Virus record (IMG/VR): IMGVR_UViG_3300022890_000019
Span: 10,218-74,217 of that record
DNA: 64,000 nucleotides
Strand: one strand, 5' to 3'
Source of the DNA: a virus
Part shown: positions 1 to 64,000 of the stretch, one piece after another
How positions within the stretch are numbered: position 1 is the first letter of the stretch
Layout of the letters: each line of letters opens with the position of its first letter
Translations under genes and position numbers: made by a program
Notes under the pieces: model-generated
Databases searched by the model: none
Told to the model about the DNA's origin: nothing
The model's input: the letters and a program-made list of their open reading frames with translations, nothing else

Positions 1-261
1 AAGGTAGTACCCTTTTCAGGAAAGAAGTTTAAAGATGTCTTTGAAATAAAAGATGTAGAAAATAGATCTGCTATTTTGTTTCATCCTGCTAATCATGTTC
101 ATGAACTCCTAGGATGTATTGCTATCGGAGATAAGGTAACACATAAGCCTGATGGCGAATATTCTGTATGGAATAGTAGGAATGCAATGGATAAACTCAA
201 GAAGCTTGTTAATAACTACCGTAAGATTACTGGTAGATCTGTATATTTAGAAATTGTATAA
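1..261 (+). CDS. DUF5675-family L,D-transpeptidase/carboxypeptidase-like protein, 5' truncated by the window edge
   Basis: Frame is open from base 1: ...EIKDVENRSAILFHPANHVHELLGCIAIG...SRNAMDKL, matching the V-x-x-R-S-x-I-L-x-H-x-x-N...GCI pattern of this family. Confidence 0.7.
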   Translation, partial: KVVPFSGKKFKDVFEIKDVENRSAILFHPANHVHELLGCIAIGDKVTHKPDGEYSVWNSRNAMDKLKKLVNNYRKITGRSVYLEIV

Positions 262-272
262 ACATTTAAACT

Positions 273-608
273 ATGAAAAAACTAATTGTAATATGTGTAA
301 TAGCACTTATTGTATTCTCCTGCAAAAAAGCAGATGATGATAATATCCAACCTAAAGCCTATTTTACCTGTCCCTCTGAAGCAGTTGTAGGACATAAAGT
401 AATGTTTAATGCTAGTGAATCTATTGACGAAAGTGGAGAGATTATAAGATACTCCTGGAACTTCGGTGATGGTACAACACAGGACATTATTATAAGCCAG
501 ATAGGATATATCTATTCTGAAACTGGAATATATTATGTAGAGCTTCGTGTATTTGATGTTAAGAATTGGAGTTCATCTTATTCTAAATATATAATAATAA
601 GAAAATGA
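273..608 (+). CDS. PKD-domain lipoprotein
   Basis: Signal peptide with lipobox VFS-C followed by KKADDD. PKD signature F-x-A-S-x-S-x-D...Y-S-W-N-F-G-D-G...Y-x-x-x-G-x-Y-x-V-x-L-x-V-x-D. Confidence 0.85.
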   Translation: MKKLIVICVIALIVFSCKKADDDNIQPKAYFTCPSEAVVGHKVMFNASESIDESGEIIRYSWNFGDGTTQDIIISQIGYIYSETGIYYVELRVFDVKNWSSSYSKYIIIRK

Positions 609-736
609 TAACTAATCTATATTTACAGTTACTTGTCTGTTTAGCCTTTATGTTTTATGGAGTAATACTTGGAATGGCAATACCTGAACATTGGTATACA
701 GAATATAAAAATAAGAAAGGAAAGAATAATGAGTAA
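605..736 (+). CDS. small single-TM membrane protein (43 aa, not in ORF track)
   Basis: ATGA overlap with the upstream stop. Translates as MITNLYLQLLVCLAFMFYGVILGMAIPEHWYTEYKNKKGKNNE; its stop overlaps the next start. Confidence 0.55.
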   Translation: MITNLYLQLLVCLAFMFYGVILGMAIPEHWYTEYKNKKGKNNE

Positions 737-1328
737 AATAAAAGAACTATTCAACGAGGATAACACCTCTATAAAAAAAGCAATAGAATCCATTGACGCG
801 AAGATGTTGAAGTATCAAATAACTAATAAGTTTGATACTATCTTCGACTTGATTGGTGAGGATTTAAGAGACATTGAAATACTTGAATCGTTATCCCAAT
901 CAATAAATGAGGATGGTGATAAAGTTTTATCTTTCGATGCAGATAAAGGTAAAATATCTATTATTATTGATAAGGAAGGTAAGGATGTACATATGTCATT
1001 TGTGGGTGATAAAGGTAATGGGTATAATCATATTCAAATTTATCCTCAGCTATCCCACCCCACAGAAGGTGATATTACCTATAAATGCTGTAGGTGTAAT
1101 TATACATGGACACATGAAGATGATGCTTGTCCTCAATGTGGTTGTAAGGAAGTTACTGATATTAAAGTTAGGTTATCCCAACCAATTACCGATAGACAGG
1201 TAATAGATGAGGCATATAGTTTGTATCCAATGATTTATACAGATACAGAAGAGAGTACTAGAATGAAAATATTACGAGATAGTTTTATAATAGGTGCTAA
1301 ATGGCTAAGAGAGAAAGGAAACAAATAA
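729..1328 (+). CDS. modular hypothetical protein with an internal Zn-ribbon (CCRC...CPQC) and C-terminal F-x-x-GAKW module
   Basis: ATG at 729 follows AGAAAGGA and is preferred over TTG 669. Segments are separated by LSQS, LSHP and LSQP linkers. Confidence 0.6.
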   Translation: MSKIKELFNEDNTSIKKAIESIDAKMLKYQITNKFDTIFDLIGEDLRDIEILESLSQSINEDGDKVLSFDADKGKISIIIDKEGKDVHMSFVGDKGNGYNHIQIYPQLSHPTEGDITYKCCRCNYTWTHEDDACPQCGCKEVTDIKVRLSQPITDRQVIDEAYSLYPMIYTDTEESTRMKILRDSFIIGAKWLREKGNK

Positions 1329-1331
1329 ATT

Positions 1332-1907
1332 ATGAAAACAATAATATTGAACAATGAAAATTATACCTATAGTTCTAAAAAGGAATTATTAGCTATAATT
1401 GAAAAGTATCCTAATATTAATTTTTTAGGTAGATATGAAATAGGTGACTATTTCACAGCTGGTGACAATTTCACAGCTGGTGACAATTTCACAGCTGGTG
1501 ATAGTTTCAAAGCTGGTTACAATTTCAAAGCTGGTGACAATTTCACAGCTGGTTACAATTTCACAGCTGGTGACAATTTCACAGCTGGTGACTATTTCAA
1601 AGCTGGTGACAATTTCACAGCTGGTGATAGTTTCAAAGCTGGTTACAATTTCAAAGCTGGTGACGGTTTCAAAATAAAAAATCACATAATAATCCCTAAT
1701 ACATACAAGTATATTGCTCGTTGTTATTATGAAGAAAACAGTAAGCAATGGTATGTCCAATTAGGATGTTTTTTAAGAACATTATCAGAATGGGAGAATG
1801 ATTTTTGGAATAATAAAAATGAATTTCCTAATGATAAGAATAAAAACTCAACTAAAAGGCTCCGGGTATATAATCTATTAAAAGTAATTATTCTGGAACT
1901 GGATTAA
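1332..1907 (+). CDS. hexapeptide-repeat (beta-helix-like) protein with C-terminal QLGCF...W...FW domain
   Basis: 13 copies of G(D/Y)(N/Y/S/G)F(T/K)A. Confidence 0.8.
   Translation: MKTIILNNENYTYSSKKELLAIIEKYPNINFLGRYEIGDYFTAGDNFTAGDNFTAGDSFKAGYNFKAGDNFTAGYNFTAGDNFTAGDYFKAGDNFTAGDSFKAGYNFKAGDGFKIKNHIIIPNTYKYIARCYYEENSKQWYVQLGCFLRTLSEWENDFWNNKNEFPNDKNKNSTKRLRVYNLLKVIILELD
1443..1676 (+). repeat. 18-bp coding tandem repeat, 13 units
   Basis: Consensus GGTGACAATTTCACAGCT, directly visible. Confidence 0.97.
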
Positions 1908-1928
1908 ATTAATAAAGAAAGGAAACAA

Positions 1929-2405
1929 ATGAAAAAAGAAATAAAAGAAATGGTATTGAAAATAGTAGATGACTGTTTTTATATATTTGCAAGTGGTTAT
2001 AGGGAAGAAGCAGAAAATAATGCAAGGATTGTATTTGAAGAGTTATATCCTCAGTTATCCCAACCAAATAGAATAAACACAAGAGAAGAAATAATAGAAG
2101 CACTCTCATTTGAATTTCAAGAAAAATATAACAGAAGTCCTTTTATCCAAGAGATAGAAGATGATGAGTGTTATTGTGATTCTTACGTTGTGTTCTTACA
2201 TGATAAATTATCTAACCAACCAGTAAGCGATGAATGGATTCATTTTAAAACACAATTACCAACTCCAAAAGATCTGCCTTTTATCACCGAAGACTTTGAT
2301 AAATTTTTCGAAGTATGGAAAGATTCGGATTATTTTGATAAACTAACAGATAACGACAGGGATTTATTTGTAAAATGGAAACCTATTAACCCACCTATTA
2401 ATTAA
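1929..2405 (+). CDS. modular hypothetical protein with a DUF551-like C-terminal module
   Basis: Ends EWIHFKTQLP...KWKPINPP. Contains internal LSQP and LSNQP linkers. Confidence 0.6.
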   Translation: MKKEIKEMVLKIVDDCFYIFASGYREEAENNARIVFEELYPQLSQPNRINTREEIIEALSFEFQEKYNRSPFIQEIEDDECYCDSYVVFLHDKLSNQPVSDEWIHFKTQLPTPKDLPFITEDFDKFFEVWKDSDYFDKLTDNDRDLFVKWKPINPPIN

Positions 2406-2421
2406 GAGAGAAAGGAAACAA

Positions 2422-2997
2422 ATGAAAGTAATATGGAAAAAACTAAATTACAAGTCAGATAAAGAAACTGTATCAATTTATTGGGATGATAAATCTATCA
2501 ATTATCATTACAATTTTATTGAAAAAAGTATAGCAGAAAGCATAAGTAAATGCGAAACTATGTTAGATATTGGTGCTGGATATGGACATTGGGTAAAATT
2601 TTATCAAAACTCCTACAAAGCAAAAGTAGAAGCAATAGAACCAGGATTAAACGAATACAATATAAAAAAATATAGGGGTTTTATTCAAGACATTACAACA
2701 GGGAAAAAGTATGATGTTATTAATGCAATAGGAGTATTACATCACATCAAAAAAGACAAAGACCTTGTAAAAGCGTTGAGTAATATTGAATCAATGATGC
2801 ACTCTGAAAGCATGTTGGTAATTGGTACAAGATTTGATTTTTTGACAGTGCCAAAAGAGTTAAACAGAAAATATAGGACACATCCACAATGGAAGGAATT
2901 ACTTAAAAACTTTGATATAATTAAAGTCAAAAGAAGTAACCCACCATTTGAATGCAGAAAGCATTTAGATGTAATTATTTGTAAGAAGAAAGGATAA
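2422..2997 (+). CDS. class I SAM-dependent methyltransferase
   Basis: MLDIGAGYG motif I, VEAIEP, KYDVINAIGVLHHI. Confidence 0.85.
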   Translation: MKVIWKKLNYKSDKETVSIYWDDKSINYHYNFIEKSIAESISKCETMLDIGAGYGHWVKFYQNSYKAKVEAIEPGLNEYNIKKYRGFIQDITTGKKYDVINAIGVLHHIKKDKDLVKALSNIESMMHSESMLVIGTRFDFLTVPKELNRKYRTHPQWKELLKNFDIIKVKRSNPPFECRKHLDVIICKKKG

Positions 2998-3000
2998 ACA

Positions 3001-3288
3001 ATGATATACATATACTATCTACCAAAAGAATTTACTAAAGATATCGAGTTACCCTGCCATAGAGATAATAATAACTTTGAAGATCAGATGTTAGAGCATC
3101 CAAAGACTAAAAGATATTCTCTATATAGCTTTGAAAAACTGTTTAACAAGGATAAGGTTAATGATGGATGGTTAGTTTTTAAAGATGTACCTGCTGAAGA
3201 GTTAGCTAATGAACTAGTAGAAAGGTATAAGATAAACAAAAGACCTGATCCTCAATATACATTTTATGAAAAGCCAAAAGATGAATGA
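3001..3288 (+). CDS. hypothetical protein
   Basis: Tightly packed ORF on the coding strand. Confidence 0.6.
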   Translation: MIYIYYLPKEFTKDIELPCHRDNNNFEDQMLEHPKTKRYSLYSFEKLFNKDKVNDGWLVFKDVPAEELANELVERYKINKRPDPQYTFYEKPKDE

Positions 3289-3357
3289 ATACGAAATCCA
3301 ATACTATTTAGAATGTAAGAATGATACTTGGAAAGAGTATAGAGATAATCAAAAATT

Positions 3358-3600
3358 ATGAATTATAACAAAACAGATAAAGACGGAGTTAATTTTTCTA
3401 TCTATTCGGAATTAGATGGATTATTCCAAATGGAGATAGAAGATGGGAAAAAGTCGGCTGTTGTATTTTTGACATACAATGATATGATAGATTTAATGAG
3501 ATGGTTTAAATATTCTCAGCATACTGAAATGGCAGATATTTATAAATTAATAGATTTACCAAAAGATATATGGAATGTAATTAAAAATAAAGACAAATGA
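3358..3600 (+). CDS. hypothetical protein
   Basis: ATGA-coupled to the next gene. Confidence 0.6.
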   Translation: MNYNKTDKDGVNFSIYSELDGLFQMEIEDGKKSAVVFLTYNDMIDLMRWFKYSQHTEMADIYKLIDLPKDIWNVIKNKDK

Positions 3601-4118
3601 AGACCTGTAGTGTAATAGGATGTAATAACCCTTCATTTGGGAAAGATAAGAGTACAGGTGAACCATTCTGTCGGTTTCATCAATATCTTCGTACAGACCT
3701 ATCTAAACCTAAAAACTATTCTAAGCCTATTCCTAAGAAACGATTCAACGCTAAGTTCGATTATGATACGTCATATGGGTATGATAGTGAGACGATCATG
3801 TATAAAAAGGTATGGAGTACCCAAAAGGGGTTATCGTTTGTCTCAGGGCTTGAAATCAATGCATATGATAAAGAGACCTGTAAGTGTTTTGCTCATGTGT
3901 TAGAGAAAGCTATTAACAAGTTCCCTCACTTTAGGTTTAACCTAGAAAACATAGTACTGTTAACATGGGATGAACATCATCTTTGGGATCAAGGTAGTGA
4001 AGACAGTCGTAAAAGGTATGCTGAGAAGATGGCTAAAGAAGGCATCATAGTAGACTGGAATAAGCTTAAATTACTTCAAGGAAAATTAATAATAATTTAT
4101 AAAGAAAAATACAAATGA
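3597..4118 (+). CDS. HNH-like nuclease with N-terminal C3H zinc finger
   Basis: CSVIGC...FCRFH at the N-terminus. FAHVLEK...FPHFRFNLENIVLLTWDEHHLWD is a beta-beta-alpha-Me-like motif. Confidence 0.6.
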   Translation: MKTCSVIGCNNPSFGKDKSTGEPFCRFHQYLRTDLSKPKNYSKPIPKKRFNAKFDYDTSYGYDSETIMYKKVWSTQKGLSFVSGLEINAYDKETCKCFAHVLEKAINKFPHFRFNLENIVLLTWDEHHLWDQGSEDSRKRYAEKMAKEGIIVDWNKLKLLQGKLIIIYKEKYK

Positions 4119-4465
4119 AAATAAAAGATATTGTTGCCTGGTTAGGAAAAACTGATGAGTTTAATAAGAAGCTCAGTAATCGAATCGATGAACATGGTAA
4201 AAGGATTCATGATCTTGAATTTAGTGAAAATAAGGAAGCTAAAAAAAATGGTTCTGATATCTATGATTTAAAAAGTAGACTAAAGTCTCGTATAAACAAA
4301 GAAATTCTATTAGAACAACAAGTAGAAAGATTACTAGAAAGTGATCAGATATTGCGTGATAAGATTGTAGAACTGGAAAAGTCAAAACATCACTTTGAAC
4401 TACTACTTGAATATCTAGATCTAGAAATTAAAGATCAACCTTGTAAAAAAATAGCAAAGAAATGA
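4115..4465 (+). CDS. coiled-coil hypothetical protein
   Basis: Heptad-rich, ATGA overlaps on both sides. Confidence 0.6.
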   Translation: MKIKDIVAWLGKTDEFNKKLSNRIDEHGKRIHDLEFSENKEAKKNGSDIYDLKSRLKSRINKEILLEQQVERLLESDQILRDKIVELEKSKHHFELLLEYLDLEIKDQPCKKIAKK

Positions 4466-5190
4466 ATAAATCACAATTTCCTTGGCAGGGATATAATTGG
4501 AACTGTGGAGACATAGGATGGGATATCATACATCCACAAAAAGCATACTGCTGGCATGATAAGTCTTGTGTCCTCTTAAAAGAAGACTGGATATACCTAC
4601 ATGCTAGAGAGAATCTTAAACATTTTGATCTATGGAGTGAAAAGCATGGTGTATACTACCGTGGAGATAGCCCTGTAGGGGTTGGATGGATACAGTCTTT
4701 TAACACCTTTACCTATGGATACTTTGAAGTAGAATGTATCCTACCTACCGGTGATAATATGTGGCCTGCTATCTGGCTTACCGGTGCAGACTCCTGGCCT
4801 CCTGAAATAGACATCATGGAAGGCTATAGTAACAAGAGAGGATCATACTGGAACTGGATACCCTTCTGGGATGTAAATACTAATATGCACTTTAAGAATC
4901 CGGATCAGGAGAAGACAAGTATAAAAGCTAAGTCCCACTGGATAAGATGTGGTAGACCTAATGAGAACTTCCATACCTATGCTATTGACTGGCAGAAGGA
5001 TTATGTAAGGTTTTACTATGATCATAAGCTTAGAAGAGAGATCGTTGATCCTAGTGTACTACAGACCTTTGTTAATGCTAGAATGAAGGTTATTATTAAC
5101 AATCATATTAACTCTGGTACCAATACAGCAGACTTCCAAGAAGTAGATCCTATGATAGTAACTTATTTTAAATACAGAGAACAGAAATGA
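4462..5190 (+). CDS. glycoside hydrolase family 16 (laminarinase/beta-glucanase-like)
   Basis: FTYGYFE, WPAIWL, catalytic WPPEIDIMEG (E-x-D-x-x-E), FHTYAIDW, VRFYYD. Confidence 0.92.
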   Translation: MNKSQFPWQGYNWNCGDIGWDIIHPQKAYCWHDKSCVLLKEDWIYLHARENLKHFDLWSEKHGVYYRGDSPVGVGWIQSFNTFTYGYFEVECILPTGDNMWPAIWLTGADSWPPEIDIMEGYSNKRGSYWNWIPFWDVNTNMHFKNPDQEKTSIKAKSHWIRCGRPNENFHTYAIDWQKDYVRFYYDHKLRREIVDPSVLQTFVNARMKVIINNHINSGTNTADFQEVDPMIVTYFKYREQK

Positions 5191-5450
5191 CATTGATACC
5201 TATCCTTATACCAAATAAGATAGTGATCGCTTCGCTAGACGGCTTTGCAGTCAACGGTGGACATTTTACTATATACTCAGAAGATGAACATACCGGAGAT
5301 GATATGAAGATGGCTAAGAGAGTATTACGCCAGGAGCATGATATTGCCAGTGTATGCGTCATCCCAATGAAACCTCACCAGAAAGAAGTATACAGAACAA
5401 TTCAACAAGACATTAAACGCTTTGAACAAACACATGGAGTAATATTATGA
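5187..5450 (+). CDS. hypothetical protein
   Basis: ATGA-coupled ORF. Confidence 0.55.
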   Translation: MTLIPILIPNKIVIASLDGFAVNGGHFTIYSEDEHTGDDMKMAKRVLRQEHDIASVCVIPMKPHQKEVYRTIQQDIKRFEQTHGVIL

Positions 5451-5650
5451 GTAGGAAAACGAGATTTAGGACTAGGATACAAGTAGAATTAAGATCTTTT
5501 AAGCTAGTTAACTATGATATTGAAGATACTACAGACTATATCATAAAGATTTTTGATAATAATAAATACTATTTTCACTGGCATAGCTTCATGTGGGGAG
5601 TTATAATAGGCACAGCATTAATGGCAATAGGAACACAAGTAAATTTATAA
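5447..5650 (+). CDS. small protein with C-terminal TM helix
   Basis: SFMWGVIIGTALMAIG hydrophobic segment. Confidence 0.55.
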   Translation: MSRKTRFRTRIQVELRSFKLVNYDIEDTTDYIIKIFDNNKYYFHWHSFMWGVIIGTALMAIGTQVNL

Positions 5651-5652
5651 CT

Positions 5653-5874
5653 ATGAAAACAAAACAAATAACGAACAGTAGCACTATCCAAGAGATAGGC
5701 TATGATGAAGAGACTAAGACCTTATACATTATCTTTAAGGGTAGTGGTAAATATCTTTACTATGATGTACCTAAAGAGGTATGGGAGGCAATGGTAAAGG
5801 CAAAGTCTACAGGAAAGTTCTTTTACAGAGAGATTAAAGGAGGTTATGAATATGATAGGGAGAAAAAGAAATGA
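5653..5874 (+). CDS. KTSC domain protein
   Basis: SSTIQEIGYD...TLYIIFKGSGKYLYYDVP...AKSTGKFFYREIKG is the canonical KTSC pattern. Start reassigned to ATG 5653. Confidence 0.9.
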   Translation: MKTKQITNSSTIQEIGYDEETKTLYIIFKGSGKYLYYDVPKEVWEAMVKAKSTGKFFYREIKGGYEYDREKKK

Positions 5875-6098
5875 GTAACCGAAAAGCAAATGAGACAGCA
5901 AAATTTACTTTAAAAGAAAATGGTTTTTATACAGGTAATCTATGGAGTATTGAAGATGTAATGAATAAGTTTACCTGTAGCGATGATGAAGCTCAGAAGA
6001 TCCTTAATAATGTAATGACTAATGAGACTTTGATGATATCAATTAATGAAATGATCTTAAAAGAAGGAGAAGAAATAGGATTAATAAAAAAAGAATAA
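5871..6098 (+). CDS. hypothetical protein
   Basis: Overlapping start; contains LWSIEDV...CSDDEAQKIL. Confidence 0.6.
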   Translation: MSNRKANETAKFTLKENGFYTGNLWSIEDVMNKFTCSDDEAQKILNNVMTNETLMISINEMILKEGEEIGLIKKE

Positions 6099-6100
6099 TA

Positions 6101-6271
6101 GTGTGTAAAACTTATATCTTCAGATGGGGTAATAATCCTAAGAGAAAAACACTAAAAGGTAGAGAGTGTATTATCCTTGCAGTAGGTAAGAAAGCTAGTG
6201 TGCTCGTTAAGTTTACTGATAATAACCAAAAGGAAATAGTAAGTAGAAGAGCCTTACACGGAGTTAAATAA
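6101..6271 (+). CDS. small basic phage protein (56 aa, GTG start, not in ORF track)
   Basis: MCKTYIFRWGNNPKRKTLKGRECIILAVGKKASVLVKFTDNNQKEIVSRRALHGVK; starts 2 nt after the previous stop and has an SH3-like strand pattern. Confidence 0.65.
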   Translation: MCKTYIFRWGNNPKRKTLKGRECIILAVGKKASVLVKFTDNNQKEIVSRRALHGVK

Positions 6272-6280
6272 TCTTTTAAC

Positions 6281-6312
6281 TTGACTTTTGGAAGGATATT
6301 TACTTATCTTTG
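6281..6312 (+). promoter_or_regulatory. Bacteroidota primary-sigma promoter (-33 TTG, -7 TAnnTTTG)
   Basis: TTG(6281)-N21-TATCTTTG(6305-6312) in an intergenic position. Confidence 0.75.
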
Positions 6313-6339
6313 TGCATGTCTATTACATCAATACAAAAA

Positions 6340-6805
6340 TATTTGTGGGGAAGTTTCCCTAAAACAAAAAGTTCTTTAATGTGGTGTACTAGGCATATTT
6401 CACATAGGGAACTTCCAACACCACAACTTTTCAATTTTCATATTACGCTAATACATTATAGTCCTCCATAATAAGAGGGCTATTTTTGTTAGTGGTGATA
6501 GCAATTCAAATACCATAATGATCACGTTAACCATGTACGACCAGATGAAAAGGTCAGTGGTTTGAGGCTTATGAGCTATGCTAAAATGAAGATGCATAGC
6601 CACGTTGATAGAGGAGATATAAGCTTGGGGTACACTGGATGCACTATATCGAGAAGTATAGCCTTACATAAAGCATCAAAAGGGGATGACGCTAGTTGCA
6701 ATCGACAGAAGGGATTCTGAGGATATTATTTTCAACCTCTGCTTTTGTAGGGGTTGGGGATTCTACATAGGTTACTTCTCTCTTAAAGGGATGTAGAGGA
6801 GTAAG
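6340..6805 (+). ncRNA. candidate structured leader or non-coding RNA
   Basis: Longest ORF-poor stretch in the window, with many inverted repeats: GGAAGTTTCCCTA/TAGGGAACTTCC, GCTATGC/GCATAGC, GGCTTAT/ATAAGCT, TTACTTCTC/GAGGAGTAA and others. Confidence 0.5.
6458..6490 (+). terminator. intrinsic terminator / attenuator-like hairpin
   Basis: ATAGTCCTC (6458-6466) pairs with GAGGGCTAT (6475-6483), followed by TTTTGTT. Confidence 0.6.
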
Positions 6806-6833
6806 AAATTAATTTAACTTTAAACTAATTATT

Positions 6834-7523
6834 ATGTCACTCAATAAACAAAAAGGTAATATGTATGACTTTATAACGCATACATGGAACACAGTAAAGG
6901 GTAAATGTCCACATGATTGTAGCTACTGTTATATGAAACGATGGAAAAATCAAAAATCAGTTAGATTTGATGAAAAAGAACTAAAAACAGATTTAGGTAA
7001 TGGTAATTTTATATTTGTTGGAAGTAGTTGTGATTTATTTGCAAATGATATACCTAAAAAATGGATTTTAAAGACATTATACCATTGTTATCAGTATGAT
7101 AATAAATATCTATTTCAGACGAAAAATCCAGAAAGAATTCTACAATGGAAACATATTCCAATATTTGAAAAATCAGTTATCTGTACCACATTAGAAAGTG
7201 ACTCTTATTATCCTGAAATAATGAAAGCCTCACCTGAACCAATGCAACGTAGTATAGCAATGCAAGAGATAAGTTTATTTGTTGATACTTATGTTACTAT
7301 CGAACCTATAATGGAATTTCATTTAGAGCATTTTATTAAGATGATTAAACGTTGTAATCCAAAACAGGTAAATATTGGAGCAGACAGTGGTGGTAGTAAC
7401 TTACCAGAACCTTCCAAAGAAAAAATTCTTTCTCTTATTAAAGGATTAGAAGAATTTACAATAGTACATCAGAAACCTAACCTTAAACGATTAATACCAT
7501 TGGTAAAAGATGGATCTATTTAG
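6834..7523 (+). CDS. radical SAM protein, DUF5131 (phage Gp37/Gp68-like) family
   Basis: TWNTVKGKCPHDCSYCY (CxxxCxxC), IFVGSSCDLF, FQTKNP, TIEPI, IGADSG. Confidence 0.85.
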   Translation: MSLNKQKGNMYDFITHTWNTVKGKCPHDCSYCYMKRWKNQKSVRFDEKELKTDLGNGNFIFVGSSCDLFANDIPKKWILKTLYHCYQYDNKYLFQTKNPERILQWKHIPIFEKSVICTTLESDSYYPEIMKASPEPMQRSIAMQEISLFVDTYVTIEPIMEFHLEHFIKMIKRCNPKQVNIGADSGGSNLPEPSKEKILSLIKGLEEFTIVHQKPNLKRLIPLVKDGSI

Positions 7524-7743
7524 TAGTGTAGGAATAGACATAGACGCAATACCTAAAACAAAAAACTCTAATGATATGATAGATACAGATAGGTATTGTA
7601 CTATCTTTCACCTTTTGATGAAGTGGGAGACAGATATGAGTCCTTTCCTCTTACGTATCTACAATAAGTTTACCGAACAATCACAACACTTAATATTAAA
7701 AGATAACATAATACAACTATGGATACAGAAACAAAACCAGTAA
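7510..7743 (+). CDS. hypothetical protein
   Basis: Fills the gap between flanking genes with short overlaps. Confidence 0.45.
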   Translation: MDLFSSVGIDIDAIPKTKNSNDMIDTDRYCTIFHLLMKWETDMSPFLLRIYNKFTEQSQHLILKDNIIQLWIQKQNQ

Positions 7744-7976
7744 TATTTATTGATGACAGTCTAATGCTTCCTGACAACAGTCAGTGGGAAAAAAGATTTG
7801 AAGTAAAATCAGAAACCTCAGACAGAGTTTATATAGTAGCTCAGAACAAACAGAAAAGACACTGGGCATGCAGCTGTCCAGGCTGGAAGAGATACCGTAA
7901 ATGTAAGCATCTTCAAGAGATAGGATTACCTATCAATGAACAACCTCATGAAATAGAAATCAAATCAGCATATTAA
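7719..7976 (+). CDS. SWIM zinc-finger protein
   Basis: VKSETSDRVYIV...WACSCPGWKRYRKCKHL (CxC-x9-CxH). Confidence 0.85.
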   Translation: MDTETKPVIFIDDSLMLPDNSQWEKRFEVKSETSDRVYIVAQNKQKRHWACSCPGWKRYRKCKHLQEIGLPINEQPHEIEIKSAY

Positions 7977-7986
7977 AACCAATACT

Positions 7987-9036
7987 ATGAAAACAAGTTT
8001 ATATTTTAGTTCTGGTGGATCCGATAAGGAATACCATGTACAGATAGATAATGGAACAGTTACCGTTCAGTATGGTAGAAGAGGATCTGCTCTAACGCAG
8101 CTAACGAAATGTGAAAACCTAGACCCCGTAAAAGCCGAGAAGCTTTATCAGAAAATCATAAGAGATAAGAAAGGTAAAGGATATAGTGAAGGAGAGTCAG
8201 GTACTATCTATTCATCACCGGTAGATCCTAACCAGACAGGATACCAACCTCAGCTACTTAATGAGATTGACGAACCTACTATGAGACACCTCCTGGATAA
8301 TGATGACTGGCTCATACAAGAGAAAGAAGATGGTAGGAATGCAGGACTTATCTATAGAGATGGTAAAGTCATAGCTGCCAATAAAAAAGGTCTAGCGATC
8401 TCTGTACCGACTGATATAGTAAATCCTATAGTAGATATCTTTAAAGTAGATTTTACTCTCTGTGGTGAGCTAGTAGGTGATGTGTTCAAAGCCTGGGATA
8501 TCATCAACCATCCTTATATCTCTCATACTGTTCCTTACATCAGTAGGTATGAATTCCTTAAAACACATACTGACAAGCTAGGAGGTAGTAATATCATGCT
8601 TACCAAGACTGCTATCACGACACTAGAGAAGCATAACCTGTATAATGAACTTAAAGAGAGAAATGCAGAAGGCATGGTATTCAAACTTAAACATTCTCTA
8701 TATAGCCCTGGCAGACCTAATAGTGGTGGAGATCAGCTAAAGTTTAAGTTCACAGCTACCTGCTCAGTGATAGTAGGTAAGAAGCATGAAGAGAAAAGGT
8801 CTGTTATGATGTGGATGTTCGACAAAGGAAATAGGATATTTGTTGGTAATGTTACTATCTATCCTAATCAGGAAATACCAAAAGAAGGATCAGTCATTGA
8901 GGTAAGGTATCTCTATGCTTACCCTAATGGTGGTAGTCTCTTCCAACCTGTATATCTAAATCCTAGAAATGATGTAGAACAGATGGAATGTACTATGTCA
9001 CAGCTAAAGTATAAAGCTGGACTTGTCACTGCTTAG
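7987..9036 (+). CDS. ATP-dependent DNA ligase with N-terminal WGR domain and C-terminal OB fold
   Basis: WGR-like SDKEYHV...QYGRRG...KKGKGY. Ligase motif I QEKEDG, III LCGEL, IIIa FKAWDI, IV EGMVFK, V LKFK. OB region EVRYLY...SLFQPVY..PRND. Confidence 0.85.
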
Positions 9037-9038
9037 CT

Positions 9039-9347
9039 ATGAATGCCTTTACAGATAATTATAAACGCTATGATCCGGAAAGAGAAGGATACGGTGGTGC
9101 TAGCCAGTGGAGAAGAAATTTCTACAAGAGAGTATCACCAGATGAAGCTACTAGAATCCTTAACGAGAAAGATCCTTATGAAATCCTCGGTGTACGAAGG
9201 AATACTACCAAAGAGGAAGTTAAAAAAGCATACCACAAGCTTGCTATGCAATGGCATCCTGACAAGAACCCAGGAAACATCAAGCAAGCTGAAGCTATGT
9301 TCAAGCAGATTAATGCAGCTTATTCACTATTAATATCTTATTTATAA
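9039..9347 (+). CDS. J-domain (DnaJ-like) co-chaperone
   Basis: DPYEILGV...[18 protein letters not shown]...FKQINAAY with intact HPD. Confidence 0.93.
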
Positions 9348-9359
9348 ATAATAATAACT

Positions 9360-9836
9360 ATGAACATTGAAGATTTTAAAATGGATTCAGTTAAGATACT
9401 GAACGATGACGTATCAATTGTGTACCATACCAGTACCGATGATGCAAAGAGAACCTACGATAAGAAGATCAAAGAGCTAAAGCCTCATCCTGACTTCTAT
9501 GCTAAACTAAAGGCCTTTAAGCTTGATTACCTGGCTATCTTTGGATTCAAAGAAGAAGATATGGAGTCTACTATCAAAGGTATCTCTGCTAACAAAAAGA
9601 ATCAGATACAGATCAGTGGTATGATTAGTACTATGAATAACATACCTTGTAACCTGAATACTCCCTATGTCTCCAAAGAGTCAGAAGAGATGTCCTCAGA
9701 AGAAGAAGTCATCGATAAGAACCTGGAAGGACTCCGGACAGAAGCCTGGAAATATATTTGGGAGAGAAAGTCTAATCAGACAGAGATGGATTTTGATGGT
9801 GAAAAAAAAGAAGAGGAAACTCCTCCGGAAAAGTAA
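9360..9836 (+). CDS. hypothetical protein with acidic C-terminal tail
   Basis: Contains PHPDF and NLNTP motifs; co-oriented with neighbours. Confidence 0.65.
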   Translation: MNIEDFKMDSVKILNDDVSIVYHTSTDDAKRTYDKKIKELKPHPDFYAKLKAFKLDYLAIFGFKEEDMESTIKGISANKKNQIQISGMISTMNNIPCNLNTPYVSKESEEMSSEEEVIDKNLEGLRTEAWKYIWERKSNQTEMDFDGEKKEEETPPEK

Positions 9837-9868
9837 TTTGTTATGTTGTTTAATTAATTTAGATGTGT

Positions 9869-9960
9869 AGGTTAAAACTGAGGCCTGAGAGACACGATAG
9901 TCCTTTTTCAGTAGTTTACTCATAGAATAAACGAAAGTCTCGTCAGGCTTCTATTAACCT
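9869..9960. other. long intergenic stem-loop
   Basis: Nested pairs AGGTTAA/TTAACCT, AGGCCTGA/TCAGGCTT, GAGAC/GTCTC and inner GTTTA/TAAAC. Confidence 0.65.
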
Positions 9961-9976
9961 TTAAATAAGACCATAT

Positions 9977-10276
9977 ATGCCATACATAGACAGAACAGTT
10001 AATAAAATACCTAGTAATGCCATAAAAGCATCCTTAGATGATGTATCAGAACTCTATAATGATCACTGTAGAGATAGAAAGCACAAAGAAGTAACAGTAT
10101 ATTGTAAGTCTACCATCACTGACCTCATCCATAAGTATAGGCTAAACGACAACTGGCAGTGGATAATACCCTTTATAGAGATAGGTAAGTGCTATGTGGT
10201 AAAGAAAAAACCCTCCTCAGCAAAGCCAAAGAGGGTAAAACCCAATACTACGATAAAAGATAAATTACTATTCTAA
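9977..10276 (+). CDS. hypothetical protein (last gene of + arm)
   Basis: ORF; its 3' end overlaps the terminator of the opposite arm. Confidence 0.45.
   Translation: MPYIDRTVNKIPSNAIKASLDDVSELYNDHCRDRKHKEVTVYCKSTITDLIHKYRLNDNWQWIIPFIEIGKCYVVKKKPSSAKPKRVKPNTTIKDKLLF
10203..10240 (-). terminator. intrinsic terminator ending the virion-gene arm
   Basis: Minus strand reads ACCCTCTTTGGC-TTT-GCTGAGGAGGGT followed by TTTTTCTT, at the convergence of the two arms. Confidence 0.75.
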
Positions 10277-10567
10277 GCCACTAAGCTTCTTAAAGAGTTT
10301 TATCAGCTCTTCTTTAGACAGCTTATCTAAGTCTACCGCTATAGTAGAAAAATACAATTCACTGACTGACTTCAAAGAGTTATTACCTGTATTCTTTAAT
10401 ACTATATCTCCTAGGACAGATAACACCTCTTGACCTTTCTTGTTAGTAACGATAAACATGTTCTCAGGATCTTTAAAGTCCGGTTTTAATTTAAGAATAG
10501 GATTACCTTCTTTCTTTCCTTTTAACTTGTCAAGGATACTTTTGTTCTTTTGTTCTTTTTCTTCCAT
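10268..10567 (-). CDS. hypothetical protein
   Basis: Lys-rich ORF co-oriented with the fibre gene. Confidence 0.6.
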   Translation of the reverse strand: MEEKEQKNKSILDKLKGKKEGNPILKLKPDFKDPENMFIVTNKKGQEVLSVLGDIVLKNTGNNSLKSVSELYFSTIAVDLDKLSKEELIKLFKKLSGLE

Positions 10568-10585
10568 TATATTATGTTTTTAAGT

Positions 10586-12682
10586 TTATGGTGCTGATAT
10601 TTCATTGCTCATATATACAAAGGTAGCCATAATCTGAATGTCATCAGCATCACCAGTACCTCCATTCTTATCTACCTTTACCTCTATCAAATCTCCGTAT
10701 GCTGCAGTGTTTTTTGTAGTTATTATATCTATACCTGTTTCATTAAGAGTTGTAGTAACTAACAGTCCCTTATTGGTATTAGAGGTAGAAATATAATCTG
10801 TAACAGTAGCACCAATACGTAGGTTGACAATAGGATCTACAGTACCGTCATCAGATTTATTGATAACAGAGAAATATACTAGTTTAGCATCTGGCTTTAA
10901 CCATTGGAATCCTCCTGTACGAATACTGAATGTATCTAATACCGTAGTAATAGTATTTGCATTATAATTAGCTATAGGACCAAACAAAATAGATTCAGTA
11001 CATACCCTATCATAACCACCTATCCAAAGTCCTTCTAGCTCGTCAGCAGCTACTACCAGAGGATCTCCTTTGATGTCTATATAGGTAGCTGTTATATCAT
11101 CTATTACCGCATAACGATAACTGGTATCACTATCTAGTTTAAACCTTACAGACATACCTTTTGCATAGTAATTTGTCAAGTCAATAGTAGCTATCCTAGA
11201 AGTAGAACTTGGAGTTTCTGTATAGTCTGTTCCCGGGACAAGATAAGCCCAATTAGAATCTTTTCCACTATTTACATAAGCCATAGGAATTTTTACAGTC
11301 CTATCCGATTGATTAATATCAGTGATAGCCATATAAGATCTAGAATTAATATCATCAGGACTAATGCTAGGTGTATCCAAATTTGAAATATCCATTGCTA
11401 AAGAGATATAATTCCCTGCATCAGTAAATTCTATCCCTCCTTGTATTGTAGGTCGTAATACTCCTGAACCTCCACTATAAAGGTAACCAGGAGCTGCAAC
11501 TGCATCTACTGCTACAAGTTCATCACCAGCAGCACCAGAGACAGCAGCCCATACTGGAACATCACTAACTCCAAAATCAAATTTAAGAAAATGAGCAGCA
11601 CCAGCAGCAGCTAGTCTCTTCCATTCTGTACCATCATGATATAAGATATCTCCTTTAACACCTGTACCAAACAACTTAGTCTGAAAGACAGGTACCGTAT
11701 TACTTTGTATCTGGTTACTAGCATCTAATCCTATCAAAGTAATTATTGCATCAGTAGAAGGAGTATCTATCTGTAACGTTCCTGTCAACTCAGCATCACC
11801 ACCTATCTTAGCTGCCATACTTGCTATTGCAGCACATCCTATTCCTATCGTTCCAAAGGCAGCAGCACCACCCCATCCAAGCATCACATCTCCACCTGCT
11901 TCAGTAGCAGTAATATAGATGTCTCCTGCAACGCCTTCTCCGGCACCCTTTCCAGAATATAAAAGAAGATTACCACCATCAGAGTTTGCTGCTACATAGC
12001 TAGAAGCTCCTGCAGCAATAGTTAAATCTTTACCATCACCATCAGTAGTAATTTCTACAACCATACTTCTTGCACTATTGTTATCAAATACAAAGTCTCC
12101 TGCATGGATATCACCATAGTCTAAATCTAGATCATCTCCTGCATTTACAGGACTTAATATACCTGCTGCTCTTTCCCATAGTACGGCACCTATTAAGAAA
12201 GCTGAAATATCAGCAAGTTTAGGAGTATTATCAGTAGCATCATTAATTAGCACTTTATCAGTAGCAGGAACAAATGTTACTGTAGATAGGTTGCTAGGAT
12301 CCATCTCTATCTGAAAGTCCATACCTGTACTCCCTGCATTATCTTTAGGAGTCAGCTTTAACCCACCCTTCTCCACCGCAGTATCTATAGTACCTGCCAC
12401 TGTACCATCAGCACCTACCATAAAAGGTAGTTGGTGAGGTCTTACTACCGTCTGCATAGAGGTAGCACTAGCACTGGTCCTTGCTATAGCATTAGCATTG
12501 GTAGCTAGCTTTACCAACCCTTGAGCTCCTTCTCCGGCAGTGTCACCTACCTCATCGAAGAAAGGCATAGAATCTAATAGATTTCTATATAGCATCTCAT
12601 CGGGTTTGTTATATTGACGTAATCTCTTTCCTGAAGAAGTAGGATTAGATTGGAAAAAATAATTTCTTGAACGTTTAGACAT
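10586..12682 (-). CDS. tail fibre / receptor-binding protein
   Basis: Gly/Ala/Thr-rich. Contains GLVKLAT, GKDLTIAAG...GGNLLLYSGKG and GDILYHDGTEWKRL fibre-type motifs. Lies after hub-like genes. Confidence 0.7.
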   Translation of the reverse strand: MSKRSRNYFFQSNPTSSGKRLRQYNKPDEMLYRNLLDSMPFFDEVGDTAGEGAQGLVKLATNANAIARTSASATSMQTVVRPHQLPFMVGADGTVAGTIDTAVEKGGLKLTPKDNAGSTGMDFQIEMDPSNLSTVTFVPATDKVLINDATDNTPKLADISAFLIGAVLWERAAGILSPVNAGDDLDLDYGDIHAGDFVFDNNSARSMVVEITTDGDGKDLTIAAGASSYVAANSDGGNLLLYSGKGAGEGVAGDIYITATEAGGDVMLGWGGAAAFGTIGIGCAAIASMAAKIGGDAELTGTLQIDTPSTDAIITLIGLDASNQIQSNTVPVFQTKLFGTGVKGDILYHDGTEWKRLAAAGAAHFLKFDFGVSDVPVWAAVSGAAGDELVAVDAVAAPGYLYSGGSGVLRPTIQGGIEFTDAGNYISLAMDISNLDTPSISPDDINSRSYMAITDINQSDRTVKIPMAYVNSGKDSNWAYLVPGTDYTETPSSTSRIATIDLTNYYAKGMSVRFKLDSDTSYRYAVIDDITATYIDIKGDPLVVAADELEGLWIGGYDRVCTESILFGPIANYNANTITTVLDTFSIRTGGFQWLKPDAKLVYFSVINKSDDGTVDPIVNLRIGATVTDYISTSNTNKGLLVTTTLNETGIDIITTKNTAAYGDLIEVKVDKNGGTGDADDIQIMATFVYMSNEISAP

Positions 12683-12699
12683 AATAGTATTGTTTAAAA

Positions 12700-13188
12700 T
12701 TAAAATACTCTGTTGATAGGATCTGTAGTACCTGATATCTGCATGTATCCTATTCCATCTTGATCTTGCTCTACATAGTATAGGTCAAACAGTTCAAATA
12801 TTTTGAGTATCGTAGCTACACTATACCCCTTGCAGTAGAATTTGTTTTGTATGTCTACAGTACAATAGGCATCTATATAATATTGTGTTCCTTTATCTAA
12901 TCCGGTAACACTTATCTCAGCGTCAAACTCCCTCTCTACTTGTATCATCTCAAGAAAGAGTAGTAAGTGATGTAGGTCCATCAACTGTTGAGCCTTACAT
13001 TTATCTTTATTACCAAAGACCTCGCTAGTAACTAAGTCGTCAAAGACTGCATTAGCTTCATCAAAGATAAGATTCCAGAAAGCTATTCTTTTCTCATCTC
13101 TGTCTTTAACCTGTATGTAACCACAGCAATCTATCTTATACATCACAATTGGGTTAGCTAATTGTGGTGATGGTGGTTTATATCCCAT
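12700..13188 (-). CDS. virion structural protein (tail hub-like)
   Basis: Cys-containing helical protein ending GIGYMQI, paired with the upstream Cys-rich gene. Assignment is by resemblance and context. Confidence 0.4.
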   Translation of the reverse strand: MGYKPPSPQLANPIVMYKIDCCGYIQVKDRDEKRIAFWNLIFDEANAVFDDLVTSEVFGNKDKCKAQQLMDLHHLLLFLEMIQVEREFDAEISVTGLDKGTQYYIDAYCTVDIQNKFYCKGYSVATILKIFELFDLYYVEQDQDGIGYMQISGTTDPINRVF

Positions 13189-13191
13189 ATC

Positions 13192-14286
13192 CTAGCAGGT
13201 TATGTCATTACTCTCTGCTGAATTGCAAAGACCACAACGGTTAGTAATTACTTTTAGCTTGTCTACCATACGACCTACCTGAGCCACATAGTTCTCTCTT
13301 GTTTCATCGATAGAGCCCATACCCATATACTGAAACTTGTCTACAGTGATATATTCTTCAATCTGCTTATACATCCCCCAGATGAGATTCATATCATATC
13401 TTCTCTGAGCTATATTGTAAGTATCCTCACAGTCTTCATCACAAGGATCATTACACTTACAGATGACATATTTAAAGAGATTCTTGTAGCAGGTCTCTGC
13501 ATCACAAAGATCATAGATGAGAAGTTGTGCTTTTAGCTCATCGGAAGTGTCAGTACTCTCCTGACCCCAGATTTCTACATAATAGACTCCATCATCACCA
13601 TCAGTATAATCTTCTAGGTCAATATTTATCTCTCCTCCACTGAACACTAGCTCATCGTCAAGTAATGTTCCATCATATCGATATAGCTTTACCTCTCCTA
13701 CCGTAATCGTTGCTCCACTGTTATCTGTAATAGTATGTTTATGACATGCTGTCTTAGTTATTGAATAGGCAGGACAGTTAGTCTCTACGTTTATCTCTGA
13801 CCAGGTATAATCTTGATCTTCTGTTACTATAGAGTATACAAAGAGATCATAGATGTCTAAGCCTGTAGTAAAAGTACCGTCTAAAGGATTTGTCTCTCCT
13901 ATAGCAATCAACCCCCATCCAGTAGTACCAAAGGCACCAGGCTCCCCAGAAGGGATAGCAGCACTCTGATAGTAGAAGTATCCATCATGCCACACTATCT
14001 TATACTCTGTACTTGAATTATAGGTAGCAGTACCACTCCATATATCTGTAACAAAAGCTTTGATAGTGATAAGTGTCTTGTTGGTAGAAGGGATTGACCA
14101 GTCCGTATTATTGTATATATCATACCCATCTATAGAAGTGTAGAGATCGGAGGTATAGAACAATGCCACACCTAGATCTGACCTTTCTAATGTCTCATAG
14201 GGATAAATGGTAAGATCCTCTATAAAGATATAAGTACAATCTTGATCAGGATCAGCAAATATTCGAAAATTTAAGTCAGTAATCAT
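13192..14286 (-). CDS. virion structural protein (tail hub-like, Cys-rich C-terminus)
   Basis: Beta-rich N-part with DGVY, then LCDAETC...CKCNDPC...RCGLC. Confidence 0.45.
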   Translation of the reverse strand: MITDLNFRIFADPDQDCTYIFIEDLTIYPYETLERSDLGVALFYTSDLYTSIDGYDIYNNTDWSIPSTNKTLITIKAFVTDIWSGTATYNSSTEYKIVWHDGYFYYQSAAIPSGEPGAFGTTGWGLIAIGETNPLDGTFTTGLDIYDLFVYSIVTEDQDYTWSEINVETNCPAYSITKTACHKHTITDNSGATITVGEVKLYRYDGTLLDDELVFSGGEINIDLEDYTDGDDGVYYVEIWGQESTDTSDELKAQLLIYDLCDAETCYKNLFKYVICKCNDPCDEDCEDTYNIAQRRYDMNLIWGMYKQIEEYITVDKFQYMGMGSIDETRENYVAQVGRMVDKLKVITNRCGLCNSAESNDITC

Positions 14287-14302
14287 AATAGTGTAATTTA
14301 TA

Positions 14303-14333
14303 CAAATTTAATATATCATTTATTCTTTGTCAA
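14303..14333 (-). promoter_or_regulatory. Bacteroidota-type promoter for hub/fibre genes
   Basis: Minus strand TTG-N20-TAAATTTG in the 47-bp gap after the giant gene. Confidence 0.7.
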
Positions 14334-17300
14334 CTAATAATCTGATTCTTTAACATCTCTGATTCCTAAACTAGGGAATGGGTCACTAATAGATCCTATA
14401 GCTGTTCTGTATTTTAGAATGTCTTTTACCTTCTTAGGACCAAAAGTAGCATCAACAATATCTAGTAAAATAGAAGTTACAGGGAAAGGATTTAAGAACC
14501 AGTCATAAGAAATCATCATCATATTAAGATCTTTGTACATCCAGTTTAACTTGATAAGCTTTTTGTCATTATCTTTTCCTACCACAGCTCCACTAAGAGC
14601 AATTAAGAGAGAAAATACAGCAGTCTTAATAACAGTACGTGCTAAATTAAGTCTTCTCATAGGAGTCTGATTTTTCCACCAGGAGTCTAAGCCTTCATTC
14701 CTCATATTGGCTATTCCCTGTACAGCACCTACGAAGCTCTGCCATGCACCTTCTATCTCTATCCAATCTCTCTGAGTAACCCACTCACCATTTTCTAACT
14801 GTATTGCTTTAAAGCCTGCTCCAAAAGAAGTTTTTCTTGGAGATGCAAAAAGACCTGCATTCCATATTTTATCTGCTGAGAATACTCTAAACTGAGAAGC
14901 AGCAGCACCTAGATAGTCATTACCTAATAACCACTTAGCAGTATTGTCCATACTACCTATAATAAATTTATCTCCATACCATTTTAATTGTTCTGAAGCT
15001 AGGGTATGATCATGTCCTCGATCTACTTTGGTAGCATCTTCTTCCATAAGACCCTGATCCTTTAACCTATTTTTAAGACCGTTTGGACCTTCTACTAGTA
15101 CCTCTTGCTCTTTAGTCTGGGTACCATCTTCATTATAATATCTTTCGTCTTTTTTGATATCATACTGTATGTCTCCTTTTTCATTAAGAGAATAAGCATC
15201 CCAACTACCCTCATGAATCATCCATCCTGCCATACCTACTAATCTAGCTTCTGCATCAGAAGCCCAGTTAGTGATATGAGCCCACTGATCATTAAGAATA
15301 TTCCCTTTGTTAGCTACATTAAGCCATGGACTATCTATAAGGTCTCTTTCTGTACGATTTACTAACTGGAACATAGCACCGAGTCTTCTAGCTTTTTTGA
15401 AGTTAGTAGCTACTTCATATCTTGCTTTATTAACATCTCCTGTAGTAGGCAGATAGATTTTTTGTGATTCATCTAATCCTATATTTGCAATAGAGGCAGC
15501 TAAAGCATTTATCTGTTCACTCATTTCATTCCATATACCTGACTTAGCACCTATAGTCCACTTGTATCCTAGAGAGATCATACTGAATGCACTAAGAGTA
15601 GCTCTAGCAAATGTTTTAACATCTACTGTTACCCCACCGGGAAGAGTGATCTTAACAGAAGTATCTTCATTCTTTTTCATAGCTAACCTATTGCTAAACA
15701 TTTCAGCAAATCTTCTGTTGTTTACCATGAAGTCTTTAGAGTTCTTAGTAGATTCAAAGTATCCATAGACAGCATCTACATCATTAAAAGCAGGCATATA
15801 TCTATTTTCATATTCTTCTGTGCGGATCCCTTCCAATGTGTAATAGTTAATTATCTTCTCTAGGTTCGTACTTGCTAGCATATTTTTAGATAAGTCTGCT
15901 ACCGTTAAGCCATTCTTAGTATATAATAGTCCTGCTTGTTCATAAAGCTTATCCTTACTATTCATCTGTGAAGCAAAAACATTACTGATAGTATTCATAC
16001 CGCTAGTGAAAGCCATACGACTTTTATCATTTAAGTTGTCATCGATAAACTCATCATAGTTAACAAACCTTTGACCCATCCTATCCCAGGCAGCTTTGAA
16101 GTTCCCTGATAACAATGTTTCATTTAGTCCTTTAGAGATAATAACCATAGTTCCCTTTTCTACAGATTCATCAAACTCTTTAGCAACCTCTGCCTTACTG
16201 ATCTTTGAATTACCGAAAACATCTTTACCTTTTATATCACTTGTTCTACTATGATACCAGTTATCGATAGTCCTCTGACGGAATGTCTTCCATACTACCT
16301 CCATCAGTGCTTTGTCATCTTCATTATGCTTAGGATTATTAAAGTCTAATATAGGAAGCATTATAGGTACAGTCTCCCCTTTCTTATAGGTTTTAAGACC
16401 TACCTTCTGGTCTTTCTCAAGGGTAAGGGTAGTGTGCTTAAATAAATGCTTATAATAAACACTACCTTCATCTTTAATTAGTGTTTCAGCAGCTACCTGT
16501 GGATGTAAAGCAATATAATTTTTGGCTACTTTCTGTGCTTTATCATATATCTGATTATGTATCTTCATGTAACGATCTACGACTATAGAATTAACAAGTC
16601 TACCTTTAGATACTAGCATCTGTAAAAGATCATCTCTTACATTGTGGATAGGTACAAGATTCTTTTCGAACTTATTCATATCCTTGATAGAGTTTTTAAA
16701 GAAAACAGCTCCATAGCTTTCAAGTTCTAAGATACTCATAGAGACAAGAAGATCTTCATGATCTTTTTCTTTTTTATCTCTATTCCTGCCCCGTAAATCT
16801 TTCTGCAGTGCTCTTAATGCTTTTACCTGATCATGAACAGTAGTATTCCTATCCATAAATAGCGTTGAGAGGCTTTCTGCTCTATTGACATATCCATATC
16901 CATACTTGCGATATCCTTCATCATCCATAACTTTCTTTAGATACATCTGGAACCTTCTTACGAAAGACTGTTCGTATTTTGTACTATCAGAGATTTTCTT
17001 GTCTGTGAATATATCTTTAACATCATCATTAACTAGGTTATTTAACCATTCATCTTGCTGAGACAGTACATTCATATTGCTAAACATATCCTGGATGTCT
17101 AACATCATATAAGACTTAACATTGCTAGGTTGTATTTCTAGCACTCCCATGCCTCTGAACTTAACCTTACCACCACTAGCCTTCATCATGTTCATTATAG
17201 ACATAGAGAGGATAGCTCTTCTGATATCGTATGCTGAGTTACTCCAAGTACCACCAGCTTCTATAAACTTATTATCTGTCATCATAGTACCTAACAGTCT

Positions 17301-20300
17301 ATTCCTATTTGCCGGTGCAAAAGGAACTTTGTCTTGTAAGGAGAAGGTAGTAACATCAAGGATAGAGAGATCTACAGTACCATCGTCTTCGATACCGTGA
17401 ATGGTAATCAGTGGATCAAAGCCTTCAAAGGCGCTATTGTATAATGCCCTGACAGCCTTAATATCGCTGTTTTTAAGGTCACTATACTTCATTACAGTTT
17501 CAATCTTATCACCCAGGCCAAGATAGAAAGCCATATCTGTTACAGCTTTCTCGCTATATACATTACCAAAGGCCTTTTTAGCTGCATCATAGATAGTTTC
17601 CTTCTGGTCTATCACTAGGTTAATAAAGTTCTGTACATTGTTCTTATAGGATACCTCGAAAGAGTTAATATGAGGAACAATATCTTTTTCTATAGCAGCC
17701 TCTAGCTGTTCATCAGTCATCGTATTAGGATAGGCAAAAGTCTTATCTAAGCTATGGAAGACATAGTTACCTGCATCATCGGTATAGCTCTTCATCTTAT
17801 GAAGTGTCGTTCTTACAAATTCTTCTGTGTTAAGCTCACCCATAGTATGTCCATACTCTGAATAAGGATTCACTATAGCTGCAAAGTCCTTAGTGGTATT
17901 TACTCCTTCTTGTAGGTAGAACTTATTACCTTCTTCTAGGGACCTGTAAGCGTCATCTAGCTGCCATATGTCATAGTTTACTGGATCAGTACCGTACGTT
18001 TGCCTACCAGTCTCGAGGAGGAAGTCTGAGACCTTACCTTCAGTGAATATCTTATCTAGCTTCTTCCTAAAAGGAAAGAATAGATCATGAAGTGAATTGT
18101 TAACAAGTGTGTTGATAGAGGTTGCTATATTCAGTAAAGCATCTAAAGAGGTATTATCAGTAAAAAAGTCTCTGATACTCTCTTTAAGCATCACCTTCAT
18201 AGCTGTATTCCTGTTGATTATCTGTGAAAGGATGGCCAGTACCTCATGAGTTACATCACCATCGGTAGTAGGTCTATTGTGTTCTTTAAGCTTTCTTACT
18301 ACATGGTCACGGATAGGTTCTATCAGCTTATCTCCATTGTTAGCAGAGTCTATGATAGTGTTCTTAATAGTATTCCAGGTAGCAGGATCATTCATTATCA
18401 TTATCCCATTCCTGAAATGCTGAAACTCATGGACAGGCATAGTAAAAGAGAACTTCTCTACATTCATATGTATACCATCACCGTCAAACATTCCAGAGGC
18501 TCCTTTTAAAGACTCAGTAGTACCTTCTGTAATAGGTACTCCTGTTACTTTTTCCTTTAAAGCATCCATCCACCGTTGTGCTGCCTTAGTTGACAGTCTA
18601 CCTAGACTATGCTTTTTAAAGTCTATCATAGTATAGCGAGTCATAGACCCTTCTTTGCCTACATACTTGCTTAAAGCACTCATAGACTTGTTGACAAACT
18701 TCTGTGCTTCTTCGGATCCTTCTATCTCTCTTACTAGTTCACCTTCTACAGTAGCTATAAACTCACTGTCTCCTTTCTTAATTTTATACTGTGCTTTTTG
18801 ATTCTTCTCTTCCTGCTGTTTAGCTATCTTAATCTGATAGTTTTCCTTAGCTTGCTCGATCTGTTCTTCTGAGAGATCAGCTTTCACCCAAACAACGTTC
18901 GTTGGCTGTATTCTGAGGGCTCTGATCAACGTTCCCTCCTCAGTGGTATATAACCCTTCCAGACGGTCTACGTTCATATTAGCGTAGCTGTGTCCTCTGA
19001 CATATGATAATGGTACCTGCTGGTTGTCTAATAGAAGATCTAGCTTCTCAGGACTCATCTTTACTATCTCCATAGTAGAAGTCATATCCTTGACAGTATC
19101 AAAGCCACCTCTCTCACCGATTAGATATTCATAGTCGTACTTCTCAAAAGCATTACCGAAGAGATCCTGATCATTTTTTATCCTGGCAGTGAAGTTAGCA
19201 GTAAACCTCTTAAAGTCTTTACGCTTCATAATAGTCTCAGGGAAGATACCTAGGTCTCTAGCCTTACGGGTGAGGAAACTGCTCATACCCTCTTTATGCT
19301 GTACCCACTTGGTAAACCTCTCTACAAGGTCGGTAAGCCTATTCATATTCTTAGGCATCCACTCCATCTCTGCCTTAGTCATCTCAAGACTCATAGCTAA
19401 GCCATCTTCACCATAGTAGTGTTCTGTACCCATGATTTCATTGATACTTCCTTTACGGTAGTTAAAGCCTGTATTGATAAGCTGGTTGACCCTGTATAGC
19501 TCTTTTAGGTATTTAGGTAACCTGTCGAATTCTATAGCTAGATCTGATAGCTGCTGCTCGCTGAGGTTAAAGGCATCTGCTAGCCTGATATATTCTTTCC
19601 CCTCTTGTCCTTGCAGAACAAGGTTAGCGATAAACTTATTATTCTTGATAGCATCATGAAACTCATTGGTATAGTCTATCCCTATAGCCTGTATAGCTCT
19701 GGAAGCATCACCGAAGTTCATAGTAGACATACTCCTGATAAGGTCATGAAACTGTGGGAACTGCCTTACAAAGAGTGTCCTTCCTTCTACATTATCTAGT
19801 GCTACCGTCTCGTAGTTAGACTCAGGAGAAAAATAGTTACCATCAATATCCTGAAGAGGTACTGCGATGTTAAACTTCCTTCCAGTAAATGATCTCTTAA
19901 AAAACTTATCCAGGAACAACTGCTGCATACCAGACTTAAAAGTATAAAACTGCTTTGCATAGTTAAAGACATTGTTAAGTTGTCCTTTCAAATAGTTAGG
20001 AGCAAAATAATCCCAGATCACTTTGTTGTCTTCCAGGAAAGTCTTAGAAGCCACCTCTCTCTGGTTGTTGATCTCATTATAATAATCTTTAAAGTGTGTG
20101 CGTCTTACAAATTCAGAGATGTTAATAGCCTTGGCTATTTCTAGCTCATAGTCCAATAATTTCTCTGCTTCATTGTTAGCTTCATCAAATTGTGAAGATA
20201 TAAGCCTGGAATATTTATTATCCAGTTTCTTAAAGTTCTCTATATGACTCTCTGCATTCCACTCAGCACCTTGCATAAACTCCTCGTAAGTCATCCCTAG

Positions 20301-23300
20301 ATACTTAGAAAGCTCGTTCTCTGCCTTATAGAGGTCAAAGTCCATTACTGGTACTCCATTGCGTAAAGCTACAAAGCGAGTCATCCTACGTAAAGCTTCT
20401 GCTGTGAAGACGTATTTTTTAAGCTCTGTAAGGACCTGATAGTTTTCTCTTCTCTCCTGCTCACTCTTTATAGCACGTATGTCTCTGGACAGCTCTTCTA
20501 TAAGATTCATGTCCGGTGGAGTGTTCTCATCTACCTTTTCAGCTTCAGTAAGTTTTGTCTCTAAAGCTTCTCTCTTAGAAAGTAAAGATTTGTTGCTGTC
20601 AGTATTTTTACTTCTCTCGTTAAGGACCATCTCTTCAGCTACCAGTTCATATACCTGTTCTGCCTCAAAAACTTCTAAGCTGTTCTGGAAACTTCTTTGT
20701 GTATAGATCTTCTCTACTACAGGATGTTCGAAGAATGTAGCTATCTCCTGGTTGCTCTTACCGTCAGCAGTCATTACAGCTACCACGGGAACAGCTTCAG
20801 CAGTGATACCTAGCCTACCTAATACAAGCTCTTTGGCATTATCTAAGGCTACCTGCATCCAATTACCTAAATTGATAAATGGAGATGTGCTCCACTGCTC
20901 TTCGTCAAACAGTGAGAGGTTTCTTAACCCCGGAGCATTATTTCTGATAAAGGTCTTTCCTAGCTGTGCCAGGTAAGAGACTCCTGAGAGAGACATGGCC
21001 AAGATACCTATAGCCTTGTTACCTTCACTAGCAGTTTGACTACTATCAAGGTAAGAGGCAAAATCATTATCTCTTCCATACTTTCTTTTCTTTTTATCTA
21101 CAAGTTCCTTTAAGCCTTTTACATCTGACTTAATAAATATCTTACTAGCATTAGCAGGGTCCTGGTATACATTGTCTATCTCATCAAGGATAGCGTTACG
21201 AGCACCACCCTCTCCTTCGATAGCTAACTTACCATCAGCAAACTCTCTCATATATACCGTTAACTGGTCAATATCCTGGTCAGCATTGTTACGGATGTTC
21301 ATCTCTACAGGAACATAAGCTGTGTTACCATTGTCATTGATAAAAGCTGTGATCTCTAATATAGAAGCACTGCCTAACCTATCTGCAGGTACACGACCTG
21401 AATATACTTTTAGAGACTCTTTGAAGTTTCTAAAGTAAGACAGTGGATCTTCTGGACTGTTTCTAAATATAGGAGAACTCTCTTTGTTGATAACAGAGCC
21501 ACCTTCAGCTAAAGTCTGTAAGAAGTCTATAAACTCATCATCGTTTAGGTTACGTACATTCCAGGATAACACTTCTCCATTAGCTTCTGCTTCTATAGTA
21601 AAGACATCGTTAAGAGTTTCATCATTCTTTATACCAAACTCTCTCATGTAAGGATAAGGCATTACCGTCTGTCCTCTCTGAATACCTTCATTGCCAGCAG
21701 TCATATCTTTTAAGTCTGCAGGAGTATATCCGAGATCTATAAGGTCTTCTACTGACTCTATAGTGCTATTGGTAAACCGTTCTATCTCTTGTAGAGTATA
21801 AGGAATCCCATTCTCATAATAAAGCTGATAACCATAGGAAGAAGACTGGTTTACACGTAAGCCTTTAAAAGAGGTACGTATAGCATTGTCGTTTACAAAA
21901 CTCCTATAAGCCTGTTTTAACTTCTGTGCTACTTCAGGAGAATGTATAATGCCAGGGTTGTTGATAACATTGTTGATAAGGTCAGTGTATCCTGTGATAA
22001 GACCCATCTGACGTATAGCCTGTAAGCCTCTCTCTCTGAGGAAAGAAACAAACTTCTCTATATCCTGTTCGTTAAAGGCTGCTTCTGGTTTGTTAGCCTC
22101 TATACCCATCAAAGTATTTATCCTAGCCTTACTCATAGTATAAAGCTCTTCTTGTAATATCCTTATCCTCTTACCTCTGTTTAGGTTACTAGCACCTATG
22201 CCCATATAGGATAGATTCTGTGAAGGAGGAGCCTGTCTTTGTACCTTGTTAGTCTCTTGGTATGGATTTAACACTATACGCAGAGAAGAGTTGTCAAAAT
22301 CTCTTGCTATGAGATCTTTCTCTTCAGAAGAGTAAGGATCATACATGTTCACATAGTTGACAGTCTGCTTCTCTATAGTCTCATCAGCAAATCCTCTTGG
22401 AGTACGAGCCTTTATCTCTTCAGAGAAGTTACTCTCTTCTACGATCCAGTCTCTTAGGTTCCTAAATGCTTTCTGTGCATCCCTGCTACCAGCATGACCT
22501 GTAGCTTCATAAAGTTCTTTGAATTTAGCATAGAGGTCTATATCATAGTTCTCAAAGTCTTTTCTCATAACCTTTGTGACATGATCTAATAGATCTTTTT
22601 GCATCTGACGTACAGGAAGTGTCTGTTCGTAGGTCTGAGAGCTGAAAAAATTCATAGACTCTTTTTCCTGGTACTGATCACCATACTGAAAATCCATACG
22701 ATTATCCAGAGTCTTGACTCTTGTCTTGTCAATAGGACCATACTGATAATCTATACCACTTTTCTCCATAAAAGATTCCCAGAGCATAAACCCATTCACA
22801 CCACCGTCATCATTTTCTATCCATTCACCGGTCGTTGCATCTTCTTTGTACATGGTACTAACCATTATCTCCTTACCCATAGCAGGGAGACCATATTTAG
22901 TATTTACTACAAGCTTACTACCACCAGTTGCTTTAGATCCTGATCTCTTAACCTTATCAGCAGCATCTTTATGGTTCTGTACATTACCAAAGGCAAACTC
23001 TCCTACCGCATTGTTAACGATATGGTATGCATAGAAGTGAGCTTTGTAGACAGGATTCCATATTATATTCTCTGTAGTAGTTGTGACTGTGATAGGAGTC
23101 TCGGAAACACCATAGCGATTTGCTGAAATAGACATCTCTTCCATGTGCTCTTCCATCTTCTCTGTATAGAAGTAACCCATCTTACCTTCTATAAGGGTTT
23201 TTACGTCGTTTTGTTGACGATATCCTATTTGTGATAGCTTACCTGCATATTCCCTATATAGTGGAAAGAACAGCTTATCTCTTTCAGTCTTGTTTAGTAA

Positions 23301-26300
23301 GGCAAACCTTTCTCCATTGTTAGAGAACTTCTGATAGTTGTCATGGTTATAGATAGCTTCATATCCAGGTACCTTAAACAGTATAGAATTACCGAGTGTA
23401 ACAGTATTACCATCTAAGAAGTAATCTTTGTTCTTACGTAGTCCAGAACGCATTAGGTCTATAGCCTGCTCATCGGTGAGAGTCTTAGAGAAAGATTCTA
23501 GGCTTTTAGGATTAAAGTTCTTTAAGTCTTTAACAGACCATAGCTCTCTAGGAAATACTTTGGTAAGGTTGTTAGCAGGTATCTCTCTGGCAAATTTACC
23601 CTGGGACATCTGCATCTCTCTGTTAGCTCTCTCAAATTCTATAGCGATACCATGGCTTATCATCTTCTCATCTACATTAGCTGAGGTGATATTACCATTA
23701 GAGTCTCTATCTATGTTTATCAGTCTTCTTCCCTTTCCAAAGGAGAAGTCAGTATTAGTAATATATGTTAGCTCTTTATCAGCTATATTAGTCATAGTAA
23801 GAAAGATATCCTGAAGCTTATCAGTAGACTTACGTATACCTTCTATGAAATTAGCAAGGTTTATAGTAGCTAGATCTTTAGAACCAGGCTTTACAATACC
23901 TCTATTACCTACACGCAGTCCATTACCTATAGTGAGGCTTCGTATACGGATACCTTTAGGATCAGCTATCCAGTTAGTCCATTTGCCTTTAGTATTCTTC
24001 CAGATAGAGTTATCTAGTATTTCTTTAGGCATATTATTGATCTTATCAGTAAGCCACGCAGAACCATCCCCGAACATATCAAAGACCCAGGACTTCATCT
24101 TAAATCCCCAGGCTTTAGTACCATCAGGTCTATTGGAGAAGAGATCGGAGTCTATACCCTTATTATATACTTCCAGTGCTGCTATCACACCAAAGGCATT
24201 ATAATAGTCTACAGGCTTATAAATCTTAACATCACTCTTAATAGTCTCTACGTTGTTACCTGCAAAGACTTTCTCAAAACCATCTATAGTGCTATCGGTG
24301 ATGTTCATCTTCTTACGAAAGGAACTCATCTCTTGGTTGAAAGGTACAGATAGTTCTTTTATCTGCTTAGCTTCTTGCTTTTTTGCTTCCTCTTCATTAA
24401 TAGCTTTATTGTCTAGCTTACGCAATATACCCTTGTTGATAGTCTCTATCTTGTCGAGCATGGTAAGGTTAGAAGACGCAGACCAGAACATATTCATAAA
24501 GGTCTCTGCCAGGAAGGTATTAGTGTTCTCTAAGTTATACTCAGGAGTACGTTTGTTCAGCTCTACCCTAGCACCTTCATGGTGCATGTTGTTATACATA
24601 TTGTAGATAGTCTGGTCAGTGACGTTCTTGAGTCCTATAAAGTTCTTGATGTATGTGAGTATCTTATCTCTACTGTCGTTGTCATGGAAAGCCTCAGTGA
24701 AAGAGATCTTACCGTCAGTATAAGAGATGACTTTTATCTTCTGCTTGTTCTTTACATAGGAGATACCACTAGAAGTAACTTCAAACTCTGCATTCTTACC
24801 ACTGCCTAGTCTATCTTTTACATGCTCTCTGAAGCTCCGGGTGTCTTTGTCATATAGTGTCTGAGAGATGCCATCGATAATCTCTTTCTTCTTGTTATCA
24901 AAAGTATTCTCAAAGGAGTTAACAATATTATATACCGTCTCGTCTCCTGACTTCTTAGACTCTATAAAAGAAGACTTAGGCCTCATAAAAGAAATATTAT
25001 AGGATATCAGTGAGTTGATAAAGTCTGAGAGGTCACTCTGGATATCTAGCTTTAGCTGAGACACATTGCTTCTACCGTCACTCTTGATAAGCTCATCGAT
25101 ACTATTTATCCTATTGCTTAATGAAGGTTTACCTGTGAAAGCTTCAAAGAACCTATGATAGAAACTAAGGATGTTACTACCCTTATAGGTGTCAAGTCCT
25201 GCCTCAGTAGCTAAGTTATAGAGTTCCTGAGTAAAGGCCTCTACTGGATTCAGTGAAGGATCTTTTAGTAGCCTGTTAGCTACACGCATCCCTGCATCTT
25301 TCAGAGACTTCTCAAGGTCCTTACTGTTCACAAAGGCATATGCATCTTTAGTATCCCACTCGTTGCGTACCAATCTCCCATTGCTAGAATAATAGTACTG
25401 ATGAAACCTAGTAGCATTTATCTGCATCTTCATAAAGTCACTCTTAGTCTGGTCAGGATTTGCATCATCCCCGGCTCTGTTATACTGAGTAGACTGCTTA
25501 TTCCATTTGTAGAAGCGACCTGTCTCTGGGTTATACCCTGGCATAAGCCTTACTATAAAAGAAGTGAATATTTCTTGGTTAGCTAACCTAAGCCACCCTA
25601 GATTTCTTCTCTCTACTATAGAGAGTTTCTTTGCATCGTCATCAGTGATCTGGCTGTAAGGGATACCTACAGAGGTAAGCTCATCAGCAAACTCATTACC
25701 ATACTCTTCATACTCTTTCTGTACATCTTTGATAGCTTCTGTCATAGGTACTACCTTGTCAACAGATAAATCAGAAGAGAAGAAAGTATATTGTATTACT
25801 GCATCAGCTACAGCATTGAGATACTTGTTAATGTCATTACCAAATACCTTATATTGATTATTGAAGATCTCTATATAGTCAGTGTTAGGAGTATCATCTT
25901 TAGCGAATCCATCTTCTGCCTTATGGTTAAAGTTATCAGCCTGGTATTCGTCAAGCTCACTCTCTCCTTCCATTCTTACAATGTCTCTACCACCATCATG
26001 TACTGGTTGTACATTTCTATAGTAACCGTGATCCATCTTATAAAATAGCTCATCGAGAGTATTTACCCTCTTAGTATATCCATTAAAGAGCTTGTTTACA
26101 AAGTCTACAAATCTACTCCATAGTCCTTGCTTAGGCTTTACAGAGTCTAAGTTTAGTCCTGAATAGCCATAGTCTCTTGCCATCCACTCTGTAAGATAGT
26201 CTTCAGTAGCATTAGGAAGGCCTAACAGTTCCTTTGTGGCATTATAGAGCCTCTGACGAGAGTTCTCATCAATTAGGTAGTCGAATACCAGATGAAAGAA

Positions 26301-29300
26301 TTCGTGCTTAGGAGTAGTGTATTTAATACCTTTTTTATACAAGGCTAGTTTTATCCTACCATTATACATTAACCCGTGGATGTCCATACCGTCAAACTGA
26401 AGGTTAGGAGTAATATCATTCTTTACCTGTTCCCAAATAGAAGGGTGAGCTATCTTTTCGAATAGTTCTCTTACCGCAGCTACAGTTACAGTACGTGGCT
26501 CTATGTTATCAGTCTTTATTTCAAACCTAGGTCTCTTAGCACCTTTCTTACTTGCAGGTCCATCTGAACTTTTAGGAGTCTTATTAGTAATTTCTTCGTT
26601 AACGTCAACAAGTCCATCAGTAGATATATTTACATATGGAAAGTGTATAGCCTCTGCACTGGTAACGATATTCTCCATCTCACTAGGTGATAACTCTCTG
26701 GTACTTGTGCTTAGGTCTATAGTATACGGCTGGTATAGTTTGTCTATCTGTAGTCTTAGGTTCGCTGCCTCACCGGTAACGTCATCTTTATATAGCTCTG
26801 TCACCTGGTCCAGGAATGCATCTAGTACGTCAAGCTTTATCTGTGCATCGGTACGTACATTGTCTGAATCTAAAAGGAAGATATCTCTGTTTACCCTTAC
26901 ATTGACTCTACCACCTACCTTTTCAAAGTAGGTACCAAAGAAGTCGTTAAGAGCTTTGTTATTAGTAATGATGCTTAGGTTTTGTGCGAAGACATTCTTC
27001 CAGAACATCCTGTTAAGTTCACTACCAAAGAAGCTATCCTGTTCAGAGGCACGGATATCTTTTAGGCTCTGCTTGTCCTCTTTGATCTTCTCATGCATCC
27101 TCTTAGAATTCATCTTCCCAAGGTTGTTAGTCTTAAAGATCACATAGGCCTCGTTAGCAGTACTGTTTACATCACCTTCAGAGAACTTATACTTTAAGAG
27201 TAGTCCTACCCTACCACTACCATAGAATGTCTGTACTATCTTATCAGAGAAAGTAACCATTTGTCCGGAAAGTGTATTCTCTATATGAGCCATAAACTCA
27301 GCAAAAGTTCTAAGAGGACCTTTGTTATAGATTACATTACCCTCGTTGATATCATTTTCTAGTATGATCTCTCCAAAGCTGTACTCATCGGTATTAGAGT
27401 CATATCCTTTCTTTCTCAGAGAAGCCTTATAGTAGTTAACCTCTTTGTTAGCTGTATGGTGTTCTGGGCTTAGCTCCATGCCTGTATAGCTACTGTCAAA
27501 GCCTTCAGATATCTGTCGCTTTATATTCTCTAAGGGCTGTGAGTAATCTCTTATCTGCTGCTTAGCGTATCCTGCATCAGTCTCCCCCAGAGAAGCTATA
27601 TATTGATTTCTTTGTAAGATCTCTCTTTCATTACTTGTAAGAGACTCTTCGTTGATAGCACTAACCTTAATAGCTAGCACGTTGTCAAAGTTCTTCCAGG
27701 TACCAGTATTTCTATCTTCCATCAATGCTGACTTTAGATATACTAGCTCAGAAGTTACCTTTCTCTTATAGACCATGTTTAAGATAGACACTCTATCCTT
27801 ACGTAGCTGATCCATATTTACATCAGCTGACGAAGTGTTAAAGACACTATAGATAGTACCCCAAAGCTTGTTACCGTTAAGCCACGCCTTAGCTTGTCCT
27901 GTGAAGAACGTCTTACCACTCTCTATGTCATCAAGGTCAGTAGTCTCTTTAGGGCCACTGCGAAGGGTATACTCTTTCTCAAAAGTGTTAAGATCTATCT
28001 GCTTGCCACCGAGGTATATTTCATACTCTACCACACCATCAGTAGTTTTCTCTATAATAGAATCTATGATATAGAAGTTTCCTGTAGAGACTTCATCAGC
28101 TACAGCACCTTTAACGATGCTTGGCTTTCCTGGGTACTCAGTAAGATACTTGTTAGTAGTATATCCGGGAGTAGGTGCAGGAGTCTTGACTATAGGATCC
28201 AATATTCCTAGAGCTACCTGTGACTCTTTACCAAAAGGTTCTGCTAAAGTCTTGGTAAGCTCATTATAAGCTTTATATTTCTGTCCTGTAGCAAAAGAGT
28301 CTGCTGTCAGGTCTTTCTGGTTCGTTACACTCTGGGTAATCTTAAAGAAGGCACCAGAATCATCTCCTTTGTTGATAGTATAGATACCGTTCTTACGGAA
28401 CTTGTGAAGGATAGGAGTAGCTATCTTAGTCTTTACCTCTTTAGGTTTCTCCTGTGGCTTGATAGCTGACTCTATACCTATGTTCTTTAGATACTCATTC
28501 ATATCATTATAGATATCAGAAGTATCAAGTACCTCTTGCTGACCATCTATCCACCATGAAGGCCTCTGTGTAAGATTTAACCCTTCTGAGCCTACCAGAC
28601 CCATAAAGCGAGAAGCTCTCCCTACAGCTGTATAAGCACTGTTAGAAGCTACAAATTCTTTTAACTCTTTACCATTGTATTTATATCCCCAGCTATTGAG
28701 GTTTACTGCCATGTATACTTCATCTTTACGAAGACCTTGGATGCTTGGAATCTTCCTAGGCATCACATTGGTTGCAGGATCAGACATCAACACATATACC
28801 TGTCCCTGGAATTCTGTCTTTAGGTTACCATGCTTGTCAAAGAGCTTTTCAACTATCTTCCTAGTTTCCTCTTTGGTGTTAGGATCTTTTAGGAGTGCAT
28901 CTATCTGTTCTGAGTTTAAGAAGACAAGAGCACTGCTTACACTCTCTGGCCTGGACAGTGCATCACTGATAACACTATCTACAGTATTATAATATTTTCC
29001 TCCCTCTCTTCTAGTTATCCCTACTGCTTCATATTCGTTGACATACACTTCAGGATAACCCATAGAGTTATTGTCTAGTCTGTTCCTAAACGCTTCTGCT
29101 AGTCTTTCGATAACAGGATTGCGAGTGGTGAACTTAAACATCACCGGGAACGTACGAGCACCCGTCTTCTGTGCATAGGAGATATTGTTCTTAGCATCAG
29201 GAGGCATCATCTGTGAAGCATCACCGAGCCATATGATCTGAAAGCTAGGATCGGTAGTATCTTCATTATAGTTCTTATTGATAACTTGTAGGTTGTCTTT

Positions 29301-32300
29301 ACTAAGCAGAGAAGCCTCATCGACTATCATACCTTCATACTGATTAGGGTTTTGTACCTTACCACCTATGAAGTCTGCCATAGAGATATTATCAAATACC
29401 TGATCAATACCTTCTAAAGAACTGCTTAGCGTATTTAGTACCTCCTGGGTATGGTGTACCAATAAATATTTTCTTTTAGGATCTTTTTTAAGCTGGTCTC
29501 TGATAGCTATAGCTTCAGGAATCATATGCTGACTCTTACCACCTCCAAAGTCTCCTCTCATAAAGATAGAGTTAGCCATAAAGATATCTTCTTTCTCTGA
29601 CACCTTCTTTATATGTTCACTGTTGTTAAATTCTACCTCCCTGACGATCTTGAGCACATCAGCATTATGTCCTAGCAGTTGGTTTACCACCATATTCACA
29701 CCCATCATCTGTTCGAAGGTAGAGATATTCTGAGCCGTTACATTGACTTTAGACCTTGCACCCTGAAGAGTATTGATGCTCTCTCCATTAAGAGCCATGA
29801 GGAAGTTTACCAGGTAGGTATATCCTTCATGAGTCTTATATACATCATTGACACTATTTACCTTTAACAGATTATAGTAATAGTTAAGAGTCTCTCCTAC
29901 CTTAGTATAGTCAGGAGCATTGAAGTAAGCTGAGTTGTATCTGAACTTCTTAGCAGCAAGTAGCCTGTTTATAAAGTCATAGTTCACTAGCTGGTCACTG
30001 GCACCCTGCATCTTTACAAAAATGTCATGTAGCACCTTCTCACTGTTTAACAAGTCTGCCATCTCCTCTACACCCGGAGGAGTGTTTTTATCCTTTTGTT
30101 CCTGGGTAAGGTCTTTAACATCTTCTAACAGTTTCTTAATATCAGGAACGAGCTCTTCCATCATGGTAGGATCCATCTCATAGAAGAGAGTCACTACCTG
30201 CTTCTGAGCATTGATATGTCCTTGACGTAGCTTGATCTGGAAAAACTTACTAGCTTCTTTAGCTAGCTGTACACTGTTACCCATAGTATCGAGATCTATC
30301 AACATCTCACTTACTTGCTCTCTGCTATTCCTTAGCTCTGACTCACTGACATAATATTTATATGCAGGTAGCTCTTTATTCTTTGAAGGTTCTAGCTTAG
30401 GATGATCTGATCCTTTAGAGAAGAAGAACATTCCTTTATCAGCAGTCTTCAGAGCATCTCTAACAGCATTGATAGACTTAATCAAAGAGGCTGCAGTAGA
30501 CGGGTTAAGGTCAGTACTTGTCTGCTCCCTGAAGTTATCCACCCTAGCCCTCATCTCTTCGAGAAACATCATAGGTACATTGTCATCATTGCTTAGCTGT
30601 CTTATCTTCTCTGTATTCTCATCTACAAAAGCATTCTCTGATAGCTGTGTAATAGCATCTATAGTTTCCCTGGTAGTATTAAGCTGATCTTTTACATCTT
30701 CATTGGTAGGATCAGTAGCATATTCATCGTTAAGTTCTTTCTCAAGTTGTTCTAGCTGCTTCTGATATTTAGCACTTTCTCTTATTGCCTGGATCTGCTC
30801 TTCATTACCCTGTGCAGGGATACCAAAAGTAATTTCTTTAGAGAGAGCTATTATTGCCTTGCAGACACCCTCAAACCCCTTCATAAGGTCTTTCTTTGAC
30901 TTTAGCTTAGAAGCTTCACCTACGGTAGTAAATAGGTCTTTGTGGGTAACTACAGTCTCATTGTTACTCTTTACAATCTTCTCTTGCTTTTCTATTTCCT
31001 GAGTCTGGTATTCTGTGAGCTTCTGTGAGAACTCTGTAGCTTTCTCATAGGTATCTAAATGATCCAGGATATTCCTTTTGTATTTAGTCTGGTACTTCTC
31101 TGACTTCCGAAACTTATCGGTAAGCTCTGTACCTTCATTCTTAAAATGTTCATCAGAGACATTCTTAGCATAGAGTAAAGCACTATACTTCTCTCTGATA
31201 GCTTCATTATATTTCTTACTGTATTTTGTGTCTGCACCTTCAGGAACAGTATACTCTTGTATAGCTTGAGAGACAACACCTAGCTGCTCATCGATCTTAG
31301 CTATCTGTGCAGCATCTTCCTCGGTAGCCTCTTCCTTATTCTCTAATGCTAGCTTCTGCTCAGCAAGACCTTTATAGGATACGATAAGATCAGTAAGTTC
31401 TTTCTGCATGAGCTTACTCCTACCTATAGCCTCAAGTACTATTGGGTTGTCAATACCAAAATCTTTAACGATACCTTCAAACATATCCATAGACTGCATC
31501 ATACCCTGATATGCAACATCATTCATAGAACCATCAACACTCTCAGGATTTTTTATTTCTCCTTCAGTAGAGATGTAATTTGGACCTAAAGACTCTTTGT
31601 TATATAGATCTTGAGTAGCCTTTCTTAGCTTATCCATCTCACCAGTTACACCATAATAACCCATAGTATAATCTGCCATAGGATTCTTGCCGGCACCCAT
31701 AGTGAGTCCCATTGTAATACCACCCATAAATCCTGCTACAGTAGACTCTAGTACATTATCTCCTATCCTATTAGATAAGTTCTCTAAGTAACTCTTATTA
31801 GCATCTACAGGACCAAATAATCCTTTTCCTGGTAATAATCCATTCTCTCCATCATATCTTATCTGATCATGGAATGTCTGCATAGAGTTCTCTATCATCT
31901 GCTGAAAGAATTCTTCTGTTCCTTCTTCACCACCTGCTAAGATAGTTCTAGCAAATATAGTTTTCCCCTCAGAAATAGCTTTGATAAAGCCGTGCAACCA
32001 TAATCTTTTTTGTGTCTTTGTACCTTCTTTAAGATTCTTTATACCAAATTTTTTCATTACCTTTTTAGCTGCAGTTAACCTTGCTGCCTTATCTACAAAA
32101 TAACCTGATCCTCTAGCAATAACATTTCTGCCTATAAATCCTTCTGTAAATGTCTCAGAAGCTACCTGTATAGGATACATCCAAGCGATATCAGCTTCCT
32201 CTATCCCCATATCTCTAGCAGTCTGTACAAAGTGATGGCCACTCATTAATCCAAAGACTCCAAAAGATGTCCAGGTAGAAGCAAAAGATTTAAACCCATT

Positions 32301-33479
32301 AAAATTTCTTAATCCCTGTGCTAGTCCTTTTTGTATTACTAATTGGGCAATTACACTACCCATTACTGAAGAGAATCCTTCCCAACTATTAAACATTCCC
32401 TGATTAGCACGTAGAGATTTTCCAAACAGTGCTTTATTCTGAATAGTAGTTTCTCTTTTAGATCTATCAGCCCATTTATTTAATCCATAATAATCACCAC
32501 CAAAAAATAGTTCATTTAGATAATTACTACCCATTTCATCAGCAGTCTCAAAAGTAGCAGCACCACTAGAAAACATATTATATGCTTGAAATATTCCATC
32601 TTTTATAGCATTCCTTTGAAAAGGAGCAGGCCCCATAGCACTAACAATAGAACTTCGAGTGACTCTAGGATCTTCTACTGGTACTTCTAACATAGTAGGT
32701 GTACCATCTGGGCCCGGAGCATATATTTTAATAAAATCATTCTTATCTGTAAGAAATAGAGGAATAGTTTTATCAGAATCATCAGGATCTTCTACATTAA
32801 CATCTATATCACCATATGTACCTTTCTCTTGAAGAGCATTCATATATGCTACATAACCATCCTTTTGTTCCTGGGTCCTCATCTTAGGATCATAAACAAC
32901 ATCATCTTTAGTTCCAACAAAGAAATTATCAAGAGCAGCTAACCCTCTTAATACAGTATGTACTCTATCAGATACGGTAGGTTTCTTTTTTATTATCTTT
33001 TTGCCAAATCTGTCAATATAATATCCTTTAGCAAATACTTCTTCTTGAGGACTAAGTAGATTCTGTCCAAACTGATTAACACCTATAGTTGGAGAGATAT
33101 AAGTTTGCTCTAAAGAATTTCTATCAATAGACTTAATTCCCATCTCTTGTTTTAAGAAGGTATCATTACCATAAGCAATCCATGGAGTAACAAAGTGATC
33201 AATCCCATCTTGATGATCTAAATAACCCGTAGAAGCCATATCGTAGATCTTATCAAAGTTCTTTGGATCTATCATAGGAGTATCTACAGTATACTTTTCT
33301 CTTGCCTTTTCTCTATCCCAGAGAGTCACTACTGCATCATTCTCCTTTAGTGATTGTCTTATTTGATCTGCTGACCATTGAAAGGCATACATTGGGAAAT
33401 AATCAAGTGTTGCTTTTGGTGTTGCTTCTTCTTCTCCACCATCACCTATACTATTAACATTTTCAGTATCGTTATTCAT
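14334..33479 (-). CDS. giant (6381 aa) virion polyvalent protein: SF1 helicase + two zincin motifs + crAss-type two-barrel RNA polymerase
   Basis: RNAP motifs: DKVKRSG, ENDDGG, GRVP, NNADQDIDQL (DxDxD, ~21261-21290), KAIGILA, DNAKELVLG. Helicase motifs: GDFGGGKS, IVDEAS, LGDASQ, SIQGL, YTAVGRA (~28600-29560). HEFFH at ~26300 and HEFQH at ~18420. Hydrophobic Gly-rich segments lie near both termini. Confidence 0.85.
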   Translation of the reverse strand: MNNDTENVNSIGDGGEEEATPKATLDYFPMYAFQWSADQIRQSLKENDAVVTLWDREKAREKYTVDTPMIDPKNFDKIYDMASTGYLDHQDGIDHFVTPWIAYGNDTFLKQEMGIKSIDRNSLEQTYISPTIGVNQFGQNLLSPQEEVFAKGYYIDRFGKKIIKKKPTVSDRVHTVLRGLAALDNFFVGTKDDVVYDPKMRTQEQKDGYVAYMNALQEKGTYGDIDVNVEDPDDSDKTIPLFLTDKNDFIKIYAPGPDGTPTMLEVPVEDPRVTRSSIVSAMGPAPFQRNAIKDGIFQAYNMFSSGAATFETADEMGSNYLNELFFGGDYYGLNKWADRSKRETTIQNKALFGKSLRANQGMFNSWEGFSSVMGSVIAQLVIQKGLAQGLRNFNGFKSFASTWTSFGVFGLMSGHHFVQTARDMGIEEADIAWMYPIQVASETFTEGFIGRNVIARGSGYFVDKAARLTAAKKVMKKFGIKNLKEGTKTQKRLWLHGFIKAISEGKTIFARTILAGGEEGTEEFFQQMIENSMQTFHDQIRYDGENGLLPGKGLFGPVDANKSYLENLSNRIGDNVLESTVAGFMGGITMGLTMGAGKNPMADYTMGYYGVTGEMDKLRKATQDLYNKESLGPNYISTEGEIKNPESVDGSMNDVAYQGMMQSMDMFEGIVKDFGIDNPIVLEAIGRSKLMQKELTDLIVSYKGLAEQKLALENKEEATEEDAAQIAKIDEQLGVVSQAIQEYTVPEGADTKYSKKYNEAIREKYSALLYAKNVSDEHFKNEGTELTDKFRKSEKYQTKYKRNILDHLDTYEKATEFSQKLTEYQTQEIEKQEKIVKSNNETVVTHKDLFTTVGEASKLKSKKDLMKGFEGVCKAIIALSKEITFGIPAQGNEEQIQAIRESAKYQKQLEQLEKELNDEYATDPTNEDVKDQLNTTRETIDAITQLSENAFVDENTEKIRQLSNDDNVPMMFLEEMRARVDNFREQTSTDLNPSTAASLIKSINAVRDALKTADKGMFFFSKGSDHPKLEPSKNKELPAYKYYVSESELRNSREQVSEMLIDLDTMGNSVQLAKEASKFFQIKLRQGHINAQKQVVTLFYEMDPTMMEELVPDIKKLLEDVKDLTQEQKDKNTPPGVEEMADLLNSEKVLHDIFVKMQGASDQLVNYDFINRLLAAKKFRYNSAYFNAPDYTKVGETLNYYYNLLKVNSVNDVYKTHEGYTYLVNFLMALNGESINTLQGARSKVNVTAQNISTFEQMMGVNMVVNQLLGHNADVLKIVREVEFNNSEHIKKVSEKEDIFMANSIFMRGDFGGGKSQHMIPEAIAIRDQLKKDPKRKYLLVHHTQEVLNTLSSSLEGIDQVFDNISMADFIGGKVQNPNQYEGMIVDEASLLSKDNLQVINKNYNEDTTDPSFQIIWLGDASQMMPPDAKNNISYAQKTGARTFPVMFKFTTRNPVIERLAEAFRNRLDNNSMGYPEVYVNEYEAVGITRREGGKYYNTVDSVISDALSRPESVSSALVFLNSEQIDALLKDPNTKEETRKIVEKLFDKHGNLKTEFQGQVYVLMSDPATNVMPRKIPSIQGLRKDEVYMAVNLNSWGYKYNGKELKEFVASNSAYTAVGRASRFMGLVGSEGLNLTQRPSWWIDGQQEVLDTSDIYNDMNEYLKNIGIESAIKPQEKPKEVKTKIATPILHKFRKNGIYTINKGDDSGAFFKITQSVTNQKDLTADSFATGQKYKAYNELTKTLAEPFGKESQVALGILDPIVKTPAPTPGYTTNKYLTEYPGKPSIVKGAVADEVSTGNFYIIDSIIEKTTDGVVEYEIYLGGKQIDLNTFEKEYTLRSGPKETTDLDDIESGKTFFTGQAKAWLNGNKLWGTIYSVFNTSSADVNMDQLRKDRVSILNMVYKRKVTSELVYLKSALMEDRNTGTWKNFDNVLAIKVSAINEESLTSNEREILQRNQYIASLGETDAGYAKQQIRDYSQPLENIKRQISEGFDSSYTGMELSPEHHTANKEVNYYKASLRKKGYDSNTDEYSFGEIILENDINEGNVIYNKGPLRTFAEFMAHIENTLSGQMVTFSDKIVQTFYGSGRVGLLLKYKFSEGDVNSTANEAYVIFKTNNLGKMNSKRMHEKIKEDKQSLKDIRASEQDSFFGSELNRMFWKNVFAQNLSIITNNKALNDFFGTYFEKVGGRVNVRVNRDIFLLDSDNVRTDAQIKLDVLDAFLDQVTELYKDDVTGEAANLRLQIDKLYQPYTIDLSTSTRELSPSEMENIVTSAEAIHFPYVNISTDGLVDVNEEITNKTPKSSDGPASKKGAKRPRFEIKTDNIEPRTVTVAAVRELFEKIAHPSIWEQVKNDITPNLQFDGMDIHGLMYNGRIKLALYKKGIKYTTPKHEFFHLVFDYLIDENSRQRLYNATKELLGLPNATEDYLTEWMARDYGYSGLNLDSVKPKQGLWSRFVDFVNKLFNGYTKRVNTLDELFYKMDHGYYRNVQPVHDGGRDIVRMEGESELDEYQADNFNHKAEDGFAKDDTPNTDYIEIFNNQYKVFGNDINKYLNAVADAVIQYTFFSSDLSVDKVVPMTEAIKDVQKEYEEYGNEFADELTSVGIPYSQITDDDAKKLSIVERRNLGWLRLANQEIFTSFIVRLMPGYNPETGRFYKWNKQSTQYNRAGDDANPDQTKSDFMKMQINATRFHQYYYSSNGRLVRNEWDTKDAYAFVNSKDLEKSLKDAGMRVANRLLKDPSLNPVEAFTQELYNLATEAGLDTYKGSNILSFYHRFFEAFTGKPSLSNRINSIDELIKSDGRSNVSQLKLDIQSDLSDFINSLISYNISFMRPKSSFIESKKSGDETVYNIVNSFENTFDNKKKEIIDGISQTLYDKDTRSFREHVKDRLGSGKNAEFEVTSSGISYVKNKQKIKVISYTDGKISFTEAFHDNDSRDKILTYIKNFIGLKNVTDQTIYNMYNNMHHEGARVELNKRTPEYNLENTNTFLAETFMNMFWSASSNLTMLDKIETINKGILRKLDNKAINEEEAKKQEAKQIKELSVPFNQEMSSFRKKMNITDSTIDGFEKVFAGNNVETIKSDVKIYKPVDYYNAFGVIAALEVYNKGIDSDLFSNRPDGTKAWGFKMKSWVFDMFGDGSAWLTDKINNMPKEILDNSIWKNTKGKWTNWIADPKGIRIRSLTIGNGLRVGNRGIVKPGSKDLATINLANFIEGIRKSTDKLQDIFLTMTNIADKELTYITNTDFSFGKGRRLINIDRDSNGNITSANVDEKMISHGIAIEFERANREMQMSQGKFAREIPANNLTKVFPRELWSVKDLKNFNPKSLESFSKTLTDEQAIDLMRSGLRKNKDYFLDGNTVTLGNSILFKVPGYEAIYNHDNYQKFSNNGERFALLNKTERDKLFFPLYREYAGKLSQIGYRQQNDVKTLIEGKMGYFYTEKMEEHMEEMSISANRYGVSETPITVTTTTENIIWNPVYKAHFYAYHIVNNAVGEFAFGNVQNHKDAADKVKRSGSKATGGSKLVVNTKYGLPAMGKEIMVSTMYKEDATTGEWIENDDGGVNGFMLWESFMEKSGIDYQYGPIDKTRVKTLDNRMDFQYGDQYQEKESMNFFSSQTYEQTLPVRQMQKDLLDHVTKVMRKDFENYDIDLYAKFKELYEATGHAGSRDAQKAFRNLRDWIVEESNFSEEIKARTPRGFADETIEKQTVNYVNMYDPYSSEEKDLIARDFDNSSLRIVLNPYQETNKVQRQAPPSQNLSYMGIGASNLNRGKRIRILQEELYTMSKARINTLMGIEANKPEAAFNEQDIEKFVSFLRERGLQAIRQMGLITGYTDLINNVINNPGIIHSPEVAQKLKQAYRSFVNDNAIRTSFKGLRVNQSSSYGYQLYYENGIPYTLQEIERFTNSTIESVEDLIDLGYTPADLKDMTAGNEGIQRGQTVMPYPYMREFGIKNDETLNDVFTIEAEANGEVLSWNVRNLNDDEFIDFLQTLAEGGSVINKESSPIFRNSPEDPLSYFRNFKESLKVYSGRVPADRLGSASILEITAFINDNGNTAYVPVEMNIRNNADQDIDQLTVYMREFADGKLAIEGEGGARNAILDEIDNVYQDPANASKIFIKSDVKGLKELVDKKKRKYGRDNDFASYLDSSQTASEGNKAIGILAMSLSGVSYLAQLGKTFIRNNAPGLRNLSLFDEEQWSTSPFINLGNWMQVALDNAKELVLGRLGITAEAVPVVAVMTADGKSNQEIATFFEHPVVEKIYTQRSFQNSLEVFEAEQVYELVAEEMVLNERSKNTDSNKSLLSKREALETKLTEAEKVDENTPPDMNLIEELSRDIRAIKSEQERRENYQVLTELKKYVFTAEALRRMTRFVALRNGVPVMDFDLYKAENELSKYLGMTYEEFMQGAEWNAESHIENFKKLDNKYSRLISSQFDEANNEAEKLLDYELEIAKAINISEFVRRTHFKDYYNEINNQREVASKTFLEDNKVIWDYFAPNYLKGQLNNVFNYAKQFYTFKSGMQQLFLDKFFKRSFTGRKFNIAVPLQDIDGNYFSPESNYETVALDNVEGRTLFVRQFPQFHDLIRSMSTMNFGDASRAIQAIGIDYTNEFHDAIKNNKFIANLVLQGQEGKEYIRLADAFNLSEQQLSDLAIEFDRLPKYLKELYRVNQLINTGFNYRKGSINEIMGTEHYYGEDGLAMSLEMTKAEMEWMPKNMNRLTDLVERFTKWVQHKEGMSSFLTRKARDLGIFPETIMKRKDFKRFTANFTARIKNDQDLFGNAFEKYDYEYLIGERGGFDTVKDMTSTMEIVKMSPEKLDLLLDNQQVPLSYVRGHSYANMNVDRLEGLYTTEEGTLIRALRIQPTNVVWVKADLSEEQIEQAKENYQIKIAKQQEEKNQKAQYKIKKGDSEFIATVEGELVREIEGSEEAQKFVNKSMSALSKYVGKEGSMTRYTMIDFKKHSLGRLSTKAAQRWMDALKEKVTGVPITEGTTESLKGASGMFDGDGIHMNVEKFSFTMPVHEFQHFRNGIMIMNDPATWNTIKNTIIDSANNGDKLIEPIRDHVVRKLKEHNRPTTDGDVTHEVLAILSQIINRNTAMKVMLKESIRDFFTDNTSLDALLNIATSINTLVNNSLHDLFFPFRKKLDKIFTEGKVSDFLLETGRQTYGTDPVNYDIWQLDDAYRSLEEGNKFYLQEGVNTTKDFAAIVNPYSEYGHTMGELNTEEFVRTTLHKMKSYTDDAGNYVFHSLDKTFAYPNTMTDEQLEAAIEKDIVPHINSFEVSYKNNVQNFINLVIDQKETIYDAAKKAFGNVYSEKAVTDMAFYLGLGDKIETVMKYSDLKNSDIKAVRALYNSAFEGFDPLITIHGIEDDGTVDLSILDVTTFSLQDKVPFAPANRNRLLGTMMTDNKFIEAGGTWSNSAYDIRRAILSMSIMNMMKASGGKVKFRGMGVLEIQPSNVKSYMMLDIQDMFSNMNVLSQQDEWLNNLVNDDVKDIFTDKKISDSTKYEQSFVRRFQMYLKKVMDDEGYRKYGYGYVNRAESLSTLFMDRNTTVHDQVKALRALQKDLRGRNRDKKEKDHEDLLVSMSILELESYGAVFFKNSIKDMNKFEKNLVPIHNVRDDLLQMLVSKGRLVNSIVVDRYMKIHNQIYDKAQKVAKNYIALHPQVAAETLIKDEGSVYYKHLFKHTTLTLEKDQKVGLKTYKKGETVPIMLPILDFNNPKHNEDDKALMEVVWKTFRQRTIDNWYHSRTSDIKGKDVFGNSKISKAEVAKEFDESVEKGTMVIISKGLNETLLSGNFKAAWDRMGQRFVNYDEFIDDNLNDKSRMAFTSGMNTISNVFASQMNSKDKLYEQAGLLYTKNGLTVADLSKNMLASTNLEKIINYYTLEGIRTEEYENRYMPAFNDVDAVYGYFESTKNSKDFMVNNRRFAEMFSNRLAMKKNEDTSVKITLPGGVTVDVKTFARATLSAFSMISLGYKWTIGAKSGIWNEMSEQINALAASIANIGLDESQKIYLPTTGDVNKARYEVATNFKKARRLGAMFQLVNRTERDLIDSPWLNVANKGNILNDQWAHITNWASDAEARLVGMAGWMIHEGSWDAYSLNEKGDIQYDIKKDERYYNEDGTQTKEQEVLVEGPNGLKNRLKDQGLMEEDATKVDRGHDHTLASEQLKWYGDKFIIGSMDNTAKWLLGNDYLGAAASQFRVFSADKIWNAGLFASPRKTSFGAGFKAIQLENGEWVTQRDWIEIEGAWQSFVGAVQGIANMRNEGLDSWWKNQTPMRRLNLARTVIKTAVFSLLIALSGAVVGKDNDKKLIKLNWMYKDLNMMMISYDWFLNPFPVTSILLDIVDATFGPKKVKDILKYRTAIGSISDPFPSLGIRDVKESDY

Positions 33480-33505
33480 TGCGTTATATTTGGATAATTA
33501 ACAAT

Positions 33506-35512
33506 CTACTCTGTTGGATTTTCTGAACTTGTTGACTCTACAAGTTCTTTTTGAGCATTAATCTGATTCATTTGCTTCTGGGCTATATCTTGTGCTAACT
33601 GAGATACATCTTGGAAATGGTTTCCAAAGGAACTTATCTCTCCTTCTGTTACAGGGATATCAATTATCCATGGTTTCCATTCTTGATCTTTTAACGTTAT
33701 TGTCTTTGTTGCACCACTCCATTTCCCATAACCTATCTTTCCATCAGCATCAATAAAATTCATTCTCTCATCTACCTTCTCCCAGCTTTCTTTAGGAACG
33801 TTAAATACAAATCTGTGAGTTTTTACTTTCTCCCCATATCTGTTAGCATGTTTCATATAGTAATCTTCTAACTTATCCATATCTTCCTGAGTAATTGTAT
33901 GACCTGTTTCAGTACTTACATTAGCTCTTTTACTATATACTCGTAGTTCATCTGATATCTGTAGATTAATTGCTCTTATCTTATCTTCTAGTTTGATATC
34001 ATAATAAGTCTTCTCATGTCCAAAACCCATTTGTACATCAGGAACTCTTTGAGCTATTAGCATATCCCTCTCTTCAATTCTCCTACCAAGAGCAGGATCC
34101 ATAAACACATAGTCATCATTAGTAGTTAACTTAACACCTATCTTCTCAGATTCTTTAGGTAACACTGTAGGAGAAGGATATTCTGTAACAACAGGTATCA
34201 AACCTCCTACCTGAATACCTAAGCCTTTAAAGTCATTTAAGTTAAGAGGATCACCATATGTCTGATATCCAAAATCACCAAAAGAATCATCTAATTTAAT
34301 AGCATTAGAAGTACCTGCTACTTTATGAGCCTCTTGGTTAACATATGAATAATATTGATTAGTCTTCATAGACCATGTTCTATATCCTGGGATATCTTCT
34401 TTAGTATAGACATTGTCTTCTAATCCCTTAGATGAAATTGTTATAGCATCTTTCGAAGGAGTTACTAATTCCTGATCTATAAGAGTAGGTAAATCCCACT
34501 TACCCTTATCAACTGTTTTCTTTTTACCAAGAATCAGCTGATCATAACTCTCAACAAATCTATTCTGTAGATACTTTGCTTTTCTAGTATCTGCAAAATC
34601 CTTCTGGAAAGCAGCATAGTTAAACTCTTTCCCTTCAGAGATAGATCTGTATTCTTCCATAGCTGTCATGTAATCAAAGGCACGTTTTAACTTAGGATCT
34701 GCTTCTACTGTACTTATGAAATCATTATAAGCAGCTTGAACAACTTGCTTGTTTCCAGAGATCTTTGTGATAGAATGCTTATTGCCTACATTATACTGAT
34801 CATTTTTGTTAGCATTCAAGACCTCGGTAGGTAATTTACCATTTTTATCATAGAATCCAGATTGAGTAAATTTATCCTCATACTTAATACCTTGAAAAGC
34901 ATCATCATAAGCTGTAAACAATGCTTCCATATCAGGAGCACTATATCTTCTTAGCTCAGAACCCATAGGAATATCTCTCATTCTATCAAGATGTTCACTA
35001 ACCTTCAAAGGTCTCACTATATCATTACCTTCTTTATCTTTAGCAGGTACATACTCAAAGCTACCATTATTAAAATAAGGATCATTTTCATTAAGCTTGC
35101 CATCACTGATCTGTTCTACTGACTTATCATATATTTCCTTGTTCTGTTGTTGCATAGGAATAAGAGCTTCTATCTGATCCTTAGTAGAAGTATATTCAAA
35201 TAAAGCAGTTTTTAAATCCTGAAATAAATTACCTTTTGTCATAACTCCAATAGGATCATTAGAGTCCATAGCTTCTAGGGCCACTCTTCTTTGAACATCT
35301 TTATACTTCCTCTCTGCTGCTGATAAAGCATTCTTAGTCTCAAGACTCTGACGATATAACATCTTGTCTGTCTTAATAGTATCTTCTTTACTCTTACTAC
35401 CACTTCCACCAGAACTTCTACCAGTAGATCCTATGGCAGCTAAGGGAGAAAGAATAGAAGAAGAGGGAAGTTTGTTTCCTTGGAATTGTGGGGATATAGA
35501 AAATAGTGCCAT
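33506..35512 (-). CDS. putative virion cargo/ejection protein
   Basis: 668-aa helical ORF directly upstream of the giant RNAP gene, with a low-complexity Ser/Gly N-terminus. Positional inference. Confidence 0.5.
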   Translation of the reverse strand: MALFSISPQFQGNKLPSSSILSPLAAIGSTGRSSGGSGSKSKEDTIKTDKMLYRQSLETKNALSAAERKYKDVQRRVALEAMDSNDPIGVMTKGNLFQDLKTALFEYTSTKDQIEALIPMQQQNKEIYDKSVEQISDGKLNENDPYFNNGSFEYVPAKDKEGNDIVRPLKVSEHLDRMRDIPMGSELRRYSAPDMEALFTAYDDAFQGIKYEDKFTQSGFYDKNGKLPTEVLNANKNDQYNVGNKHSITKISGNKQVVQAAYNDFISTVEADPKLKRAFDYMTAMEEYRSISEGKEFNYAAFQKDFADTRKAKYLQNRFVESYDQLILGKKKTVDKGKWDLPTLIDQELVTPSKDAITISSKGLEDNVYTKEDIPGYRTWSMKTNQYYSYVNQEAHKVAGTSNAIKLDDSFGDFGYQTYGDPLNLNDFKGLGIQVGGLIPVVTEYPSPTVLPKESEKIGVKLTTNDDYVFMDPALGRRIEERDMLIAQRVPDVQMGFGHEKTYYDIKLEDKIRAINLQISDELRVYSKRANVSTETGHTITQEDMDKLEDYYMKHANRYGEKVKTHRFVFNVPKESWEKVDERMNFIDADGKIGYGKWSGATKTITLKDQEWKPWIIDIPVTEGEISSFGNHFQDVSQLAQDIAQKQMNQINAQKELVESTSSENPTE

Positions 35513-35597
35513 CTTGTACGTTTTAAGAAGCGTGAATCAATAATTATCTATGTTCTGATGTCTTACCCTATAGAGGGTATATCGTTGATCTGAGAGC

Positions 35598-36032
35598 CTA
35601 TTTAACCTTACAGACTAAATTGCGTTGGTGTATGTGATATGCTATAGTTGCATTGTGCATAATAACCTCTCCTAGGATACTCTTCATACTTAGATATACC
35701 TTATCACCTGGCTCACATATCATAGGATCTTCTTTACCATCTCCCATAAGAAGAGGGATACCTTTAGCTACCACGATAGCCTGTGAAGGGTTCTCCTCTG
35801 TATGTAGTCTCCACTCTTTTAGATCACTAGGTCTCTCATCTAGTCCTGGACTCATTACCAGCGTACTCTTAGTAATCTTTGGCTTAACCCTAAGAACAAC
35901 ATAGGTACCTGGGATAGGCTCTATATCTTTGAATCTGTCTACCAGCTCTTGGATTGTAATCTGTACCTCTTGTTCACTTGACTTCCTGCTGAACTTGTCA
36001 ATGAAAATAACTGTTTCTTTTAAATCTCTCAT
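35598..36032 (-). CDS. GroES-like co-chaperonin
   Basis: IEPIPGTYVVLR...TKSTLVM...AIVVAKG...DG...PMICEPGDKVY...IHQRNLVCKV aligns by eye with the GroES fold and has a longer mobile-loop region. Confidence 0.75.
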   Translation of the reverse strand: MRDLKETVIFIDKFSRKSSEQEVQITIQELVDRFKDIEPIPGTYVVLRVKPKITKSTLVMSPGLDERPSDLKEWRLHTEENPSQAIVVAKGIPLLMGDGKEDPMICEPGDKVYLSMKSILGEVIMHNATIAYHIHQRNLVCKVK

Positions 36033-36033
36033 C

Positions 36034-36348
36034 TTAGTTTGTATTTGTTAATGTTTCACCTAATAAAAATTCTCTTGATTTCATATTTAAGGTAGCCTCT
36101 ATAAGCCTCTTTACCTGAGCAACCTTCATAAAGACATAGTTACATGTAGCATCAGTAGTATAAACGATACATCCTTCAAAGACTCCATTATTATAAGGAG
36201 ACCACTCTGCTATCTTTACAATCTTCGTGATGTCAATATGCACAAAGCTATTGTAGTCACCTATATGTGGATCCCTACCCTGAGAGGTAAGCTCTTCTAT
36301 CTCTTCAAAGGTACTGTTGTTCATCTTTATAGGAAGTCTGATATACAT
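36034..36348 (-). CDS. hypothetical protein
   Basis: Tightly packed ORF. Confidence 0.6.
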   Translation of the reverse strand: MYIRLPIKMNNSTFEEIEELTSQGRDPHIGDYNSFVHIDITKIVKIAEWSPYNNGVFEGCIVYTTDATCNYVFMKVAQVKRLIEATLNMKSREFLLGETLTNTN

Positions 36349-36359
36349 AGTTGTAGGGT

Positions 36360-36545
36360 TTAAATTTCTTGCTTACCTTCTACTGCTAGTAACTTGTGAC
36401 CTTTGCCTTTACATTTAGGACACTTGCACTTACACATGGCACCATAAAAGTAATAAATATTTTTACAATGAGTACACTGTATGCTTTTACGATTACCTGC
36501 CCTGATCACTTTCTTTCCCTTTCTATCTGTCTTTAACCTTCTCAT
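36360..36545 (-). CDS. small basic Zn-ribbon protein
   Basis: CTHC...CKCKCPKC; TAATG overlap with the upstream gene. Confidence 0.6.
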   Translation of the reverse strand: MRRLKTDRKGKKVIRAGNRKSIQCTHCKNIYYFYGAMCKCKCPKCKGKGHKLLAVEGKQEI

Positions 36546-38689
36546 TAGCTAAATAGATAAGACATAATTCCTGCCATCCTTTTACTTCTTGCTGCCTCCT
36601 TAATAACATCAGCTTGCAGTTGTTTCTGTGTTAGCTCTCCATAGATACTAGATCCTCTGGAAGATGCTGCATTCATAGCTGCGTCATTACTATAGATAGC
36701 CTGTTCCTTCCTAGTCTCGAACTTATCGAGCATATCTCTGTTAGCCCTGAAGATATCAAGGTTAAACATATTCTCTTTAAGGTCAAGCTCTGAGTTCATC
36801 CTGTTGTTCTCTATAGAAGACTTTATGTTTGCTCCTCCCACTCCCTGTTGTACCTTACTGATAGCATCAGCCCTGTTAGCAAACAGTCCTGGGATAAGAT
36901 CTGGTTGTCCTAGCCTTCTTAACTGATTAGCACTTGATATAAAGCCTTTATCTATCTCATTGATATAAGTGGTAGGATCTTCAAAATAAGGTCTATTACG
37001 AGGTAGTTTGATAGGAGATACACCTATAGGAGCATTCTGATTCATATTCCTCTTACGTGCCATAAAAGCATTAAAGAACTGGACACCTGTATTGACTCCT
37101 TCTATTCCTGCAGCTATCTTAGAATTCTTTTTATACCTTGCATAAAGATCATCTTCTGGATTAACAGACTCTGGTAGAGTTGGTTTTGAATCCCTACCCT
37201 TCTTAATAACAGAACTGGTAGGAGCTTTTGTAGTTCCTGTAAAAGATGGATCAAAAGTAAATTCTCCTGCTGTCTTAATAGCAGCCTTTTTTCTATCTTC
37301 CTTTAATTTTATATCAGGACTAACCGGTTTACCAATCCGTCTTTCGTCAAACATATTATCTTCATATGCACCAAAAACTTCTCTTCCTTCTTTTTTATTT
37401 GCAAAAGGCTGTCCTGTATGTATATCATCTAATTTATCAAATAACATATAATTTGCGATAGAACCCTGAGAGAATTGTTTCTTTCTTTTTTTACCATCAG
37501 GAAAGAAAGTACCATCTTCAGCATTACTACTCATTGTAGGCATAGTAGCTATAATATCTTCTATAGGCATACCTGAGTTAAGCATAGACATCTGATCATC
37601 ATTAAAGATAGCATCACCTTTGTTTAAGGCTACTTTGTACTCTCCACCTTCTGCTTCTATAGGTCTTCCTCCTACTGACATATTAATACCACCACCCTCA
37701 TGTGAAGGTCCATAGATAGGACTTACGCCTGTGACGTATAATCCATTGTTTGCACGTCTTCTATTTTTTATCATAATATCGTTGTTTTTTTCAGGGAAGT
37801 ATCCACCCATTCTTAATTGTGGTTTAGACCATCGTATCCCTTTATATTCAGCATCCTGCTCTATAGACCGTTGCTTTCTCCATTCTTGTTGATTAGGAGA
37901 GCTGTCACCTTCTAGCCTTGGAAGTATCATTGCCCAGCTTGCTGCTGTAGCTGCAGGACTGATAGCATTACCTAGAAGACCTCCTAGCCTATGCATCTGT
38001 GTACCACCTATAATCATCCTGTTATATATAGACTCATTACCAAACTCTCCTATCTTGTTATTGAGCTTCATAAGTTTATCAATAACTCCTTGTCGTATCA
38101 TCTTTCCTGCTCCTCTTCTTGGATTAGGAACATAGGCACCATCTTTAGCAAACTTAGTAAACATTCCTCCTCTTGAAGGTAGGATGTATACTCCACTCCT
38201 AGCATTCATCCCATCATCCATAGTACCAGTATCAAAATCAAAAGTACCACTCTCATAAGGTTCTGGAATACTATTGTCAATATCAGCATCATCATAAGGT
38301 GTACTTAAATCAATATCACCTACACCTATACCTGCATCAGCACCTTCAGGTCTATATCCAGCATCCCAACTACTCTTACCTGGTGCTGATTCAGGACCAT
38401 TACCTGTAGGCTTTATTTTATTCATCAGACTACCTGCAACAGAATTACCACCTGTCCATGCAGCAGTCATATCCAACATTCTCTGAGCATATTTGCCCAT
38501 CCTCTCACCAGACTTATAGGTATTAGATTCTGATCCTGCAGAGGAACCTGAGAAGTTTCCTGCAGTACCGAAGTCCCCCCAACTATTTTTCTGGTTGTCA
38601 AATATCTCAGTCTGTCCTCTACTCATAAAATTTGCTGATACTAAGGAACCAATTCCTTTTGCTGCACCGCCTATTATTGAACCAACCAT
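36545..38689 (-). CDS. crAss-type cargo/ejection protein (follows the muzzle gene)
   Basis: GPSHEGGGI...EAEGGE motif typical of the gene after the tail stabilization protein. Gly-rich amphipathic segments and an Asn/Gln-rich coiled C-terminus. Confidence 0.7.
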   Translation of the reverse strand: MVGSIIGGAAKGIGSLVSANFMSRGQTEIFDNQKNSWGDFGTAGNFSGSSAGSESNTYKSGERMGKYAQRMLDMTAAWTGGNSVAGSLMNKIKPTGNGPESAPGKSSWDAGYRPEGADAGIGVGDIDLSTPYDDADIDNSIPEPYESGTFDFDTGTMDDGMNARSGVYILPSRGGMFTKFAKDGAYVPNPRRGAGKMIRQGVIDKLMKLNNKIGEFGNESIYNRMIIGGTQMHRLGGLLGNAISPAATAASWAMILPRLEGDSSPNQQEWRKQRSIEQDAEYKGIRWSKPQLRMGGYFPEKNNDIMIKNRRRANNGLYVTGVSPIYGPSHEGGGINMSVGGRPIEAEGGEYKVALNKGDAIFNDDQMSMLNSGMPIEDIIATMPTMSSNAEDGTFFPDGKKRKKQFSQGSIANYMLFDKLDDIHTGQPFANKKEGREVFGAYEDNMFDERRIGKPVSPDIKLKEDRKKAAIKTAGEFTFDPSFTGTTKAPTSSVIKKGRDSKPTLPESVNPEDDLYARYKKNSKIAAGIEGVNTGVQFFNAFMARKRNMNQNAPIGVSPIKLPRNRPYFEDPTTYINEIDKGFISSANQLRRLGQPDLIPGLFANRADAISKVQQGVGGANIKSSIENNRMNSELDLKENMFNLDIFRANRDMLDKFETRKEQAIYSNDAAMNAASSRGSSIYGELTQKQLQADVIKEAARSKRMAGIMSYLFS

Positions 38690-38693
38690 AATG

Positions 38694-41600
38694 TTAAGAT
38701 TTAGAGATTATAAAATTACTTATTACTTTCTTTATATAGATAGCCTGTGCGTCAGTAGTTGGATTGTACACTATAGTAACCTTCATCCAATGTCCTCTCA
38801 TATCACTGCCACAATCATAGTCTTTGTCTTTAGAACGAGTCTCCACCACTACCGGTATCCTCCACTCGTTTTCTGTATACTCAGAGTGCTTCCAGAAACT
38901 AGCAGTGTCATTGTCACTCGTAAGGAAGACATATGATCCAAACTGTGATTCTGTCTCATAGGCAATACTATATAGGTCTTCTTTGCTCATCTCTATCTTT
39001 AGAGCCTGGAATATCTTTTCAAAGTCATATAGTGATTTATCCCCTTGCCTACCGTTAACAATGAACGAAAGCTTCAAAGGGTACTTAGTGTCATAGAACT
39101 TGAGAAAGTTGTTAGAATCATGCTTAAACACTTCAGATGGGTTATTCTGCTCTAGTGTATAAAGATCATCTCTTATTCCAAGATAAGCATAAGGAGTGAA
39201 AGACGCTTCACCTACAAAGGCATTGATAAGCTCATTATAGATAAGAGTGTTGTTATAACCTGCTAACTGAGGAGGATTAGGGATACCATCACTATCAGTA
39301 CTTGGAGTATCCTTTAAGCTATCAAATAAGAAGGTAAAGTATACCTCATCATATTTCTTATTATATCCTAAGACAATGCCAGTACCATTAACAGGATCAT
39401 CAGTTAGCTTACTCTTGATATCATTAAAAGAAGTTATCTGTGTCTTGTAGTCATTAAACCATTTAGCTAGAAGCTTGTTCTCTAGCAGGTCATTAGCAGA
39501 TAGCATCCTTCTACCTGTCTGTGTAGATTTAGCAGCTATGATCCATACCACACTGTTAAGCCAGTCTACACCATAGATACCTTTAGGAGTCTTTATAATA
39601 CCACTCATATGTTGAGAGCCAAACTCTGCTAGCTTCTTAAAGTAGGTAGGCAATAGCTCTACTGAGTCTGCAAGGAGTATCTCTCCTGAAGTAGTATCTG
39701 ACTGTGTAACTCTTTCTTTGATAGGATGCTGGTTGATAGCATACTCTTGTATAGAAATAACATCATCAGAGAACTCTAAGAGCTTAATGATAGCTCCATA
39801 CTCACTGTTCACATCTATCTTGTTGGAGAGAGCTATGCTTCTAAAAGAGTCAATGATGCTACCAGGAATATTTTTCGAAGAGTGATATATCCTTCCCGGC
39901 CTCTGGTTGTCATCTACCTCTGGAAGGTTAGAGTCATAACCCAGAAAATATTTACTTGGTAAGACATTATTGTATCCATCATTCACCTGAGTAGCTTCTA
40001 CCAAAGCTGCAGGGATATCTCTTAACACTATCCAGCTCTGTAAGTTTTCATAAAAGTCTAAACACTTAGGAAAATAAGTATATGTTATCTCATCATCACT
40101 AGGATCATAAGCTTTAACTTCATTACGCATATCTACATTTAAGAAATTCTCTGTAAATAGTCCTAAGCCCATACCATACTGATACCATATACCATTACCA
40201 GCTACAAACTCCCATCCATCACCACCCATGCCACTAATAGGATTTGTATTAGAAGCTGCATAGTCATAACCATTAAATCTATGTGATCTTATATATAATT
40301 TTGTAGGGAAGCAATCTCCTTTAAATATATTTATCGAAGTGTCATTGGTGATAGGTATAAAGTTACTTACAGGTTGGTAGATTTCTACAGTTGGATCAAA
40401 AGAGCTAACAACATCTAAAAAATAAGTATCATCAGGATTGTTAGCATAAAGGTTAACGACAAAGCCTGTAGATGGTAGAATAAGAGTCTGCTTTTCTACA
40501 TTATCAAAATCTATAGCAGTAGTTATTCCTATATAAGATCCTGTAGCTAAACTTCTATTATAATAATAAGATGCCCCTGGTGAGGCTGCATATGTACTCC
40601 TCCCAGGAAGAGAAGAGGTAAAACGAGAAGGACCTTGCTCGGTACCTTTTTCTACAAAAACAGTATCTACATCCCATATTTCTTTATCAAAATGAATAGG
40701 ATTAGTACTTAGTCTCTTTGGATCAAGACCCTCACCACAATTAACTTCCACTCCTATAGTAGCAGGCTGTATTTGTAAATTACCAAGGACATACTCATTA
40801 ATCCTTGGATTAAATGCTAATTTCAAATATGTATTAGTAGGAATACTCTTTATCTTTCCCATAGTCACATCTGGACAGAATAGCCCATATTTTTTAGGAG
40901 TCTTTATCGTTTTAAAATCACTTATTTTAGAAAGACTCTCTGTTCTTGATGCATAATATTTATAATTTGTACCATCAGGTGTAACGGCACAGGGTAGATA
41001 TCCCTTATATAATGGAATATTAAGATTCTGATCAGCATTATATGTCTTGTTCATACCAAATCCAGTAGCAGGATAAACAATGCCTCCAGGACTGTCAGCT
41101 TGTAATCCTTGATAGCATGGTAACAACATTCCCTGACAGATAAGATTCTTTATCCTCTCACCTCTTACTATCCTAAAGCCTGTAACTCCTTCGAAATCCT
41201 TTTCATTAAGATTATAGTATCCATTAGCAGAAGTAACGTCAAAGCGCACTCCTATAGATCTATTGATAGTATCTGACAATAACCAGTCTCTTATCTGTAC
41301 TAGTCCTACATCATTAGCTAAACCATTTACTCTTCCTAATACAGGATATGCTTCTGACTCGGTACCATCAGCAAATTGGTATATTATAGCATAGGGATAT
41401 ATTTCACCTTTGGCCAGACCTACGAAATCTATTGTATTCTTAGGATTCTTAAAAGCACTTACCTGTGAATAGCCTTGTTGATGACCCCAGAAGCTATCAC
41501 CTCCTATATATGGACCAGAATCTACGAAATAATATGTGAGTTCCTGAGCATATTGTGCTAGCTTTTCTTTATCGTAACCATAGGAAGTCTTCTTCCAGTT

Positions 41601-42665
41601 ACCACCATAATAGGTATTGTTTGCCTCCGTATGAGACTTGTTGATGTTATAAGGTATCCTAGGTGTGATAAGCTCAGCATAAGCGAGTACACTCTGTGCT
41701 TCTGTACCAAGGATAGTAATGTTTTTAGATTCTCCTGTAATAGGGAAAGACTTGTTGATAAGATACACGTCTCTTATAGCTGCAGCATTTTCTGTAGTAG
41801 CAGTATAGTGAAGTACTCCTATCTGGAAGTAAGCATAGGACTGATCCAGGTTTCTTACAGTAAAAGATATCTTCTTGTTAGTCTTGTTGACTACGTTGTT
41901 AAGCCAGTCTTTATATTGTGCTCCTGTAATGTCTGGTGCCTCAGTACCGTCAAAGACACTTATAACTCCATACTCTGAGACAAAGTGAGTACTGTTATAG
42001 TCTGCAGTAAGATACCTATAAAATAGAAAGTAATTACCAGGAGGCATCTCTCCACCATTGATGACAGAGAGACTATCACAATAGGGAATCTTTTTAGTAG
42101 AAGCGATAAGGTTTAAAGCACCGTCAAAGCTCTCTTCCGTATAATACCTTCCTACAGATTCACCAGTCTGCTTGAAGTTACTATTTACCACCCTGATAGG
42201 ATTGTGGAAGTCTGTAATATAGACATTAGCAGTATTGTCATAAGAGATACGTACAAAGACATCTGCATAATGCTGAGTAGACATATTAAAAAGAGTAGAC
42301 CTCAGCGAACCTACCTTCACATCATTACCAAAGTTATGAAAAGCCTTATATTCTCTTACAAAAGAAGTATTGGTAGCTAACCATTGTTCAGGAGAAGGAT
42401 AAGAACCTATCTCCCCATGTCCCGTATCATCATTACAAGAGACGATGTAGATTATACCATTATACTCAGAAGCACCGATCACCATAAAGCCATCACTGAC
42501 CTGGAAGTGCTTCTCATTACCTTTCATACCTGTGACAACTAAGCCCTGTCCTTCCTTGTTGATAACACGGATATTCAGTGTAGGGAAATCCCATGAATCA
42601 GGAGACCTTAGCATATAGTCAAGGTCAGTAGTTATACCTTTAGTAAATACGTTTTTATGATCCAT
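38694..42665 (-). CDS. tail stabilization / muzzle protein (P22 gp10-like)
   Basis: 1323 aa. N-terminal NVFTKGITTDLD...LNIR, EIGSYPSP, YITDFHNPIRVVN, GDCF, FGSQH and C-terminal MRGHWMKV are typical of crAss-like tail stabilization proteins. Confidence 0.85.
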   Translation of the reverse strand: MDHKNVFTKGITTDLDYMLRSPDSWDFPTLNIRVINKEGQGLVVTGMKGNEKHFQVSDGFMVIGASEYNGIIYIVSCNDDTGHGEIGSYPSPEQWLATNTSFVREYKAFHNFGNDVKVGSLRSTLFNMSTQHYADVFVRISYDNTANVYITDFHNPIRVVNSNFKQTGESVGRYYTEESFDGALNLIASTKKIPYCDSLSVINGGEMPPGNYFLFYRYLTADYNSTHFVSEYGVISVFDGTEAPDITGAQYKDWLNNVVNKTNKKISFTVRNLDQSYAYFQIGVLHYTATTENAAAIRDVYLINKSFPITGESKNITILGTEAQSVLAYAELITPRIPYNINKSHTEANNTYYGGNWKKTSYGYDKEKLAQYAQELTYYFVDSGPYIGGDSFWGHQQGYSQVSAFKNPKNTIDFVGLAKGEIYPYAIIYQFADGTESEAYPVLGRVNGLANDVGLVQIRDWLLSDTINRSIGVRFDVTSANGYYNLNEKDFEGVTGFRIVRGERIKNLICQGMLLPCYQGLQADSPGGIVYPATGFGMNKTYNADQNLNIPLYKGYLPCAVTPDGTNYKYYASRTESLSKISDFKTIKTPKKYGLFCPDVTMGKIKSIPTNTYLKLAFNPRINEYVLGNLQIQPATIGVEVNCGEGLDPKRLSTNPIHFDKEIWDVDTVFVEKGTEQGPSRFTSSLPGRSTYAASPGASYYYNRSLATGSYIGITTAIDFDNVEKQTLILPSTGFVVNLYANNPDDTYFLDVVSSFDPTVEIYQPVSNFIPITNDTSINIFKGDCFPTKLYIRSHRFNGYDYAASNTNPISGMGGDGWEFVAGNGIWYQYGMGLGLFTENFLNVDMRNEVKAYDPSDDEITYTYFPKCLDFYENLQSWIVLRDIPAALVEATQVNDGYNNVLPSKYFLGYDSNLPEVDDNQRPGRIYHSSKNIPGSIIDSFRSIALSNKIDVNSEYGAIIKLLEFSDDVISIQEYAINQHPIKERVTQSDTTSGEILLADSVELLPTYFKKLAEFGSQHMSGIIKTPKGIYGVDWLNSVVWIIAAKSTQTGRRMLSANDLLENKLLAKWFNDYKTQITSFNDIKSKLTDDPVNGTGIVLGYNKKYDEVYFTFLFDSLKDTPSTDSDGIPNPPQLAGYNNTLIYNELINAFVGEASFTPYAYLGIRDDLYTLEQNNPSEVFKHDSNNFLKFYDTKYPLKLSFIVNGRQGDKSLYDFEKIFQALKIEMSKEDLYSIAYETESQFGSYVFLTSDNDTASFWKHSEYTENEWRIPVVVETRSKDKDYDCGSDMRGHWMKVTIVYNPTTDAQAIYIKKVISNFIISKS

Positions 42666-43302
42666 CTCTCATCATTTTCTGTTGGATAGGCAAGTTGTGA
42701 ATCTTCACTATCATATTGTATCTTATAATATTCAAATCATCAACCTCCTTACGAGTCTTGTGTCTGAAGTTGTTCTTAGCAGCAGAGATCTGTCCAGGTA
42801 ACATCATAAGCCATCTCTCATACATGCTCTCCTTGAACTTACCCATGCCTACAGCTTCTTCCAGTATCTTAATCTTACAGTATGTCTCACAAGCTTCTTG
42901 GTGCCAGGTGACTATCTGAGGAATACCGTCATTGTCTACATGGATACCTTTGTAGTTAAGGTATATGATATCTCCATCGTCAGGAGCATTACCATACTTG
43001 TCTTGTAAGTTATAAAGGTAAGAGCCATTGTTAGCTGCAGTAAGAGGATTTTCATTAGCTTCATAGATATCCAGGATACGAAATACATTGCATGGAACTT
43101 TCACCAGGCCATTGATCTTCTCTATGCCTATACCCTGAAAGGGCTGCATAAGAGTAATATCTTTTATATGGTCTACTTCCAGGGTAGCACATAACCCTAT
43201 AACAACATCCTCATCAAATTCTATGCTTTTATAGAGTTCACTTAGCGTACTCCATACCACAGAAGGACTCATAAATATTGTGTTATTTGCCATAGCGTAC
43301 AT
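42655..43302 (-). CDS. tail tubular / ring protein (P22 gp4-like)
   Basis: KVPCNV, IYLNYKGIHVDNDGIPQI...EACETYCKIK; position just upstream of the muzzle gene. Confidence 0.7.
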   Translation of the reverse strand: MYAMANNTIFMSPSVVWSTLSELYKSIEFDEDVVIGLCATLEVDHIKDITLMQPFQGIGIEKINGLVKVPCNVFRILDIYEANENPLTAANNGSYLYNLQDKYGNAPDDGDIIYLNYKGIHVDNDGIPQIVTWHQEACETYCKIKILEEAVGMGKFKESMYERWLMMLPGQISAAKNNFRHKTRKEVDDLNIIRYNMIVKIHNLPIQQKMMRDGS

Positions 43303-43858
43303 TCATTTTAATTTGTATATCATCAATGTTCTCGTAGTAGTGACCACCTTTTATCTCTTTGTCAAGTCTTTTCTTCCACTTTATGTTAAACATAACTTTT
43401 TGCCATTGCTGTAAATAATATATGCTTATCCCTTTATGGTAAAAGTGAAGCGATGTCCTCTTCTTGAATCCCTTGAGCTTTGTACTCCTAGTCATGCTAT
43501 CCTCTGCCACTACAATATATCCTATCCCGTTAGGAAGATGAAAGATAGCATTGTTATAAACTAAGTCATAGCATATCTTATCAGTCAAGTCATCTATCAA
43601 GAGCTTTATGACCATCTTCTCAAACTTTATGTAGGGATACTTTCTCTCTACACCTAATGTATCAAAGAACTTTCTTATTAACTTTCCTGGCTTATGCTGT
43701 AACCTTAAATATTTATACTCAAAAGTCTTATCATATACCAGCTCCATGTAGTCTACATCTTTAAGAGTCTTTCGCTCTCCATCTCTATTTATTATCCTAT
43801 GAGCTCTCACATGGGTCTTCTTCTTCGTCTGTCTCGACTTGACCGTATCTTTTTCCAT
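43283..43858 (-). CDS. basic IHF/HU-like DNA-binding protein (crAss IHF-type)
   Basis: Very basic, contains FHLPNGIGYI and KRL...IKGG..Y, and sits in the conserved position before the tail tubular gene. Confidence 0.55.
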   Translation of the reverse strand: MEKDTVKSRQTKKKTHVRAHRIINRDGERKTLKDVDYMELVYDKTFEYKYLRLQHKPGKLIRKFFDTLGVERKYPYIKFEKMVIKLLIDDLTDKICYDLVYNNAIFHLPNGIGYIVVAEDSMTRSTKLKGFKKRTSLHFYHKGISIYYLQQWQKVMFNIKWKKRLDKEIKGGHYYENIDDIQIKMNVRYGK

Positions 43859-44306
43859 TGTTCTTTCCTGCCTGTTCTATCATCTTCTCACCATACTCAT
43901 AACCGTCATGGGACTCCTCGGTAGTCTTTTCAAGGTCTACACCTATCGTATCCAGGACTGCCTGACGGTAATCTTTAGGCTGATCTGATTTGAATTCATG
44001 AAACTTAAACTTGTCTTGCATCCATTCAGGCTTTATCGTACCCTCTATGGCTATTTTACCTTCAGGTATATAAAAGGACTCTGTACCGATTAAAATACGG
44101 TAGTAAGTCACATAGGCATACTCTGTGTCCTCTGAGCATCCATCACAGGAGCCCTGACGAGTAGACTTGTCTTCAAACTGATATTGCCTCTTGATAAGAA
44201 AATATTTCTCAGTACCAACATCACCGGTAATCAAAATAGTCTCCATCATTGTAAGAATGGTTAAAGGATCTACTATATCCCCATTGCAATCAGTAATTTG
44301 TTCCAT
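43797..44306 (-). CDS. hypothetical protein
   Basis: Acidic ORF within the operon. Confidence 0.55.
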   Translation of the reverse strand: MEQITDCNGDIVDPLTILTMMETILITGDVGTEKYFLIKRQYQFEDKSTRQGSCDGCSEDTEYAYVTYYRILIGTESFYIPEGKIAIEGTIKPEWMQDKFKFHEFKSDQPKDYRQAVLDTIGVDLEKTTEESHDGYEYGEKMIEQAGKNNGKRYGQVETDEEEDPCESS

Positions 44307-44460
44307 GGCAGCTTATTCTTATTAAGAACCTCTTTCTAAAAATACGTATGTAATAAACATTGTATCCATCAGCAGGACACCTCTTTATCTTAGCTATATC
44401 ATAACATCTATATAATAGGCTAGATATCTTTGCTCTTATCTCTTTAATCTTATTGTTCAT
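44290..44460 (-). CDS. small basic hypothetical protein
   Basis: Start reassigned to ATG 44460 (MNNKIKEIRAK), overlapping the upstream stop. Confidence 0.4.
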   Translation of the reverse strand: MNNKIKEIRAKISSLLYRCYDIAKIKRCPADGYNVYYIRIFRKRFLIRISCHGTNY

Positions 44461-45160
44461 CGGTTGTTGTCTGTTGTTTAGATTGTTGTACTGGTGAACC
44501 CTGTATCTCTGTATCATCATTATAGGTGTCTTCAGTAATCCCCCAGGTACTCAGCAGGTCTTTCTTTACCAATATGAGTAACTTGTTTACCGAAGGAGTA
44601 GGGTAAGAGTCTGTAGACTTATAGTTACAGGCCTGTATTGGTATCTTGTATAACAATACCCCTGTAGCCATTACAAACCCTTCTGTAGGTAAGTCCTTTA
44701 ATATAGCTTTACTGCCTATAACGGTATAGATAGGACCAGGTTTAACCCATCGCTTGTACTTACTAGCATTAAAACCTTTAATAGTCTTTCTGGTAAAGGA
44801 TAACTCGAAGTTCTCTGTACCTAAGAAGGAGATATCTTTCCATCCTACATTTGGAATCAAAGCAGGAAGGTCTATAGTATACATCACTGCATCTGAAGTA
44901 AAAGATATGTTATCTACAGTACAAGAGTTCTTCTGACACTCTACCTCCAAGCAAGCAGACATCTTATAATACTGATCTGAAATCCTACCACCTCTGTTGT
45001 TATATTCTTCCCGGATAAGAGTAGCATTCATATCGTGGATCTTATCAGCGACATACTCTCTCTTACCTATTAAAAAACTATCATCGGTAGTCTGTTTAAG
45101 ATCTAGCATTAAAGTATCTAAAATAGAATCGAATGATCTCTGTTCCCCTGTTATAGCCAT
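44450..45160 (-). CDS. tail ring protein
   Basis: Start ATG 45160 lies after the terminator. DDS...IHDMNATLIREE...CLEVEC...LPALI...SYP pattern; conserved position. Confidence 0.6.
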   Translation of the reverse strand: MAITGEQRSFDSILDTLMLDLKQTTDDSFLIGKREYVADKIHDMNATLIREEYNNRGGRISDQYYKMSACLEVECQKNSCTVDNISFTSDAVMYTIDLPALIPNVGWKDISFLGTENFELSFTRKTIKGFNASKYKRWVKPGPIYTVIGSKAILKDLPTEGFVMATGVLLYKIPIQACNYKSTDSYPTPSVNKLLILVKKDLLSTWGITEDTYNDDTEIQGSPVQQSKQQTTTDEQ

Positions 45161-45173
45161 TTTGTTATAGATT

Positions 45174-45208
45174 AAAAAAAGGACAGAAGGCAAATCCCCT
45201 CTGCCCTT
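45174..45208 (-). terminator. intrinsic terminator after the capsid gene block
   Basis: Minus strand AGGGCAGAGG-GGATTTG-CCTTCTGTCCT followed by a T run. Confidence 0.85.
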
Positions 45209-45236
45209 ATTAGGTTATATCAATTTAATGAATAGA

Positions 45237-46781
45237 TTACCAGTTTTCAACAGCAGTTCCTACAAGGATCTCAAGGAGATCCTCGAAGCTACTATCCACT
45301 GCCCATACAGCAGGATCATCAGTAGACTCTTGCATATAAGAATACCTGGCACCAGTAGCAGCAGAGTTAGTCTTATCCCATAGATCATCATCTACCAAAG
45401 ACTTACGTACAGCAATAACATACTCGGTAGTATATTTAGTGTCGTAGTTAGCTCCATGGAGACCACTGATATCATTATCACCAACGGCAATAGTGTATAC
45501 ACAATAATCTATACCTTGCAAAGGCTGATCCAGATATATTCCTCTGGCAAGACTACCCTGATCTTTCTTATTCCAGAACATACGGAATATGTCATCAGAA
45601 GTTAAAGAAGGATACCTTCCCCATGGAGAAGTCTCTACTCCAAGAGTACACGTAGATGCAGCACTTAGAGTCAGGTTAAAGTCCGTGACAAGGTCAGTAT
45701 TAGTATATACATATACTGTCTCTCCTGCAGCACCTTTAATACCTGCATATCCTACCGCACCGGCAGTAAGATCCGCTATCAACTCGATAGACAATGCAGC
45801 TACATTAGTAGCAACAGTAGCAGCAGCGCCCATGGCAACACCGTCAACATAAGCTCTGGCTCCGGAAGTAGTAATAGTAGTTCCTATGATAGGAGTAATC
45901 CATACACCTCTTGTAGTACCACCCATATCATCACCATAGATAAGGTCGAACTGTACGTTAAGGTCTTTTGAAGTAAATAACATCTTACGAACAAAAGTAC
46001 AAGTAGAGGCACCAGCACCATCAGCAAGAGTATACTTATATCCTGCAGGACCAGTCACTAACATCACTGTAGAACTTACGGCTATAGCTGCAAGATCATA
46101 AGAGTTGTCATCGTTAAAGTCATTTACAGCAGTGATAATAGTAGCACCTCCATCAAGGTCAATAGTTTCAGTAAGTCCTGCAGGAGTCGTGATAAGTATT
46201 TTATCAGTGTTAGCATTAGTAGTAGTCACATAATATCCTCTGAATACATTAACGATAGCACCTGACATCTTAGTAAGAGCATCGGTATTCTGATTGTGAA
46301 GACCTATGTCATTATGAATCTGATCCATAAGATCGTTCTCCATAGCCAGGATGTAAGCAGCGTCAATAGTTGTACTAGTAGCCTCAACGACTTTAAGTAC
46401 TCCTACATATGACTTCTGCTGAAGATTGTTCTTACTATTACCTACACCAGGAAGCTTAACCTTTTCCCTGAAGGTAAGACCATATTCCCAGTCACATGAC
46501 GTACATGGAGCAGGAGGAGCAAATAACACTTCCAGAGAAGCATACTTGCCATCATCGGTACAGCTTTTAGATACCTTAATGTTTGAAGCTAGTGTTCCTA
46601 CACTAGCAGGAATGACAGGACTATCTGCTGTTCCTGTAACCACACCACCTCTGATATCAATACCAAGCTTTTTAAAGATTCCCATCTTGTAACCGGATAT
46701 GTAATCATTATAAATTCCAAAGTCTGTTGCATCTAATGTATTCAGCAAAATCATCTTTGGAGGTTGTCTTTTAGTTCTCAT
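45237..46781 (-). CDS. abundant structural protein (auxiliary capsid protein-like)
   Basis: 514 aa, Thr/Ala/Gly-rich, last gene before the terminator downstream of MCP. Positional equivalent of the crAss auxiliary capsid gene. Confidence 0.55.
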   Translation of the reverse strand: MRTKRQPPKMILLNTLDATDFGIYNDYISGYKMGIFKKLGIDIRGGVVTGTADSPVIPASVGTLASNIKVSKSCTDDGKYASLEVLFAPPAPCTSCDWEYGLTFREKVKLPGVGNSKNNLQQKSYVGVLKVVEATSTTIDAAYILAMENDLMDQIHNDIGLHNQNTDALTKMSGAIVNVFRGYYVTTTNANTDKILITTPAGLTETIDLDGGATIITAVNDFNDDNSYDLAAIAVSSTVMLVTGPAGYKYTLADGAGASTCTFVRKMLFTSKDLNVQFDLIYGDDMGGTTRGVWITPIIGTTITTSGARAYVDGVAMGAAATVATNVAALSIELIADLTAGAVGYAGIKGAAGETVYVYTNTDLVTDFNLTLSAASTCTLGVETSPWGRYPSLTSDDIFRMFWNKKDQGSLARGIYLDQPLQGIDYCVYTIAVGDNDISGLHGANYDTKYTTEYVIAVRKSLVDDDLWDKTNSAATGARYSYMQESTDDPAVWAVDSSFEDLLEILVGTAVENW

Positions 46782-46802
46782 CTTGTTTAGAATTAAAAAT
46801 AT

Positions 46803-47558
46803 TTATATTCTGTCTAGCTGTCTTCCTTGTTCCAGACCAATAGCGGTCCTGAATCTTGGATCTTGAATCCTATCAAGGTATATCATTACAGCTTTGTCTA
46901 TAATCTCGGATATTTGATAATCTGGTAGATCAATAGTATATACGAACCCTGACGAATAAGACATCTCGTTAGGATACTTGTAATAGTCTAGCATAATCCT
47001 TGTAGCATCAGAACCTACATCAGGGTCAGTAATCATCAATATCTGATCGTTAAAGATCTGACGGTATAGTTTACTGTCCCTGGGTTTAAGGTAATAGGAG
47101 TCACGTATCACAGATTCAGCATCAGATAGCATCCTGAAGGACTTTAACCATCCGCTGGTACCTGTAAGACTACACTCCTGTGCTGAGGAGGTGCTATAAT
47201 CAATTTCAAACATCATATTTAAAGCTCGTTGGTATTTAGGGAGAATATCATCATAGGTAAGGAGTGTCTCGTTAATATCAGTCACCATCCTTCCTTTTAT
47301 AGAAACCCCATCGGGAATATAGAATAGATTATCTCCTACATTCTTCATTACCACTTTACGTCTCAAACGCTGCATATCATCCATCTGCTTAGTAGTAAGC
47401 TGTACACCCTCTTTCATAGACTCATTAGACAGTATCCAGTCTCTCATGGCATACATGTTCCATAGTCTACAAAACACTTCAGGGATAACAGTACTCGTAG
47501 ATGTCTTCTTTATACCATCTAAGAACCCTTTAAATATATCGTCAGCCGTAGTATACAT
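46803..47558 (-). CDS. tail ring protein (crAss gene-74-like)
   Basis: DDMQRL, DSYYLKP and DYYKYP...IDLPDYQISEIIDKAVMIYL are adaptor-like motifs. Confidence 0.7.
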   Translation of the reverse strand: MYTTADDIFKGFLDGIKKTSTSTVIPEVFCRLWNMYAMRDWILSNESMKEGVQLTTKQMDDMQRLRRKVVMKNVGDNLFYIPDGVSIKGRMVTDINETLLTYDDILPKYQRALNMMFEIDYSTSSAQECSLTGTSGWLKSFRMLSDAESVIRDSYYLKPRDSKLYRQIFNDQILMITDPDVGSDATRIMLDYYKYPNEMSYSSGFVYTIDLPDYQISEIIDKAVMIYLDRIQDPRFRTAIGLEQGRQLDRI

Positions 47559-48778
47559 TAGCTAAATTTTTTCTCTACCATATAATTAATCAATTTTTCA
47601 GTATCATCCCAAAAGTCCTTACAGTCTTCTTCGACATAAGGAGTAAGGTGGTGCTTGACCTTCCGTTGAAGTTTACCAAGTCCATCTTCTGCCTTTGAGA
47701 TTCTTGTTAGCTCTTCTTTAAGCTTTTTAGATTCATTACCGGTCTTCATATTCTCATAGAGACTGGTAGCATTCTCAAGTGTAAACTCAGGAGTATGACC
47801 CATCTTCAATAGCTCTGCATGGATAGCCTTAATAGAGTCGAATGCATTATCAGCATCTTTCTCTTTACCATCCAGGACAGATACCCTAAGCATATTAATA
47901 GCGTTAGTGTAGCTAGCTAGTGTAGAAGGGATCGTCTTGCCTATCTTGAAATCTAATTCTTCCTTCTGTCCATCGGTAATCTTACCTTTTTTATTCTGTA
48001 AGAGGTTATATAGCCTGGTCTTTAAATGTTCGTTATCCTTCTTGTTGAGGAAACGTATTGCACTTTTAGTGTCATTACCAAGGAATGTACCATCATACAT
48101 AATATCATTGTTACGATTACGATTGAGGATGTTGTAGAATATCAATTCCAATATTACAATGTGAGCTTCCAGACTCTTATCTTTATCAGGAGAGCAGTTA
48201 AGGACAATCTCAGGATACTTGTGGCATGCTTTTAACAAACCATTGCGTTGTACTGACATCCCTACCCCTTTCTCAGGAATATAAAACTCTGAATTTTGAA
48301 TTCTGTTGTTAAGCAAAAGAACCAATTCAATATACCTTTCCGGAGGCCATGTACGAATGAAACTCTCTGCATCAAAAACATTATCATAGAAGCTATTCTC
48401 ACTCTGAGCCTCAAGGGTTGCATTGTGAAGATAACCATAGAAAGAACCTGGATCTCTTTTATAGTCCAGCTCTGTCCTTGCTATCCTTTTAGAAATAAGG
48501 ATAAGATCTACCATAGTTTTATCAGCAAAGAGAGACATATCATATGTGTGAAAATCCCTGACCTTGGGAAAGGTTGTCGGATTTATGACAAAAGGAAACT
48601 TCTCTAACTCTTCAGCAGTCAACGGAGTGGCTCCTGTCTTCTTATCTACCGTCAGGTCTTGGCCTGTCATGTAGTTGTTACCTACCTTAGTGATAGGTAT
48701 AGTCCATGGATGCTTCTTATAGATAGGCTCCATGAAGATTACTTTTACTTTGTCTTTATTCTCTGTCGTTGTTGTCAT
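47558..48778 (-). CDS. conserved protein downstream of MCP (crAss gene-75-like)
   Basis: Position, plus C-terminal IMYDGTFLG...AIRFL...N motif. Confidence 0.6.
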   Translation of the reverse strand: MTTTTENKDKVKVIFMEPIYKKHPWTIPITKVGNNYMTGQDLTVDKKTGATPLTAEELEKFPFVINPTTFPKVRDFHTYDMSLFADKTMVDLILISKRIARTELDYKRDPGSFYGYLHNATLEAQSENSFYDNVFDAESFIRTWPPERYIELVLLLNNRIQNSEFYIPEKGVGMSVQRNGLLKACHKYPEIVLNCSPDKDKSLEAHIVILELIFYNILNRNRNNDIMYDGTFLGNDTKSAIRFLNKKDNEHLKTRLYNLLQNKKGKITDGQKEELDFKIGKTIPSTLASYTNAINMLRVSVLDGKEKDADNAFDSIKAIHAELLKMGHTPEFTLENATSLYENMKTGNESKKLKEELTRISKAEDGLGKLQRKVKHHLTPYVEEDCKDFWDDTEKLINYMVEKKFS

Positions 48779-48788
48779 AGTCTTTTTA

Positions 48789-50267
48789 TTACATTAAGTT
48801 GTTCAAGTAAGGTCTGTACAATTTAATAGGTTGAATCTGTGAGATAACACCATTCTGGATGAGTGCATGTTCTGAGGAACCGTCAACTTCAGATGAAATA
48901 TTCCCACCTTTGTCGATACCGGCTACAGTACCTTTACTCATAGGTCTCAACTGGATAAGCTGAATACCTCTGTCACCACTGGCAGTCAATCCTAGAGGTA
49001 GCATGATACCAACCCATTCATTAGACTTAGTACCGTCTTTAAGGACTTTACCAGGCCTACGTGATAGAGAGGTAGAACGGGTCAGGAGAAGCGTAATACC
49101 ACCCAAAGAATACCCTTTATAAGTGTTGTTGATGATCTTGTTATCACCGTCACCTATGATATTCTGATTCTGAGTAACATTCATACTGGCAAGCAATGTC
49201 TGCAAGTCGAAATATGATGTAGGATGTAAGAAAAGAGCAACCTCTCTCTTACCATTTTCGTCAGGTCTAATATACGTATCAATATCCCTAAGTAAAGCAG
49301 TAAGCACTGGTTCTGTCCATCCATTATTCAGTGGGAACTCAATAGGGCCATCTCCTGAATACAATACACCATTACCTGAGAGGATGTCCTGGTTAGCACC
49401 GTCAGTAAGAACTACCTCTTTGGTATCCTTGCTAACAGTTCCTTTTCCTTCGAGTAATTGGAAGTCAAGGTACCTGGCAATGTTCTTCATCATAATTTCT
49501 TCTGCTGCTGTGATAAAAGCTTTGTCTTCGTATCCTGGGATACCTACATAGCGACCTCTCACCTGTTTGTTTTTATCCATGGCTGCTGCAGTACCAGAGT
49601 AAGAATATTTAAACCTCTGTAGGGTAAGGTAAGCATCACCGAATCCACCGAAATCATACTTTTCATTACCTCCAACTGAGAAGTCCTGGGTATACTTAGA
49701 TGTTACGACCTGTACTTCGTCACCATCTTGCATAAGGTTTGTATCTACGTACTCTGACTTATTGTTACCATCAACTTTTACACGGTATCTCCATACTCCA
49801 CCGGAGACAGGTTCGCCTGCATCTTTGTCGATAATATATAGCTGTGTCTCACCATCAGCTAGGAGGATGACTTCGTTACCACCTGCATAGTTAGAATCCA
49901 GGTAGATATAGAAAGGAAGCTTACTCAAACCTGGTTGGCTAGCATTCGCTTCGTCTTCATAACAGACACCGTTAGGTCCTGGTCTGAATCTCTCTACACG
50001 ATAATCATCATTGGCAATACGATACTGTACATGGTTAGATGAAACAGTGTTGAATCTTCCTCCATCGAGCAACCAGTTTGTACCATAGTTAATGCCTTCT
50101 GTCTTGTAATTTTTAGCGTCAAGCAACGCTGTTAATGGAGCCATCTCTGGATACATGCTAAATATTGTAGTCATCATATCAGGATCTATAACTCCCATGT
50201 TTACTAACAAGCGACTTGTGATCGATTGTTGAGCAACAGTTACTTCGTTTCCGGGTACTAATCTCAT
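48789..50267 (-). CDS. major capsid protein
   Basis: 492 aa after portal and scaffold. Contains PLTALL, LTLQRFKYSYSGTA and ILSGNGV, resembling crAss-like HK97-fold MCPs. Confidence 0.85.
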   Translation of the reverse strand: MRLVPGNEVTVAQQSITSRLLVNMGVIDPDMMTTIFSMYPEMAPLTALLDAKNYKTEGINYGTNWLLDGGRFNTVSSNHVQYRIANDDYRVERFRPGPNGVCYEDEANASQPGLSKLPFYIYLDSNYAGGNEVILLADGETQLYIIDKDAGEPVSGGVWRYRVKVDGNNKSEYVDTNLMQDGDEVQVVTSKYTQDFSVGGNEKYDFGGFGDAYLTLQRFKYSYSGTAAAMDKNKQVRGRYVGIPGYEDKAFITAAEEIMMKNIARYLDFQLLEGKGTVSKDTKEVVLTDGANQDILSGNGVLYSGDGPIEFPLNNGWTEPVLTALLRDIDTYIRPDENGKREVALFLHPTSYFDLQTLLASMNVTQNQNIIGDGDNKIINNTYKGYSLGGITLLLTRSTSLSRRPGKVLKDGTKSNEWVGIMLPLGLTASGDRGIQLIQLRPMSKGTVAGIDKGGNISSEVDGSSEHALIQNGVISQIQPIKLYRPYLNNLM

Positions 50268-50306
50268 TTTCTTTATTATTTAAAATGATTAGTGAGTGGG
50301 TGAGTA

Positions 50307-51455
50307 CTACTTTTTCTTAGCAGCAGCCATAAAGGCATTCATATCAAAGCCTGGCTTGTCATGTTGACCAGCTCCAGGTTGTATGTTGTCTTTTCTGTCC
50401 CCTTTTAACTTTCTTTCTAGATCTTCTTTCTTAGCCTCAAGTGCGTCAGCATTGAAACCATCAATCTTACCCTTATGTACTAAGTACAGGTAAGAGAGAA
50501 TGTTTAATGATTGTTTAGGATTCTGGAAGATTTCATTTAAGACCACATCAGCTTTGCTGGCAATATAAGGTCTTCCATCTACTTCCAATACTTCCTTCTT
50601 GGTAAACTCTGGTAAAAACTCGATGTATTCTTGTCTATCGGATTCTCCGAACTCAAATCCACCTATATTAGTTTTCTCTTTGTTTTCGTCAATATATGTA
50701 TTTAACAGTACTTCTGTTTCAGCCTGAGCAGTCTCAAGGTCTGCATTCATCCTAACCTTGTTTTGCTCATTGATATTATATTCTCTATTGCTCTGGACAT
50801 TCTGCATATTAGATTTGAACTTGTTAGCTTCAAACTCTGCATCAATGTCATCCATCTTGTCAAGTTTTGACTGTACCATGTCATCACTCCACTCTAGCTT
50901 GTTCGCTTGAGCATGACTCTTATAGACCTCTTTAAGGAAGTCTTTAGCAGGAAGGTTCATCACGTTAGACTCTTTCTGCTTTGTCTGAAGAAACTTAGAT
51001 CTATCAAAATCTTTTTTCTGGGACTCTTCTAGGTACTCTACAATAAAAGGATCTCTTATCACAGGAGGATTGTTTGCTATGATATGGTCCTGTAGCATCT
51101 TATATCTCTCTGCCTCGGTAAGGTCTTCTCCACTTTCTTTCTTTCCTGTAAGGATTTCTTTTGGCAGTTCATACTTACCATCTTCTCCTTTATAGGTTTC
51201 TGCCAATCCTTTCCAATAAGGATCTAAATCTACCTGAGTACCACTACCTGCAGCAGCAGCATCAGCAGCCAACTTCTCAGCAGCTAGTGTAGCCTCATCT
51301 TTAATTCCATCACCAGCACCGGCACCGGCACCTGAGTCGCCAGTACCATCAGGATTACCACCAGGATTACCTCTTGCTGCATCCATAAATTTCTGCTGAT
51401 CAAAATCACCATCTTTGATTTCAATACCGTCTGTGTTCTTGTTCTCGTCTTCCAT
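50307..51455 (-). CDS. putative capsid scaffolding protein
   Basis: Acidic, low-complexity N-terminus and helical body, located between portal and MCP. Confidence 0.65.
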   Translation of the reverse strand: MEDENKNTDGIEIKDGDFDQQKFMDAARGNPGGNPDGTGDSGAGAGAGDGIKDEATLAAEKLAADAAAAGSGTQVDLDPYWKGLAETYKGEDGKYELPKEILTGKKESGEDLTEAERYKMLQDHIIANNPPVIRDPFIVEYLEESQKKDFDRSKFLQTKQKESNVMNLPAKDFLKEVYKSHAQANKLEWSDDMVQSKLDKMDDIDAEFEANKFKSNMQNVQSNREYNINEQNKVRMNADLETAQAETEVLLNTYIDENKEKTNIGGFEFGESDRQEYIEFLPEFTKKEVLEVDGRPYIASKADVVLNEIFQNPKQSLNILSYLYLVHKGKIDGFNADALEAKKEDLERKLKGDRKDNIQPGAGQHDKPGFDMNAFMAAAKKK

Positions 51456-51475
51456 TGTTTGTATTATTTATGTAA

Positions 51476-51506
51476 CAAATATAAAAAATTAGTTATTTAA
51501 AGTCAA
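51476..51506 (-). promoter_or_regulatory. Bacteroidota-type promoter for scaffold/capsid genes
   Basis: Minus strand TTG(ACTTT)-N20-TATATTTG in the 51-bp intergenic gap. Confidence 0.75.
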
Positions 51507-54161
51507 CTACTTATCGCTGACATGTTCTTTTACCATCTTTTTAGCCTTCTCCTTTTCTACCTTTACCTTCTCTTTACCTATCTCATGATTACTAGATAGG
51601 TTAGCCATTCCCATGATATTGTTCATCTGTAGTTCCAACACACTGATCTTTTCACTGATAGTAGAATGTTTATCGTTATTGGAGAGGACTGCATTTTCAC
51701 TCTGTTGTTCGTTGAGTAGTTCGAAATACTTCAGCTTAGCATCGATATCTATCTTCTTCTCTGCAAGCTGACGGTCTAAGTTTTCTGACTGAGCTTTTAC
51801 GTTCTCTTTCTCCATAGCTATCTGCCCTTGGAGCTGTTGTATCTGCATCTGTGAGTCTGCGGAGAACTTAGCCATCTCTTTTTGCAGTTGTATCCTCTGT
51901 CCTTCTACCTTCTCCCTACTTGCCCTTTCAGCTTGAGCATTTTCTTGCTGCATGTCTTCTGCCTGATCTACAAAGTACTTTACCTTGTTCTTCATAGCTA
52001 CCAGCGTTTCACTATCATAGGTCTCTATAATAGCAGAGAAAGGTAATGTTCCGGACTTAAAAGCCATCATGGAAAGGTTCCTTAGTTCATCTACCTTACG
52101 TTGCTCTTCAGAGTTATCCATTACCATTACTTCAAATTGGATACCCTTAAACAGATTCTTAGGTAGCTTAACAAAGTCTCTACCAAAGTCATTGTCCTGT
52201 ATCTCAAGGACTGACTCTTTATGCATACAATACTTTCCTGCAAGGTTTAAGACCTGTGTAAGTGCTTTAGCCTCTATCTGGTCATGATCGTGATAAAGTA
52301 TCTCTGTGATTAGCTGAGCCCTCTGTATGGACTCTTTAAAGGTACCTACCTGGTCCGTGTTCACCACTTGTCCCTGTCGCTGTCTTGGGATACCTATAAT
52401 GTTACCTATAGCATCTTCTAACTGTGCTAGCATATTCTCAAGATACTGTACACTCTGACTCAACGATAGATCTATCATCTGCCATTGGTTGAAAGAGGCG
52501 TTTTTAGGCCTCCCTGTGACACTATCTACAGTTTCTATAGGTATAGTACCCTTCTTCTTCTGATACTCGTATTCCGCGTCTTCTAGTGTGGAGTTCTTCT
52601 GTGACTGGTCGAAGATAATAGTCTTGGTTCCTGATACTGCTAACATGAGCTCTCTCATAGTATAGACAATATCATAAAGCTCTTGTAAGTCCTTGGTAGT
52701 CCAGATAAGACTATAAGGTTGCTTGGAGATGTCACTGAAGGTAGGTCCTACAATAGGAAGCTTCACATCACCATAGCTGTCTACACTTCTAGGAGCCTCC
52801 TCTTTCTTTCTACACTGTATGATAATATCATTCTCTATAACTATTCCCTGGTAGACATCGTTGATAGGATATTCCTTCATGTACTCACCCCTGGACTCGC
52901 GATAGCATTCTACCTCTTTCCTGTTATGCTTTTCTTTCTTATCTTTCTTATTGGTATATACACCTTCACGGTAGTGATAGTTGTCTTCATTGATAACCTT
53001 CTTACCATCATCAGAGAAGTGACGGAAGAACTTATTAGGATCATACTTGTTAGGAGAATATTTTACCCTTATCTTCCTTGGTATCTTTACAAAGACTCTC
53101 TTGACCTTTATACCCTGTGAATTTTCAAAGCTACCCTGATAAGGACCATTGTAGTCTACACCACCGTAAGGAGTACTTACAAAGCGTGTAGAGGTAGAAG
53201 TCTTAAAGCTTGCTGTCTCTGATAACTCTTTTAGCTTGTTGTTACCATACTTGGTTACTATGTCTGTACCAAACTCACGATACAACTGTTGGTAGCTCAT
53301 CACCTCTTCTAGTATTACCCATGGACCATCTTGTACCCATGGGATGTTAGGAATCTTAGGATAGCGTATCTTGGTAGAGCTTACATTATCCATCCTGGGC
53401 CACTTCTCTCCCTGGATGTAGTCTACATAGTAATATTGCTTTCCTGTGACGATATGAGAGATGAAGTTGTTACCGGACTTTCCTTTTATGTTTAGATCTC
53501 TTCTAAGCTTTATCATAAGCTTCTGAGCTCTCTCTTCTTCGATATCTTTATGGGAATACCTATAGTATCTCTGTAGTTGCTCTATCTGCTTCTCGTCAAT
53601 AGAGTCTTCTGCCTTTATAACTTCTATAAGGTGGTTTATCTCTATCTCCATATAAGGTAGCTGCATCTCCATCATACGCATGGACTCAAACTCTTTCTCA
53701 TTCTGAGGTTCCCTCTGTAGTGCTTGCTTTAGCTGCTCTATCTGAGACTGTAGCTTATAGATATTAGTGATGTTTCCATAGTGCTTCTGACGTATCAGCA
53801 TAGTGATGTCATTCATAGCTGCCATGATCCTCTGTTGTGACTTCTTCTTTACCGATCCTTCGTCTACTGAGGATATACTGAAAACAAAAGGCCTGCGTAC
53901 CTGCTGAGAGGAGAGAGAGTCTAAGAGGTGTTTCTGCAAAGGAATATGTCTTGGCTTAGCAGGAAGGCTATACTTCCCTACCTCTAAGAGATAGTTAAAC
54001 CTGTCCTCATTGAGTTCGTTATGATAGTACTGCCAGCATATCTCATCCCTGGTAATATCAGCACTATTACCACTGTCTGCCTGAACATAATGCTTAACAA
54101 GCTTTTCTATCCATTCAGGAGTCTTCTTATTGTCCGATACATATAACTCGTTAAATTCCAT
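51507..54161 (-). CDS. portal protein
   Basis: 884 aa directly after TerL. Contains RRPF, KLPIVG, YSLI..TKDLQELYDI, FNQWQMIDLSL, IGIPRQRQGQ and a C-terminal coiled-coil barrel. Confidence 0.88.
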   Translation of the reverse strand: MEFNELYVSDNKKTPEWIEKLVKHYVQADSGNSADITRDEICWQYYHNELNEDRFNYLLEVGKYSLPAKPRHIPLQKHLLDSLSSQQVRRPFVFSISSVDEGSVKKKSQQRIMAAMNDITMLIRQKHYGNITNIYKLQSQIEQLKQALQREPQNEKEFESMRMMEMQLPYMEIEINHLIEVIKAEDSIDEKQIEQLQRYYRYSHKDIEEERAQKLMIKLRRDLNIKGKSGNNFISHIVTGKQYYYVDYIQGEKWPRMDNVSSTKIRYPKIPNIPWVQDGPWVILEEVMSYQQLYREFGTDIVTKYGNNKLKELSETASFKTSTSTRFVSTPYGGVDYNGPYQGSFENSQGIKVKRVFVKIPRKIRVKYSPNKYDPNKFFRHFSDDGKKVINEDNYHYREGVYTNKKDKKEKHNRKEVECYRESRGEYMKEYPINDVYQGIVIENDIIIQCRKKEEAPRSVDSYGDVKLPIVGPTFSDISKQPYSLIWTTKDLQELYDIVYTMRELMLAVSGTKTIIFDQSQKNSTLEDAEYEYQKKKGTIPIETVDSVTGRPKNASFNQWQMIDLSLSQSVQYLENMLAQLEDAIGNIIGIPRQRQGQVVNTDQVGTFKESIQRAQLITEILYHDHDQIEAKALTQVLNLAGKYCMHKESVLEIQDNDFGRDFVKLPKNLFKGIQFEVMVMDNSEEQRKVDELRNLSMMAFKSGTLPFSAIIETYDSETLVAMKNKVKYFVDQAEDMQQENAQAERASREKVEGQRIQLQKEMAKFSADSQMQIQQLQGQIAMEKENVKAQSENLDRQLAEKKIDIDAKLKYFELLNEQQSENAVLSNNDKHSTISEKISVLELQMNNIMGMANLSSNHEIGKEKVKVEKEKAKKMVKEHVSDK

Positions 54162-54166
54162 AATAT

Positions 54167-57100
54167 TTATACAAATTTAGATGATATTCCGTTAGCACTC
54201 CTCTTATAAACCAAAAAACCTTTCTTATCAGTCTCTTTATGAGCATCTACCTTTGTCACAGGAATGAGCTCATCTTCTTTCATACCAACCTCTGTCTCAC
54301 AGAAGGCAATAGTAATATCACAATTATATTTTTTCCCTGAAGGATCATAACGATACTGAGCCAAGGCAACTACCATCTCTATAAAATACATGTTGTTGAT
54401 AGAGTCTTCTGTCAGTGATGAGGATCCTATAGCTAGTATCTGAGGCTTGAGAGCCCTGTCAGTACCATAACGGTTACTCACCTGAGACTTTCCTATCATC
54501 CCTGCAAAGGCTAAGCGTGGTCTCTCCTTGAGTAAGAAGTCATAGCCATGATCACTAAACCATTGGAAGATACGTAAGTTAGAATATTCTATATTTATAT
54601 TGCCAAAGCATCCAAACCATATACCGGCCATAGCACAGTGAAGATAAAAAGCTTCTGCTCCTCCATGTTCTACTGAAGGTCTTTCTAGTATCTGAGCTAC
54701 ATATAGATTAGCAACAGACTCTTTCTTGTAAGGATTGAATCCCTTCTTGATATACATAGCACCTTTAGACTTGGAAGTGTGGGCTTCATCCTGGTCGTAG
54801 CTGTCACAATTATGATATCCTATATGATGTCCAATATAAGTATGGGTATCACATTCAAAGTTGTAAACTGTTCCGGTATATTTTTCTTTTTCAATATTCT
54901 TTATCTTAAAATATATAAACCTATTATCAGCACTTAAAAAACAACTATCTTTTGGCCTTCTTCTTACTTTTGGTAAGTTTTTAAAATCTATTCTTTGTAT
55001 TTTAAGATCATTCTTACAATCTAACTGCTCTACCAAGTTTAAAGTATCATGATGTGTAAAACGTAACTGATAACACTCTCTTGTTTTACTCTTTTTAGGA
55101 TTACCTGGAAATATATGTACAGATGCGTCTCTAAGTTTACATAAACTAGATACTATACCTAATGAGAATCCTATATCCTGAATAGATTCTAATAATTCTA
55201 AGTTAACACTTATATATTGTATATTATAATATCCTCTTAGGTGTTTTGAAATACATCCATCAGAATCTAGATATCCAAGCATTAAGCTTCTCTTTAAATC
55301 TTTTTTAATATATTTAGCCCATTCAGGTATCCTCTTTCCATAAGAATATTTTCCAAAATGCTTTGTTAAAAATAAGTTTAACTGAGAAATAGAAAACGTA
55401 CACTCTGTAGACCCATTTCTTTTTCTACAGCTTACTTTTCTATTAAATAATCTAAGTACTATTTCCTCTAATTTTTTTAGATAAAAAGACTCCTTACTAT
55501 TTATAGATATAGAAATTTTCTTATAGTGATTATCACAGTATCCATCACCAAGCCATAATCCAACAAACCACCAAAAATCTTTATCAAATAATGGATTATC
55601 AATCCTCCTATCAATCCTGCAATTTTCATCATCCCATAAACTACACATAATAAGATCTTTTGATTCTTTATTATATAAATTAGGAACCCTTGTCCAATCT
55701 CCCACATTTATATCTTTAGCTTGCTCATAAGAAAAATCAAAAGCATCTTCATTAACTGTCTTATCTGAATGAAACTTTGGTTTAGTTATTAATACAGGGT
55801 GTTCTTCTGTTACTGTATTAGTTCTAAATGTATTCCCTGACTTAATAGTATACACATCAGAGTCTATTTTCATTCTCTTAAAAAAGTTTTGTATTTCTAC
55901 ATAATCTCCATATTCATTAACAAGTTTATCATTTTCAAAAACATTTTCTGCATTTTTTAATCCATCATTAGTTATCACTTTTTCTCCTGGCAGCAAACAT
56001 CCTCCACGATACAATCCTCTATAATGATGATCTTTCTCATCGAGTTCTGGCTCCTCTATAATTTTTAACCATCCATTAGTTTCGTCAGGTTCAAACTTAA
56101 AGCCTTTCTTCCAGTTAGTACCTTCTATAAACTCTAGTCTTCCTGTCCGTACTACCTGAAGTTCTTTCTTAGTCCTAAGCTGTGTCTTCCTTGCGTTTAA
56201 CAGTTGTATCTTATATTCTCCAAAGAAGCCTGCTACAGTCGTTAAGAAAGCCTCTGAAGCATAGATAGGTCTCTGGGTGATAAACTTATATCTGTCCTCT
56301 GGTTTTTTAAGAGACCTTCTTCGTAAGATATCCATCCTACTCTCTCTTCGTAGTGGGTTACCATCTTCATCGACTTTAAGATACCAGTCTTTACCTGTAA
56401 AGTGTCCTACCTTAACAGATTGATCAGGATTTTCTTTCTCAAAGACATTATCAAAGGATAATATATTATATTCTTCAGGGTTATAATGACGTAGTTCTAA
56501 GTCATATATGCCTTCATCCATCTCCCCTGCGGTTCCGATAAAAAACTGCCAACCCGTTTTTTCTCCTTCAGTTTCTATAGAGGGATCAATATATTTAGCT
56601 ACCTCTAAAGACCATCCCTTCACTCCTTTACCAATCTCTTCATACCATACAACAAATGGACTGAACCTTGATGCAGTCTGGAAGTCGTTCTTAGCTGTAA
56701 GTGAATAGATCTCAGCACCATAGTTCTTAGCCTTTACATATTTCTTACTGTCTCCACCCCTCTTACGTTCTTTGTAGAACTGAGTGTTAGCCAGATTATC
56801 TAATCCCTCAATGGTACGCTGCATAGTATGATCTGCATCTGCCTGTACACCACCAATGATTAAGTTCTGTGAGTCAGGATAGAAAGTATAATTATATCCT
56901 ATTACCATACCAGCACCTTTTTCGCTTATCCCTATCTGCCTACATTTTAATTCCTGTCCATCTTTGTTCTGGTCAAACATCATCTCTACACGCATGGCAA
57001 AGAAGAAGTCCATACCTAAGAATCTAGGATTGGTAAGTCCCTTGCTTTTAGATCCTTTTTTAGTACCATAGATAGGCCAGAAGTTAAGATAAAAATAATG

Positions 57101-57418
57101 TCTTCCAGATATCCATACAGTCCTATCTTTTATCAGTAGATCATATAAAGGGATATAGCAGTCTCCATTAGGATACCAGATAGCATCGATACCGTCAATC
57201 ATCATATCACCACCAGGAGCAATAGCATCTTTTACAGTATATCCGTTCATACATCTGTCTATCTGCTTACTCCACCATGCAACATCTATAAAGTAGTTTC
57301 CTTTCTTGAGAAATTCCTTATCGATAGTCTCAGGAGTCTTGTGAAAATAATCCTGTGGATCAGGAAGATCTTCTTCAAAAACAACTGGACTGAATCTTTT
57401 ACTATTAACGAATTTCAT
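54167..57418 (-). CDS. terL: terminase large subunit, intein-containing (686 aa after splicing)
   Basis: ISGRHYFYLNF, LKCRQIGISE (Walker A variant), VWYEEIGK (Walker B), GTAG, and nuclease motif GG/CDSYDQD split by the intein. Confidence 0.92.
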   Translation of the reverse strand: MKFVNSKRFSPVVFEEDLPDPQDYFHKTPETIDKEFLKKGNYFIDVAWWSKQIDRCMNGYTVKDAIAPGGDMMIDGIDAIWYPNGDCYIPLYDLLIKDRTVWISGRHYFYLNFWPIYGTKKGSKSKGLTNPRFLGMDFFFAMRVEMMFDQNKDGQELKCRQIGISEKGAGMVIGYNYTFYPDSQNLIIGGVQADADHTMQRTIEGLDNLANTQFYKERKRGGDSKKYVKAKNYGAEIYSLTAKNDFQTASRFSPFVVWYEEIGKGVKGWSLEVAKYIDPSIETEGEKTGWQFFIGTAGEMDEGIYDLELRHYNPEEYNILSFDNVFEKENPDQSVKVGHFTGKDWYLKVDEDGNPLRRESRMDILRRRSLKKPEDRYKFITQRPIYASEAFLTTVAGFFGEYKIQLLNARKTQLRTKKELQVVRTGRLEFIEGTNWKKGFKFEPDETNGWLKIIEEPELDEKDHHYRGLYRGGCLLPGEKVITNDGLKNAENVFENDKLVNEYGDYVEIQNFFKRMKIDSDVYTIKSGNTFRTNTVTEEHPVLITKPKFHSDKTVNEDAFDFSYEQAKDINVGDWTRVPNLYNKESKDLIMCSLWDDENCRIDRRIDNPLFDKDFWWFVGLWLGDGYCDNHYKKISISINSKESFYLKKLEEIVLRLFNRKVSCRKRNGSTECTFSISQLNLFLTKHFGKYSYGKRIPEWAKYIKKDLKRSLMLGYLDSDGCISKHLRGYYNIQYISVNLELLESIQDIGFSLGIVSSLCKLRDASVHIFPGNPKKSKTRECYQLRFTHHDTLNLVEQLDCKNDLKIQRIDFKNLPKVRRRPKDSCFLSADNRFIYFKIKNIEKEKYTGTVYNFECDTHTYIGHHIGYHNCDSYDQDEAHTSKSKGAMYIKKGFNPYKKESVANLYVAQILERPSVEHGGAEAFYLHCAMAGIWFGCFGNINIEYSNLRIFQWFSDHGYDFLLKERPRLAFAGMIGKSQVSNRYGTDRALKPQILAIGSSSLTEDSINNMYFIEMVVALAQYRYDPSGKKYNCDITIAFCETEVGMKEDELIPVTKVDAHKETDKKGFLVYKRSANGISSKFV
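54809..55999 (-). mobile_element. intein with LAGLIDADG homing endonuclease (397 aa)
   Basis: Block A CLLPGEKVIT, block B VTEEHPV, LAGLIDADG motifs VGLWLGDG and MLGYLDSDG, blocks F/G VYNFECDTHTYI...YHN followed by +1 Cys. Confidence 0.95.
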
Positions 57419-57424
57419 ACTTTA

Positions 57425-58057
57425 TTATTTACGAAAGTCTCTACTATCAAATAATCTTAACCCTGATCCCTTTTTTACTTCTATCTCCTCTTGAGATATT
57501 TTTTCTCTGATCTGCTGCTCCAGGGTGATAATGTCACTGGCTCTTTTTAATGCTTCTATCTTGGCCTTGCTGTTATCGATATCTATCACAATATCTACAT
57601 AGGCCTTCTCTCTTCTGTCATTGCCTTCTGCATCTTTAAAATCTACTGTGATCTCTTGTGTTACCTTTTCCTTCTTAGTGAAGGGTATCTTCTGGATATG
57701 CTCTTTAAGCTCTTCTAGATCTCCTTTGATGGAAAGATAGAATCTCTCTGTAGAGGTGTGGTTGTCTCTTATAAACTGATCTATAAAGGCCTGGACCTTC
57801 TTGTTCTTCTCTGCCTTCTCCCAATCGAATTCCTGGAAGTATTCCCTGGCCACCCTATCCTTACGTTCCTTTAATAGGAGATAGTGTAAGGGGTGATCTT
57901 TTATATAGGTATGGTATGTGTACTTGGTGATGTCATGGAAGAATCCTTTGTCAGCAGACTTATCAAAAGAATATAAGCTTTTAACAACAGAGAAAGACAT
58001 TGCTTCAGGAGTTACTTCTACCTGACCTGTTTCCTTATCTAGTGTTATAAAACTCAT
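57425..58057 (-). CDS. conserved protein upstream of terL (possible terminase small subunit)
   Basis: Position, DKSADK motif, helical coiled C-terminus. Confidence 0.5.
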   Translation of the reverse strand: MSFITLDKETGQVEVTPEAMSFSVVKSLYSFDKSADKGFFHDITKYTYHTYIKDHPLHYLLLKERKDRVAREYFQEFDWEKAEKNKKVQAFIDQFIRDNHTSTERFYLSIKGDLEELKEHIQKIPFTKKEKVTQEITVDFKDAEGNDRREKAYVDIVIDIDNSKAKIEALKRASDIITLEQQIREKISQEEIEVKKGSGLRLFDSRDFRK

Positions 58058-58299
58058 ATCCTTTTAAATATTTGTCTGTTTAGGTAATCGTCTAGCTGTT
58101 CTTGAGTCATGTTAGCCTTAATGCCATCGTTTCCTAAGCGTAGTAAGACGATCTTATAACTCTTGAAGGTTTTCCTCTTACCCTTACTTTTAGTGAATAA
58201 AGGGGCTATTTCAATGATCTTGAATTCCTCTGATCCCCTGACGTAAATAAACTTGTCTCCTATAGCATATTTACATTCTTTTTCTATGGTGCTTGCCAT
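58054..58299 (-). CDS. hypothetical protein
   Basis: ATGA-coupled; starts with KYAIGDK, an SH3-like pattern. Confidence 0.55.
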   Translation of the reverse strand: MASTIEKECKYAIGDKFIYVRGSEEFKIIEIAPLFTKSKGKRKTFKSYKIVLLRLGNDGIKANMTQEQLDDYLNRQIFKRI

Positions 58300-58397
58300 C
58301 TGTAATCTTCTTTCTTTTACTCTCTGACTCTGAATAGAAAAATATACTGTTCAGAGATATCTTGATCTTGAATCTTTTGAAAAACCTTCTTATCCCT

Positions 58398-58763
58398 TTA
58401 GGCAGTCTCATCTTCCTTGGCATTTTCTACCAGTTGCTTAACAACAGCACCAATAGCCATCAATAGACCATCGATAAATGCTTTCTGATTCTCTTTGCTA
58501 AACCAGTTGATATTAACAATCTCCTGGATGACACCGGCAAGAGCTAAGACTGCTCCCTGATAATCCTCATCTAACAATAGTAAAAGGATATCGTTGATAG
58601 GTTTGTGGTAAGTTACCGGGATGTATTTTTCGAATACTAACTTGTCAAGCAGGGGAAGACCCTTGTTAATAAGCTGATCTGATACAAATTCTTTCCATCC
58701 TTTTTCGTCAATGAGTTCATCGAAGAAATCTTGACTTCTTGTCATTACTTGTTCTGTTATCAT
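58398..58763 (-). CDS. hypothetical protein
   Basis: Amphipathic helical ORF next to the holin-like gene. Confidence 0.55.
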   Translation of the reverse strand: MITEQVMTRSQDFFDELIDEKGWKEFVSDQLINKGLPLLDKLVFEKYIPVTYHKPINDILLLLLDEDYQGAVLALAGVIQEIVNINWFSKENQKAFIDGLLMAIGAVVKQLVENAKEDETA

Positions 58764-58773
58764 AATATTGAAT

Positions 58774-59100
58774 TTATACTGCCTTGTTCTTAGACAGCGA
58801 ATTAATAATCTTGTTAATATTCCTCTCTAACCAACTTGGCTTAGCCTCCTTCTCACTGATCTTCTCATTAGTAGTTGTAACAGAGCTTAGAGCTATCGTA
58901 GAGACACATAAAGCATCTAAGGCACCTATAGTGATACCTACCCACAAAGGAGCTGATAATGGTACAGCTATGGATCCTAAAATAGATACTAAGACCGTAC
59001 CTACCTGTGCATAGAACCGTATCCTCTTCCAGAAGTCCGGAGTCTCAGAAGTTAGCCTTTCATAGACTATATTTTTTGTTAGTACTTCTTTAGCAGTCAT
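58774..59100 (-). CDS. holin-like two-TM membrane protein
   Basis: RLTSETPDFWKRI followed by two hydrophobic helices and a charged C-tail. Confidence 0.55.
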   Translation of the reverse strand: MTAKEVLTKNIVYERLTSETPDFWKRIRFYAQVGTVLVSILGSIAVPLSAPLWVGITIGALDALCVSTIALSSVTTTNEKISEKEAKPSWLERNINKIINSLSKNKAV

Positions 59101-59111
59101 AACTTATATTT

Positions 59112-60740
59112 TTATGGTAATCCTGTTTGTGATACAGCTGTTATTTTTACTGTTGCCATCCAGTTAACATAAATGCCACTATTTCCTGAATCTGTCACTT
59201 CCACTACAAGTGCCTCATTCGTATCATCAGCAGCAACCCTTATATTAAAATTTCCGTCTGTTTCATAATTTATAACAGGAGTACCAGATCTTAATGTAGT
59301 ATTTCCTGCATCATCTCTTGTTATACATCCATCAAGAATATAATATGAAAAACTTGTTCCAGTTACACTCCCTGTACCAGATACCTGAACAGAAAATGTC
59401 CATGTTGTTGATGCTGGAATAATCATTTGCTTTGTTAATCCATCAAGAAATAAATCATGCCAAGCAGATGTTGCTGTATGATGAACTGTATCATGGACAT
59501 TATATATAATATCTTGTGTTGAACCGTAAGTATAAGAATAGTTTTCTGGTCTTTGTCTTGAATAACCCTCTTCTACAAGCCAGTTACCTTTAAGGATAAC
59601 ACCACCACTCTCAGCAACCAATTCCGTACTATCCCCTGCATCTGAAACAAAATTTATAACTCCCTTGTTACTGCCTGCCACACCTATTGTTATGGTATCG
59701 ATAACCCTTGCTGTCTGTACCTGTAAATCGTTATCAAAGACAAAGCGATCCTCGTCTTCCATATACGTCAATGTACCATCATTTGTCTCTCCTCTCCAAG
59801 TCATAACATAGTCTGTCCCTGCCAGATCATTAAACCATTTTATCTCCTGATCGTAGAAATCTGCAACAGTAGTAGCTGTTCCTGCATCGCTAGGAACCTT
59901 TAACTGAAAGTAAGGATCAGCAGCATATATTGTCTGTACTGATGCTGTCTGTACTGTAGTTGCATTGTCAGCTTGCCATTGTGTTACAAATGAATTAGCA
60001 TTAGTACCAGGATCATTAAATAATAAATATCCATCAAGAGTTGTATTTTTAGCAGCAAGTGTTCCAGTAGTTGCAATATTAGCAGCTCCAAAATCCCATT
60101 CTCCATCAGTCGTATTATCAATAGTCTCTCCATTACTACCTCGTATCTCAGCAGTATTTATTACTACATTAGCTCTATCATTAAAATCAAGACCATAGTC
60201 TGCTACAGCTGATCGGACAGCAATTACACTTCCTACTGTGTCAGGATAGATTACAAGACCATGATCTAGCTTTCCTATCGCAGATGAATGAGAATGAAAG
60301 GATGCTAATGAATTTTCACCTCCTGCACCAGAAGCAGATAGTTGCTTCATAAATACAGCTAGTCCAGTATTTTCACCGGAACCATGTACAGAAGTTGCTA
60401 CATCGTAGTTTTTAACAGTAAGTCCTGCAGTGGTTCCTGAGTACGTCTCTCCTGCTGCCTGGGTTAGCTTTATAAGACTACCAGCACTCGCACCTCCTGA
60501 TATAGTTCCTTCAACAGAAATACCTTTTTCAAACACCTGATCATTCTTGAAGGTCCAGGTAGCCCATATATTATCATCACCAGTAGTTTTAATATTAGAA
60601 GTATCAGCAGAGATAGTAGATAAATAGTCTAGAACTACATCTGGCTTACCTGTTCTGCTATTTCTCTTATAGATATAAGTTTGTGAACAAGCAACTCCTA
60701 CAATGAAGAGACTGAAGATTATTAGAATTATCTTTTTCAT
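59112..60740 (-). CDS. fibre-like beta-rich protein with N-terminal Sec signal peptide
   Basis: MKKIILIIFSLFIVGVACS-Q start, Thr/Gly/Ala-rich body, C-terminal beta-sandwich-like region (...VNWMATVKI). Confidence 0.6.
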   Translation of the reverse strand: MKKIILIIFSLFIVGVACSQTYIYKRNSRTGKPDVVLDYLSTISADTSNIKTTGDDNIWATWTFKNDQVFEKGISVEGTISGGASAGSLIKLTQAAGETYSGTTAGLTVKNYDVATSVHGSGENTGLAVFMKQLSASGAGGENSLASFHSHSSAIGKLDHGLVIYPDTVGSVIAVRSAVADYGLDFNDRANVVINTAEIRGSNGETIDNTTDGEWDFGAANIATTGTLAAKNTTLDGYLLFNDPGTNANSFVTQWQADNATTVQTASVQTIYAADPYFQLKVPSDAGTATTVADFYDQEIKWFNDLAGTDYVMTWRGETNDGTLTYMEDEDRFVFDNDLQVQTARVIDTITIGVAGSNKGVINFVSDAGDSTELVAESGGVILKGNWLVEEGYSRQRPENYSYTYGSTQDIIYNVHDTVHHTATSAWHDLFLDGLTKQMIIPASTTWTFSVQVSGTGSVTGTSFSYYILDGCITRDDAGNTTLRSGTPVINYETDGNFNIRVAADDTNEALVVEVTDSGNSGIYVNWMATVKITAVSQTGLP

Positions 60741-60792
60741 GATTTAATTTTTTATAAAGTTAGTAAATATTATCGTTATCACATATTGTCAG

Positions 60793-61101
60793 TTATTTGA
60801 CATACTTCTTATTCTTTATCTCACCACTTTTTTCTTTCCTGATCCTGATCTGTCTTACCATATAACGTAAGGAGTCTGTATCTTTGACAACATCATTGAG
60901 ATCCTGAAAAACTCTCTGTCCTTCCTTCATCACCGAATCACTATCTAGGAAAACTATATTTTCAGATGTTATACTCTCAAGAAGAGGAATGTTTTCTGGA
61001 AGATACTCTATATTACCTCCTTTAGCAATTCCATCATCAGAATTATATCCAGTAAGAGTTATGACAAGGCCACTAATTAGGGCTACTATCATCAGTTTCA
61101 T
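60793..61101 (-). CDS. N-terminally anchored membrane/periplasmic protein
   Basis: MKLMIVALISGLVITLTG hydrophobic start and C-terminal coiled segment. Start position uncertain. Confidence 0.45.
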   Translation of the reverse strand: MKLMIVALISGLVITLTGYNSDDGIAKGGNIEYLPENIPLLESITSENIVFLDSDSVMKEGQRVFQDLNDVVKDTDSLRYMVRQIRIRKEKSGEIKNKKYVK

Positions 61102-61375
61102 TAATAGCTTTAACATCTTCTTTTATATTTTCAAGATTAGTTTTTATTATTGCCACTTCTTTGTCTACACTATTAATTAGTATAGATGAGCAGTCAACAT
61201 GATCTTTAAAATTTACCCTCAGCTCTTTAATATGTGTCGTATTATGTTCGCTGTTTGTTTTATTAGTGTTTATCTGTCCTGCATTGAGAAAATAAACAGA
61301 TAGTACAGAAGCCAACCAGAAAGAGATTCCTATAACATCCCTCATTGTAAATTTGATATCTTTAATGTTAGGCAT
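61073..61375 (-). CDS. single-TM coiled-coil protein (holin/XhlA-like architecture)
   Basis: VIGISFWLASVLSVYFL TM segment, then VAIIKTNLENIKEDV coil. Confidence 0.5.
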   Translation of the reverse strand: MPNIKDIKFTMRDVIGISFWLASVLSVYFLNAGQINTNKTNSEHNTTHIKELRVNFKDHVDCSSILINSVDKEVAIIKTNLENIKEDVKAINETDDSSPN

Positions 61376-61435
61376 TTAATTAATTTTTAAATGATTAATT
61401 ATTCTTTGTCTACTTGGTCGGTTGAAAGATCTGAG

Positions 61436-61873
61436 TTATAAAGAACGTCTCTCTTTTATCAAAGCATATATACTAATAGCGATAGCCAGTACTAAGGATA
61501 GCACCTGTAAAGTCCAAAACCAGATAGGATGACTCCTACCCCATAAGTCTACCCAGGAAGTACCACCGATGTAATCCCATGACTGACCTATGAGTAAATT
61601 TATGATAATGTTATATCCACTCCATTGTATGATAAAGTAGGCAAGTGCAAAAGAGAGCATATACAGCCATTTCTTCCATAATAGCACTATAGGTATCAAA
61701 CCTACTAAAAGCTTCGTCAGCGTTCCTATAGCATGCCATTGTGATGATAATAACTTCCTAGCTATAGGTTCGTGTTCATGAGCCCAATTAATTACTAATC
61801 CATTGAATATAGCAAAGGTTATTACTATAAGAAATACTAAAACTGTAATTGATATGTTCTGCCACTTCTTCAT
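61436..61873 (-). CDS. multi-pass membrane protein (about 4 TM)
   Basis: Start reassigned to ATG 61873 (MKKWQNISITVL), just after the endonuclease stop. Contains WH...N...YIGGTSWVD. Confidence 0.65.
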   Translation of the reverse strand: MKKWQNISITVLVFLIVITFAIFNGLVINWAHEHEPIARKLLSSQWHAIGTLTKLLVGLIPIVLLWKKWLYMLSFALAYFIIQWSGYNIIINLLIGQSWDYIGGTSWVDLWGRSHPIWFWTLQVLSLVLAIAISIYALIKERRSL

Positions 61874-61877
61874 TATT

Positions 61878-62471
61878 TTAATTTTTAAATTCCCATGCAT
61901 GACCAGCATGACTTTTACGTATATTATTACAACAATCTGATATATGCCTATGATCTGCATTAGTTTGTCTTTCTGCATCCATTGTGGAATGAAATTCAAC
62001 CTTCTCACCTGTGATTAAGTTTATTCCAATAACAACTTTGGAGTTTTTATTATTAATTCCATTTCGCATATCATCATATCCATTCTGTAAATTATCACAC
62101 CAAGTAGTAAGTTGTATATTTTTTAATGTGTAAGAAAGGTAGTTGTCTTTACGATCACAGGATGGAATTAATGCAGTATCATATCCTGAGTTCTTCCAGT
62201 TATCATACAATTCATGGAATTTCTGCTGAGAAAACATCCACTCTTTTAATTCTCGTTTTGTATAAGTTGGTGGTGGGTAGCCTTTTTGTGCAGAATTACT
62301 TTTCTGAGCAGAATATACCTTTGTAATTAACCCATCCTTTGTTCTCTTTGAAGCAAGTATACGATCTTTTGTACAATCTTTACATATACATTGTAATCCA
62401 TCTGAATTAGTACTACATTTATAGAAGTCATCCTTTGATATTAAATCCTTACATTTATTACACTTTTTCAT
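61878..62471 (-). CDS. free-standing HNH-type homing endonuclease with NUMOD1 HTH
   Basis: Zn ribbon CNKC...CKDC, PSCDRKDNYLSYTLKNIQLTTWCDN, and C-terminal FHSTMDAERQT...ISDCC...KSHAGHAWEF. Confidence 0.8.
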   Translation of the reverse strand: MKKCNKCKDLISKDDFYKCSTNSDGLQCICKDCTKDRILASKRTKDGLITKVYSAQKSNSAQKGYPPPTYTKRELKEWMFSQQKFHELYDNWKNSGYDTALIPSCDRKDNYLSYTLKNIQLTTWCDNLQNGYDDMRNGINNKNSKVVIGINLITGEKVEFHSTMDAERQTNADHRHISDCCNNIRKSHAGHAWEFKN

Positions 62472-63427
62472 TTCTGATTTTTAATTATAATATCTTTGAT
62501 TCTCTGTCCACTTGTTAATGTAAAAGTAACTTTATTACCTGAATAACTAAACCAAGCGTTATCATTAGCCACTCTGTAAATTGTGTAACCGCCCACATCA
62601 GCCCAACTTCCATTATAATAATAAAGTGATTCTACGTAAGTGCTATCCGTTATATCTTCGATATAAAACCCAGTAGTTCCATTTGATGTGCAATTCAGAT
62701 ATTTAGAATGTGCTTCGCTTACTATTTCTTCTGCAACTAAAAATATACCTGTTCCTTTGAAAAACCCAACAGGTGATAAACCCACAGGAGAAAAAGAAAA
62801 GTCTATCAGCTTTACTACCTTCTCCCACTTAGCGTGATATATGTCTATCCATGTAGTTCCTTTTTCATCTGAATAAAATTGATTTTCTGCTATCTCGAAA
62901 TCTCCATACGTTGTATTTATAATTCCTATTTTAGCAGCCGTTAAGTTTACATTTGTCGAACTTATTACCGTTATCGTATGCCAGCCCGTTGTAATAATAT
63001 CCGTATCAATTCCATCAATATAGGCATTATCATAGTCAGGATATGTTAAAGTTCCTGCATTTGCGTATACTTCTAAATCATTAGAAGCACCCTCGAATAT
63101 CTTTTCCGTTGTAGATTCTAAATCAATTCTAAATGTTATTGTTTTTACATTTCCTATTGCTCCGTAATCTATATAAGCATCACTAAAAGACATCCCTTCC
63201 CTTGTTGAAATACCTCCATAGACCGTTCCTGTGTTTCCATTACCGCTTTCATCTATCAGCTCTCCCTTAATTGGGTTAGCGAAGGTGTAGGAGGCTACTA
63301 AGCCTGTACTAGCTTTTATGCTTTCATTTGTAAAATATCTGTATTCTGTAGTTGAAGATTGCGAGTAGGATTGCAAACTAATCGTTACAAATAATAAACT
63401 CATTAAAATAATAATCCATTTTTTCAT
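62468..63427 (-). CDS. LamG/concanavalin-A-like domain protein with Sec signal peptide
   Basis: MKKWIIILMSLLFVTISLQSYS-Q, GLVASYTF...DESGNGNTGT, YIDG, GWHTI. Confidence 0.75.
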   Translation of the reverse strand: MKKWIIILMSLLFVTISLQSYSQSSTTEYRYFTNESIKASTGLVASYTFANPIKGELIDESGNGNTGTVYGGISTREGMSFSDAYIDYGAIGNVKTITFRIDLESTTEKIFEGASNDLEVYANAGTLTYPDYDNAYIDGIDTDIITTGWHTITVISSTNVNLTAAKIGIINTTYGDFEIAENQFYSDEKGTTWIDIYHAKWEKVVKLIDFSFSPVGLSPVGFFKGTGIFLVAEEIVSEAHSKYLNCTSNGTTGFYIEDITDSTYVESLYYYNGSWADVGGYTIYRVANDNAWFSYSGNKVTFTLTSGQRIKDIIIKNQK

Positions 63428-63439
63428 ATTTTCTCCTAA

Positions 63440-64000
63440 TTAGGGGTTTACTGTAACTCCCTTACTTTCTAAACTTGTAACGGCAGCATCGCTAGCAGAT
63501 GTTCTGGCAGTATTGTTTCCCGCTAAATCAATTGTTCCTGAACTCATTCCACTGGATTCAAGATCAATCAATAAATTATCTACCTCCGTATCACTTAATC
63601 CGTATCCTGCCGCTGGTCTATGATAAAAGTAATTAATTGATGCAGAAAACGTATGCCCTGATGTATAGGTATCAACTTGGTTTAAACCAGTATTATAATA
63701 ATAAGTTAATCCACTGGGAAGACTTGCTATGTCTCCAGAAGTTGTGTTTAAACCAGTATTATAATAATCAGTTAATCCACTGGGAAGACTTGCTATGTCT
63801 CCAGAAGTTGTGTTTGAACCAGTATTATAATAATCAGTTAATCCACTGGGAAGACTTGCTATGTCTCCAAAAGTTTGGTTTGAACCATAATTTAAATAAA
63901 CAGTTAATCCACTGGGAAGGTCTGCTATATCTCCAGAAGTTTGGTTTGAACCATCATTATAATAATAAGTTAATCCACTTGGAAGGTCTGCTATGTCTCC
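63440..64000 (-). CDS. 22-aa LRR-like repeat protein, 5' part outside the window (not in ORF track)
   Basis: Open frame from 64000 reads (SGDIASLPSGLTDYYNTGSNTT)n then ...LSDTEVDNLLIDL...GTIDLAGNN...LESKGVTVNP, with stop at 63440-63442. Confidence 0.85.
   Translation of the reverse strand, partial: GDIADLPSGLTYYYNDGSNQTSGDIADLPSGLTVYLNYGSNQTFGDIASLPSGLTDYYNTGSNTTSGDIASLPSGLTDYYNTGLNTTSGDIASLPSGLTYYYNTGLNQVDTYTSGHTFSASINYFYHRPAAGYGLSDTEVDNLLIDLESSGMSSGTIDLAGNNTARTSASDAAVTSLESKGVTVNP
63677..64000 (-). repeat. 66-bp coding tandem repeat, about 5 units visible
   Basis: Recurrent AGTTAATCCACTGGGAAG...TGCTATGTCTCC on the + strand at 66-bp spacing. Confidence 0.95.

What the first reader, a model, noticed from the sequence alone, without database searches (positions are those of the whole stretch)
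891..2235. Intragenic domain shuffling via a repeated in-frame LSQP linker
Seen: five copies of a TTATCCCAACCA-like motif (891, 1041-1057, 1172-1185, 2046-2067, 2208). All are in the same reading frame relative to their ORFs and encode LSQS, PQLSHP, LSQP, PQLSQP and LSNQP. They cut two ORFs into unrelated 40-65 aa modules, including a CxxC Zn-ribbon exactly bracketed by two linkers, an F-x-x-GAKW module and a DUF551-like terminal module. Identity holds at the nucleotide level, including synonymous positions. Inference: a microhomology-driven combinatorial system that builds mosaic proteins from mini-domains, nested inside the gene-level cassette array. This two-tier diversification is a strong candidate for an undescribed system.
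Basis: partly seen in the sequence, partly recalled or inferred. Interest (0 to 1): 0.78.

Follow-up and report, generated by a model that had tools for sequence, protein, structure and literature searches.

The report
In-frame linker repeat at phage module joints
Two neighbouring small accessory genes of an uncultured 74-kb phage carry the same short DNA word (TTATCCCAACCA, Leu-Ser-Gln-Pro) at the joints between unrelated mini-domains. A few related metagenomic sequences swap modules at or next to these joints, so this looks like an example of the known cut-and-paste evolution of phage genes, not a new dedicated system.

Summary
Three copies are strong: 1041-1061 YPQLSHP, 1173-1184 LSQP and 2046-2066 YPQLSQP. 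Two are weak: 891 LSQS, and 2208 LSNQP, which is the 12-mer with a 3-nt insertion. All five share one codon phase.

Each pair alone is about what a 74-kb genome gives by chance. A 14/14 match and an 18/21 match meeting at one site never arose in 3000 codon-order shuffles. The copies use the rare Ser codon TCC, and the QP pair is always CAACCA. No other + strand gene uses CAACCA for QP.

The seven inter-linker modules are unrelated to each other. They have no paralogs in the genome.

Outside evidence is thin but points one way:
- P0019 equals ORF C residues 1-46 and diverges right after LSQP.
- The DUF551-like C-terminal module (about 88% aa identity) follows three other partners. Two of those breakpoints lie inside the 2208 copy.
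- The Zn-ribbon family's edges coincide with the two bracketing linkers.

ORF A and ORF C are each identical on 21 contigs. No recombinase was recognised among the genes scanned. I therefore read this as short-homology recombination at linker-coding DNA.

Earlier scan notes describe similar linkers in other phages; I did not check them.

The parts
729..1328 (+). ORF A, 199 aa. Four modules: A1 res 1-54, A2 res 59-104, Zn ribbon res 112-148, A4 res 153-199. No Pfam or PHROG family.
   Evidence: The identical protein P0003 is on 21 contigs. An exhaustive phmmer search finds relatives only for the Zn ribbon.
891..902 (+). Linker copy e: TTATCCCAATCA = LSQS (res 55-58). Weak copy, 11/12 to the core.
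   Evidence: Matches at 11/12 are common genome-wide. In a low-confidence AF2 model it lies between a helical and a beta-rich segment.
1041..1061 (+). Linker copy a: TATCCTCAGCTATCCCACCCC = YPQLSHP (res 105-111). It lies immediately before the Zn-ribbon module.
   Evidence: 18/20 match to 2046-2065. In 7 relatives (P0005, P0007, P0009, P0011-P0014) the Zn ribbon starts within the first 12 residues of the protein, at the position that follows this linker in ORF A.
1062..1172 (+). Zn-ribbon mini-domain (YKCCRC...CPQCGC...TDI), res 112-148.
   Evidence: Apart from ORF A's own record P0003, phmmer finds 11 proteins with E up to 1e-3 that share only this module. They have different partners or none. 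The Pfam zinc-ribbon hit on ORF A (DUF7129) and those on five scanned relatives are all below cut-off.
1173..1184 (+). Linker copy b: TTATCCCAACCA = LSQP (res 149-152). It lies immediately after the Zn-ribbon module.
   Evidence: The exact 14-mer GTTATCCCAACCAA is shared with 2054-2067. Family similarity of the Zn ribbon ends at ...TDI, a few residues before this copy.
1929..2405 (+). ORF C, 158 aa. Modules: C1 res 1-39, C2 res 47-93, C3 res 99-158. C3 is DUF551-like by motif and embedding only.
2046..2066 (+). Linker copy c: TATCCTCAGTTATCCCAACCA = YPQLSQP (res 40-46). This is the site where both strong matches converge.
   Evidence: P0019 is identical to ORF C res 1-46 and diverges directly after QP.
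2208..2222 (+). Linker copy d: TTATCTAACCAACCA = LSNQP (res 94-98). It is the 12-mer with TAA inserted.
   Evidence: DNA homology to L001 starts at TAACCAACCA, inside this copy. P0002 and L001 read A-NQPVS and D-NQPVS.
2223..2422 (+). C3 module plus the intergenic junction TAAGAGAGAAAGGAAACAAATG. Together they form the exchanged unit.
   Evidence: The unit is highly conserved in DNA in L001 and L002, from about GATGAATGG through the junction to the next ATG (the whole three-sequence alignment, divergent flanks included, has 83% mean column identity; amino-acid identity is 88-89%). Upstream and downstream sequences are unrelated.
1306..1326 (+). Second copy of the gene-level junction repeat. 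The last 7 codons of ORF A read through it.
   Evidence: The same junction precedes the ORF B homolog in L001.

Best explanation
ORF A and ORF C are small multi-module accessory proteins of unknown function. They lie in the variable, rightward-transcribed accessory region of an uncultured 74-kb tailed phage. Their modules are joined by a short linker whose DNA (core TTATCC-CAACCA, extended to TATCCTCAG... in two copies) is shared by descent between otherwise unrelated contexts.

The most likely reading is this. The shared linker DNA, like the 21-nt intergenic junction repeat at the gene level, serves as a short patch of homology of 6-20 nt. General recombination between related co-infecting phages, or between copies in one genome, occasionally resolves at this patch. 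All copies have the same codon phase, so every such exchange gives an in-frame chimera cut at a domain boundary. Selection then keeps the viable ones. No dedicated enzyme is involved, and the events are rare on the scale of a population.

Shown: the repeat, its non-random codon identity, its position at module edges, and the natural variants with breakpoints there.

Inferred: that the repeat causes the exchanges and does not merely mark them. Which recombination pathway acts is also inferred.
For: - Statistics: two independent strong matches converge on 2046-2067, which happened 0 times in 3000 codon shuffles. The in-frame 12-mer excess is 11 against 1.8.
- Identity is in DNA: TCC is 7% of Ser codons, P(same codons) = 0.014, and QP is always CAACCA here but in none of 8 other + strand QP pairs. 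L001 also uses CAACCA at both of its joints, VEQP|KGM and DNQP|VSE.
- Both flanks of copies a, b and c are unrelated. The identity is therefore an island, not the edge of a shared domain.
- Breakpoints: P0019 equals C1 plus YPQLSQP and then a different tail. The C3 module follows 3 other N-terminal partners. In L001 the DNA homology starts inside copy d, in P0002 the protein similarity starts at NQPVS, and the 3' end of the unit in L001 and L002 is the junction repeat.
- The Zn-ribbon family's edges coincide with linkers a and b.
- Single-contig alleles P0017 and P0018 carry residues seen in L002 and P0002 inside C3. This fits patchy recombination among relatives.
Against: - The data set is tiny. 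It consists of one 59-aa protein from a 594-nt contig whose DNA I could not fetch, one 101-aa protein, and two short contigs.
- Breakpoints at domain boundaries are also what random illegitimate recombination plus selection would leave.
- The L002 breakpoint is 6 residues downstream of the linker.
- L001 and L002 contain no TTATCCCAACCA-like word with 2 or fewer mismatches. Only the CAACCA core recurs.
- Distant Zn-ribbon relatives use other linkers.
- Each repeat pair alone is within chance for the genome.
- No recombinase was recognised in the genes scanned.
- Both AF2 models are of low confidence (pLDDT 44 and 46). The structural domain boundaries are therefore only suggested.
Confidence: 0.5

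Rival explanations
1. The linker marks the exchanges but does not mediate them. Mosaic joints arise from random illegitimate recombination or gene fusion, and only those at domain boundaries survive. The shared word is a passively inherited scrap, for example the tail of one module family or a target duplication left when the Zn ribbon was inserted.
For: NQPVS travels with the C3 module in P0002 and L001, and YPQLSQP travels with C1 in P0019. Each copy can therefore be read as the edge of one module. In seven relatives the Zn ribbon sits at the very N-terminus. This suggests a gene fusion at linker a, and copies a and b flank it as a 9/12 direct repeat in the 12-nt core. L002 breaks elsewhere. 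ORF A and ORF C are each identical on 21 contigs.
Against: This does not explain why the same rare-codon word sits at the right end of C1 and A2 and at the left end of A4, C2 and C3, which are all unrelated modules. It also does not explain why L001 uses CAACCA at both of its joints.
Confidence: 0.25
2. A dedicated, selected diversification device. The linker would be a recombination site that a phage function uses to reshuffle mini-domains at appreciable frequency, nested in the gene-cassette array.
For: All copies lie in one phase and one orientation. Any linker-by-linker event therefore gives an in-frame fusion. There is a two-level boundary structure with the junction repeat. Unchecked scan notes describe similar DNA-fixed linkers in other phages.
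Against: No module is re-used in the genome. No recombinase, invertase or nuclease was recognised nearby. The population is essentially monomorphic, with 21 contigs carrying the same proteins. The copies differ from one another at several positions, including two amino-acid changes and one inserted codon. The word is absent from L001 and L002.
Confidence: 0.1
3. The word is kept for a function of its own, either as a peptide (a docking or cleavage motif such as LSQ|P) or as a DNA or RNA site. Its link to module joints would then be secondary.
For: YPQLS.P is conserved in two unrelated contexts. The scan notes on T4-like phages raise protease-site linkers (unchecked).
Against: Peptide selection does not predict identical rare codons. 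Pro after the scissile bond is generally disfavoured by proteases that cut after Gln (my own knowledge). No promoter-like or terminator-like site overlaps any linker copy, and there is no Rfam match. There are no further copies with 1 or fewer mismatches anywhere else in the 74 kb on either strand. A pure DNA site would share one frame in all five copies with P of about 1/81. The genes are not in the head-gene region.
Confidence: 0.08
4. Coincidence, picked out after the fact by a reader scanning 64 kb.
For: Single pairs of this strength occur about once per genome by chance. 12-mers with two near-copies nearby are common. Two genome-contig hits to the 20-mer were chance hits in other frames.
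Against: Convergence of both strong matches on one site occurred 0 times in 3000 shuffles. CAACCA codon use and the external breakpoints are independent of the original observation.
Confidence: 0.07

Closest known systems
Recombination at conserved motifs inside T-even tail-fibre and gp38 adhesin genes (Tetart et al. 1996, 1998, as cited in Trojet et al. 2011, PMC3157838)
   Same: Short conserved sequences inside a coding region separate variable segments. Natural and laboratory chimeras have their exchange points within or near these motifs, which gives in-frame mosaics.
   Different: There the conserved motifs (His boxes, glycine-rich motifs) are structural parts of one protein family and separate variants of the same segment. 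Here the word is a 4-7 residue linker between unrelated mini-domains of non-structural proteins. The homology is much shorter, and no exchange has been observed experimentally.
PeSL (promoter-early stem-loop) cassettes of T4-type phages (Arbiol et al. 2010, PMC2839356; Comeau et al. 2014, PMC4122927)
   Same: Repeated short sequences in a hyperplastic region of small non-essential genes act as recombination points. The gene-level junction repeat here (TAAGAGAGAAAGGAAACAAATG) bounds the swapped C3 unit in the same way.
   Different: PeSLs are intergenic regulatory elements (promoter plus terminator hairpin) and shuffle whole genes. The linker here is coding, in frame, has no promoter or hairpin, and shuffles parts of genes.
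Relaxed or short-homology recombination by phage recombinases as a source of mosaicism (Martinsohn et al. 2008, PMC2327257; De Paepe et al. 2014, PMC3945230)
   Same: This provides the general enzymology that could use short, imperfect homologies between diverged phages.
   Different: I did not read these two papers beyond their abstracts, and I did not compare the length of homology they used with the 6-20 nt shared here. No such recombinase was identified in this genome.
Multi-domain DUF551 and lambda Ea22-type early accessory proteins (PMC10834534)
   Same: These are small early phage proteins. Ea22 is described as built of three domains (abstract of PMC10834534; the paper mentions DUF551, but I did not read where). 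In one automatically named cluster DUF551 co-occurs with another phage mini-domain family, Phage_phiTE_015. In L002 a bona fide DUF551 domain (25.6 bits) precedes the C3 module.
   Different: C3 itself does not match the DUF551 model. I know of no description of a DNA-fixed linker in those families.
Shufflons (Rci recombinase with sfx repeats in the pilV genes of IncI plasmids; my own knowledge, not checked here)
   Same: Short repeats inside a coding region allow in-frame swapping of C-terminal segments.
   Different: Shufflons use inverted repeats and a dedicated tyrosine recombinase to invert DNA at high frequency. Here all copies are direct, no recombinase was found, and the population is fixed.

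Membership tests
Conserved-motif-mediated intragenic modular shuffling in phages | The same short sequence is conserved in DNA in contexts whose flanks are unrelated | tested here: met
   Copies a, b and c: 18/20 and 14/14 identity with unrelated flanks. Rare-codon identity.
Conserved-motif-mediated intragenic modular shuffling in phages | Exchange points in natural relatives fall within or next to the motif | tested here: inconclusive
   P0019 diverges right after QP. L001 and P0002 diverge right before NQP. L002 breaks 6 residues away. There are only four informative sequences, and the P0019 DNA was not retrievable.
Conserved-motif-mediated intragenic modular shuffling in phages | Recombinants resolving in the motif can be recovered from crosses or seen as population variants | not testable with these tools
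PeSL-type regulatory cassette | Intergenic promoter followed by a terminator stem-loop | tested here: not met
   The linkers are coding. No terminator-like site lies in 600-2500, and promoter-like hits are below the shuffle mean and not at the linkers.
Shufflon or other site-specific inversion system | Inverted repeats plus a dedicated recombinase gene | tested here: not met
   All copies are direct, on the + strand. No recombinase family was found among the scanned genes. Not every small ORF was scanned.
DUF551 (PF04448), for module C3 | Match to the Pfam model at or above the gathering score | tested here: not met
   No hit for ORF C at E up to 0.1, nor for residues 95-158 alone at E up to 10. 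The neighbouring domain in L002 does pass (25.6 bits against a cut-off of 22). BLAST of C3 against that domain aligns only EWI...LP (E = 0.024).
DUF551 (PF04448), for module C3 | Fold and feature resemblance | tested here: inconclusive
   The nearest ESM Atlas clusters are all DUF551, but at 0.84-0.85, which the tool calls a lead only. The AF2 model has pLDDT 46.
Zinc ribbon (two CxxC knuckles) | CxxC ... CxxC spaced as in a zinc ribbon, with relatives conserving the four Cys | tested here: met
   C-C-R-C ... C-P-Q-C. All nine relatives whose sequences were fetched conserve both knuckles. No Pfam zinc-ribbon family reaches its cut-off; DUF7129 gives E = 0.082.

The most novel reading that the evidence does not exclude
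Phages of several lineages may keep DNA-fixed, phase-matched linker words between mini-domains of accessory proteins as a selected evolvability device. It would be an intron-free analogue of exon shuffling, working together with intergenic junction repeats. Whole genes and single domains would then be exchangeable in one hyperplastic region. This locus would be the Bacteroidota-type phage example.
Probability: 0.12. Interest if true: 0.7.

Novelty: new variant of a known kind. Interest (0 to 1): 0.42.

Why it matters
If the linker DNA really guides exchanges, mosaicism in small phage accessory proteins would not be purely random breakage followed by selection. These are the class that holds many anti-defence and host-takeover factors. 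Mosaicism there would instead be channelled by tiny phase-matched homologies at domain borders. That would help predict domain boundaries in orphan phage proteins. It would also explain how orphan mini-domains spread, and it gives a simple, testable model. As it stands, this is a small and thinly sampled example of a principle already described for tail-fibre adhesins and PeSL cassettes.

Tried and rejected
**Searches that found no relatives**
- Cultured-phage searches found nothing for the region or for ORF A, ORF C, the long L001 ORF or the major capsid protein (blastn and tblastn).
- IMG/VR scans with ORF A, ORF C, the C3 alignment, the ORF B alignment, P0020 and the portal found no relatives.
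- The 20-mer linker pattern has no IMG/VR hit.
- The same pattern has two genome-contig hits, both read in other frames of unrelated bacterial genes, so chance.
- The junction pattern gave one unrelated GC-rich contig.
- A genome-contig scan with the ORF C alignment found none.
- The genome search 'relatives' is not available for a virus record.
The contigs behind P0019, P0016 and P0003/P0015 could therefore not be read.

**Ideas tested and dropped**
- Rejected: that A4 and C2, the modules after LSQP, are homologous, so that b and c would be equivalent positions of paralogs (p = 0.38).
- Rejected as unproven: that P0008 aligns across both Zn-ribbon linkers. Its flanks give p = 0.019 and 0.09.
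- Rejected as unproven: that C2 is homologous to the N-terminus of P0002 (pairwise E = 0.029).
- Rejected: iterons, promoter, terminator or a known RNA.
- The tail of P0019 is not a frameshifted reading of the window or of L001. tblastn finds it nowhere in the genome, and by eye neither +1 nor -1 readings after the linker fit.

**Uninformative results**
- AF2 models of ORF A and ORF C were too poor for fold searches (pLDDT 44 and 46).
- A PDB sequence search of ORF C gave nothing.
Full report
**Context**

The window is bases 10218-74217 of a single 74,217-bp contig. The contig is a tailed-phage genome:
- Portal, major head protein and large terminase are on the minus strand.
- A DnaB-like helicase and other early genes are on the plus strand upstream.
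- The plus-strand block also holds small accessory genes, including a DUF5675 protein, a PKD-domain protein, a methyltransferase, a GH16 enzyme, a WGR-ligase and a J-domain protein.
- No cultured phage matches the region or the capsid protein.

The finding covers two of three consecutive genes: ORF A (729-1328, 199 aa), ORF B (1332-1907, with a hexapeptide tandem array) and ORF C (1929-2405, 158 aa). None of the three has a Pfam or PHROG family.

**The observation**

The five sites exist and are in frame:

| Copy | Position | DNA | Peptide |
|---|---|---|---|
| e | 891 | TTATCCCAATCA | LSQS |
| a | 1041-1061 | TATCCTCAGCTATCCCACCCC | YPQLSHP |
| b | 1173 | TTATCCCAACCA | LSQP |
| c | 2046-2066 | TATCCTCAGTTATCCCAACCA | YPQLSQP |
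| d | 2208 | TTATCTAACCAACCA | LSNQP |

Copy d is the 12-mer with TAA inserted. Copies b and c share the exact 14-mer GTTATCCCAACCAA. Copies a and c match at 18 of 20 positions.

**Is it more than chance?**

Taken one pair at a time, no.
- A second-order Markov model of the genome gives 0.8 pairs of 18/20 and 1.5 exact 14-mers within 1.5 kb. The real genome has three isolated examples of each.
- Sites with two partners at 11/12 or better within 1.5 kb are common: 66 real, about 16 simulated. The 891 copy, and by similar reasoning the 2208 copy, are therefore weak on their own.

Several independent features are not chance.
- Both strong pairs meet at the same site. In 3000 codon-order shuffles of the two ORFs, a 7-codon match of 18/21 or better arose in 1.4% and an exact 4-codon match in 3.7%. 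Both at one site never arose.
- In-frame pairs at 11/12 or better number 11, against a shuffle mean of 1.8.
- LSQP and YPQLS each occur only twice in the six-frame translation of all 74 kb.
- The identity is in DNA, not only in peptide. TCC is 7% of Ser codons, and two independent LSQP would share all codons with P = 0.014.
- All three QP pairs in ORFs A and C are CAACCA. The eight QP pairs in the other plus-strand genes never are.

The repeat is real.

**What the linkers separate**

- The seven inter-linker segments show no significant similarity to one another. The best pair is A4 against C1 at p = 0.008, uncorrected over 21 tests.
- None has a paralog elsewhere in the genome.
- An exhaustive phmmer search of 1.84 billion representatives with ORF A found relatives only for the Zn ribbon: 11 proteins besides ORF A's own record.
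- In seven of these the ribbon sits at the very N-terminus (M-E-Y-T-G-x-x-Y-K-C...). In most, similarity ends at ...TDI. In ORF A those positions lie directly after linker a and a few residues before linker b.
- The partners of the ribbon differ between relatives, and they do not use LSQP.
- P0008 seemed to align across both linkers. Once the ribbon is removed, its flanks are not significantly similar (p = 0.019 and 0.09).
- AF2 models of both ORFs are poor (pLDDT 44 and 46). They only suggest that the linkers fall in loops or low-confidence stretches between structured segments.

**Evidence from relatives**

The yield was small.

1. The C-terminal module of ORF C, from about residue 96, recurs with three different N-terminal partners.
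   - The partners are P0002 (101 aa), the long ORF of contig L001, and the ORF of contig L002. The module is 88-89% identical in amino acids in L001 and L002, and its DNA is highly conserved there.
   - In L002 the preceding domain is a bona fide DUF551.
   - In L001 the DNA homology begins at TAACCAACCA, inside copy d. In P0002 the protein similarity begins at NQPVS.
   - In L002 it begins six residues later.
   - At the 3' side, homology in both contigs runs through the stop codon and the intergenic junction TAAGAGAGAAAGGAAACAAATG. It ends just after the next start codon.
   - The exchanged unit is therefore bounded by a linker on one side and by the gene-level junction repeat on the other.
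2. P0019, a 59-aa protein from a 594-nt contig, is identical to ORF C residues 1-46, including YPQLSQP. It then continues KGMTKSKVGRKKK, which is encoded nowhere in this genome.
3. L001 has ...VEQP|KGMSEENL..., written GAGCAACCAAAGGGAATG. Both joints of its long ORF therefore use CAACCA, and the first is followed by KGM as in P0019.
4. Single-contig alleles P0017 and P0018 carry residues typical of L002 and P0002 inside C3. This fits patchy exchange among relatives.

**Evidence against an active or dedicated system**

- ORF A (P0003) and ORF C (P0015) are each found unchanged on 21 contigs.
- No module is re-used in the genome.
- The copies differ from one another at several positions, including two amino-acid changes and one inserted codon.
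- The 12-mer is absent from L001 and L002 even with two mismatches.
- No integrase, invertase or single-strand annealing protein was recognised among the genes scanned. Several genes remain without any family.
- No promoter-like or terminator-like site overlaps any linker copy, and there is no Rfam match.

**Interpretation**

The best-supported reading (about 0.5) is short-homology recombination. Linker-coding DNA, shared by descent and phase-matched, acts as an occasional crossover point between related phages. Each crossover yields an in-frame chimera cut at a domain border. The intergenic junction repeat does the same for whole genes.

[quoted passage not shown] It is also the principle described for PeSL cassettes (PMC2839356). 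Here it applies to linkers between unrelated mini-domains of non-structural proteins.

The main rival (about 0.25) is that the word only marks joints made by random breakage or gene fusion. That rival does not explain why one rare-codon word borders so many unrelated modules. A selected shuffling device, a functional peptide or DNA site, and coincidence are each at or below 0.1.

**The DUF551 label**

The 'DUF551-like' label for C3 is a lead only. The Pfam model does not match. BLAST to the true DUF551 domain of L002 aligns only 12 residues. The ESM Atlas neighbours are all DUF551, but at scores the tool calls a lead.

**Limits**

The DNA of the most telling variant (P0019) and of the 21 population contigs could not be inspected.
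- Earlier notes of this scan describe DNA-fixed in-frame linkers with module swaps in other phages. I did not test them and they are not used as support.

Noticed in passing
window 14334-33479 (-): A single open reading frame of 6381 aa (19 kb). That is a quarter of a 74-kb phage genome. It lies between virion-type genes. Two isolated 18/20 direct repeats lie inside it (22680/22737 and 25975/26896).
   Followed up: no
window 54167-57418 (-): The large terminase is 1082 aa. It carries an inserted intein with a LAGLIDADG homing-endonuclease domain (PF14528 at E = 2e-9, and Intein_splicing at 19.7 bits, below its 35.8-bit cut-off).
   Followed up: partly
window 1443-1664; L001 1230-1365: An 18-nt tandem array (GGTGACAATTTCACAGCT, 12.3 copies) encodes the FTAGDN hexapeptide repeats of ORF B. 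The 88%-identical homolog in L001 has five fewer units (30 aa, 90 nt shorter), so the copy number varies between relatives.
   Followed up: partly
window 1304-1331, 1907-1931, 2401-2424; L001 730-752 and 1087-1117; L002 about 630-655: The gene-level junction repeat TAAGAGAGAAAGGAAACAAAT(G) is conserved across contigs and bounds exchanged genes. In the window the last 7 codons of ORF A (LREKGNK*) read through it in another frame. In L001 the preceding gene stops at the TAA of the junction.
   Followed up: partly
L002 652-888: A 78-aa HNH endonuclease gene lies directly downstream of the gene that carries the swapped C3 module. A free-standing homing endonuclease could promote local gene conversion there.
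   Followed up: no
window 63679-64000: A 66-nt tandem repeat (4.9 copies, 91% matches) runs to the end of the contig. It could be a terminal or packaging-related repeat, or an effect of assembly.
   Followed up: no
window 729, 1332, 1929: ORFs A, B and C are all in the same absolute reading frame, separated only by single TAA stops and 1 or 7 sense codons. Any deletion between linker copies in A and C would therefore stay in frame.
   Followed up: partly
window 1263-1316 vs 1956-2009: Weak similarity between the C-terminal module of ORF A (KILRDSFIIGAKWLREK) and the N-terminal module of ORF C (LKIVDDCFYIFASGYREE). It gives p = 0.008 before correction over 21 tests.
   Followed up: partly

Follow-up and report, generated by a model that had tools for sequence, protein, structure and literature searches.

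A giant putative virion protein of a salt-lake phage with a predicted SF1B helicase and a two-barrel RNA polymerase in one chain

Main features of the giant protein

A single open reading frame (ORF), found in a stretch of 64,000 nucleotides of viral DNA that was analysed as a whole (the window), probably encodes, as one fused protein, the "transcription block" that a deep-branching crAss-like phage would package in its virion; a helicase within this block would supply the RNA polymerase with single-stranded DNA template. The chain consists, in order, of an N-terminal region, an SF1B helicase, an HExxH domain resembling that of crAss001 gp47, a polymerase of the phi14:2 gp66 type, and a module of the gp65/gp49 type. 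The features referred to below are:

14334..33479, minus strand: the whole ORF, encoding a putative fused virion cargo / RNA polymerase polyvalent protein of 6,381 aa (about 728 kDa), from ATG to stop
31560..32732, minus strand: N-terminal conserved region, aa 250-640, with Gly/Ala-rich amphipathic segments on either side of the acidic motif GGEEGTEEFF
28380..29882, minus strand: SF1B (RecD/Pif1/Dda-type) helicase module, aa 1200-1700, predicted from ordered motifs and a family profile
25980..26642, minus strand: first HExxH domain, aa 2280-2500; HEFFH occupies 2392-96 and, together with the conserved Glu of EWMA (2431), forms a gluzincin-like signature
20040..23042, minus strand: predicted core of the two-barrel RNA polymerase, aa 3480-4480, corresponding to residues 871-1813 of phi14:2 gp66
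21267..21281, minus strand: putative catalytic metal-binding motif DQDID, aa 4067-4071, aligned with gp66 DFDID 1361-65
14337..18512, minus strand: C-terminal module, aa 4990-6381, which corresponds to phi14:2 gp65 and crAss001 gp49 and opens with the second HExxH
14577..14633, minus strand: the sole strongly hydrophobic helix, aa 6283-6301, VIKTAVFSLLIALSGAVVG, with a Kyte-Doolittle 19-residue mean of 2.02
38694..42665, minus strand: crassvirus muzzle protein gene (PF25731 crAss_MUZ, E 5e-33), two to three genes upstream of the giant ORF

Integrity of the reading frame

An earlier note on this DNA had described a single uninterrupted ORF of 19.1 kb and had advised that mis-assembly be looked for; the contigs of four sequencing runs, which were used for this check in place of raw reads, are free of insertions and deletions over 14334-33479. 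In runs X1 and X7, Logan contigs of 61 kb each cover positions 14000-33800 with 0 differences and 0 gaps, and contig pieces of runs X14 and X15 span most of the giant ORF, also without indels; X1 and X7 are possible sources of this DNA, whereas X14 and X15 are not flagged as such. The stretch is present in 24 salt-lake metagenome runs, and no RNA run is among the listed sequencing runs that carry it. The two other frames of the same strand contain 564 and 867 stops across the ORF, and the probability of 6,381 stop-free codons at its base composition is about 1e-212. It is extremely improbable that the long ORF is an artefact, either of mis-assembly or of sequencing errors that joined several genes: apart from two caveats (contigs stand in for raw reads, and X1 and X7 are possibly the source), nothing was found in favour of this, and it is opposed by the indel-free contigs, by the even GC content along the ORF, by more than 100 homologues of 5,000-7,400 aa that share the module order, and by the extension of the ORF beyond the 10-kb flank in 17 of 17 IMG/VR loci. 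Every motif quoted in the earlier note was located in the 6,381-aa translation (EEGTEEFFQQ at aa 518, GDFGGGKS at 1309, HEFFH at 2392, ADQDID at 4066, DNAKELVL at 4213 and HEFQH at 5017). The presence of two HExxH motifs is unlikely to be due to chance, because 0.08 are expected in the giant protein and only 6 of 5,000 shuffles contained two or more.

Gene context and comparison with known systems

The giant ORF lies downstream of the muzzle gene, as do the genes for packaged cargo in crassviruses, which agrees with its earlier description as a virion protein. Muzzle, portal, TerL and capsid protein genes are located upstream of it in the order known from phi14:2, with matches to the virion structural families phrog_6547, phrog_6681 and phrog_11589. 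The giant ORF is separated from the muzzle gene by two further genes, which occupy the position of the C1/C2 cargo genes of crAss001. Most portal matches obtained by tblastn, with an identity of about 22%, were to records of Crassvirales and to uncultured crAss-like ("cr") phages. Judged by its sequence, the source is a deep-branching salt-lake phage, distantly related to the crAss-like phages of the gut.

In phi14:2, the genes of gp67, gp66 and gp65 (PDB 6VR4 is gp66; Drobysheva et al.) follow the structural genes in the same order as the corresponding parts of the giant ORF; the polymerase core of the window superposes on gp66 871-1813 with the DxDID motifs aligned, and its C-terminal module matches gp65, including the HExxH region. 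However, the phi14:2 cargo consists of three proteins totalling 5,398 aa rather than a single chain of 6,381 aa, gp67 and gp66 lack an HExxH whereas the window has one upstream of the polymerase, and the part of the giant protein in the position of gp67 has no detectable similarity to it. Proteins gp65-67 were annotated from virion MS/MS, and by homology the protein of the window would likewise be located in the virion. Compared with crAss001, the first HExxH domain resembles gp47, the polymerase gp50 (hhalign probability 96.5%) and the C-terminal module gp49, with a muzzle gene nearby; unlike the window, crAss001 has gp47, gp50 and gp49 as three separate genes on two strands, and its gp49 is without the HExxH that the C-terminal module possesses. 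Mass spectrometry of crAss001 virions detected gp47/49/50 (Bayfield et al. 2023, PMC10172136).

Iyer et al. 2017 (PMC5512222) describe injected polyvalent proteins as combining polymerases and helicase-type ATPases with zincin peptidases, and those of the N4 type share with the protein of the window the character of a giant injected protein encoded among late virion genes, in which a polymerase is combined with a zincin-like metallopeptidase and other enzymes (PMC5512222). The polymerase of N4, however, is a T7-like single-subunit enzyme with a fold unrelated to that of the two-barrel enzyme of the window, and crAss-like phages are absent from the polyvalent-protein survey (PMC5512222).

RNA polymerase module

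The whole two-barrel RNA polymerase that had been read from the letters is contained in the chain: when structure and profile comparisons with phi14:2 gp66 were made, as the earlier note had proposed, a two-barrel match was found at 20040..23042. The AF2 model of aa 3480-4480 (pLDDT 76, pTM 0.74) has 6vr4_A (phi14:2 gp66) as its best match in Foldseek (E 4.3e-15, TMq 0.57), with QDE-1 next, and in VIA residues 11-1001 of the model superpose on gp66 871-1813 with a Z score of 16.2 and an rmsd of 3.8 A over 705 aligned residues; weaker VIA matches are QDE-1/RDR2 (Z about 12) and cellular beta-prime subunits (Z about 9). The hhalign comparison with gp66 (probability 96.5%, E 1e-9) spans gp66 1145-1699, including the bridge helix (1529-1559) and the trigger loop (1598-1636). 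The three aspartates aligned with DFDID, each of which is essential in gp66 (bioRxiv 10.1101/2020.03.07.982082), are invariant as D4067, D4069 and D4071 in alignments of 15 and of 11 sequences, and the LDNAKE of the window is aligned with VDNAKD of gp66, with D4213 and K4216 invariant. On the basis of the model, aa 3480-4480 is predicted to be a single-chain two-barrel RNA polymerase of the gp66/QDE-1 lineage, with two double-psi beta-barrels.

Helicase module

The SF1 helicase motif set proved to be intact, as had been claimed. The predicted helicase of aa 1200-1700 resembles RecD, RecD2, Dda and Pif1 in having motifs Q, I, II, III, V and VI in order: the Q motif EQ at 1256-57, Walker A from G1309 to GKS1316, Walker B DE at 1387-88, motif III GDxxQ at 1419-23, motif V QG at about 1581-82, and motif VI TAVGR, with the Arg finger, at 1617-21. 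Residues E1256, Q1257, G1309, G1314, K1315, D1387, E1388, D1420, Q1423, T1617 and R1621 are invariant in 15 full-length homologues. The family profile A4 matches RecD in the PDB (1w36_D, E 8e-13) with both RecA-like halves aligned, and further matches Pif1 (5e-7), RecD2 (3e-6) and Dda (5e-6), all of which assign aa 1200-1700 to SF1B by prediction from sequence. Both PF13604 and PF13245 are matched by 9 of 11 members of the helicase family, whereas aa 1200-1700 of the window itself reaches no Pfam threshold; this is read as divergence rather than loss, because the catalytic residues are kept. The domain thus differs from its SF1B relatives in being too divergent for Pfam, and also in being embedded in a 728-kDa cargo protein rather than encoded by a replication or repair gene.

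We found no counterpart of the helicase in the studied phages phi14:2 and crAss001. The helicase profile had no match in either genome, a weak result in that the search had no positive control, and the absence of a Walker A from phi14:2 gp65-67 and crAss001 gp45-50 points the same way. This bears on the suggestion, equivalent to the ATP-driven translocase of the earlier note, that the helicase is a motor of genome internalisation, situated at the channel and pulling in the remaining DNA, with no part in melting the template. SF1B enzymes are translocases of single-stranded DNA (compare the RecD, Dda and Pif1 matches), T7 and N4 are textbook cases of genome entry driven by enzymes, and the helicase is in the N-terminal third of the chain, which would leave first if ejection proceeds from N to C, an assumed direction. 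The entering DNA, however, is duplex, whereas SF1B motors travel on single strands; there is no transmembrane segment near the helicase and nothing that links the module to the membrane; and phi14:2 and crAss001 gave no match to the profile, with the reservation stated above. An internalisation motor is considered unlikely.

Distribution among relatives and prior description

Collinearity of the giant ORF extends to 14 giant homologues and to 17 IMG/VR loci. A survey for fusions of helicase and polymerase in a single ORF, which the earlier note had recommended, placed the helicase upstream of the polymerase in one chain in 113 of the 118 relatives of at least 4,000 aa, and all four modules were present in 74 of these 118 (clusters at 50% identity); the counts are from HMMER with --max, since default filters overlooked many helicase matches in proteins this large. 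Some relatives begin at the first HExxH domain, and relatives split the chain at module borders, which suggests that the modules may also work as separate proteins. The IMG/VR loci were reached with alignment A2, a scan of IMG/VR with the single protein having given no match. Three overlapping slices of the window's own sequence found nothing useful in Pfam, PHROGs or PDB sequences, the profiles A2, A5 and A6 had no meaningful match among PDB sequences, and blastn and tblastn searches with the polymerase region and two helicase regions found no match in 50,697 deposited phage genomes.

The survey also bears on whether the helicase and the HExxH domains are instead injected effectors, directed against defence systems, host DNA or proteins, or peptidoglycan, and are outside both the transcription machine and self-processing. 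Host-directed roles have been considered for injected polyvalent proteins (Iyer et al. 2017, PMC5512222), and the zincin of gp65 might digest peptidoglycan (Drobysheva et al., bioRxiv 10.1101/2020.03.07.982082), but the module order is fixed across homologues, and the join of helicase and polymerase is almost constant (113/118), whereas accessory weapons usually vary. Such constancy is more in keeping with a core function than with a weapon of that kind, and host-directed roles for these domains seem improbable.

The earlier note had allowed that the same architecture might already be widespread and described. It is indeed widespread, with 74 four-module clusters, and it is described in part: for some crAss-like phages, a fused "single huge polyprotein" that includes a zincin is already on record (bioRxiv 10.1101/2020.03.07.982082). 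The fused architecture is not rare in uncultured phages, and its class is already recognised. The "polyprotein" statement reportedly originates with Yutin et al. 2018 (Nat Microbiol). No published description of the helicase module was found in a check that covered sources other than the figures of Yutin et al. 2018. Beyond the helicase candidate, the protein of the window is a well-dissected member of a recognised class.

Proposed role of the helicase in early transcription

Some of the most abundant of all phages have the crass-type virion polymerase as their hallmark enzyme, and to our knowledge it is not known what opens the template for it in the cell. The helicase, fused in 113 of 118 giant relatives, is a concrete and testable candidate for this missing step, and if it does act in this way, the question of how the template becomes single-stranded would be answered for all crass-type polymerases. 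By analogy with the studied phages, the giant protein would be made late and packed into the capsid, and would be pushed into the host before the DNA or together with it, whereupon the polymerase would transcribe the early genes. The helicase may unwind the incoming duplex or the promoter and pass single-stranded template to the polymerase; it would thereby replace a factor that crassviruses without the helicase must obtain elsewhere, because this family of polymerases prefers single-stranded DNA. Transcription by gp66, the single studied example of the crass-type enzymes, is efficient on single-stranded and denatured DNA and poor on duplex DNA, and QDE-1 requires the helicase QDE-3 and RPA (bioRxiv 10.1101/2020.03.07.982082). 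A helicase fused to a QDE-1-like polymerase would mirror the pairing of QDE-1 with QDE-3 in eukaryotic RNA interference.

The connection of the helicase with transcription is a working idea, based on the co-occurrence of the two modules and on the biochemistry of a distant relative. The more specific proposal, that the injected polymerase brings its own unwinding motor, so that the SF1B helicase would open the duplex and early transcription would proceed without a host factor, is put forward tentatively and may well be incorrect. The fused and split forms of the same modules constitute natural test constructs, and the fission points among relatives show where the giants can be cut for expression or structural work.

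HExxH domains and C-terminal module

The two zincin motifs pointed out previously belong to domains that are both conserved, and each is homologous to an HExxH region of crassvirus cargo. In the first domain, H2392, E2393, H2396, E2431 and the A are invariant in 9 sequences, and hhalign aligns the domain with crAss001 gp47 2135-2295 (HEAFH at 2157) with a probability of 97.4% (E 1.4e-11); no PDB sequence matched its profile. The AF2 model of aa 2280-2700 has a pLDDT of 55, with a core of three successive strands, the HExxH helix and a further helix at pLDDT 70-84, and a VIA search with this low-confidence model reached a Z of 5.6 at best, without a clear match to a zincin. In the second motif, HEFQH at 5017-21 (nt 18417-18431), the H, E and H are at least 90% conserved. 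When the two domains were compared by hhalign, the strand and helix of the motif alone were aligned, with a probability of 27%.

The second motif opens the C-terminal module, of which aa 4960-5500 match gp65 238-337, including its HEIMH (hhalign probability 95%, E 3.8e-8), and A6 matches gp65 968-1301 (96.1%, E 3e-9); the probability of the match to crAss001 gp49 is 90.9%. Among 9 distinct IMG/VR loci, this module is fused in 5 and encoded by a separate downstream gene in 4; in the window it is fused. The gp65 protein of phi14:2 has been called zincin-like (bioRxiv 10.1101/2020.03.07.982082). Most likely, both HExxH domains are peptidases that depend on a metal; they could cleave the chain where modules meet, in the manner of the self-processing protease suggested in the earlier note, or packaging could require them. 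The 3,500-aa virion polymerase of N4 works uncleaved, so processing of the giant protein is not a given.

N-terminal part and hydrophobicity

The Gly-rich hydrophobic segments to which the earlier note had drawn attention are conserved, and in the acidic motif GGEEGTEEFF between them E519 is invariant and E522 almost invariant in the alignment of homologues; their hydrophobicity, however, is below transmembrane level on the Kyte-Doolittle scale, and the N-terminal part of the giant protein contains no segment of transmembrane grade by this measure. The idea of a membrane channel is not supported, both for this reason and because two separate genes occupy the position of the C1/C2 cargo genes of crAss001. 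Residues 250-640 have no match in Pfam, PHROG or the PDB, and no hhalign match to phi14:2 gp65-67 or crAss001 gp45-50. In comparisons with the same phage proteins, aa 1-1210, 1700-2300, 2700-3500 and 4480-4960 gave hhalign probabilities of at most 20%, and for the N-terminal 1,200 aa, aa 1700-2280 and aa 2500-3480 no relative outside the family was detectable in Pfam, PHROGs, PDB sequences or hhalign. In aa 640-1200, the "coiled region" of the earlier note, the residues E, K, Q, L and A make up 43% of the sequence, compared with 33% protein-wide.

Gene neighbourhood and integrity of the giant ORF

The giant ORF and the recognizable genes upstream of it share one strand:

14334-33479, minus strand: giant ORF, a single ATG-to-stop frame of 6,381 aa (~728 kDa)
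upstream of the giant ORF, minus strand: crassvirus muzzle protein (PF25731, E 5e-33)
upstream of the giant ORF, minus strand: ring protein (weak match)
upstream of the giant ORF, minus strand: major capsid protein (phrog_11589)
upstream of the giant ORF, minus strand: portal (phrog_6547)
54167-57418, upstream of the giant ORF, minus strand: large terminase (phrog_6681), containing an apparent intein

Cellulophaga phage phi14:2 shares this gene order (terminase, portal, capsid and, further on, muzzle, two or three mid-sized genes and the giant or cargo block). Because the window portal is only ~22% identical to Crassvirales portals, and the polymerase and helicase regions gave no tblastn match in 50,697 deposited phage genomes, the phage is placed, on these comparisons, as a deep-branching uncultured relative of crAss-like phages.

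The earlier note had described an uninterrupted 19.1-kb ORF, and this description was borne out. The remaining two frames of its strand are interrupted by 564 and 867 stops. Given the base composition, so long a frame would escape stops by chance with a probability of ~1e-212. GC content is even (0.35-0.40) across the ORF. The source record (74,217 nt, of which the window is 10218-74217) is without terminal repeats, and the window stretch was found in 24 salt-lake metagenome runs. Contigs (not raw reads) of runs X1 and X7, which may be the source, span 14000-33800 with 0 differences and 0 gaps, and contig pieces (again not raw reads) from two runs not suspected as the source, X14 and X15, have no indels in the giant ORF. 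Two variant contigs probably represent related strains of the lake: a low-depth X15 contig has eight transitions within 67 nt of the polymerase region (window 22425-22491), and an X1 contig of depth 2.8 carries 182 other letters in place of 1,184 nt in the N-terminal region (31539-32724).

Modules of the giant protein

Every motif named in the earlier note was recovered in the giant protein where that note had placed it. The giant protein searched alone against Pfam, PHROGs and PDB sequences gave no match; its domains were therefore identified through relatives, namely 14 collinear proteins (4,012-6,741 aa) from the first search and 17 IMG/VR loci from a pattern scan.

Aligned with ten IMG/VR relatives (alignment A3), aa 3480-4480 match residues 1145-1699 of the phi14:2 polymerase gp66 (probability 96.5%, E 1e-9), placing DQDID over DFDID and LDNAKE over VDNAKD, and D4067, D4069 and D4071 are invariant. 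The AlphaFold model of this region (pLDDT 76, pTM 0.74) has the gp66 structure, 6vr4_A, as its top PDB match (Foldseek E 4.3e-15). In VIA-align, model residues 11-1001 superpose on gp66 871-1813 (Z 16.2, rmsd 3.8 A, 705 residues), followed by the RNAi polymerases QDE-1 and RDR2 (Z ~12) and then by cellular beta-prime subunits (Z ~9). Agreement of sequence and structure on gp66 thus supplies the double-psi barrel hit whose lack the earlier note had named as grounds for rejecting its two-barrel RNA polymerase.

Upstream of the polymerase, the first HExxH domain (H2392, E2393, H2396 and, 35 residues on in EWMA, E2431, invariant in nine sequences) carries the gluzincin signature and matches the C-terminal residues 2135-2295 (HEAFH) of gp47 of Bacteroides phage crAss001 (probability 97.4%, E 1.4e-11). 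Downstream, the C-module (aa 4990-6381) matches phi14:2 gp65 968-1301 (probability 96.1%, E 3e-9) and crAss001 gp49 (probability 90.9%), and its start (HEFQH) matches gp65 238-337 (HEIMH; probability 95%). Both proposed zincin motifs are thus present and match the gp47 and gp65 regions; the zincin fold of the first was not confirmed, since its model reaches pLDDT 55 overall, with only a sheet-helix-helix core at 70-84, and structure search gave no clear match. By residue conservation, the two domains are putative metal sites. A subclade of giants (P0007, P0008, P0010 and P0015; loci L003 and L004) is without the first motif and retains the second. The hydrophobic C-terminus noted earlier corresponds to aa 6283-6301 in the C-module, the sole strongly hydrophobic helix of the protein.

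The N-terminal 1,200 aa, aa 1700-2280 and aa 2500-3480 have no relative outside the family among the cargo proteins of phi14:2 and crAss001. The N-terminal region contains a conserved acidic motif (E519 invariant) flanked by Gly-rich stretches, which are amphipathic; the earlier note described them as hydrophobic, and none reaches transmembrane hydrophobicity. The suggested membrane channel accordingly finds little support, and in the window two separate genes, flanked by the muzzle gene on one side and the giant ORF on the other, occupy the position of the crAss001 cargo genes C1 and C2.

From these module matches, the giant chain is read as a gp47-like protein, a gp66/gp50-like polymerase and a gp65/gp49-like protein joined in that order, with a helicase added to the first.

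A helicase of superfamily 1B

The SF1 helicase proposed earlier is present with its full motif set, invariant in 15 full-length homologues: E1256 and Q1257 (Q motif), G1309, G1314 and K1315 (Walker A), D1387 and E1388 (Walker B), D1420 and Q1423 (motif III), and T1617 and R1621 (motif VI). The helicase family profile (A4) matches E. coli RecD over both halves (E 8e-13), then Pif1, RecD2, Dda and nsp13, placing the module in SF1B. PF13604 and PF13245 are matched by 9 of 11 family members and not by the window's own copy, which is taken to have diverged while retaining its catalytic residues. No Walker A was found in phi14:2 gp65-67 or crAss001 gp45-50, nor did the helicase profile match either phage genome in a search run without a positive control.

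Frequency of the fusion and module borders

Searched with the polymerase profile by full HMMER, 1.84 billion cluster representatives yielded 1,444 proteins with E no higher than 1e-3, 236 of them at or below 1e-30. Modules were counted (HMMER --max) in 160 sequences, comprising the best 150 of this search and earlier finds, of which 118 are giants of at least 4,000 aa (median length 6,155 aa). Among these 118, the helicase lies upstream of the polymerase in 113, the first HExxH region is present in 112 (the motif itself in 102 of the 112), the C-module is fused in 81, and all four modules occur together in 74. The giant-type ORF extends beyond the 10-kb upstream flank in 17/17 IMG/VR loci and includes the helicase in 11/11 tested (10 distinct sequences and one near-duplicate). 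Thus the survey that the earlier note had proposed indicates that the helicase-polymerase fusion is widespread, and, as judged from these sequences, the norm across a large uncultured lineage. Of the 113 helicase-bearing proteins of at least 4,000 aa, 36 were missed as such under HMMER's default speed filters and were recovered by --max alone; domain surveys of giant proteins can therefore undercount.

The C-module was present in nine of ten distinct IMG/VR loci, fused in five and a separate downstream gene in four. It is fused in the window, L001, L003, L004, L012 and L013; L002, L005, L006-L010, L015, L016 and L017 form the contrasting group. In L006 and L016 the separate gene overlaps the giant ORF's stop, and in L002 and L005 it follows a gap of 1.8-2.6 kb. 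Relatives of 2,250-4,400 aa (P0073, P0160, P0158, P0070, P0030, P0126) open with the first HExxH domain and continue into the polymerase, so that a second fission point lies just upstream of that domain. In crAss001 its counterpart closes the preceding protein, gp47. Because relatives split at module borders, self-processing of the giant protein there is a plausible hypothesis. The giant polymerase of phage N4 works uncleaved.

Possible function and relation to known proteins

By homology to studied phages, the giant protein would be made late and packed in the capsid, and would be expelled partly unfolded through the tail, after which its polymerase module would transcribe early genes. Alone, gp66 makes good use of single-stranded and denatured DNA as transcription template and poor use of duplex, and QDE-1, its eukaryotic relative, requires a helicase and RPA (bioRxiv 10.1101/2020.03.07.982082). 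Since the helicase is also kept with its catalytic residues in 113 of the 118 giants, it is a good, if tentative, candidate for opening the template in cis; it may instead help the DNA enter or act against the host.

Overall, what the earlier note observed is confirmed and its interpretation finds partial support. Among the fused crass-type virion polymerase polyproteins, a class already known, the giant protein is a well-resolved case. Phi14:2 gp66 and the adjoining gp65 and gp67 are virion proteins (Drobysheva et al., bioRxiv 10.1101/2020.03.07.982082), and gp65 has a zincin-like protease domain (same source, citing Yutin et al. 2018); for some crAss-like phages that source notes a zincin-bearing "single huge polyprotein". 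Polymerase genes reaching ~6,000 aa have been reviewed, "several large, multidomain proteins", of which some include a PDDEXK nuclease, were reported by Yutin et al. 2021, and Iyer et al. 2017 (PMC5512222) laid out in general terms how injected polyvalent proteins join polymerases, zincins and other enzymes. The giant protein adds a helicase module that the studied phages lack; the literature searched, which lay outside Yutin et al. 2018, contains no mention or description of a helicase in the crass-type block.

Among the neighbouring genes, a 144-aa gene (35598-36032, minus strand) matches nothing in Pfam at E up to 1e-3. The terminase (1,083 aa) contains a ~400-aa insertion, with matches to LAGLIDADG_3 (E 2e-9) and, weakly, to intein splicing, that resembles an intein carrying a homing endonuclease; such inteins have been reported in other crAss-like phages.

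Follow-up and report, generated by a model that had tools for sequence, protein, structure and literature searches.

The 64,000-nucleotide stretch of viral DNA analyzed here (the window) carries an uninterrupted giant open reading frame of 6,381 residues on its minus strand (P0001, positions 14334–33479). From one end to the other, P0001 consists of an N-terminal region, an SF1 helicase domain, an HExxH site, a two-barrel RNA polymerase (RNAP) core, a second HExxH site, and a C-terminal region. The Dda/RecD-type helicase domain, with two predicted RecA-like lobes, spans residues ~1251–1644 (28548–29729, minus strand) and is followed by a Lys/Pro/Glu-rich linker of variable length (residues ~1645–1700, 28380–28547, minus strand) that corresponds to gappy, low-complexity alignment columns. 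The first HExxH site (HEFFH, residue 2392, 26292–26306, minus strand) is present in all ten giants compared, and the second (HEFQH, residue 5017, 18417–18431, minus strand) in seven of the ten. The N-terminal segments of P0001 are hydrophobic and Gly-rich. The P0001 gene is the last of the structural module and is preceded, on the same strand, by the genes for TerL, the portal, the major capsid protein, and large virion proteins. The gene order up to P0001 agrees with that of phi14:2, the top matches of the portal are all from Crassvirales, and the source phage is a distant crAss-like phage. The SF1 domain lies outside the replication module, as originally predicted; that module, found at the genome's left end, encodes a DnaB-like helicase of its own. 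The SF1 domain is single-copy in this genome, which is 87% complete, and there is no sign of recent transfer of the helicase stretch, as its GC content (0.398) is the same as that of its flanks.

The original prediction had placed a RecD/UvrD/Dda-like SF1 helicase, with catalytic residues that looked retained and six motifs in the correct order and spacing, at positions 28580–29600. This location is right, with the exception that the domain begins earlier, near residue 1251 (nucleotide 29729), with a conserved [ST][FY]EQ helix (STFEQ, residues 1253–1257, 29709–29723, minus strand). This helix sits ~55 residues upstream of Walker A, is kept in most family members in the alignment, and is possibly the equivalent of a Q-motif. 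All six motifs were recovered where they had been reported by exact-string search, likewise on the minus strand: Walker A, or motif I (GDFGGGKS, residues 1309–1316 including K1315, 29532–29555); Walker B, or motif II (MIVDEAS, residues 1384–1390 including D1387 and E1388, 29310–29330); motif III (WLGDASQ, residues 1417–1423, 29211–29231), in which G1418, D1419, and Q1422 are invariant; a motif IV-like segment (TTRNPVI, residues 1451–1457, 29109–29129); motif V (SIQGLRKDEV, residues 1579–1588, 28716–28745), in which G1582 is invariant and Q1581 occurs in nearly all members; and motif VI (AYTAVGRA, residues 1615–1622, 28614–28637), in which R1621 is a candidate arginine finger.

The 12 members of the family are giants of 4,682–6,991 residues from separate metagenomes that share a common domain order and carry the helicase at an equivalent position. 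In their alignment (12 sequences, 21–33% identity), ten columns are invariant. Nine of these fall in Walker A (G59, G64, K65), Walker B (D137, E138), motif III (G169, D170, Q173), and motif V (G332), and the tenth is a family-specific Gly. Invariant motif columns at this level of identity put the order and spacing of the motifs beyond chance, and the Walker motifs are intact in family members. In addition, the motif VI Arg (R371 in the alignment) is nearly invariant. The canonical Arg of motif IV ([YF]R, which contacts ATP in SF1 enzymes) is present in three of the 12 members and missing in nine; the window sequence has a Thr at this position and an Arg two residues on. The ATP-binding and hydrolysis residues are kept across a deep family of giants, and the domain is apparently active.

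Comparison of the family profile with the PDB gives Dda (9kwf, E 1.3e-9), RecD (8e-7), Bacteroides Pif1 (4e-5), and RecD2 (2e-3) as matches, with motifs I, II, III, V, and VI aligned, in support of the RecD/Dda assignment. Motif III (WLGDASQ) aligns to GDPAQL of 9kwf and GDRDQL of RecD, and motifs V and VI align to HKAQGS and YTAVTR of 9kwf. Nearly all of these matches are SF1B helicases, and HelD is also matched at E 5e-3. With Pfam AAA_30, 11 of the 12 family members score at E ≤ 0.1 (best E 2.3e-13), and the window sequence itself falls under the cut-off (13.5 bits, E 0.06, versus 27 bits). A PHROG Dda-like helicase gives a local match (E 8e-6), and BLAST of the helicase domain found no match among 50,697 phage records at E ≤ 1e-3. 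An AlphaFold (AF2) model of the domain (pLDDT 83.5, pTM 0.85) contains the two RecA-like lobes, and its top Foldseek matches are all SF1 helicases. Neither outcome named at the outset as grounds for rejecting the domain, a model lacking the two lobes or homologs with degenerate Walker motifs, was obtained. In VIA-align, DSH9 (8jx6, Z 21.3, 300 residues, 3.9 Å), T4 Dda (3upu, Z 20.4), and RecD2 (Z 19.7) match the model over residues 1–381, which comprise both lobes. The SF1A helicase UvrD, at Z 20, is level with Dda; because the structural comparison does not tell SF1B (Dda, RecD2) and SF1A (UvrD) apart by score, the polarity of the domain is read from the sequence profiles only. No pin or SH3-type accessory domain was demonstrated in the AF2 model. 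Taken together, profiles and model identify residues ~1251–1644 as the compact core of a Dda/RecD/Pif1-type (SF1B-like) SF1 helicase.

The RNAP core lies ~2,100 residues downstream of the helicase in the same polypeptide (residues 3770–4274, 20658–22172, minus strand). By hhalign, it matches residues 1145–1673 of phi14:2 gp66 (probability 94.8%, E 5e-8, 417 columns) and crAss001 gp50 (probability 94.4%), and motif alignment places the catalytic loop, DQDID, at residue 4067 (21267–21281, minus strand). These alignments identify it as a crAss-type two-barrel virion RNA polymerase core. Both phi14:2 gp66 and crAss001 gp47, gp49, and gp50 have been found in virions by mass spectrometry; they are carried in the capsid and ejected into the host before the DNA or together with it. 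As P0001 is homologous to phi14:2 gp66 and crAss001 gp50 and shares their synteny, we infer that it is packaged and ejected as well. Of the original description of a helicase embedded in an ejected protein, the embedding is borne out, in a giant that has a virion RNAP core and closes the structural module, and the ejection is deduced from these relatives only. The gp66 polymerase does not transcribe double-stranded M13 DNA and transcribes native phage DNA weakly; single-stranded or denatured DNA is transcribed efficiently. A structural relative of gp66, QDE-1, depends on RPA and the QDE-3 helicase.

Among ten GenBank crAss-like genomes surveyed, seven have no SF1 helicase match. Two (cr3_1 and cr127_1) have a free-standing SF1 helicase in the replication module, and in the remaining one (cr50_1) the polymerase giant carries a C-terminal Dda-like domain. 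Free and embedded copies occur together in none of 11 genomes (the window's, itself 87% complete, and the ten from GenBank). The domain is also absent from phi14:2 gp65–gp71 and crAss001 gp45–gp50, and the early genes of both phages are transcribed without any such helicase domain. Since phi14:2, crAss001, and seven of the ten genomes lack it, the crAss-type polymerase has no general need of a fused helicase. Its absence from most crAss-like phages tested means that the helicase is not a required part of this polymerase type, and for the same reason the module is accessory rather than core among these phages. The cr50_1 genome is that of Cohcovirus hiberniae (GenBank MT774375), and its giant (gp_05258, 4,774 residues) is annotated 'DNA helicase'. 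Like P0001, gp_05258 occupies the same genomic position and combines an HExxH site, a DxDxD-type loop (DFDID versus DQDID in P0001), and an SF1 helicase in one chain. In contrast to P0001, in which the helicase lies ~2,100 residues upstream of the polymerase, the cr50_1 helicase is C-terminal (residues ~4271–4725), downstream of the polymerase. This domain is plainly Dda-like (AAA_30 E 1.8e-24; BLAST E 1e-12 to 1e-17 to T4-type Dda). A free tree places it outside the window helicase family, and a common origin of the two domains is not rejected (AU p 0.40); the phylogeny that had been suggested was built, and the origin of the helicase is not settled by it. No discussion of helicase–polymerase giants was found in the literature.

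The reading that we favor, at even chances, is that of an injected helper in which the helicase would open incoming phage DNA for the tethered polymerase. P0001 would be packed in the capsid and ejected into the host before or along with the DNA. After ejection and refolding, the helicase would load onto the entering phage DNA, spend ATP to open it, and so supply single-stranded template for the polymerase, either still tethered or freed by the HExxH sites. If the enzyme moves 5'-to-3' like its closest sequence relatives, it would travel on the non-template strand, heading the same way as the polymerase on the template strand. Of the three roles originally raised as possibilities (pulling DNA in, melting it for the polymerase, and stripping proteins or R-loops), template melting is backed by the literature, given the dependence of gp66 on single-stranded DNA. 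A broader proposal, which we make tentatively and hold to be possible rather than probable, is that crAss-type two-barrel virion polymerases have their missing DNA-opening partner in this helicase; the two, joined at two positions (in P0001 and in cr50_1), would form a covalently tethered machine that makes single-stranded template from the entering duplex without a promoter-melting factor.

The same domain could instead be a pre-packed Dda-like helper that is delivered as protein and acts independently of the polymerase, with the roles of free-standing phage Dda/RecD-like helicases: clearing proteins from DNA, aiding the start of replication or recombination, or blunting host defense. This would match the logic of injected polyvalent proteins, which are known with helicases thought to act on incoming DNA, and it would fit both the place of the free-standing cr3_1 and cr127_1 helicases in the replication module and the lack of any genome with a free as well as an embedded copy. 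However, that genome sample is small, and a free copy could be missing from the incomplete window genome; moreover, the fusion partner is always a polymerase giant (the 12 family members and, at the other position, cr50_1). We regard such independence as unlikely. A factor for transcript release or polymerase recycling, which would strip RNA from RNA:DNA hybrids on the single-stranded template or remove stalled polymerase, is unlikely. Sen1, Pif1, and HelD do such work in cells, and a single-stranded template would have no non-template strand to displace the RNA. RNA polymerase-bound HelD (Z 17.7) and senataxin (Z 16.7) match the model, and the HelD profile match points the same way, but both score under Dda, RecD2, and UvrD and reflect the common SF1 core, and no HelD-specific or Sen1-specific accessory domain was found.

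A genome-entry motor, in which the helicase is anchored at the ejection channel and pulls phage DNA into the cell, is quite improbable. The domain is covalently linked to a protein that has hydrophobic, Gly-rich N-terminal segments and is expected out of the capsid before the DNA, and polymerase-driven DNA entry is known for T7; yet such SF1 helicases move along single strands rather than duplex DNA, and most relatives must import their DNA without the domain. As for a scaffold without catalytic activity, retained solely for a structural or binding role, the unconserved motif IV Arg and the score of the window sequence under Pfam thresholds would be consistent with it, but the columns that stay invariant at such low identity are catalytic (motif I Lys, motif II Asp-Glu, motif III Gly-Asp-x-x-Gln, and motif V Gly, with the motif VI Arg nearly so), and this reading is very hard to credit.

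The function of the helicase in P0001, in ATPase activity, unwinding, polarity, and coupling to the polymerase, is one that we infer. The crAss-like phages are among the most abundant human-gut viruses, and their injected polymerase is known to work on single-stranded DNA; the fused helicase is a concrete candidate for the means by which it gets such a template from a duplex genome. If the DNA-opening partner proposal is true, selection repeatedly couples helicase and polymerase, by a join at two different positions in P0001 and cr50_1, and crassviruses without the helicase must recruit an equivalent activity in trans. The window domain also marks a lineage of very divergent SF1 helicases, missed by ordinary annotation (sub-threshold in Pfam, a local match in PHROGs, none by BLAST), and a similar join was already present, unremarked, in the GenBank record of cr50_1.

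Compared with known helicases, the window domain has the same motif order (I, Ia, II, III, V, VI) as Dda-type SF1B enzymes (T4 Dda, 3UPU; DSH9, 8JX6; 9KWF), RecD2 (3GPL/3E1S), RecD (1W36_D), and Pif1 (5FHD). It shares the two-lobe RecA fold with Dda/RecD2-type helicases (Z 19–21 over 277–300 residues), and profile matches to Dda, RecD, RecD2, and Pif1 range from E of about 1e-9 to 1e-2. In contrast, it is only 12–18% identical to these enzymes, its family mostly lacks the canonical motif IV Arg, it is a compact core of ~390 residues with a helical N-terminal extension of ~50 residues, and it is embedded in a 6,381-residue protein rather than free-standing. The polymerase blocks of phi14:2 (gp67-gp66-gp65) and crAss001 (gp47/gp49/gp50) resemble P0001 in closing the structural module and in having a homologous core with a DxDxD loop, which is DFDID in these blocks and DQDID in P0001. 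The crAss001 block is divided into three proteins (262.5, 154.5, and 276.9 kDa), whereas P0001 is one chain of similar total size, and neither block has the helicase domain that P0001 carries. A general resemblance is seen to the injected polyvalent proteins of phages and conjugative elements, which are very large, multi-enzyme, and delivered with DNA (Iyer et al. 2017, PMC5512222) and which often carry modules of helicase and zinc-peptidase type whose presumed target is the incoming DNA. Most of their helicases belong to SF2 (SNF2/DarB type) and a few, on plasmids, are UvrD-like, whereas that of P0001 is SF1; the terms crAss, RecD, and Dda do not occur in the text of PMC5512222. Finally, QDE-1 of Neurospora is a two-barrel polymerase structurally related to gp66 that prefers single-stranded DNA and is helicase-dependent; its partner QDE-3 is a separate eukaryotic protein of the RecQ type (SF2), whereas the helicase of P0001 is an SF1 enzyme covalently joined to its polymerase.

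The SF1 helicase motifs lie within the giant ORF of the window (P0001), a single frame without interruption that spans window 14334-33479 on the minus strand and encodes 6,381 aa. In this protein, an exact-string search located each of the originally predicted motifs, all on the minus strand: Walker A, GDFGGGKS (aa 1309-1316, nt 29532-29555); Walker B, MIVDEAS (aa 1384-1390, nt 29310-29330); motif III, WLGDASQ (aa 1417-1423, nt 29211-29231); a motif IV-like TTRNPVI (aa 1451-1457, nt 29109-29129); motif V, SIQGLRKDEV (aa 1579-1588, nt 28716-28745); and motif VI, AYTAVGRA (aa 1615-1622, nt 28614-28637). The domain extends from ~aa 1251 to 1644 (window 28548-29729), with a conserved [ST][FY]EQ helix at its N-terminal boundary and a variable Lys/Pro/Glu-rich linker at its C-terminal boundary. 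This SF1 helicase domain is present as a single copy: a search of the genome for the Pfam families AAA_30 and UvrD_C_2 returned nothing besides it. The GC content of the helicase stretch does not differ from that of its flanks.

Taken singly, the P0001 helicase sequence is almost invisible to standard tools. The domain alone produces only sub-threshold matches in Pfam (SLFN-g3 helicase, E 0.03; AAA_30, E 0.08), a Dda-like helicase in PHROGs (E 8e-6), and no meaningful match in the PDB by phmmer; tblastn against 50,697 phage records gave no match at E <= 1e-3, a scan of IMG/VR with the domain as query gave no relative, and an AlphaFold prediction from this one sequence has a pLDDT of 32. With the helicase domain as the query, HMMER returned 13 hits among 1.84 billion representative proteins. 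Nine are giants (4,852-6,991 aa) in which the domain occupies a stretch at about aa 1180-2100; P0003 is clipped by the contig end and has it at aa 112-543. The remaining four hits are two short fragments and two repeat proteins (P0010 and P0013), the latter rejected as family members because they match only the Lys/Glu-rich insert. Two more members, L006 and L007, were recovered from JGI metagenomes with a four-row alignment of the domain as the query. The family thus comprises 12 distinct giants, every one a singleton, on contigs of about 32-89 kb.

Despite an identity of 21-33% to the window's sequence, the alignment of the 12 embedded domains (A1) contains invariant columns in motif I (G59, G64, K65), motif II (D137, E138), motif III (G169, D170, Q173), and motif V (G332), together with one family-specific Gly. 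The Arg of motif VI is almost invariant, and the canonical Arg of motif IV is found in only three of the 12 members. Invariance exactly at the catalytic residues is as expected from purifying selection on an active NTPase. Judged from these sequences, the predicted retention of catalytic residues is borne out, and a check of the homologues for degenerate Walker motifs found these motifs intact. A chance motif match or a dead domain was rejected based on this conservation pattern.

Used as a profile against the PDB, A1 matches solved helicases of the SF1B type, with Leptospirillum Dda the best (9kwf, E 1.3e-9), with motifs I-III and V-VI aligned, followed by 8bns (5e-7), RecD (8e-7), Bacteroides Pif1 (4e-5), and MERS nsp13 (1e-4), and more weakly by RecD2 (2e-3), HelD (5e-3), and T4 Dda (1e-2). 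Scanned member by member against Pfam, the family shows AAA_30 in 11 of 12 (best 2.3e-13), AAA_19 in 10, and Viral_helicase1 in four (1e-12). An AlphaFold model of the domain built with the alignment is confident (pLDDT 83.5, pTM 0.85). The top Foldseek matches of this model in the PDB are SF1 helicases throughout (SLFN11, RecD2, RecD, nsP2, DSH9, and Dda), and those in BFVD are phage and giant-virus RecD/Dda-like proteins. VIA-align superimposes the model on DSH9 (Z 21.3, 300 residues, 3.9 Å), T4 Dda (20.4), UvrD (20.0), and RecD2 (19.7), scores by which SF1B cannot be told from SF1A; the 5'-to-3' polarity is accordingly suggested by the sequence hits rather than established. These alignments cover model residues 1-381 and therefore include both RecA-like lobes; the two-lobed fold anticipated for the domain is thus present in the predicted structure. 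That the domain is an intact SF1 helicase within the polymerase giant is near-certain.

The polymerase is located downstream of the helicase. A profile of the giants' region corresponding to aa 3770-4274 of P0001 aligns in hhalign with aa 1145-1673 of gp66, the virion RNA polymerase of phi14:2 (probability 94.8%, E 5e-8, 417 columns), and with gp50, its counterpart in crAss001 (94.4%). The alignment to gp66 takes in the catalytic loop (DQDID, aa 4067-4071, nt 21267-21281, minus strand) and the downstream DNAK-type motif. Among 10 related giants, the loop reads DFDID in four, DQDID in three, and DYDID in three, so an aromatic residue in the middle position is not a constant of this lineage. The polymerase is flanked by two HExxH sites, HEFFH at aa 2392 (nt 26292-26306, minus strand) and HEFQH at aa 5017 (nt 18417-18431, minus strand); of 10 giants compared, all have the first and seven the second, and the regions of both matched no peptidase family in Pfam. 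The helicase and the first HExxH site are separated by 776 aa (aa 1645-2420, window 26220-28547, minus strand) that show conservation in five relatives, for example in the blocks INKGD, WGTxYSVF, and LVYLK; this stretch has no match in the PDB or Pfam. For the other parts of P0001, hhalign produced no significant match to phi14:2 gp65 or gp67 or to the cr127_1 giants, the best being the P0001 C-terminus against that of gp65 (E 0.008, probability 5%), and a Pfam scan of two whole relatives found no additional domain. In L006, the giant ORF (6488-20536) stops after 4,682 aa and the next ORF (20541-21122) begins 5 nt downstream. This relative may thus encode the C-terminal part as a gene of its own, in which case fusion boundaries would vary within the family.

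The phage is a distant crAss-like one, and the window covers its structural arm. Genes for TerL, the portal, the major capsid protein, and large virion proteins are located upstream of the giant ORF on the same strand, and the best GenBank matches of the portal are Crassvirales without exception (about 22% identity). The large terminase ORF (window 54167-57418, minus strand, 1,083 aa) matches TerL over its first ~470 aa; for aa ~474-800 the matching PHROGs bear the names ribonucleotide reductase and endonuclease, and this extra stretch is suggestive of an intein or homing-endonuclease insertion. Two genes occupy a plus-strand block (window 6834-9036): one, at 6834-7523, is DUF5131/radical-SAM-like, and the other, at 7987-9036, resembles an ATP-dependent DNA ligase. 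The genome, a linear IMG/VR record of 74,217 bp, has an estimated completeness of 87%. A DnaB-like helicase is encoded at the extreme left of the contig, outside the window (record positions 412-1281, plus strand; L008), and the absent ~13% probably comprises the remainder of the replication module.

In phi14:2, the corresponding module ends with g067-g066-g065, 5,398 aa combined. Virions of crAss001 contain gp47, gp49, and gp50, which are thought to exit the capsid partly unfolded and ahead of the DNA, and reviews cite RNAP genes reaching about 6,000 aa as a hallmark of crAss phages. In light of the phi14:2 and crAss001 blocks, the 6,381-aa ORF is most plausibly that block in the form of one chain. 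By this homology and synteny, we infer that the helicase is packaged in the particle and ejected. The helicase had been predicted to belong to an ejected protein rather than to the replication module: its place in the polymerase giant, separate from the DnaB-like helicase, agrees with this claim, and its ejection would follow from the comparison.

Yutin et al. count an SF1 helicase among crassvirus replication genes. Unlike the embedded domain of the window, the SF1 helicases of cr3_1 (a 484-aa gene beside UDG and DNA polymerase) and cr127_1 (a 501-aa open frame) are free-standing. In ten GenBank crAss-like records, AAA_30 was found as a free-standing gene in two and within a giant in one (cr50_1), with no match in phi14:2, crAss001, cr4_1, cr273_1, cr53_1, Dulem virus 42, or cr7_1. 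The A1 profile, which retrieved the window's own copy at E 2.8e-132, likewise has no match in these seven or in cr127_1, and the helicase domain was not found in phi14:2 g065-g071, crAss001 gp45-gp50, or either of the two cr127_1 giants.

In recombinant form, gp66 fails to transcribe duplex M13 DNA, is weak on native phage DNA, and is efficient on single-stranded or denatured DNA. The early transcripts in that work share no promoter motif, and QDE-1, a structural relative of gp66, requires RPA and the QDE-3 helicase. A helicase tethered to the polymerase would be an obvious means of opening the entering duplex to supply template, and with 5'-to-3' polarity it would follow the non-template strand in the direction in which the polymerase travels along the template strand. 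With the identity of the domain included, such template supply is the best reading, at about an even chance of being correct; the steps beyond an intact SF1 helicase are ones that we infer. What speaks most against this reading is that the majority of crassviruses do without the helicase, which makes it an accessory. Other roles are conceivable. A pre-packed Dda-like helper for replication, recombination, or anti-defence is unlikely, and an RNA-release or polymerase-recycling factor in the style of HelD or Sen1 slightly more so. A motor for DNA entry is improbable, and a dead scaffold, against which the conservation pattern speaks, is very improbable. The observation in the original prediction is confirmed, and its interpretation is supported in part only.

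In a tree of 22 helicases, the embedded family forms one clade (support 100/100) on a long branch. The free crAss helicases are placed apart from it and are joined by an N4-like helicase and then by T4-type Dda; the cr50_1 domain also falls outside the clade. In AU tests, a shared origin of the embedded family with the cr50_1 domain is not rejected (p 0.40), and one with the free crAss helicases is marginally disfavoured but formally not rejected (p 0.052). The embedded and free crAss helicases are thus separate in the tree, with a common origin still compatible with the data, and independent capture is not claimed.

No paper was found on a helicase within the crAss polymerase block. The polyvalent-protein survey of Iyer et al. 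(PMC5512222) describes injected giants with helicases that are mainly SF2, and the terms crAss, RecD, and Dda are absent from its text. A comparable case is cr50_1 (Suoliviridae, MT774375), in which a 4,774-aa gene at the polymerase-block position (L015, 15825-30149) encodes HEAFH at aa 1665, DFDID at aa 3154, and a Dda-like helicase at aa ~4271-4725. Its DFDID region aligns with the polymerase region of the window at 91.9% (hhalign). In GenBank this giant is labelled just "DNA helicase", an annotation that conceals the virion polymerase. The domain of cr50_1 is plainly related to Dda (BLAST E 1e-12 to 1e-17 against T4-type phages); the window's family has no BLAST match. A crAss polymerase giant fused to an SF1 helicase is thus already in the public record, with the helicase at the other end of the polymerase: C-terminal in cr50_1 and upstream in the window. 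The giant crAss virion polymerase protein was known; in the window it carries a very divergent, conserved, and apparently active SF1 helicase upstream of the polymerase.
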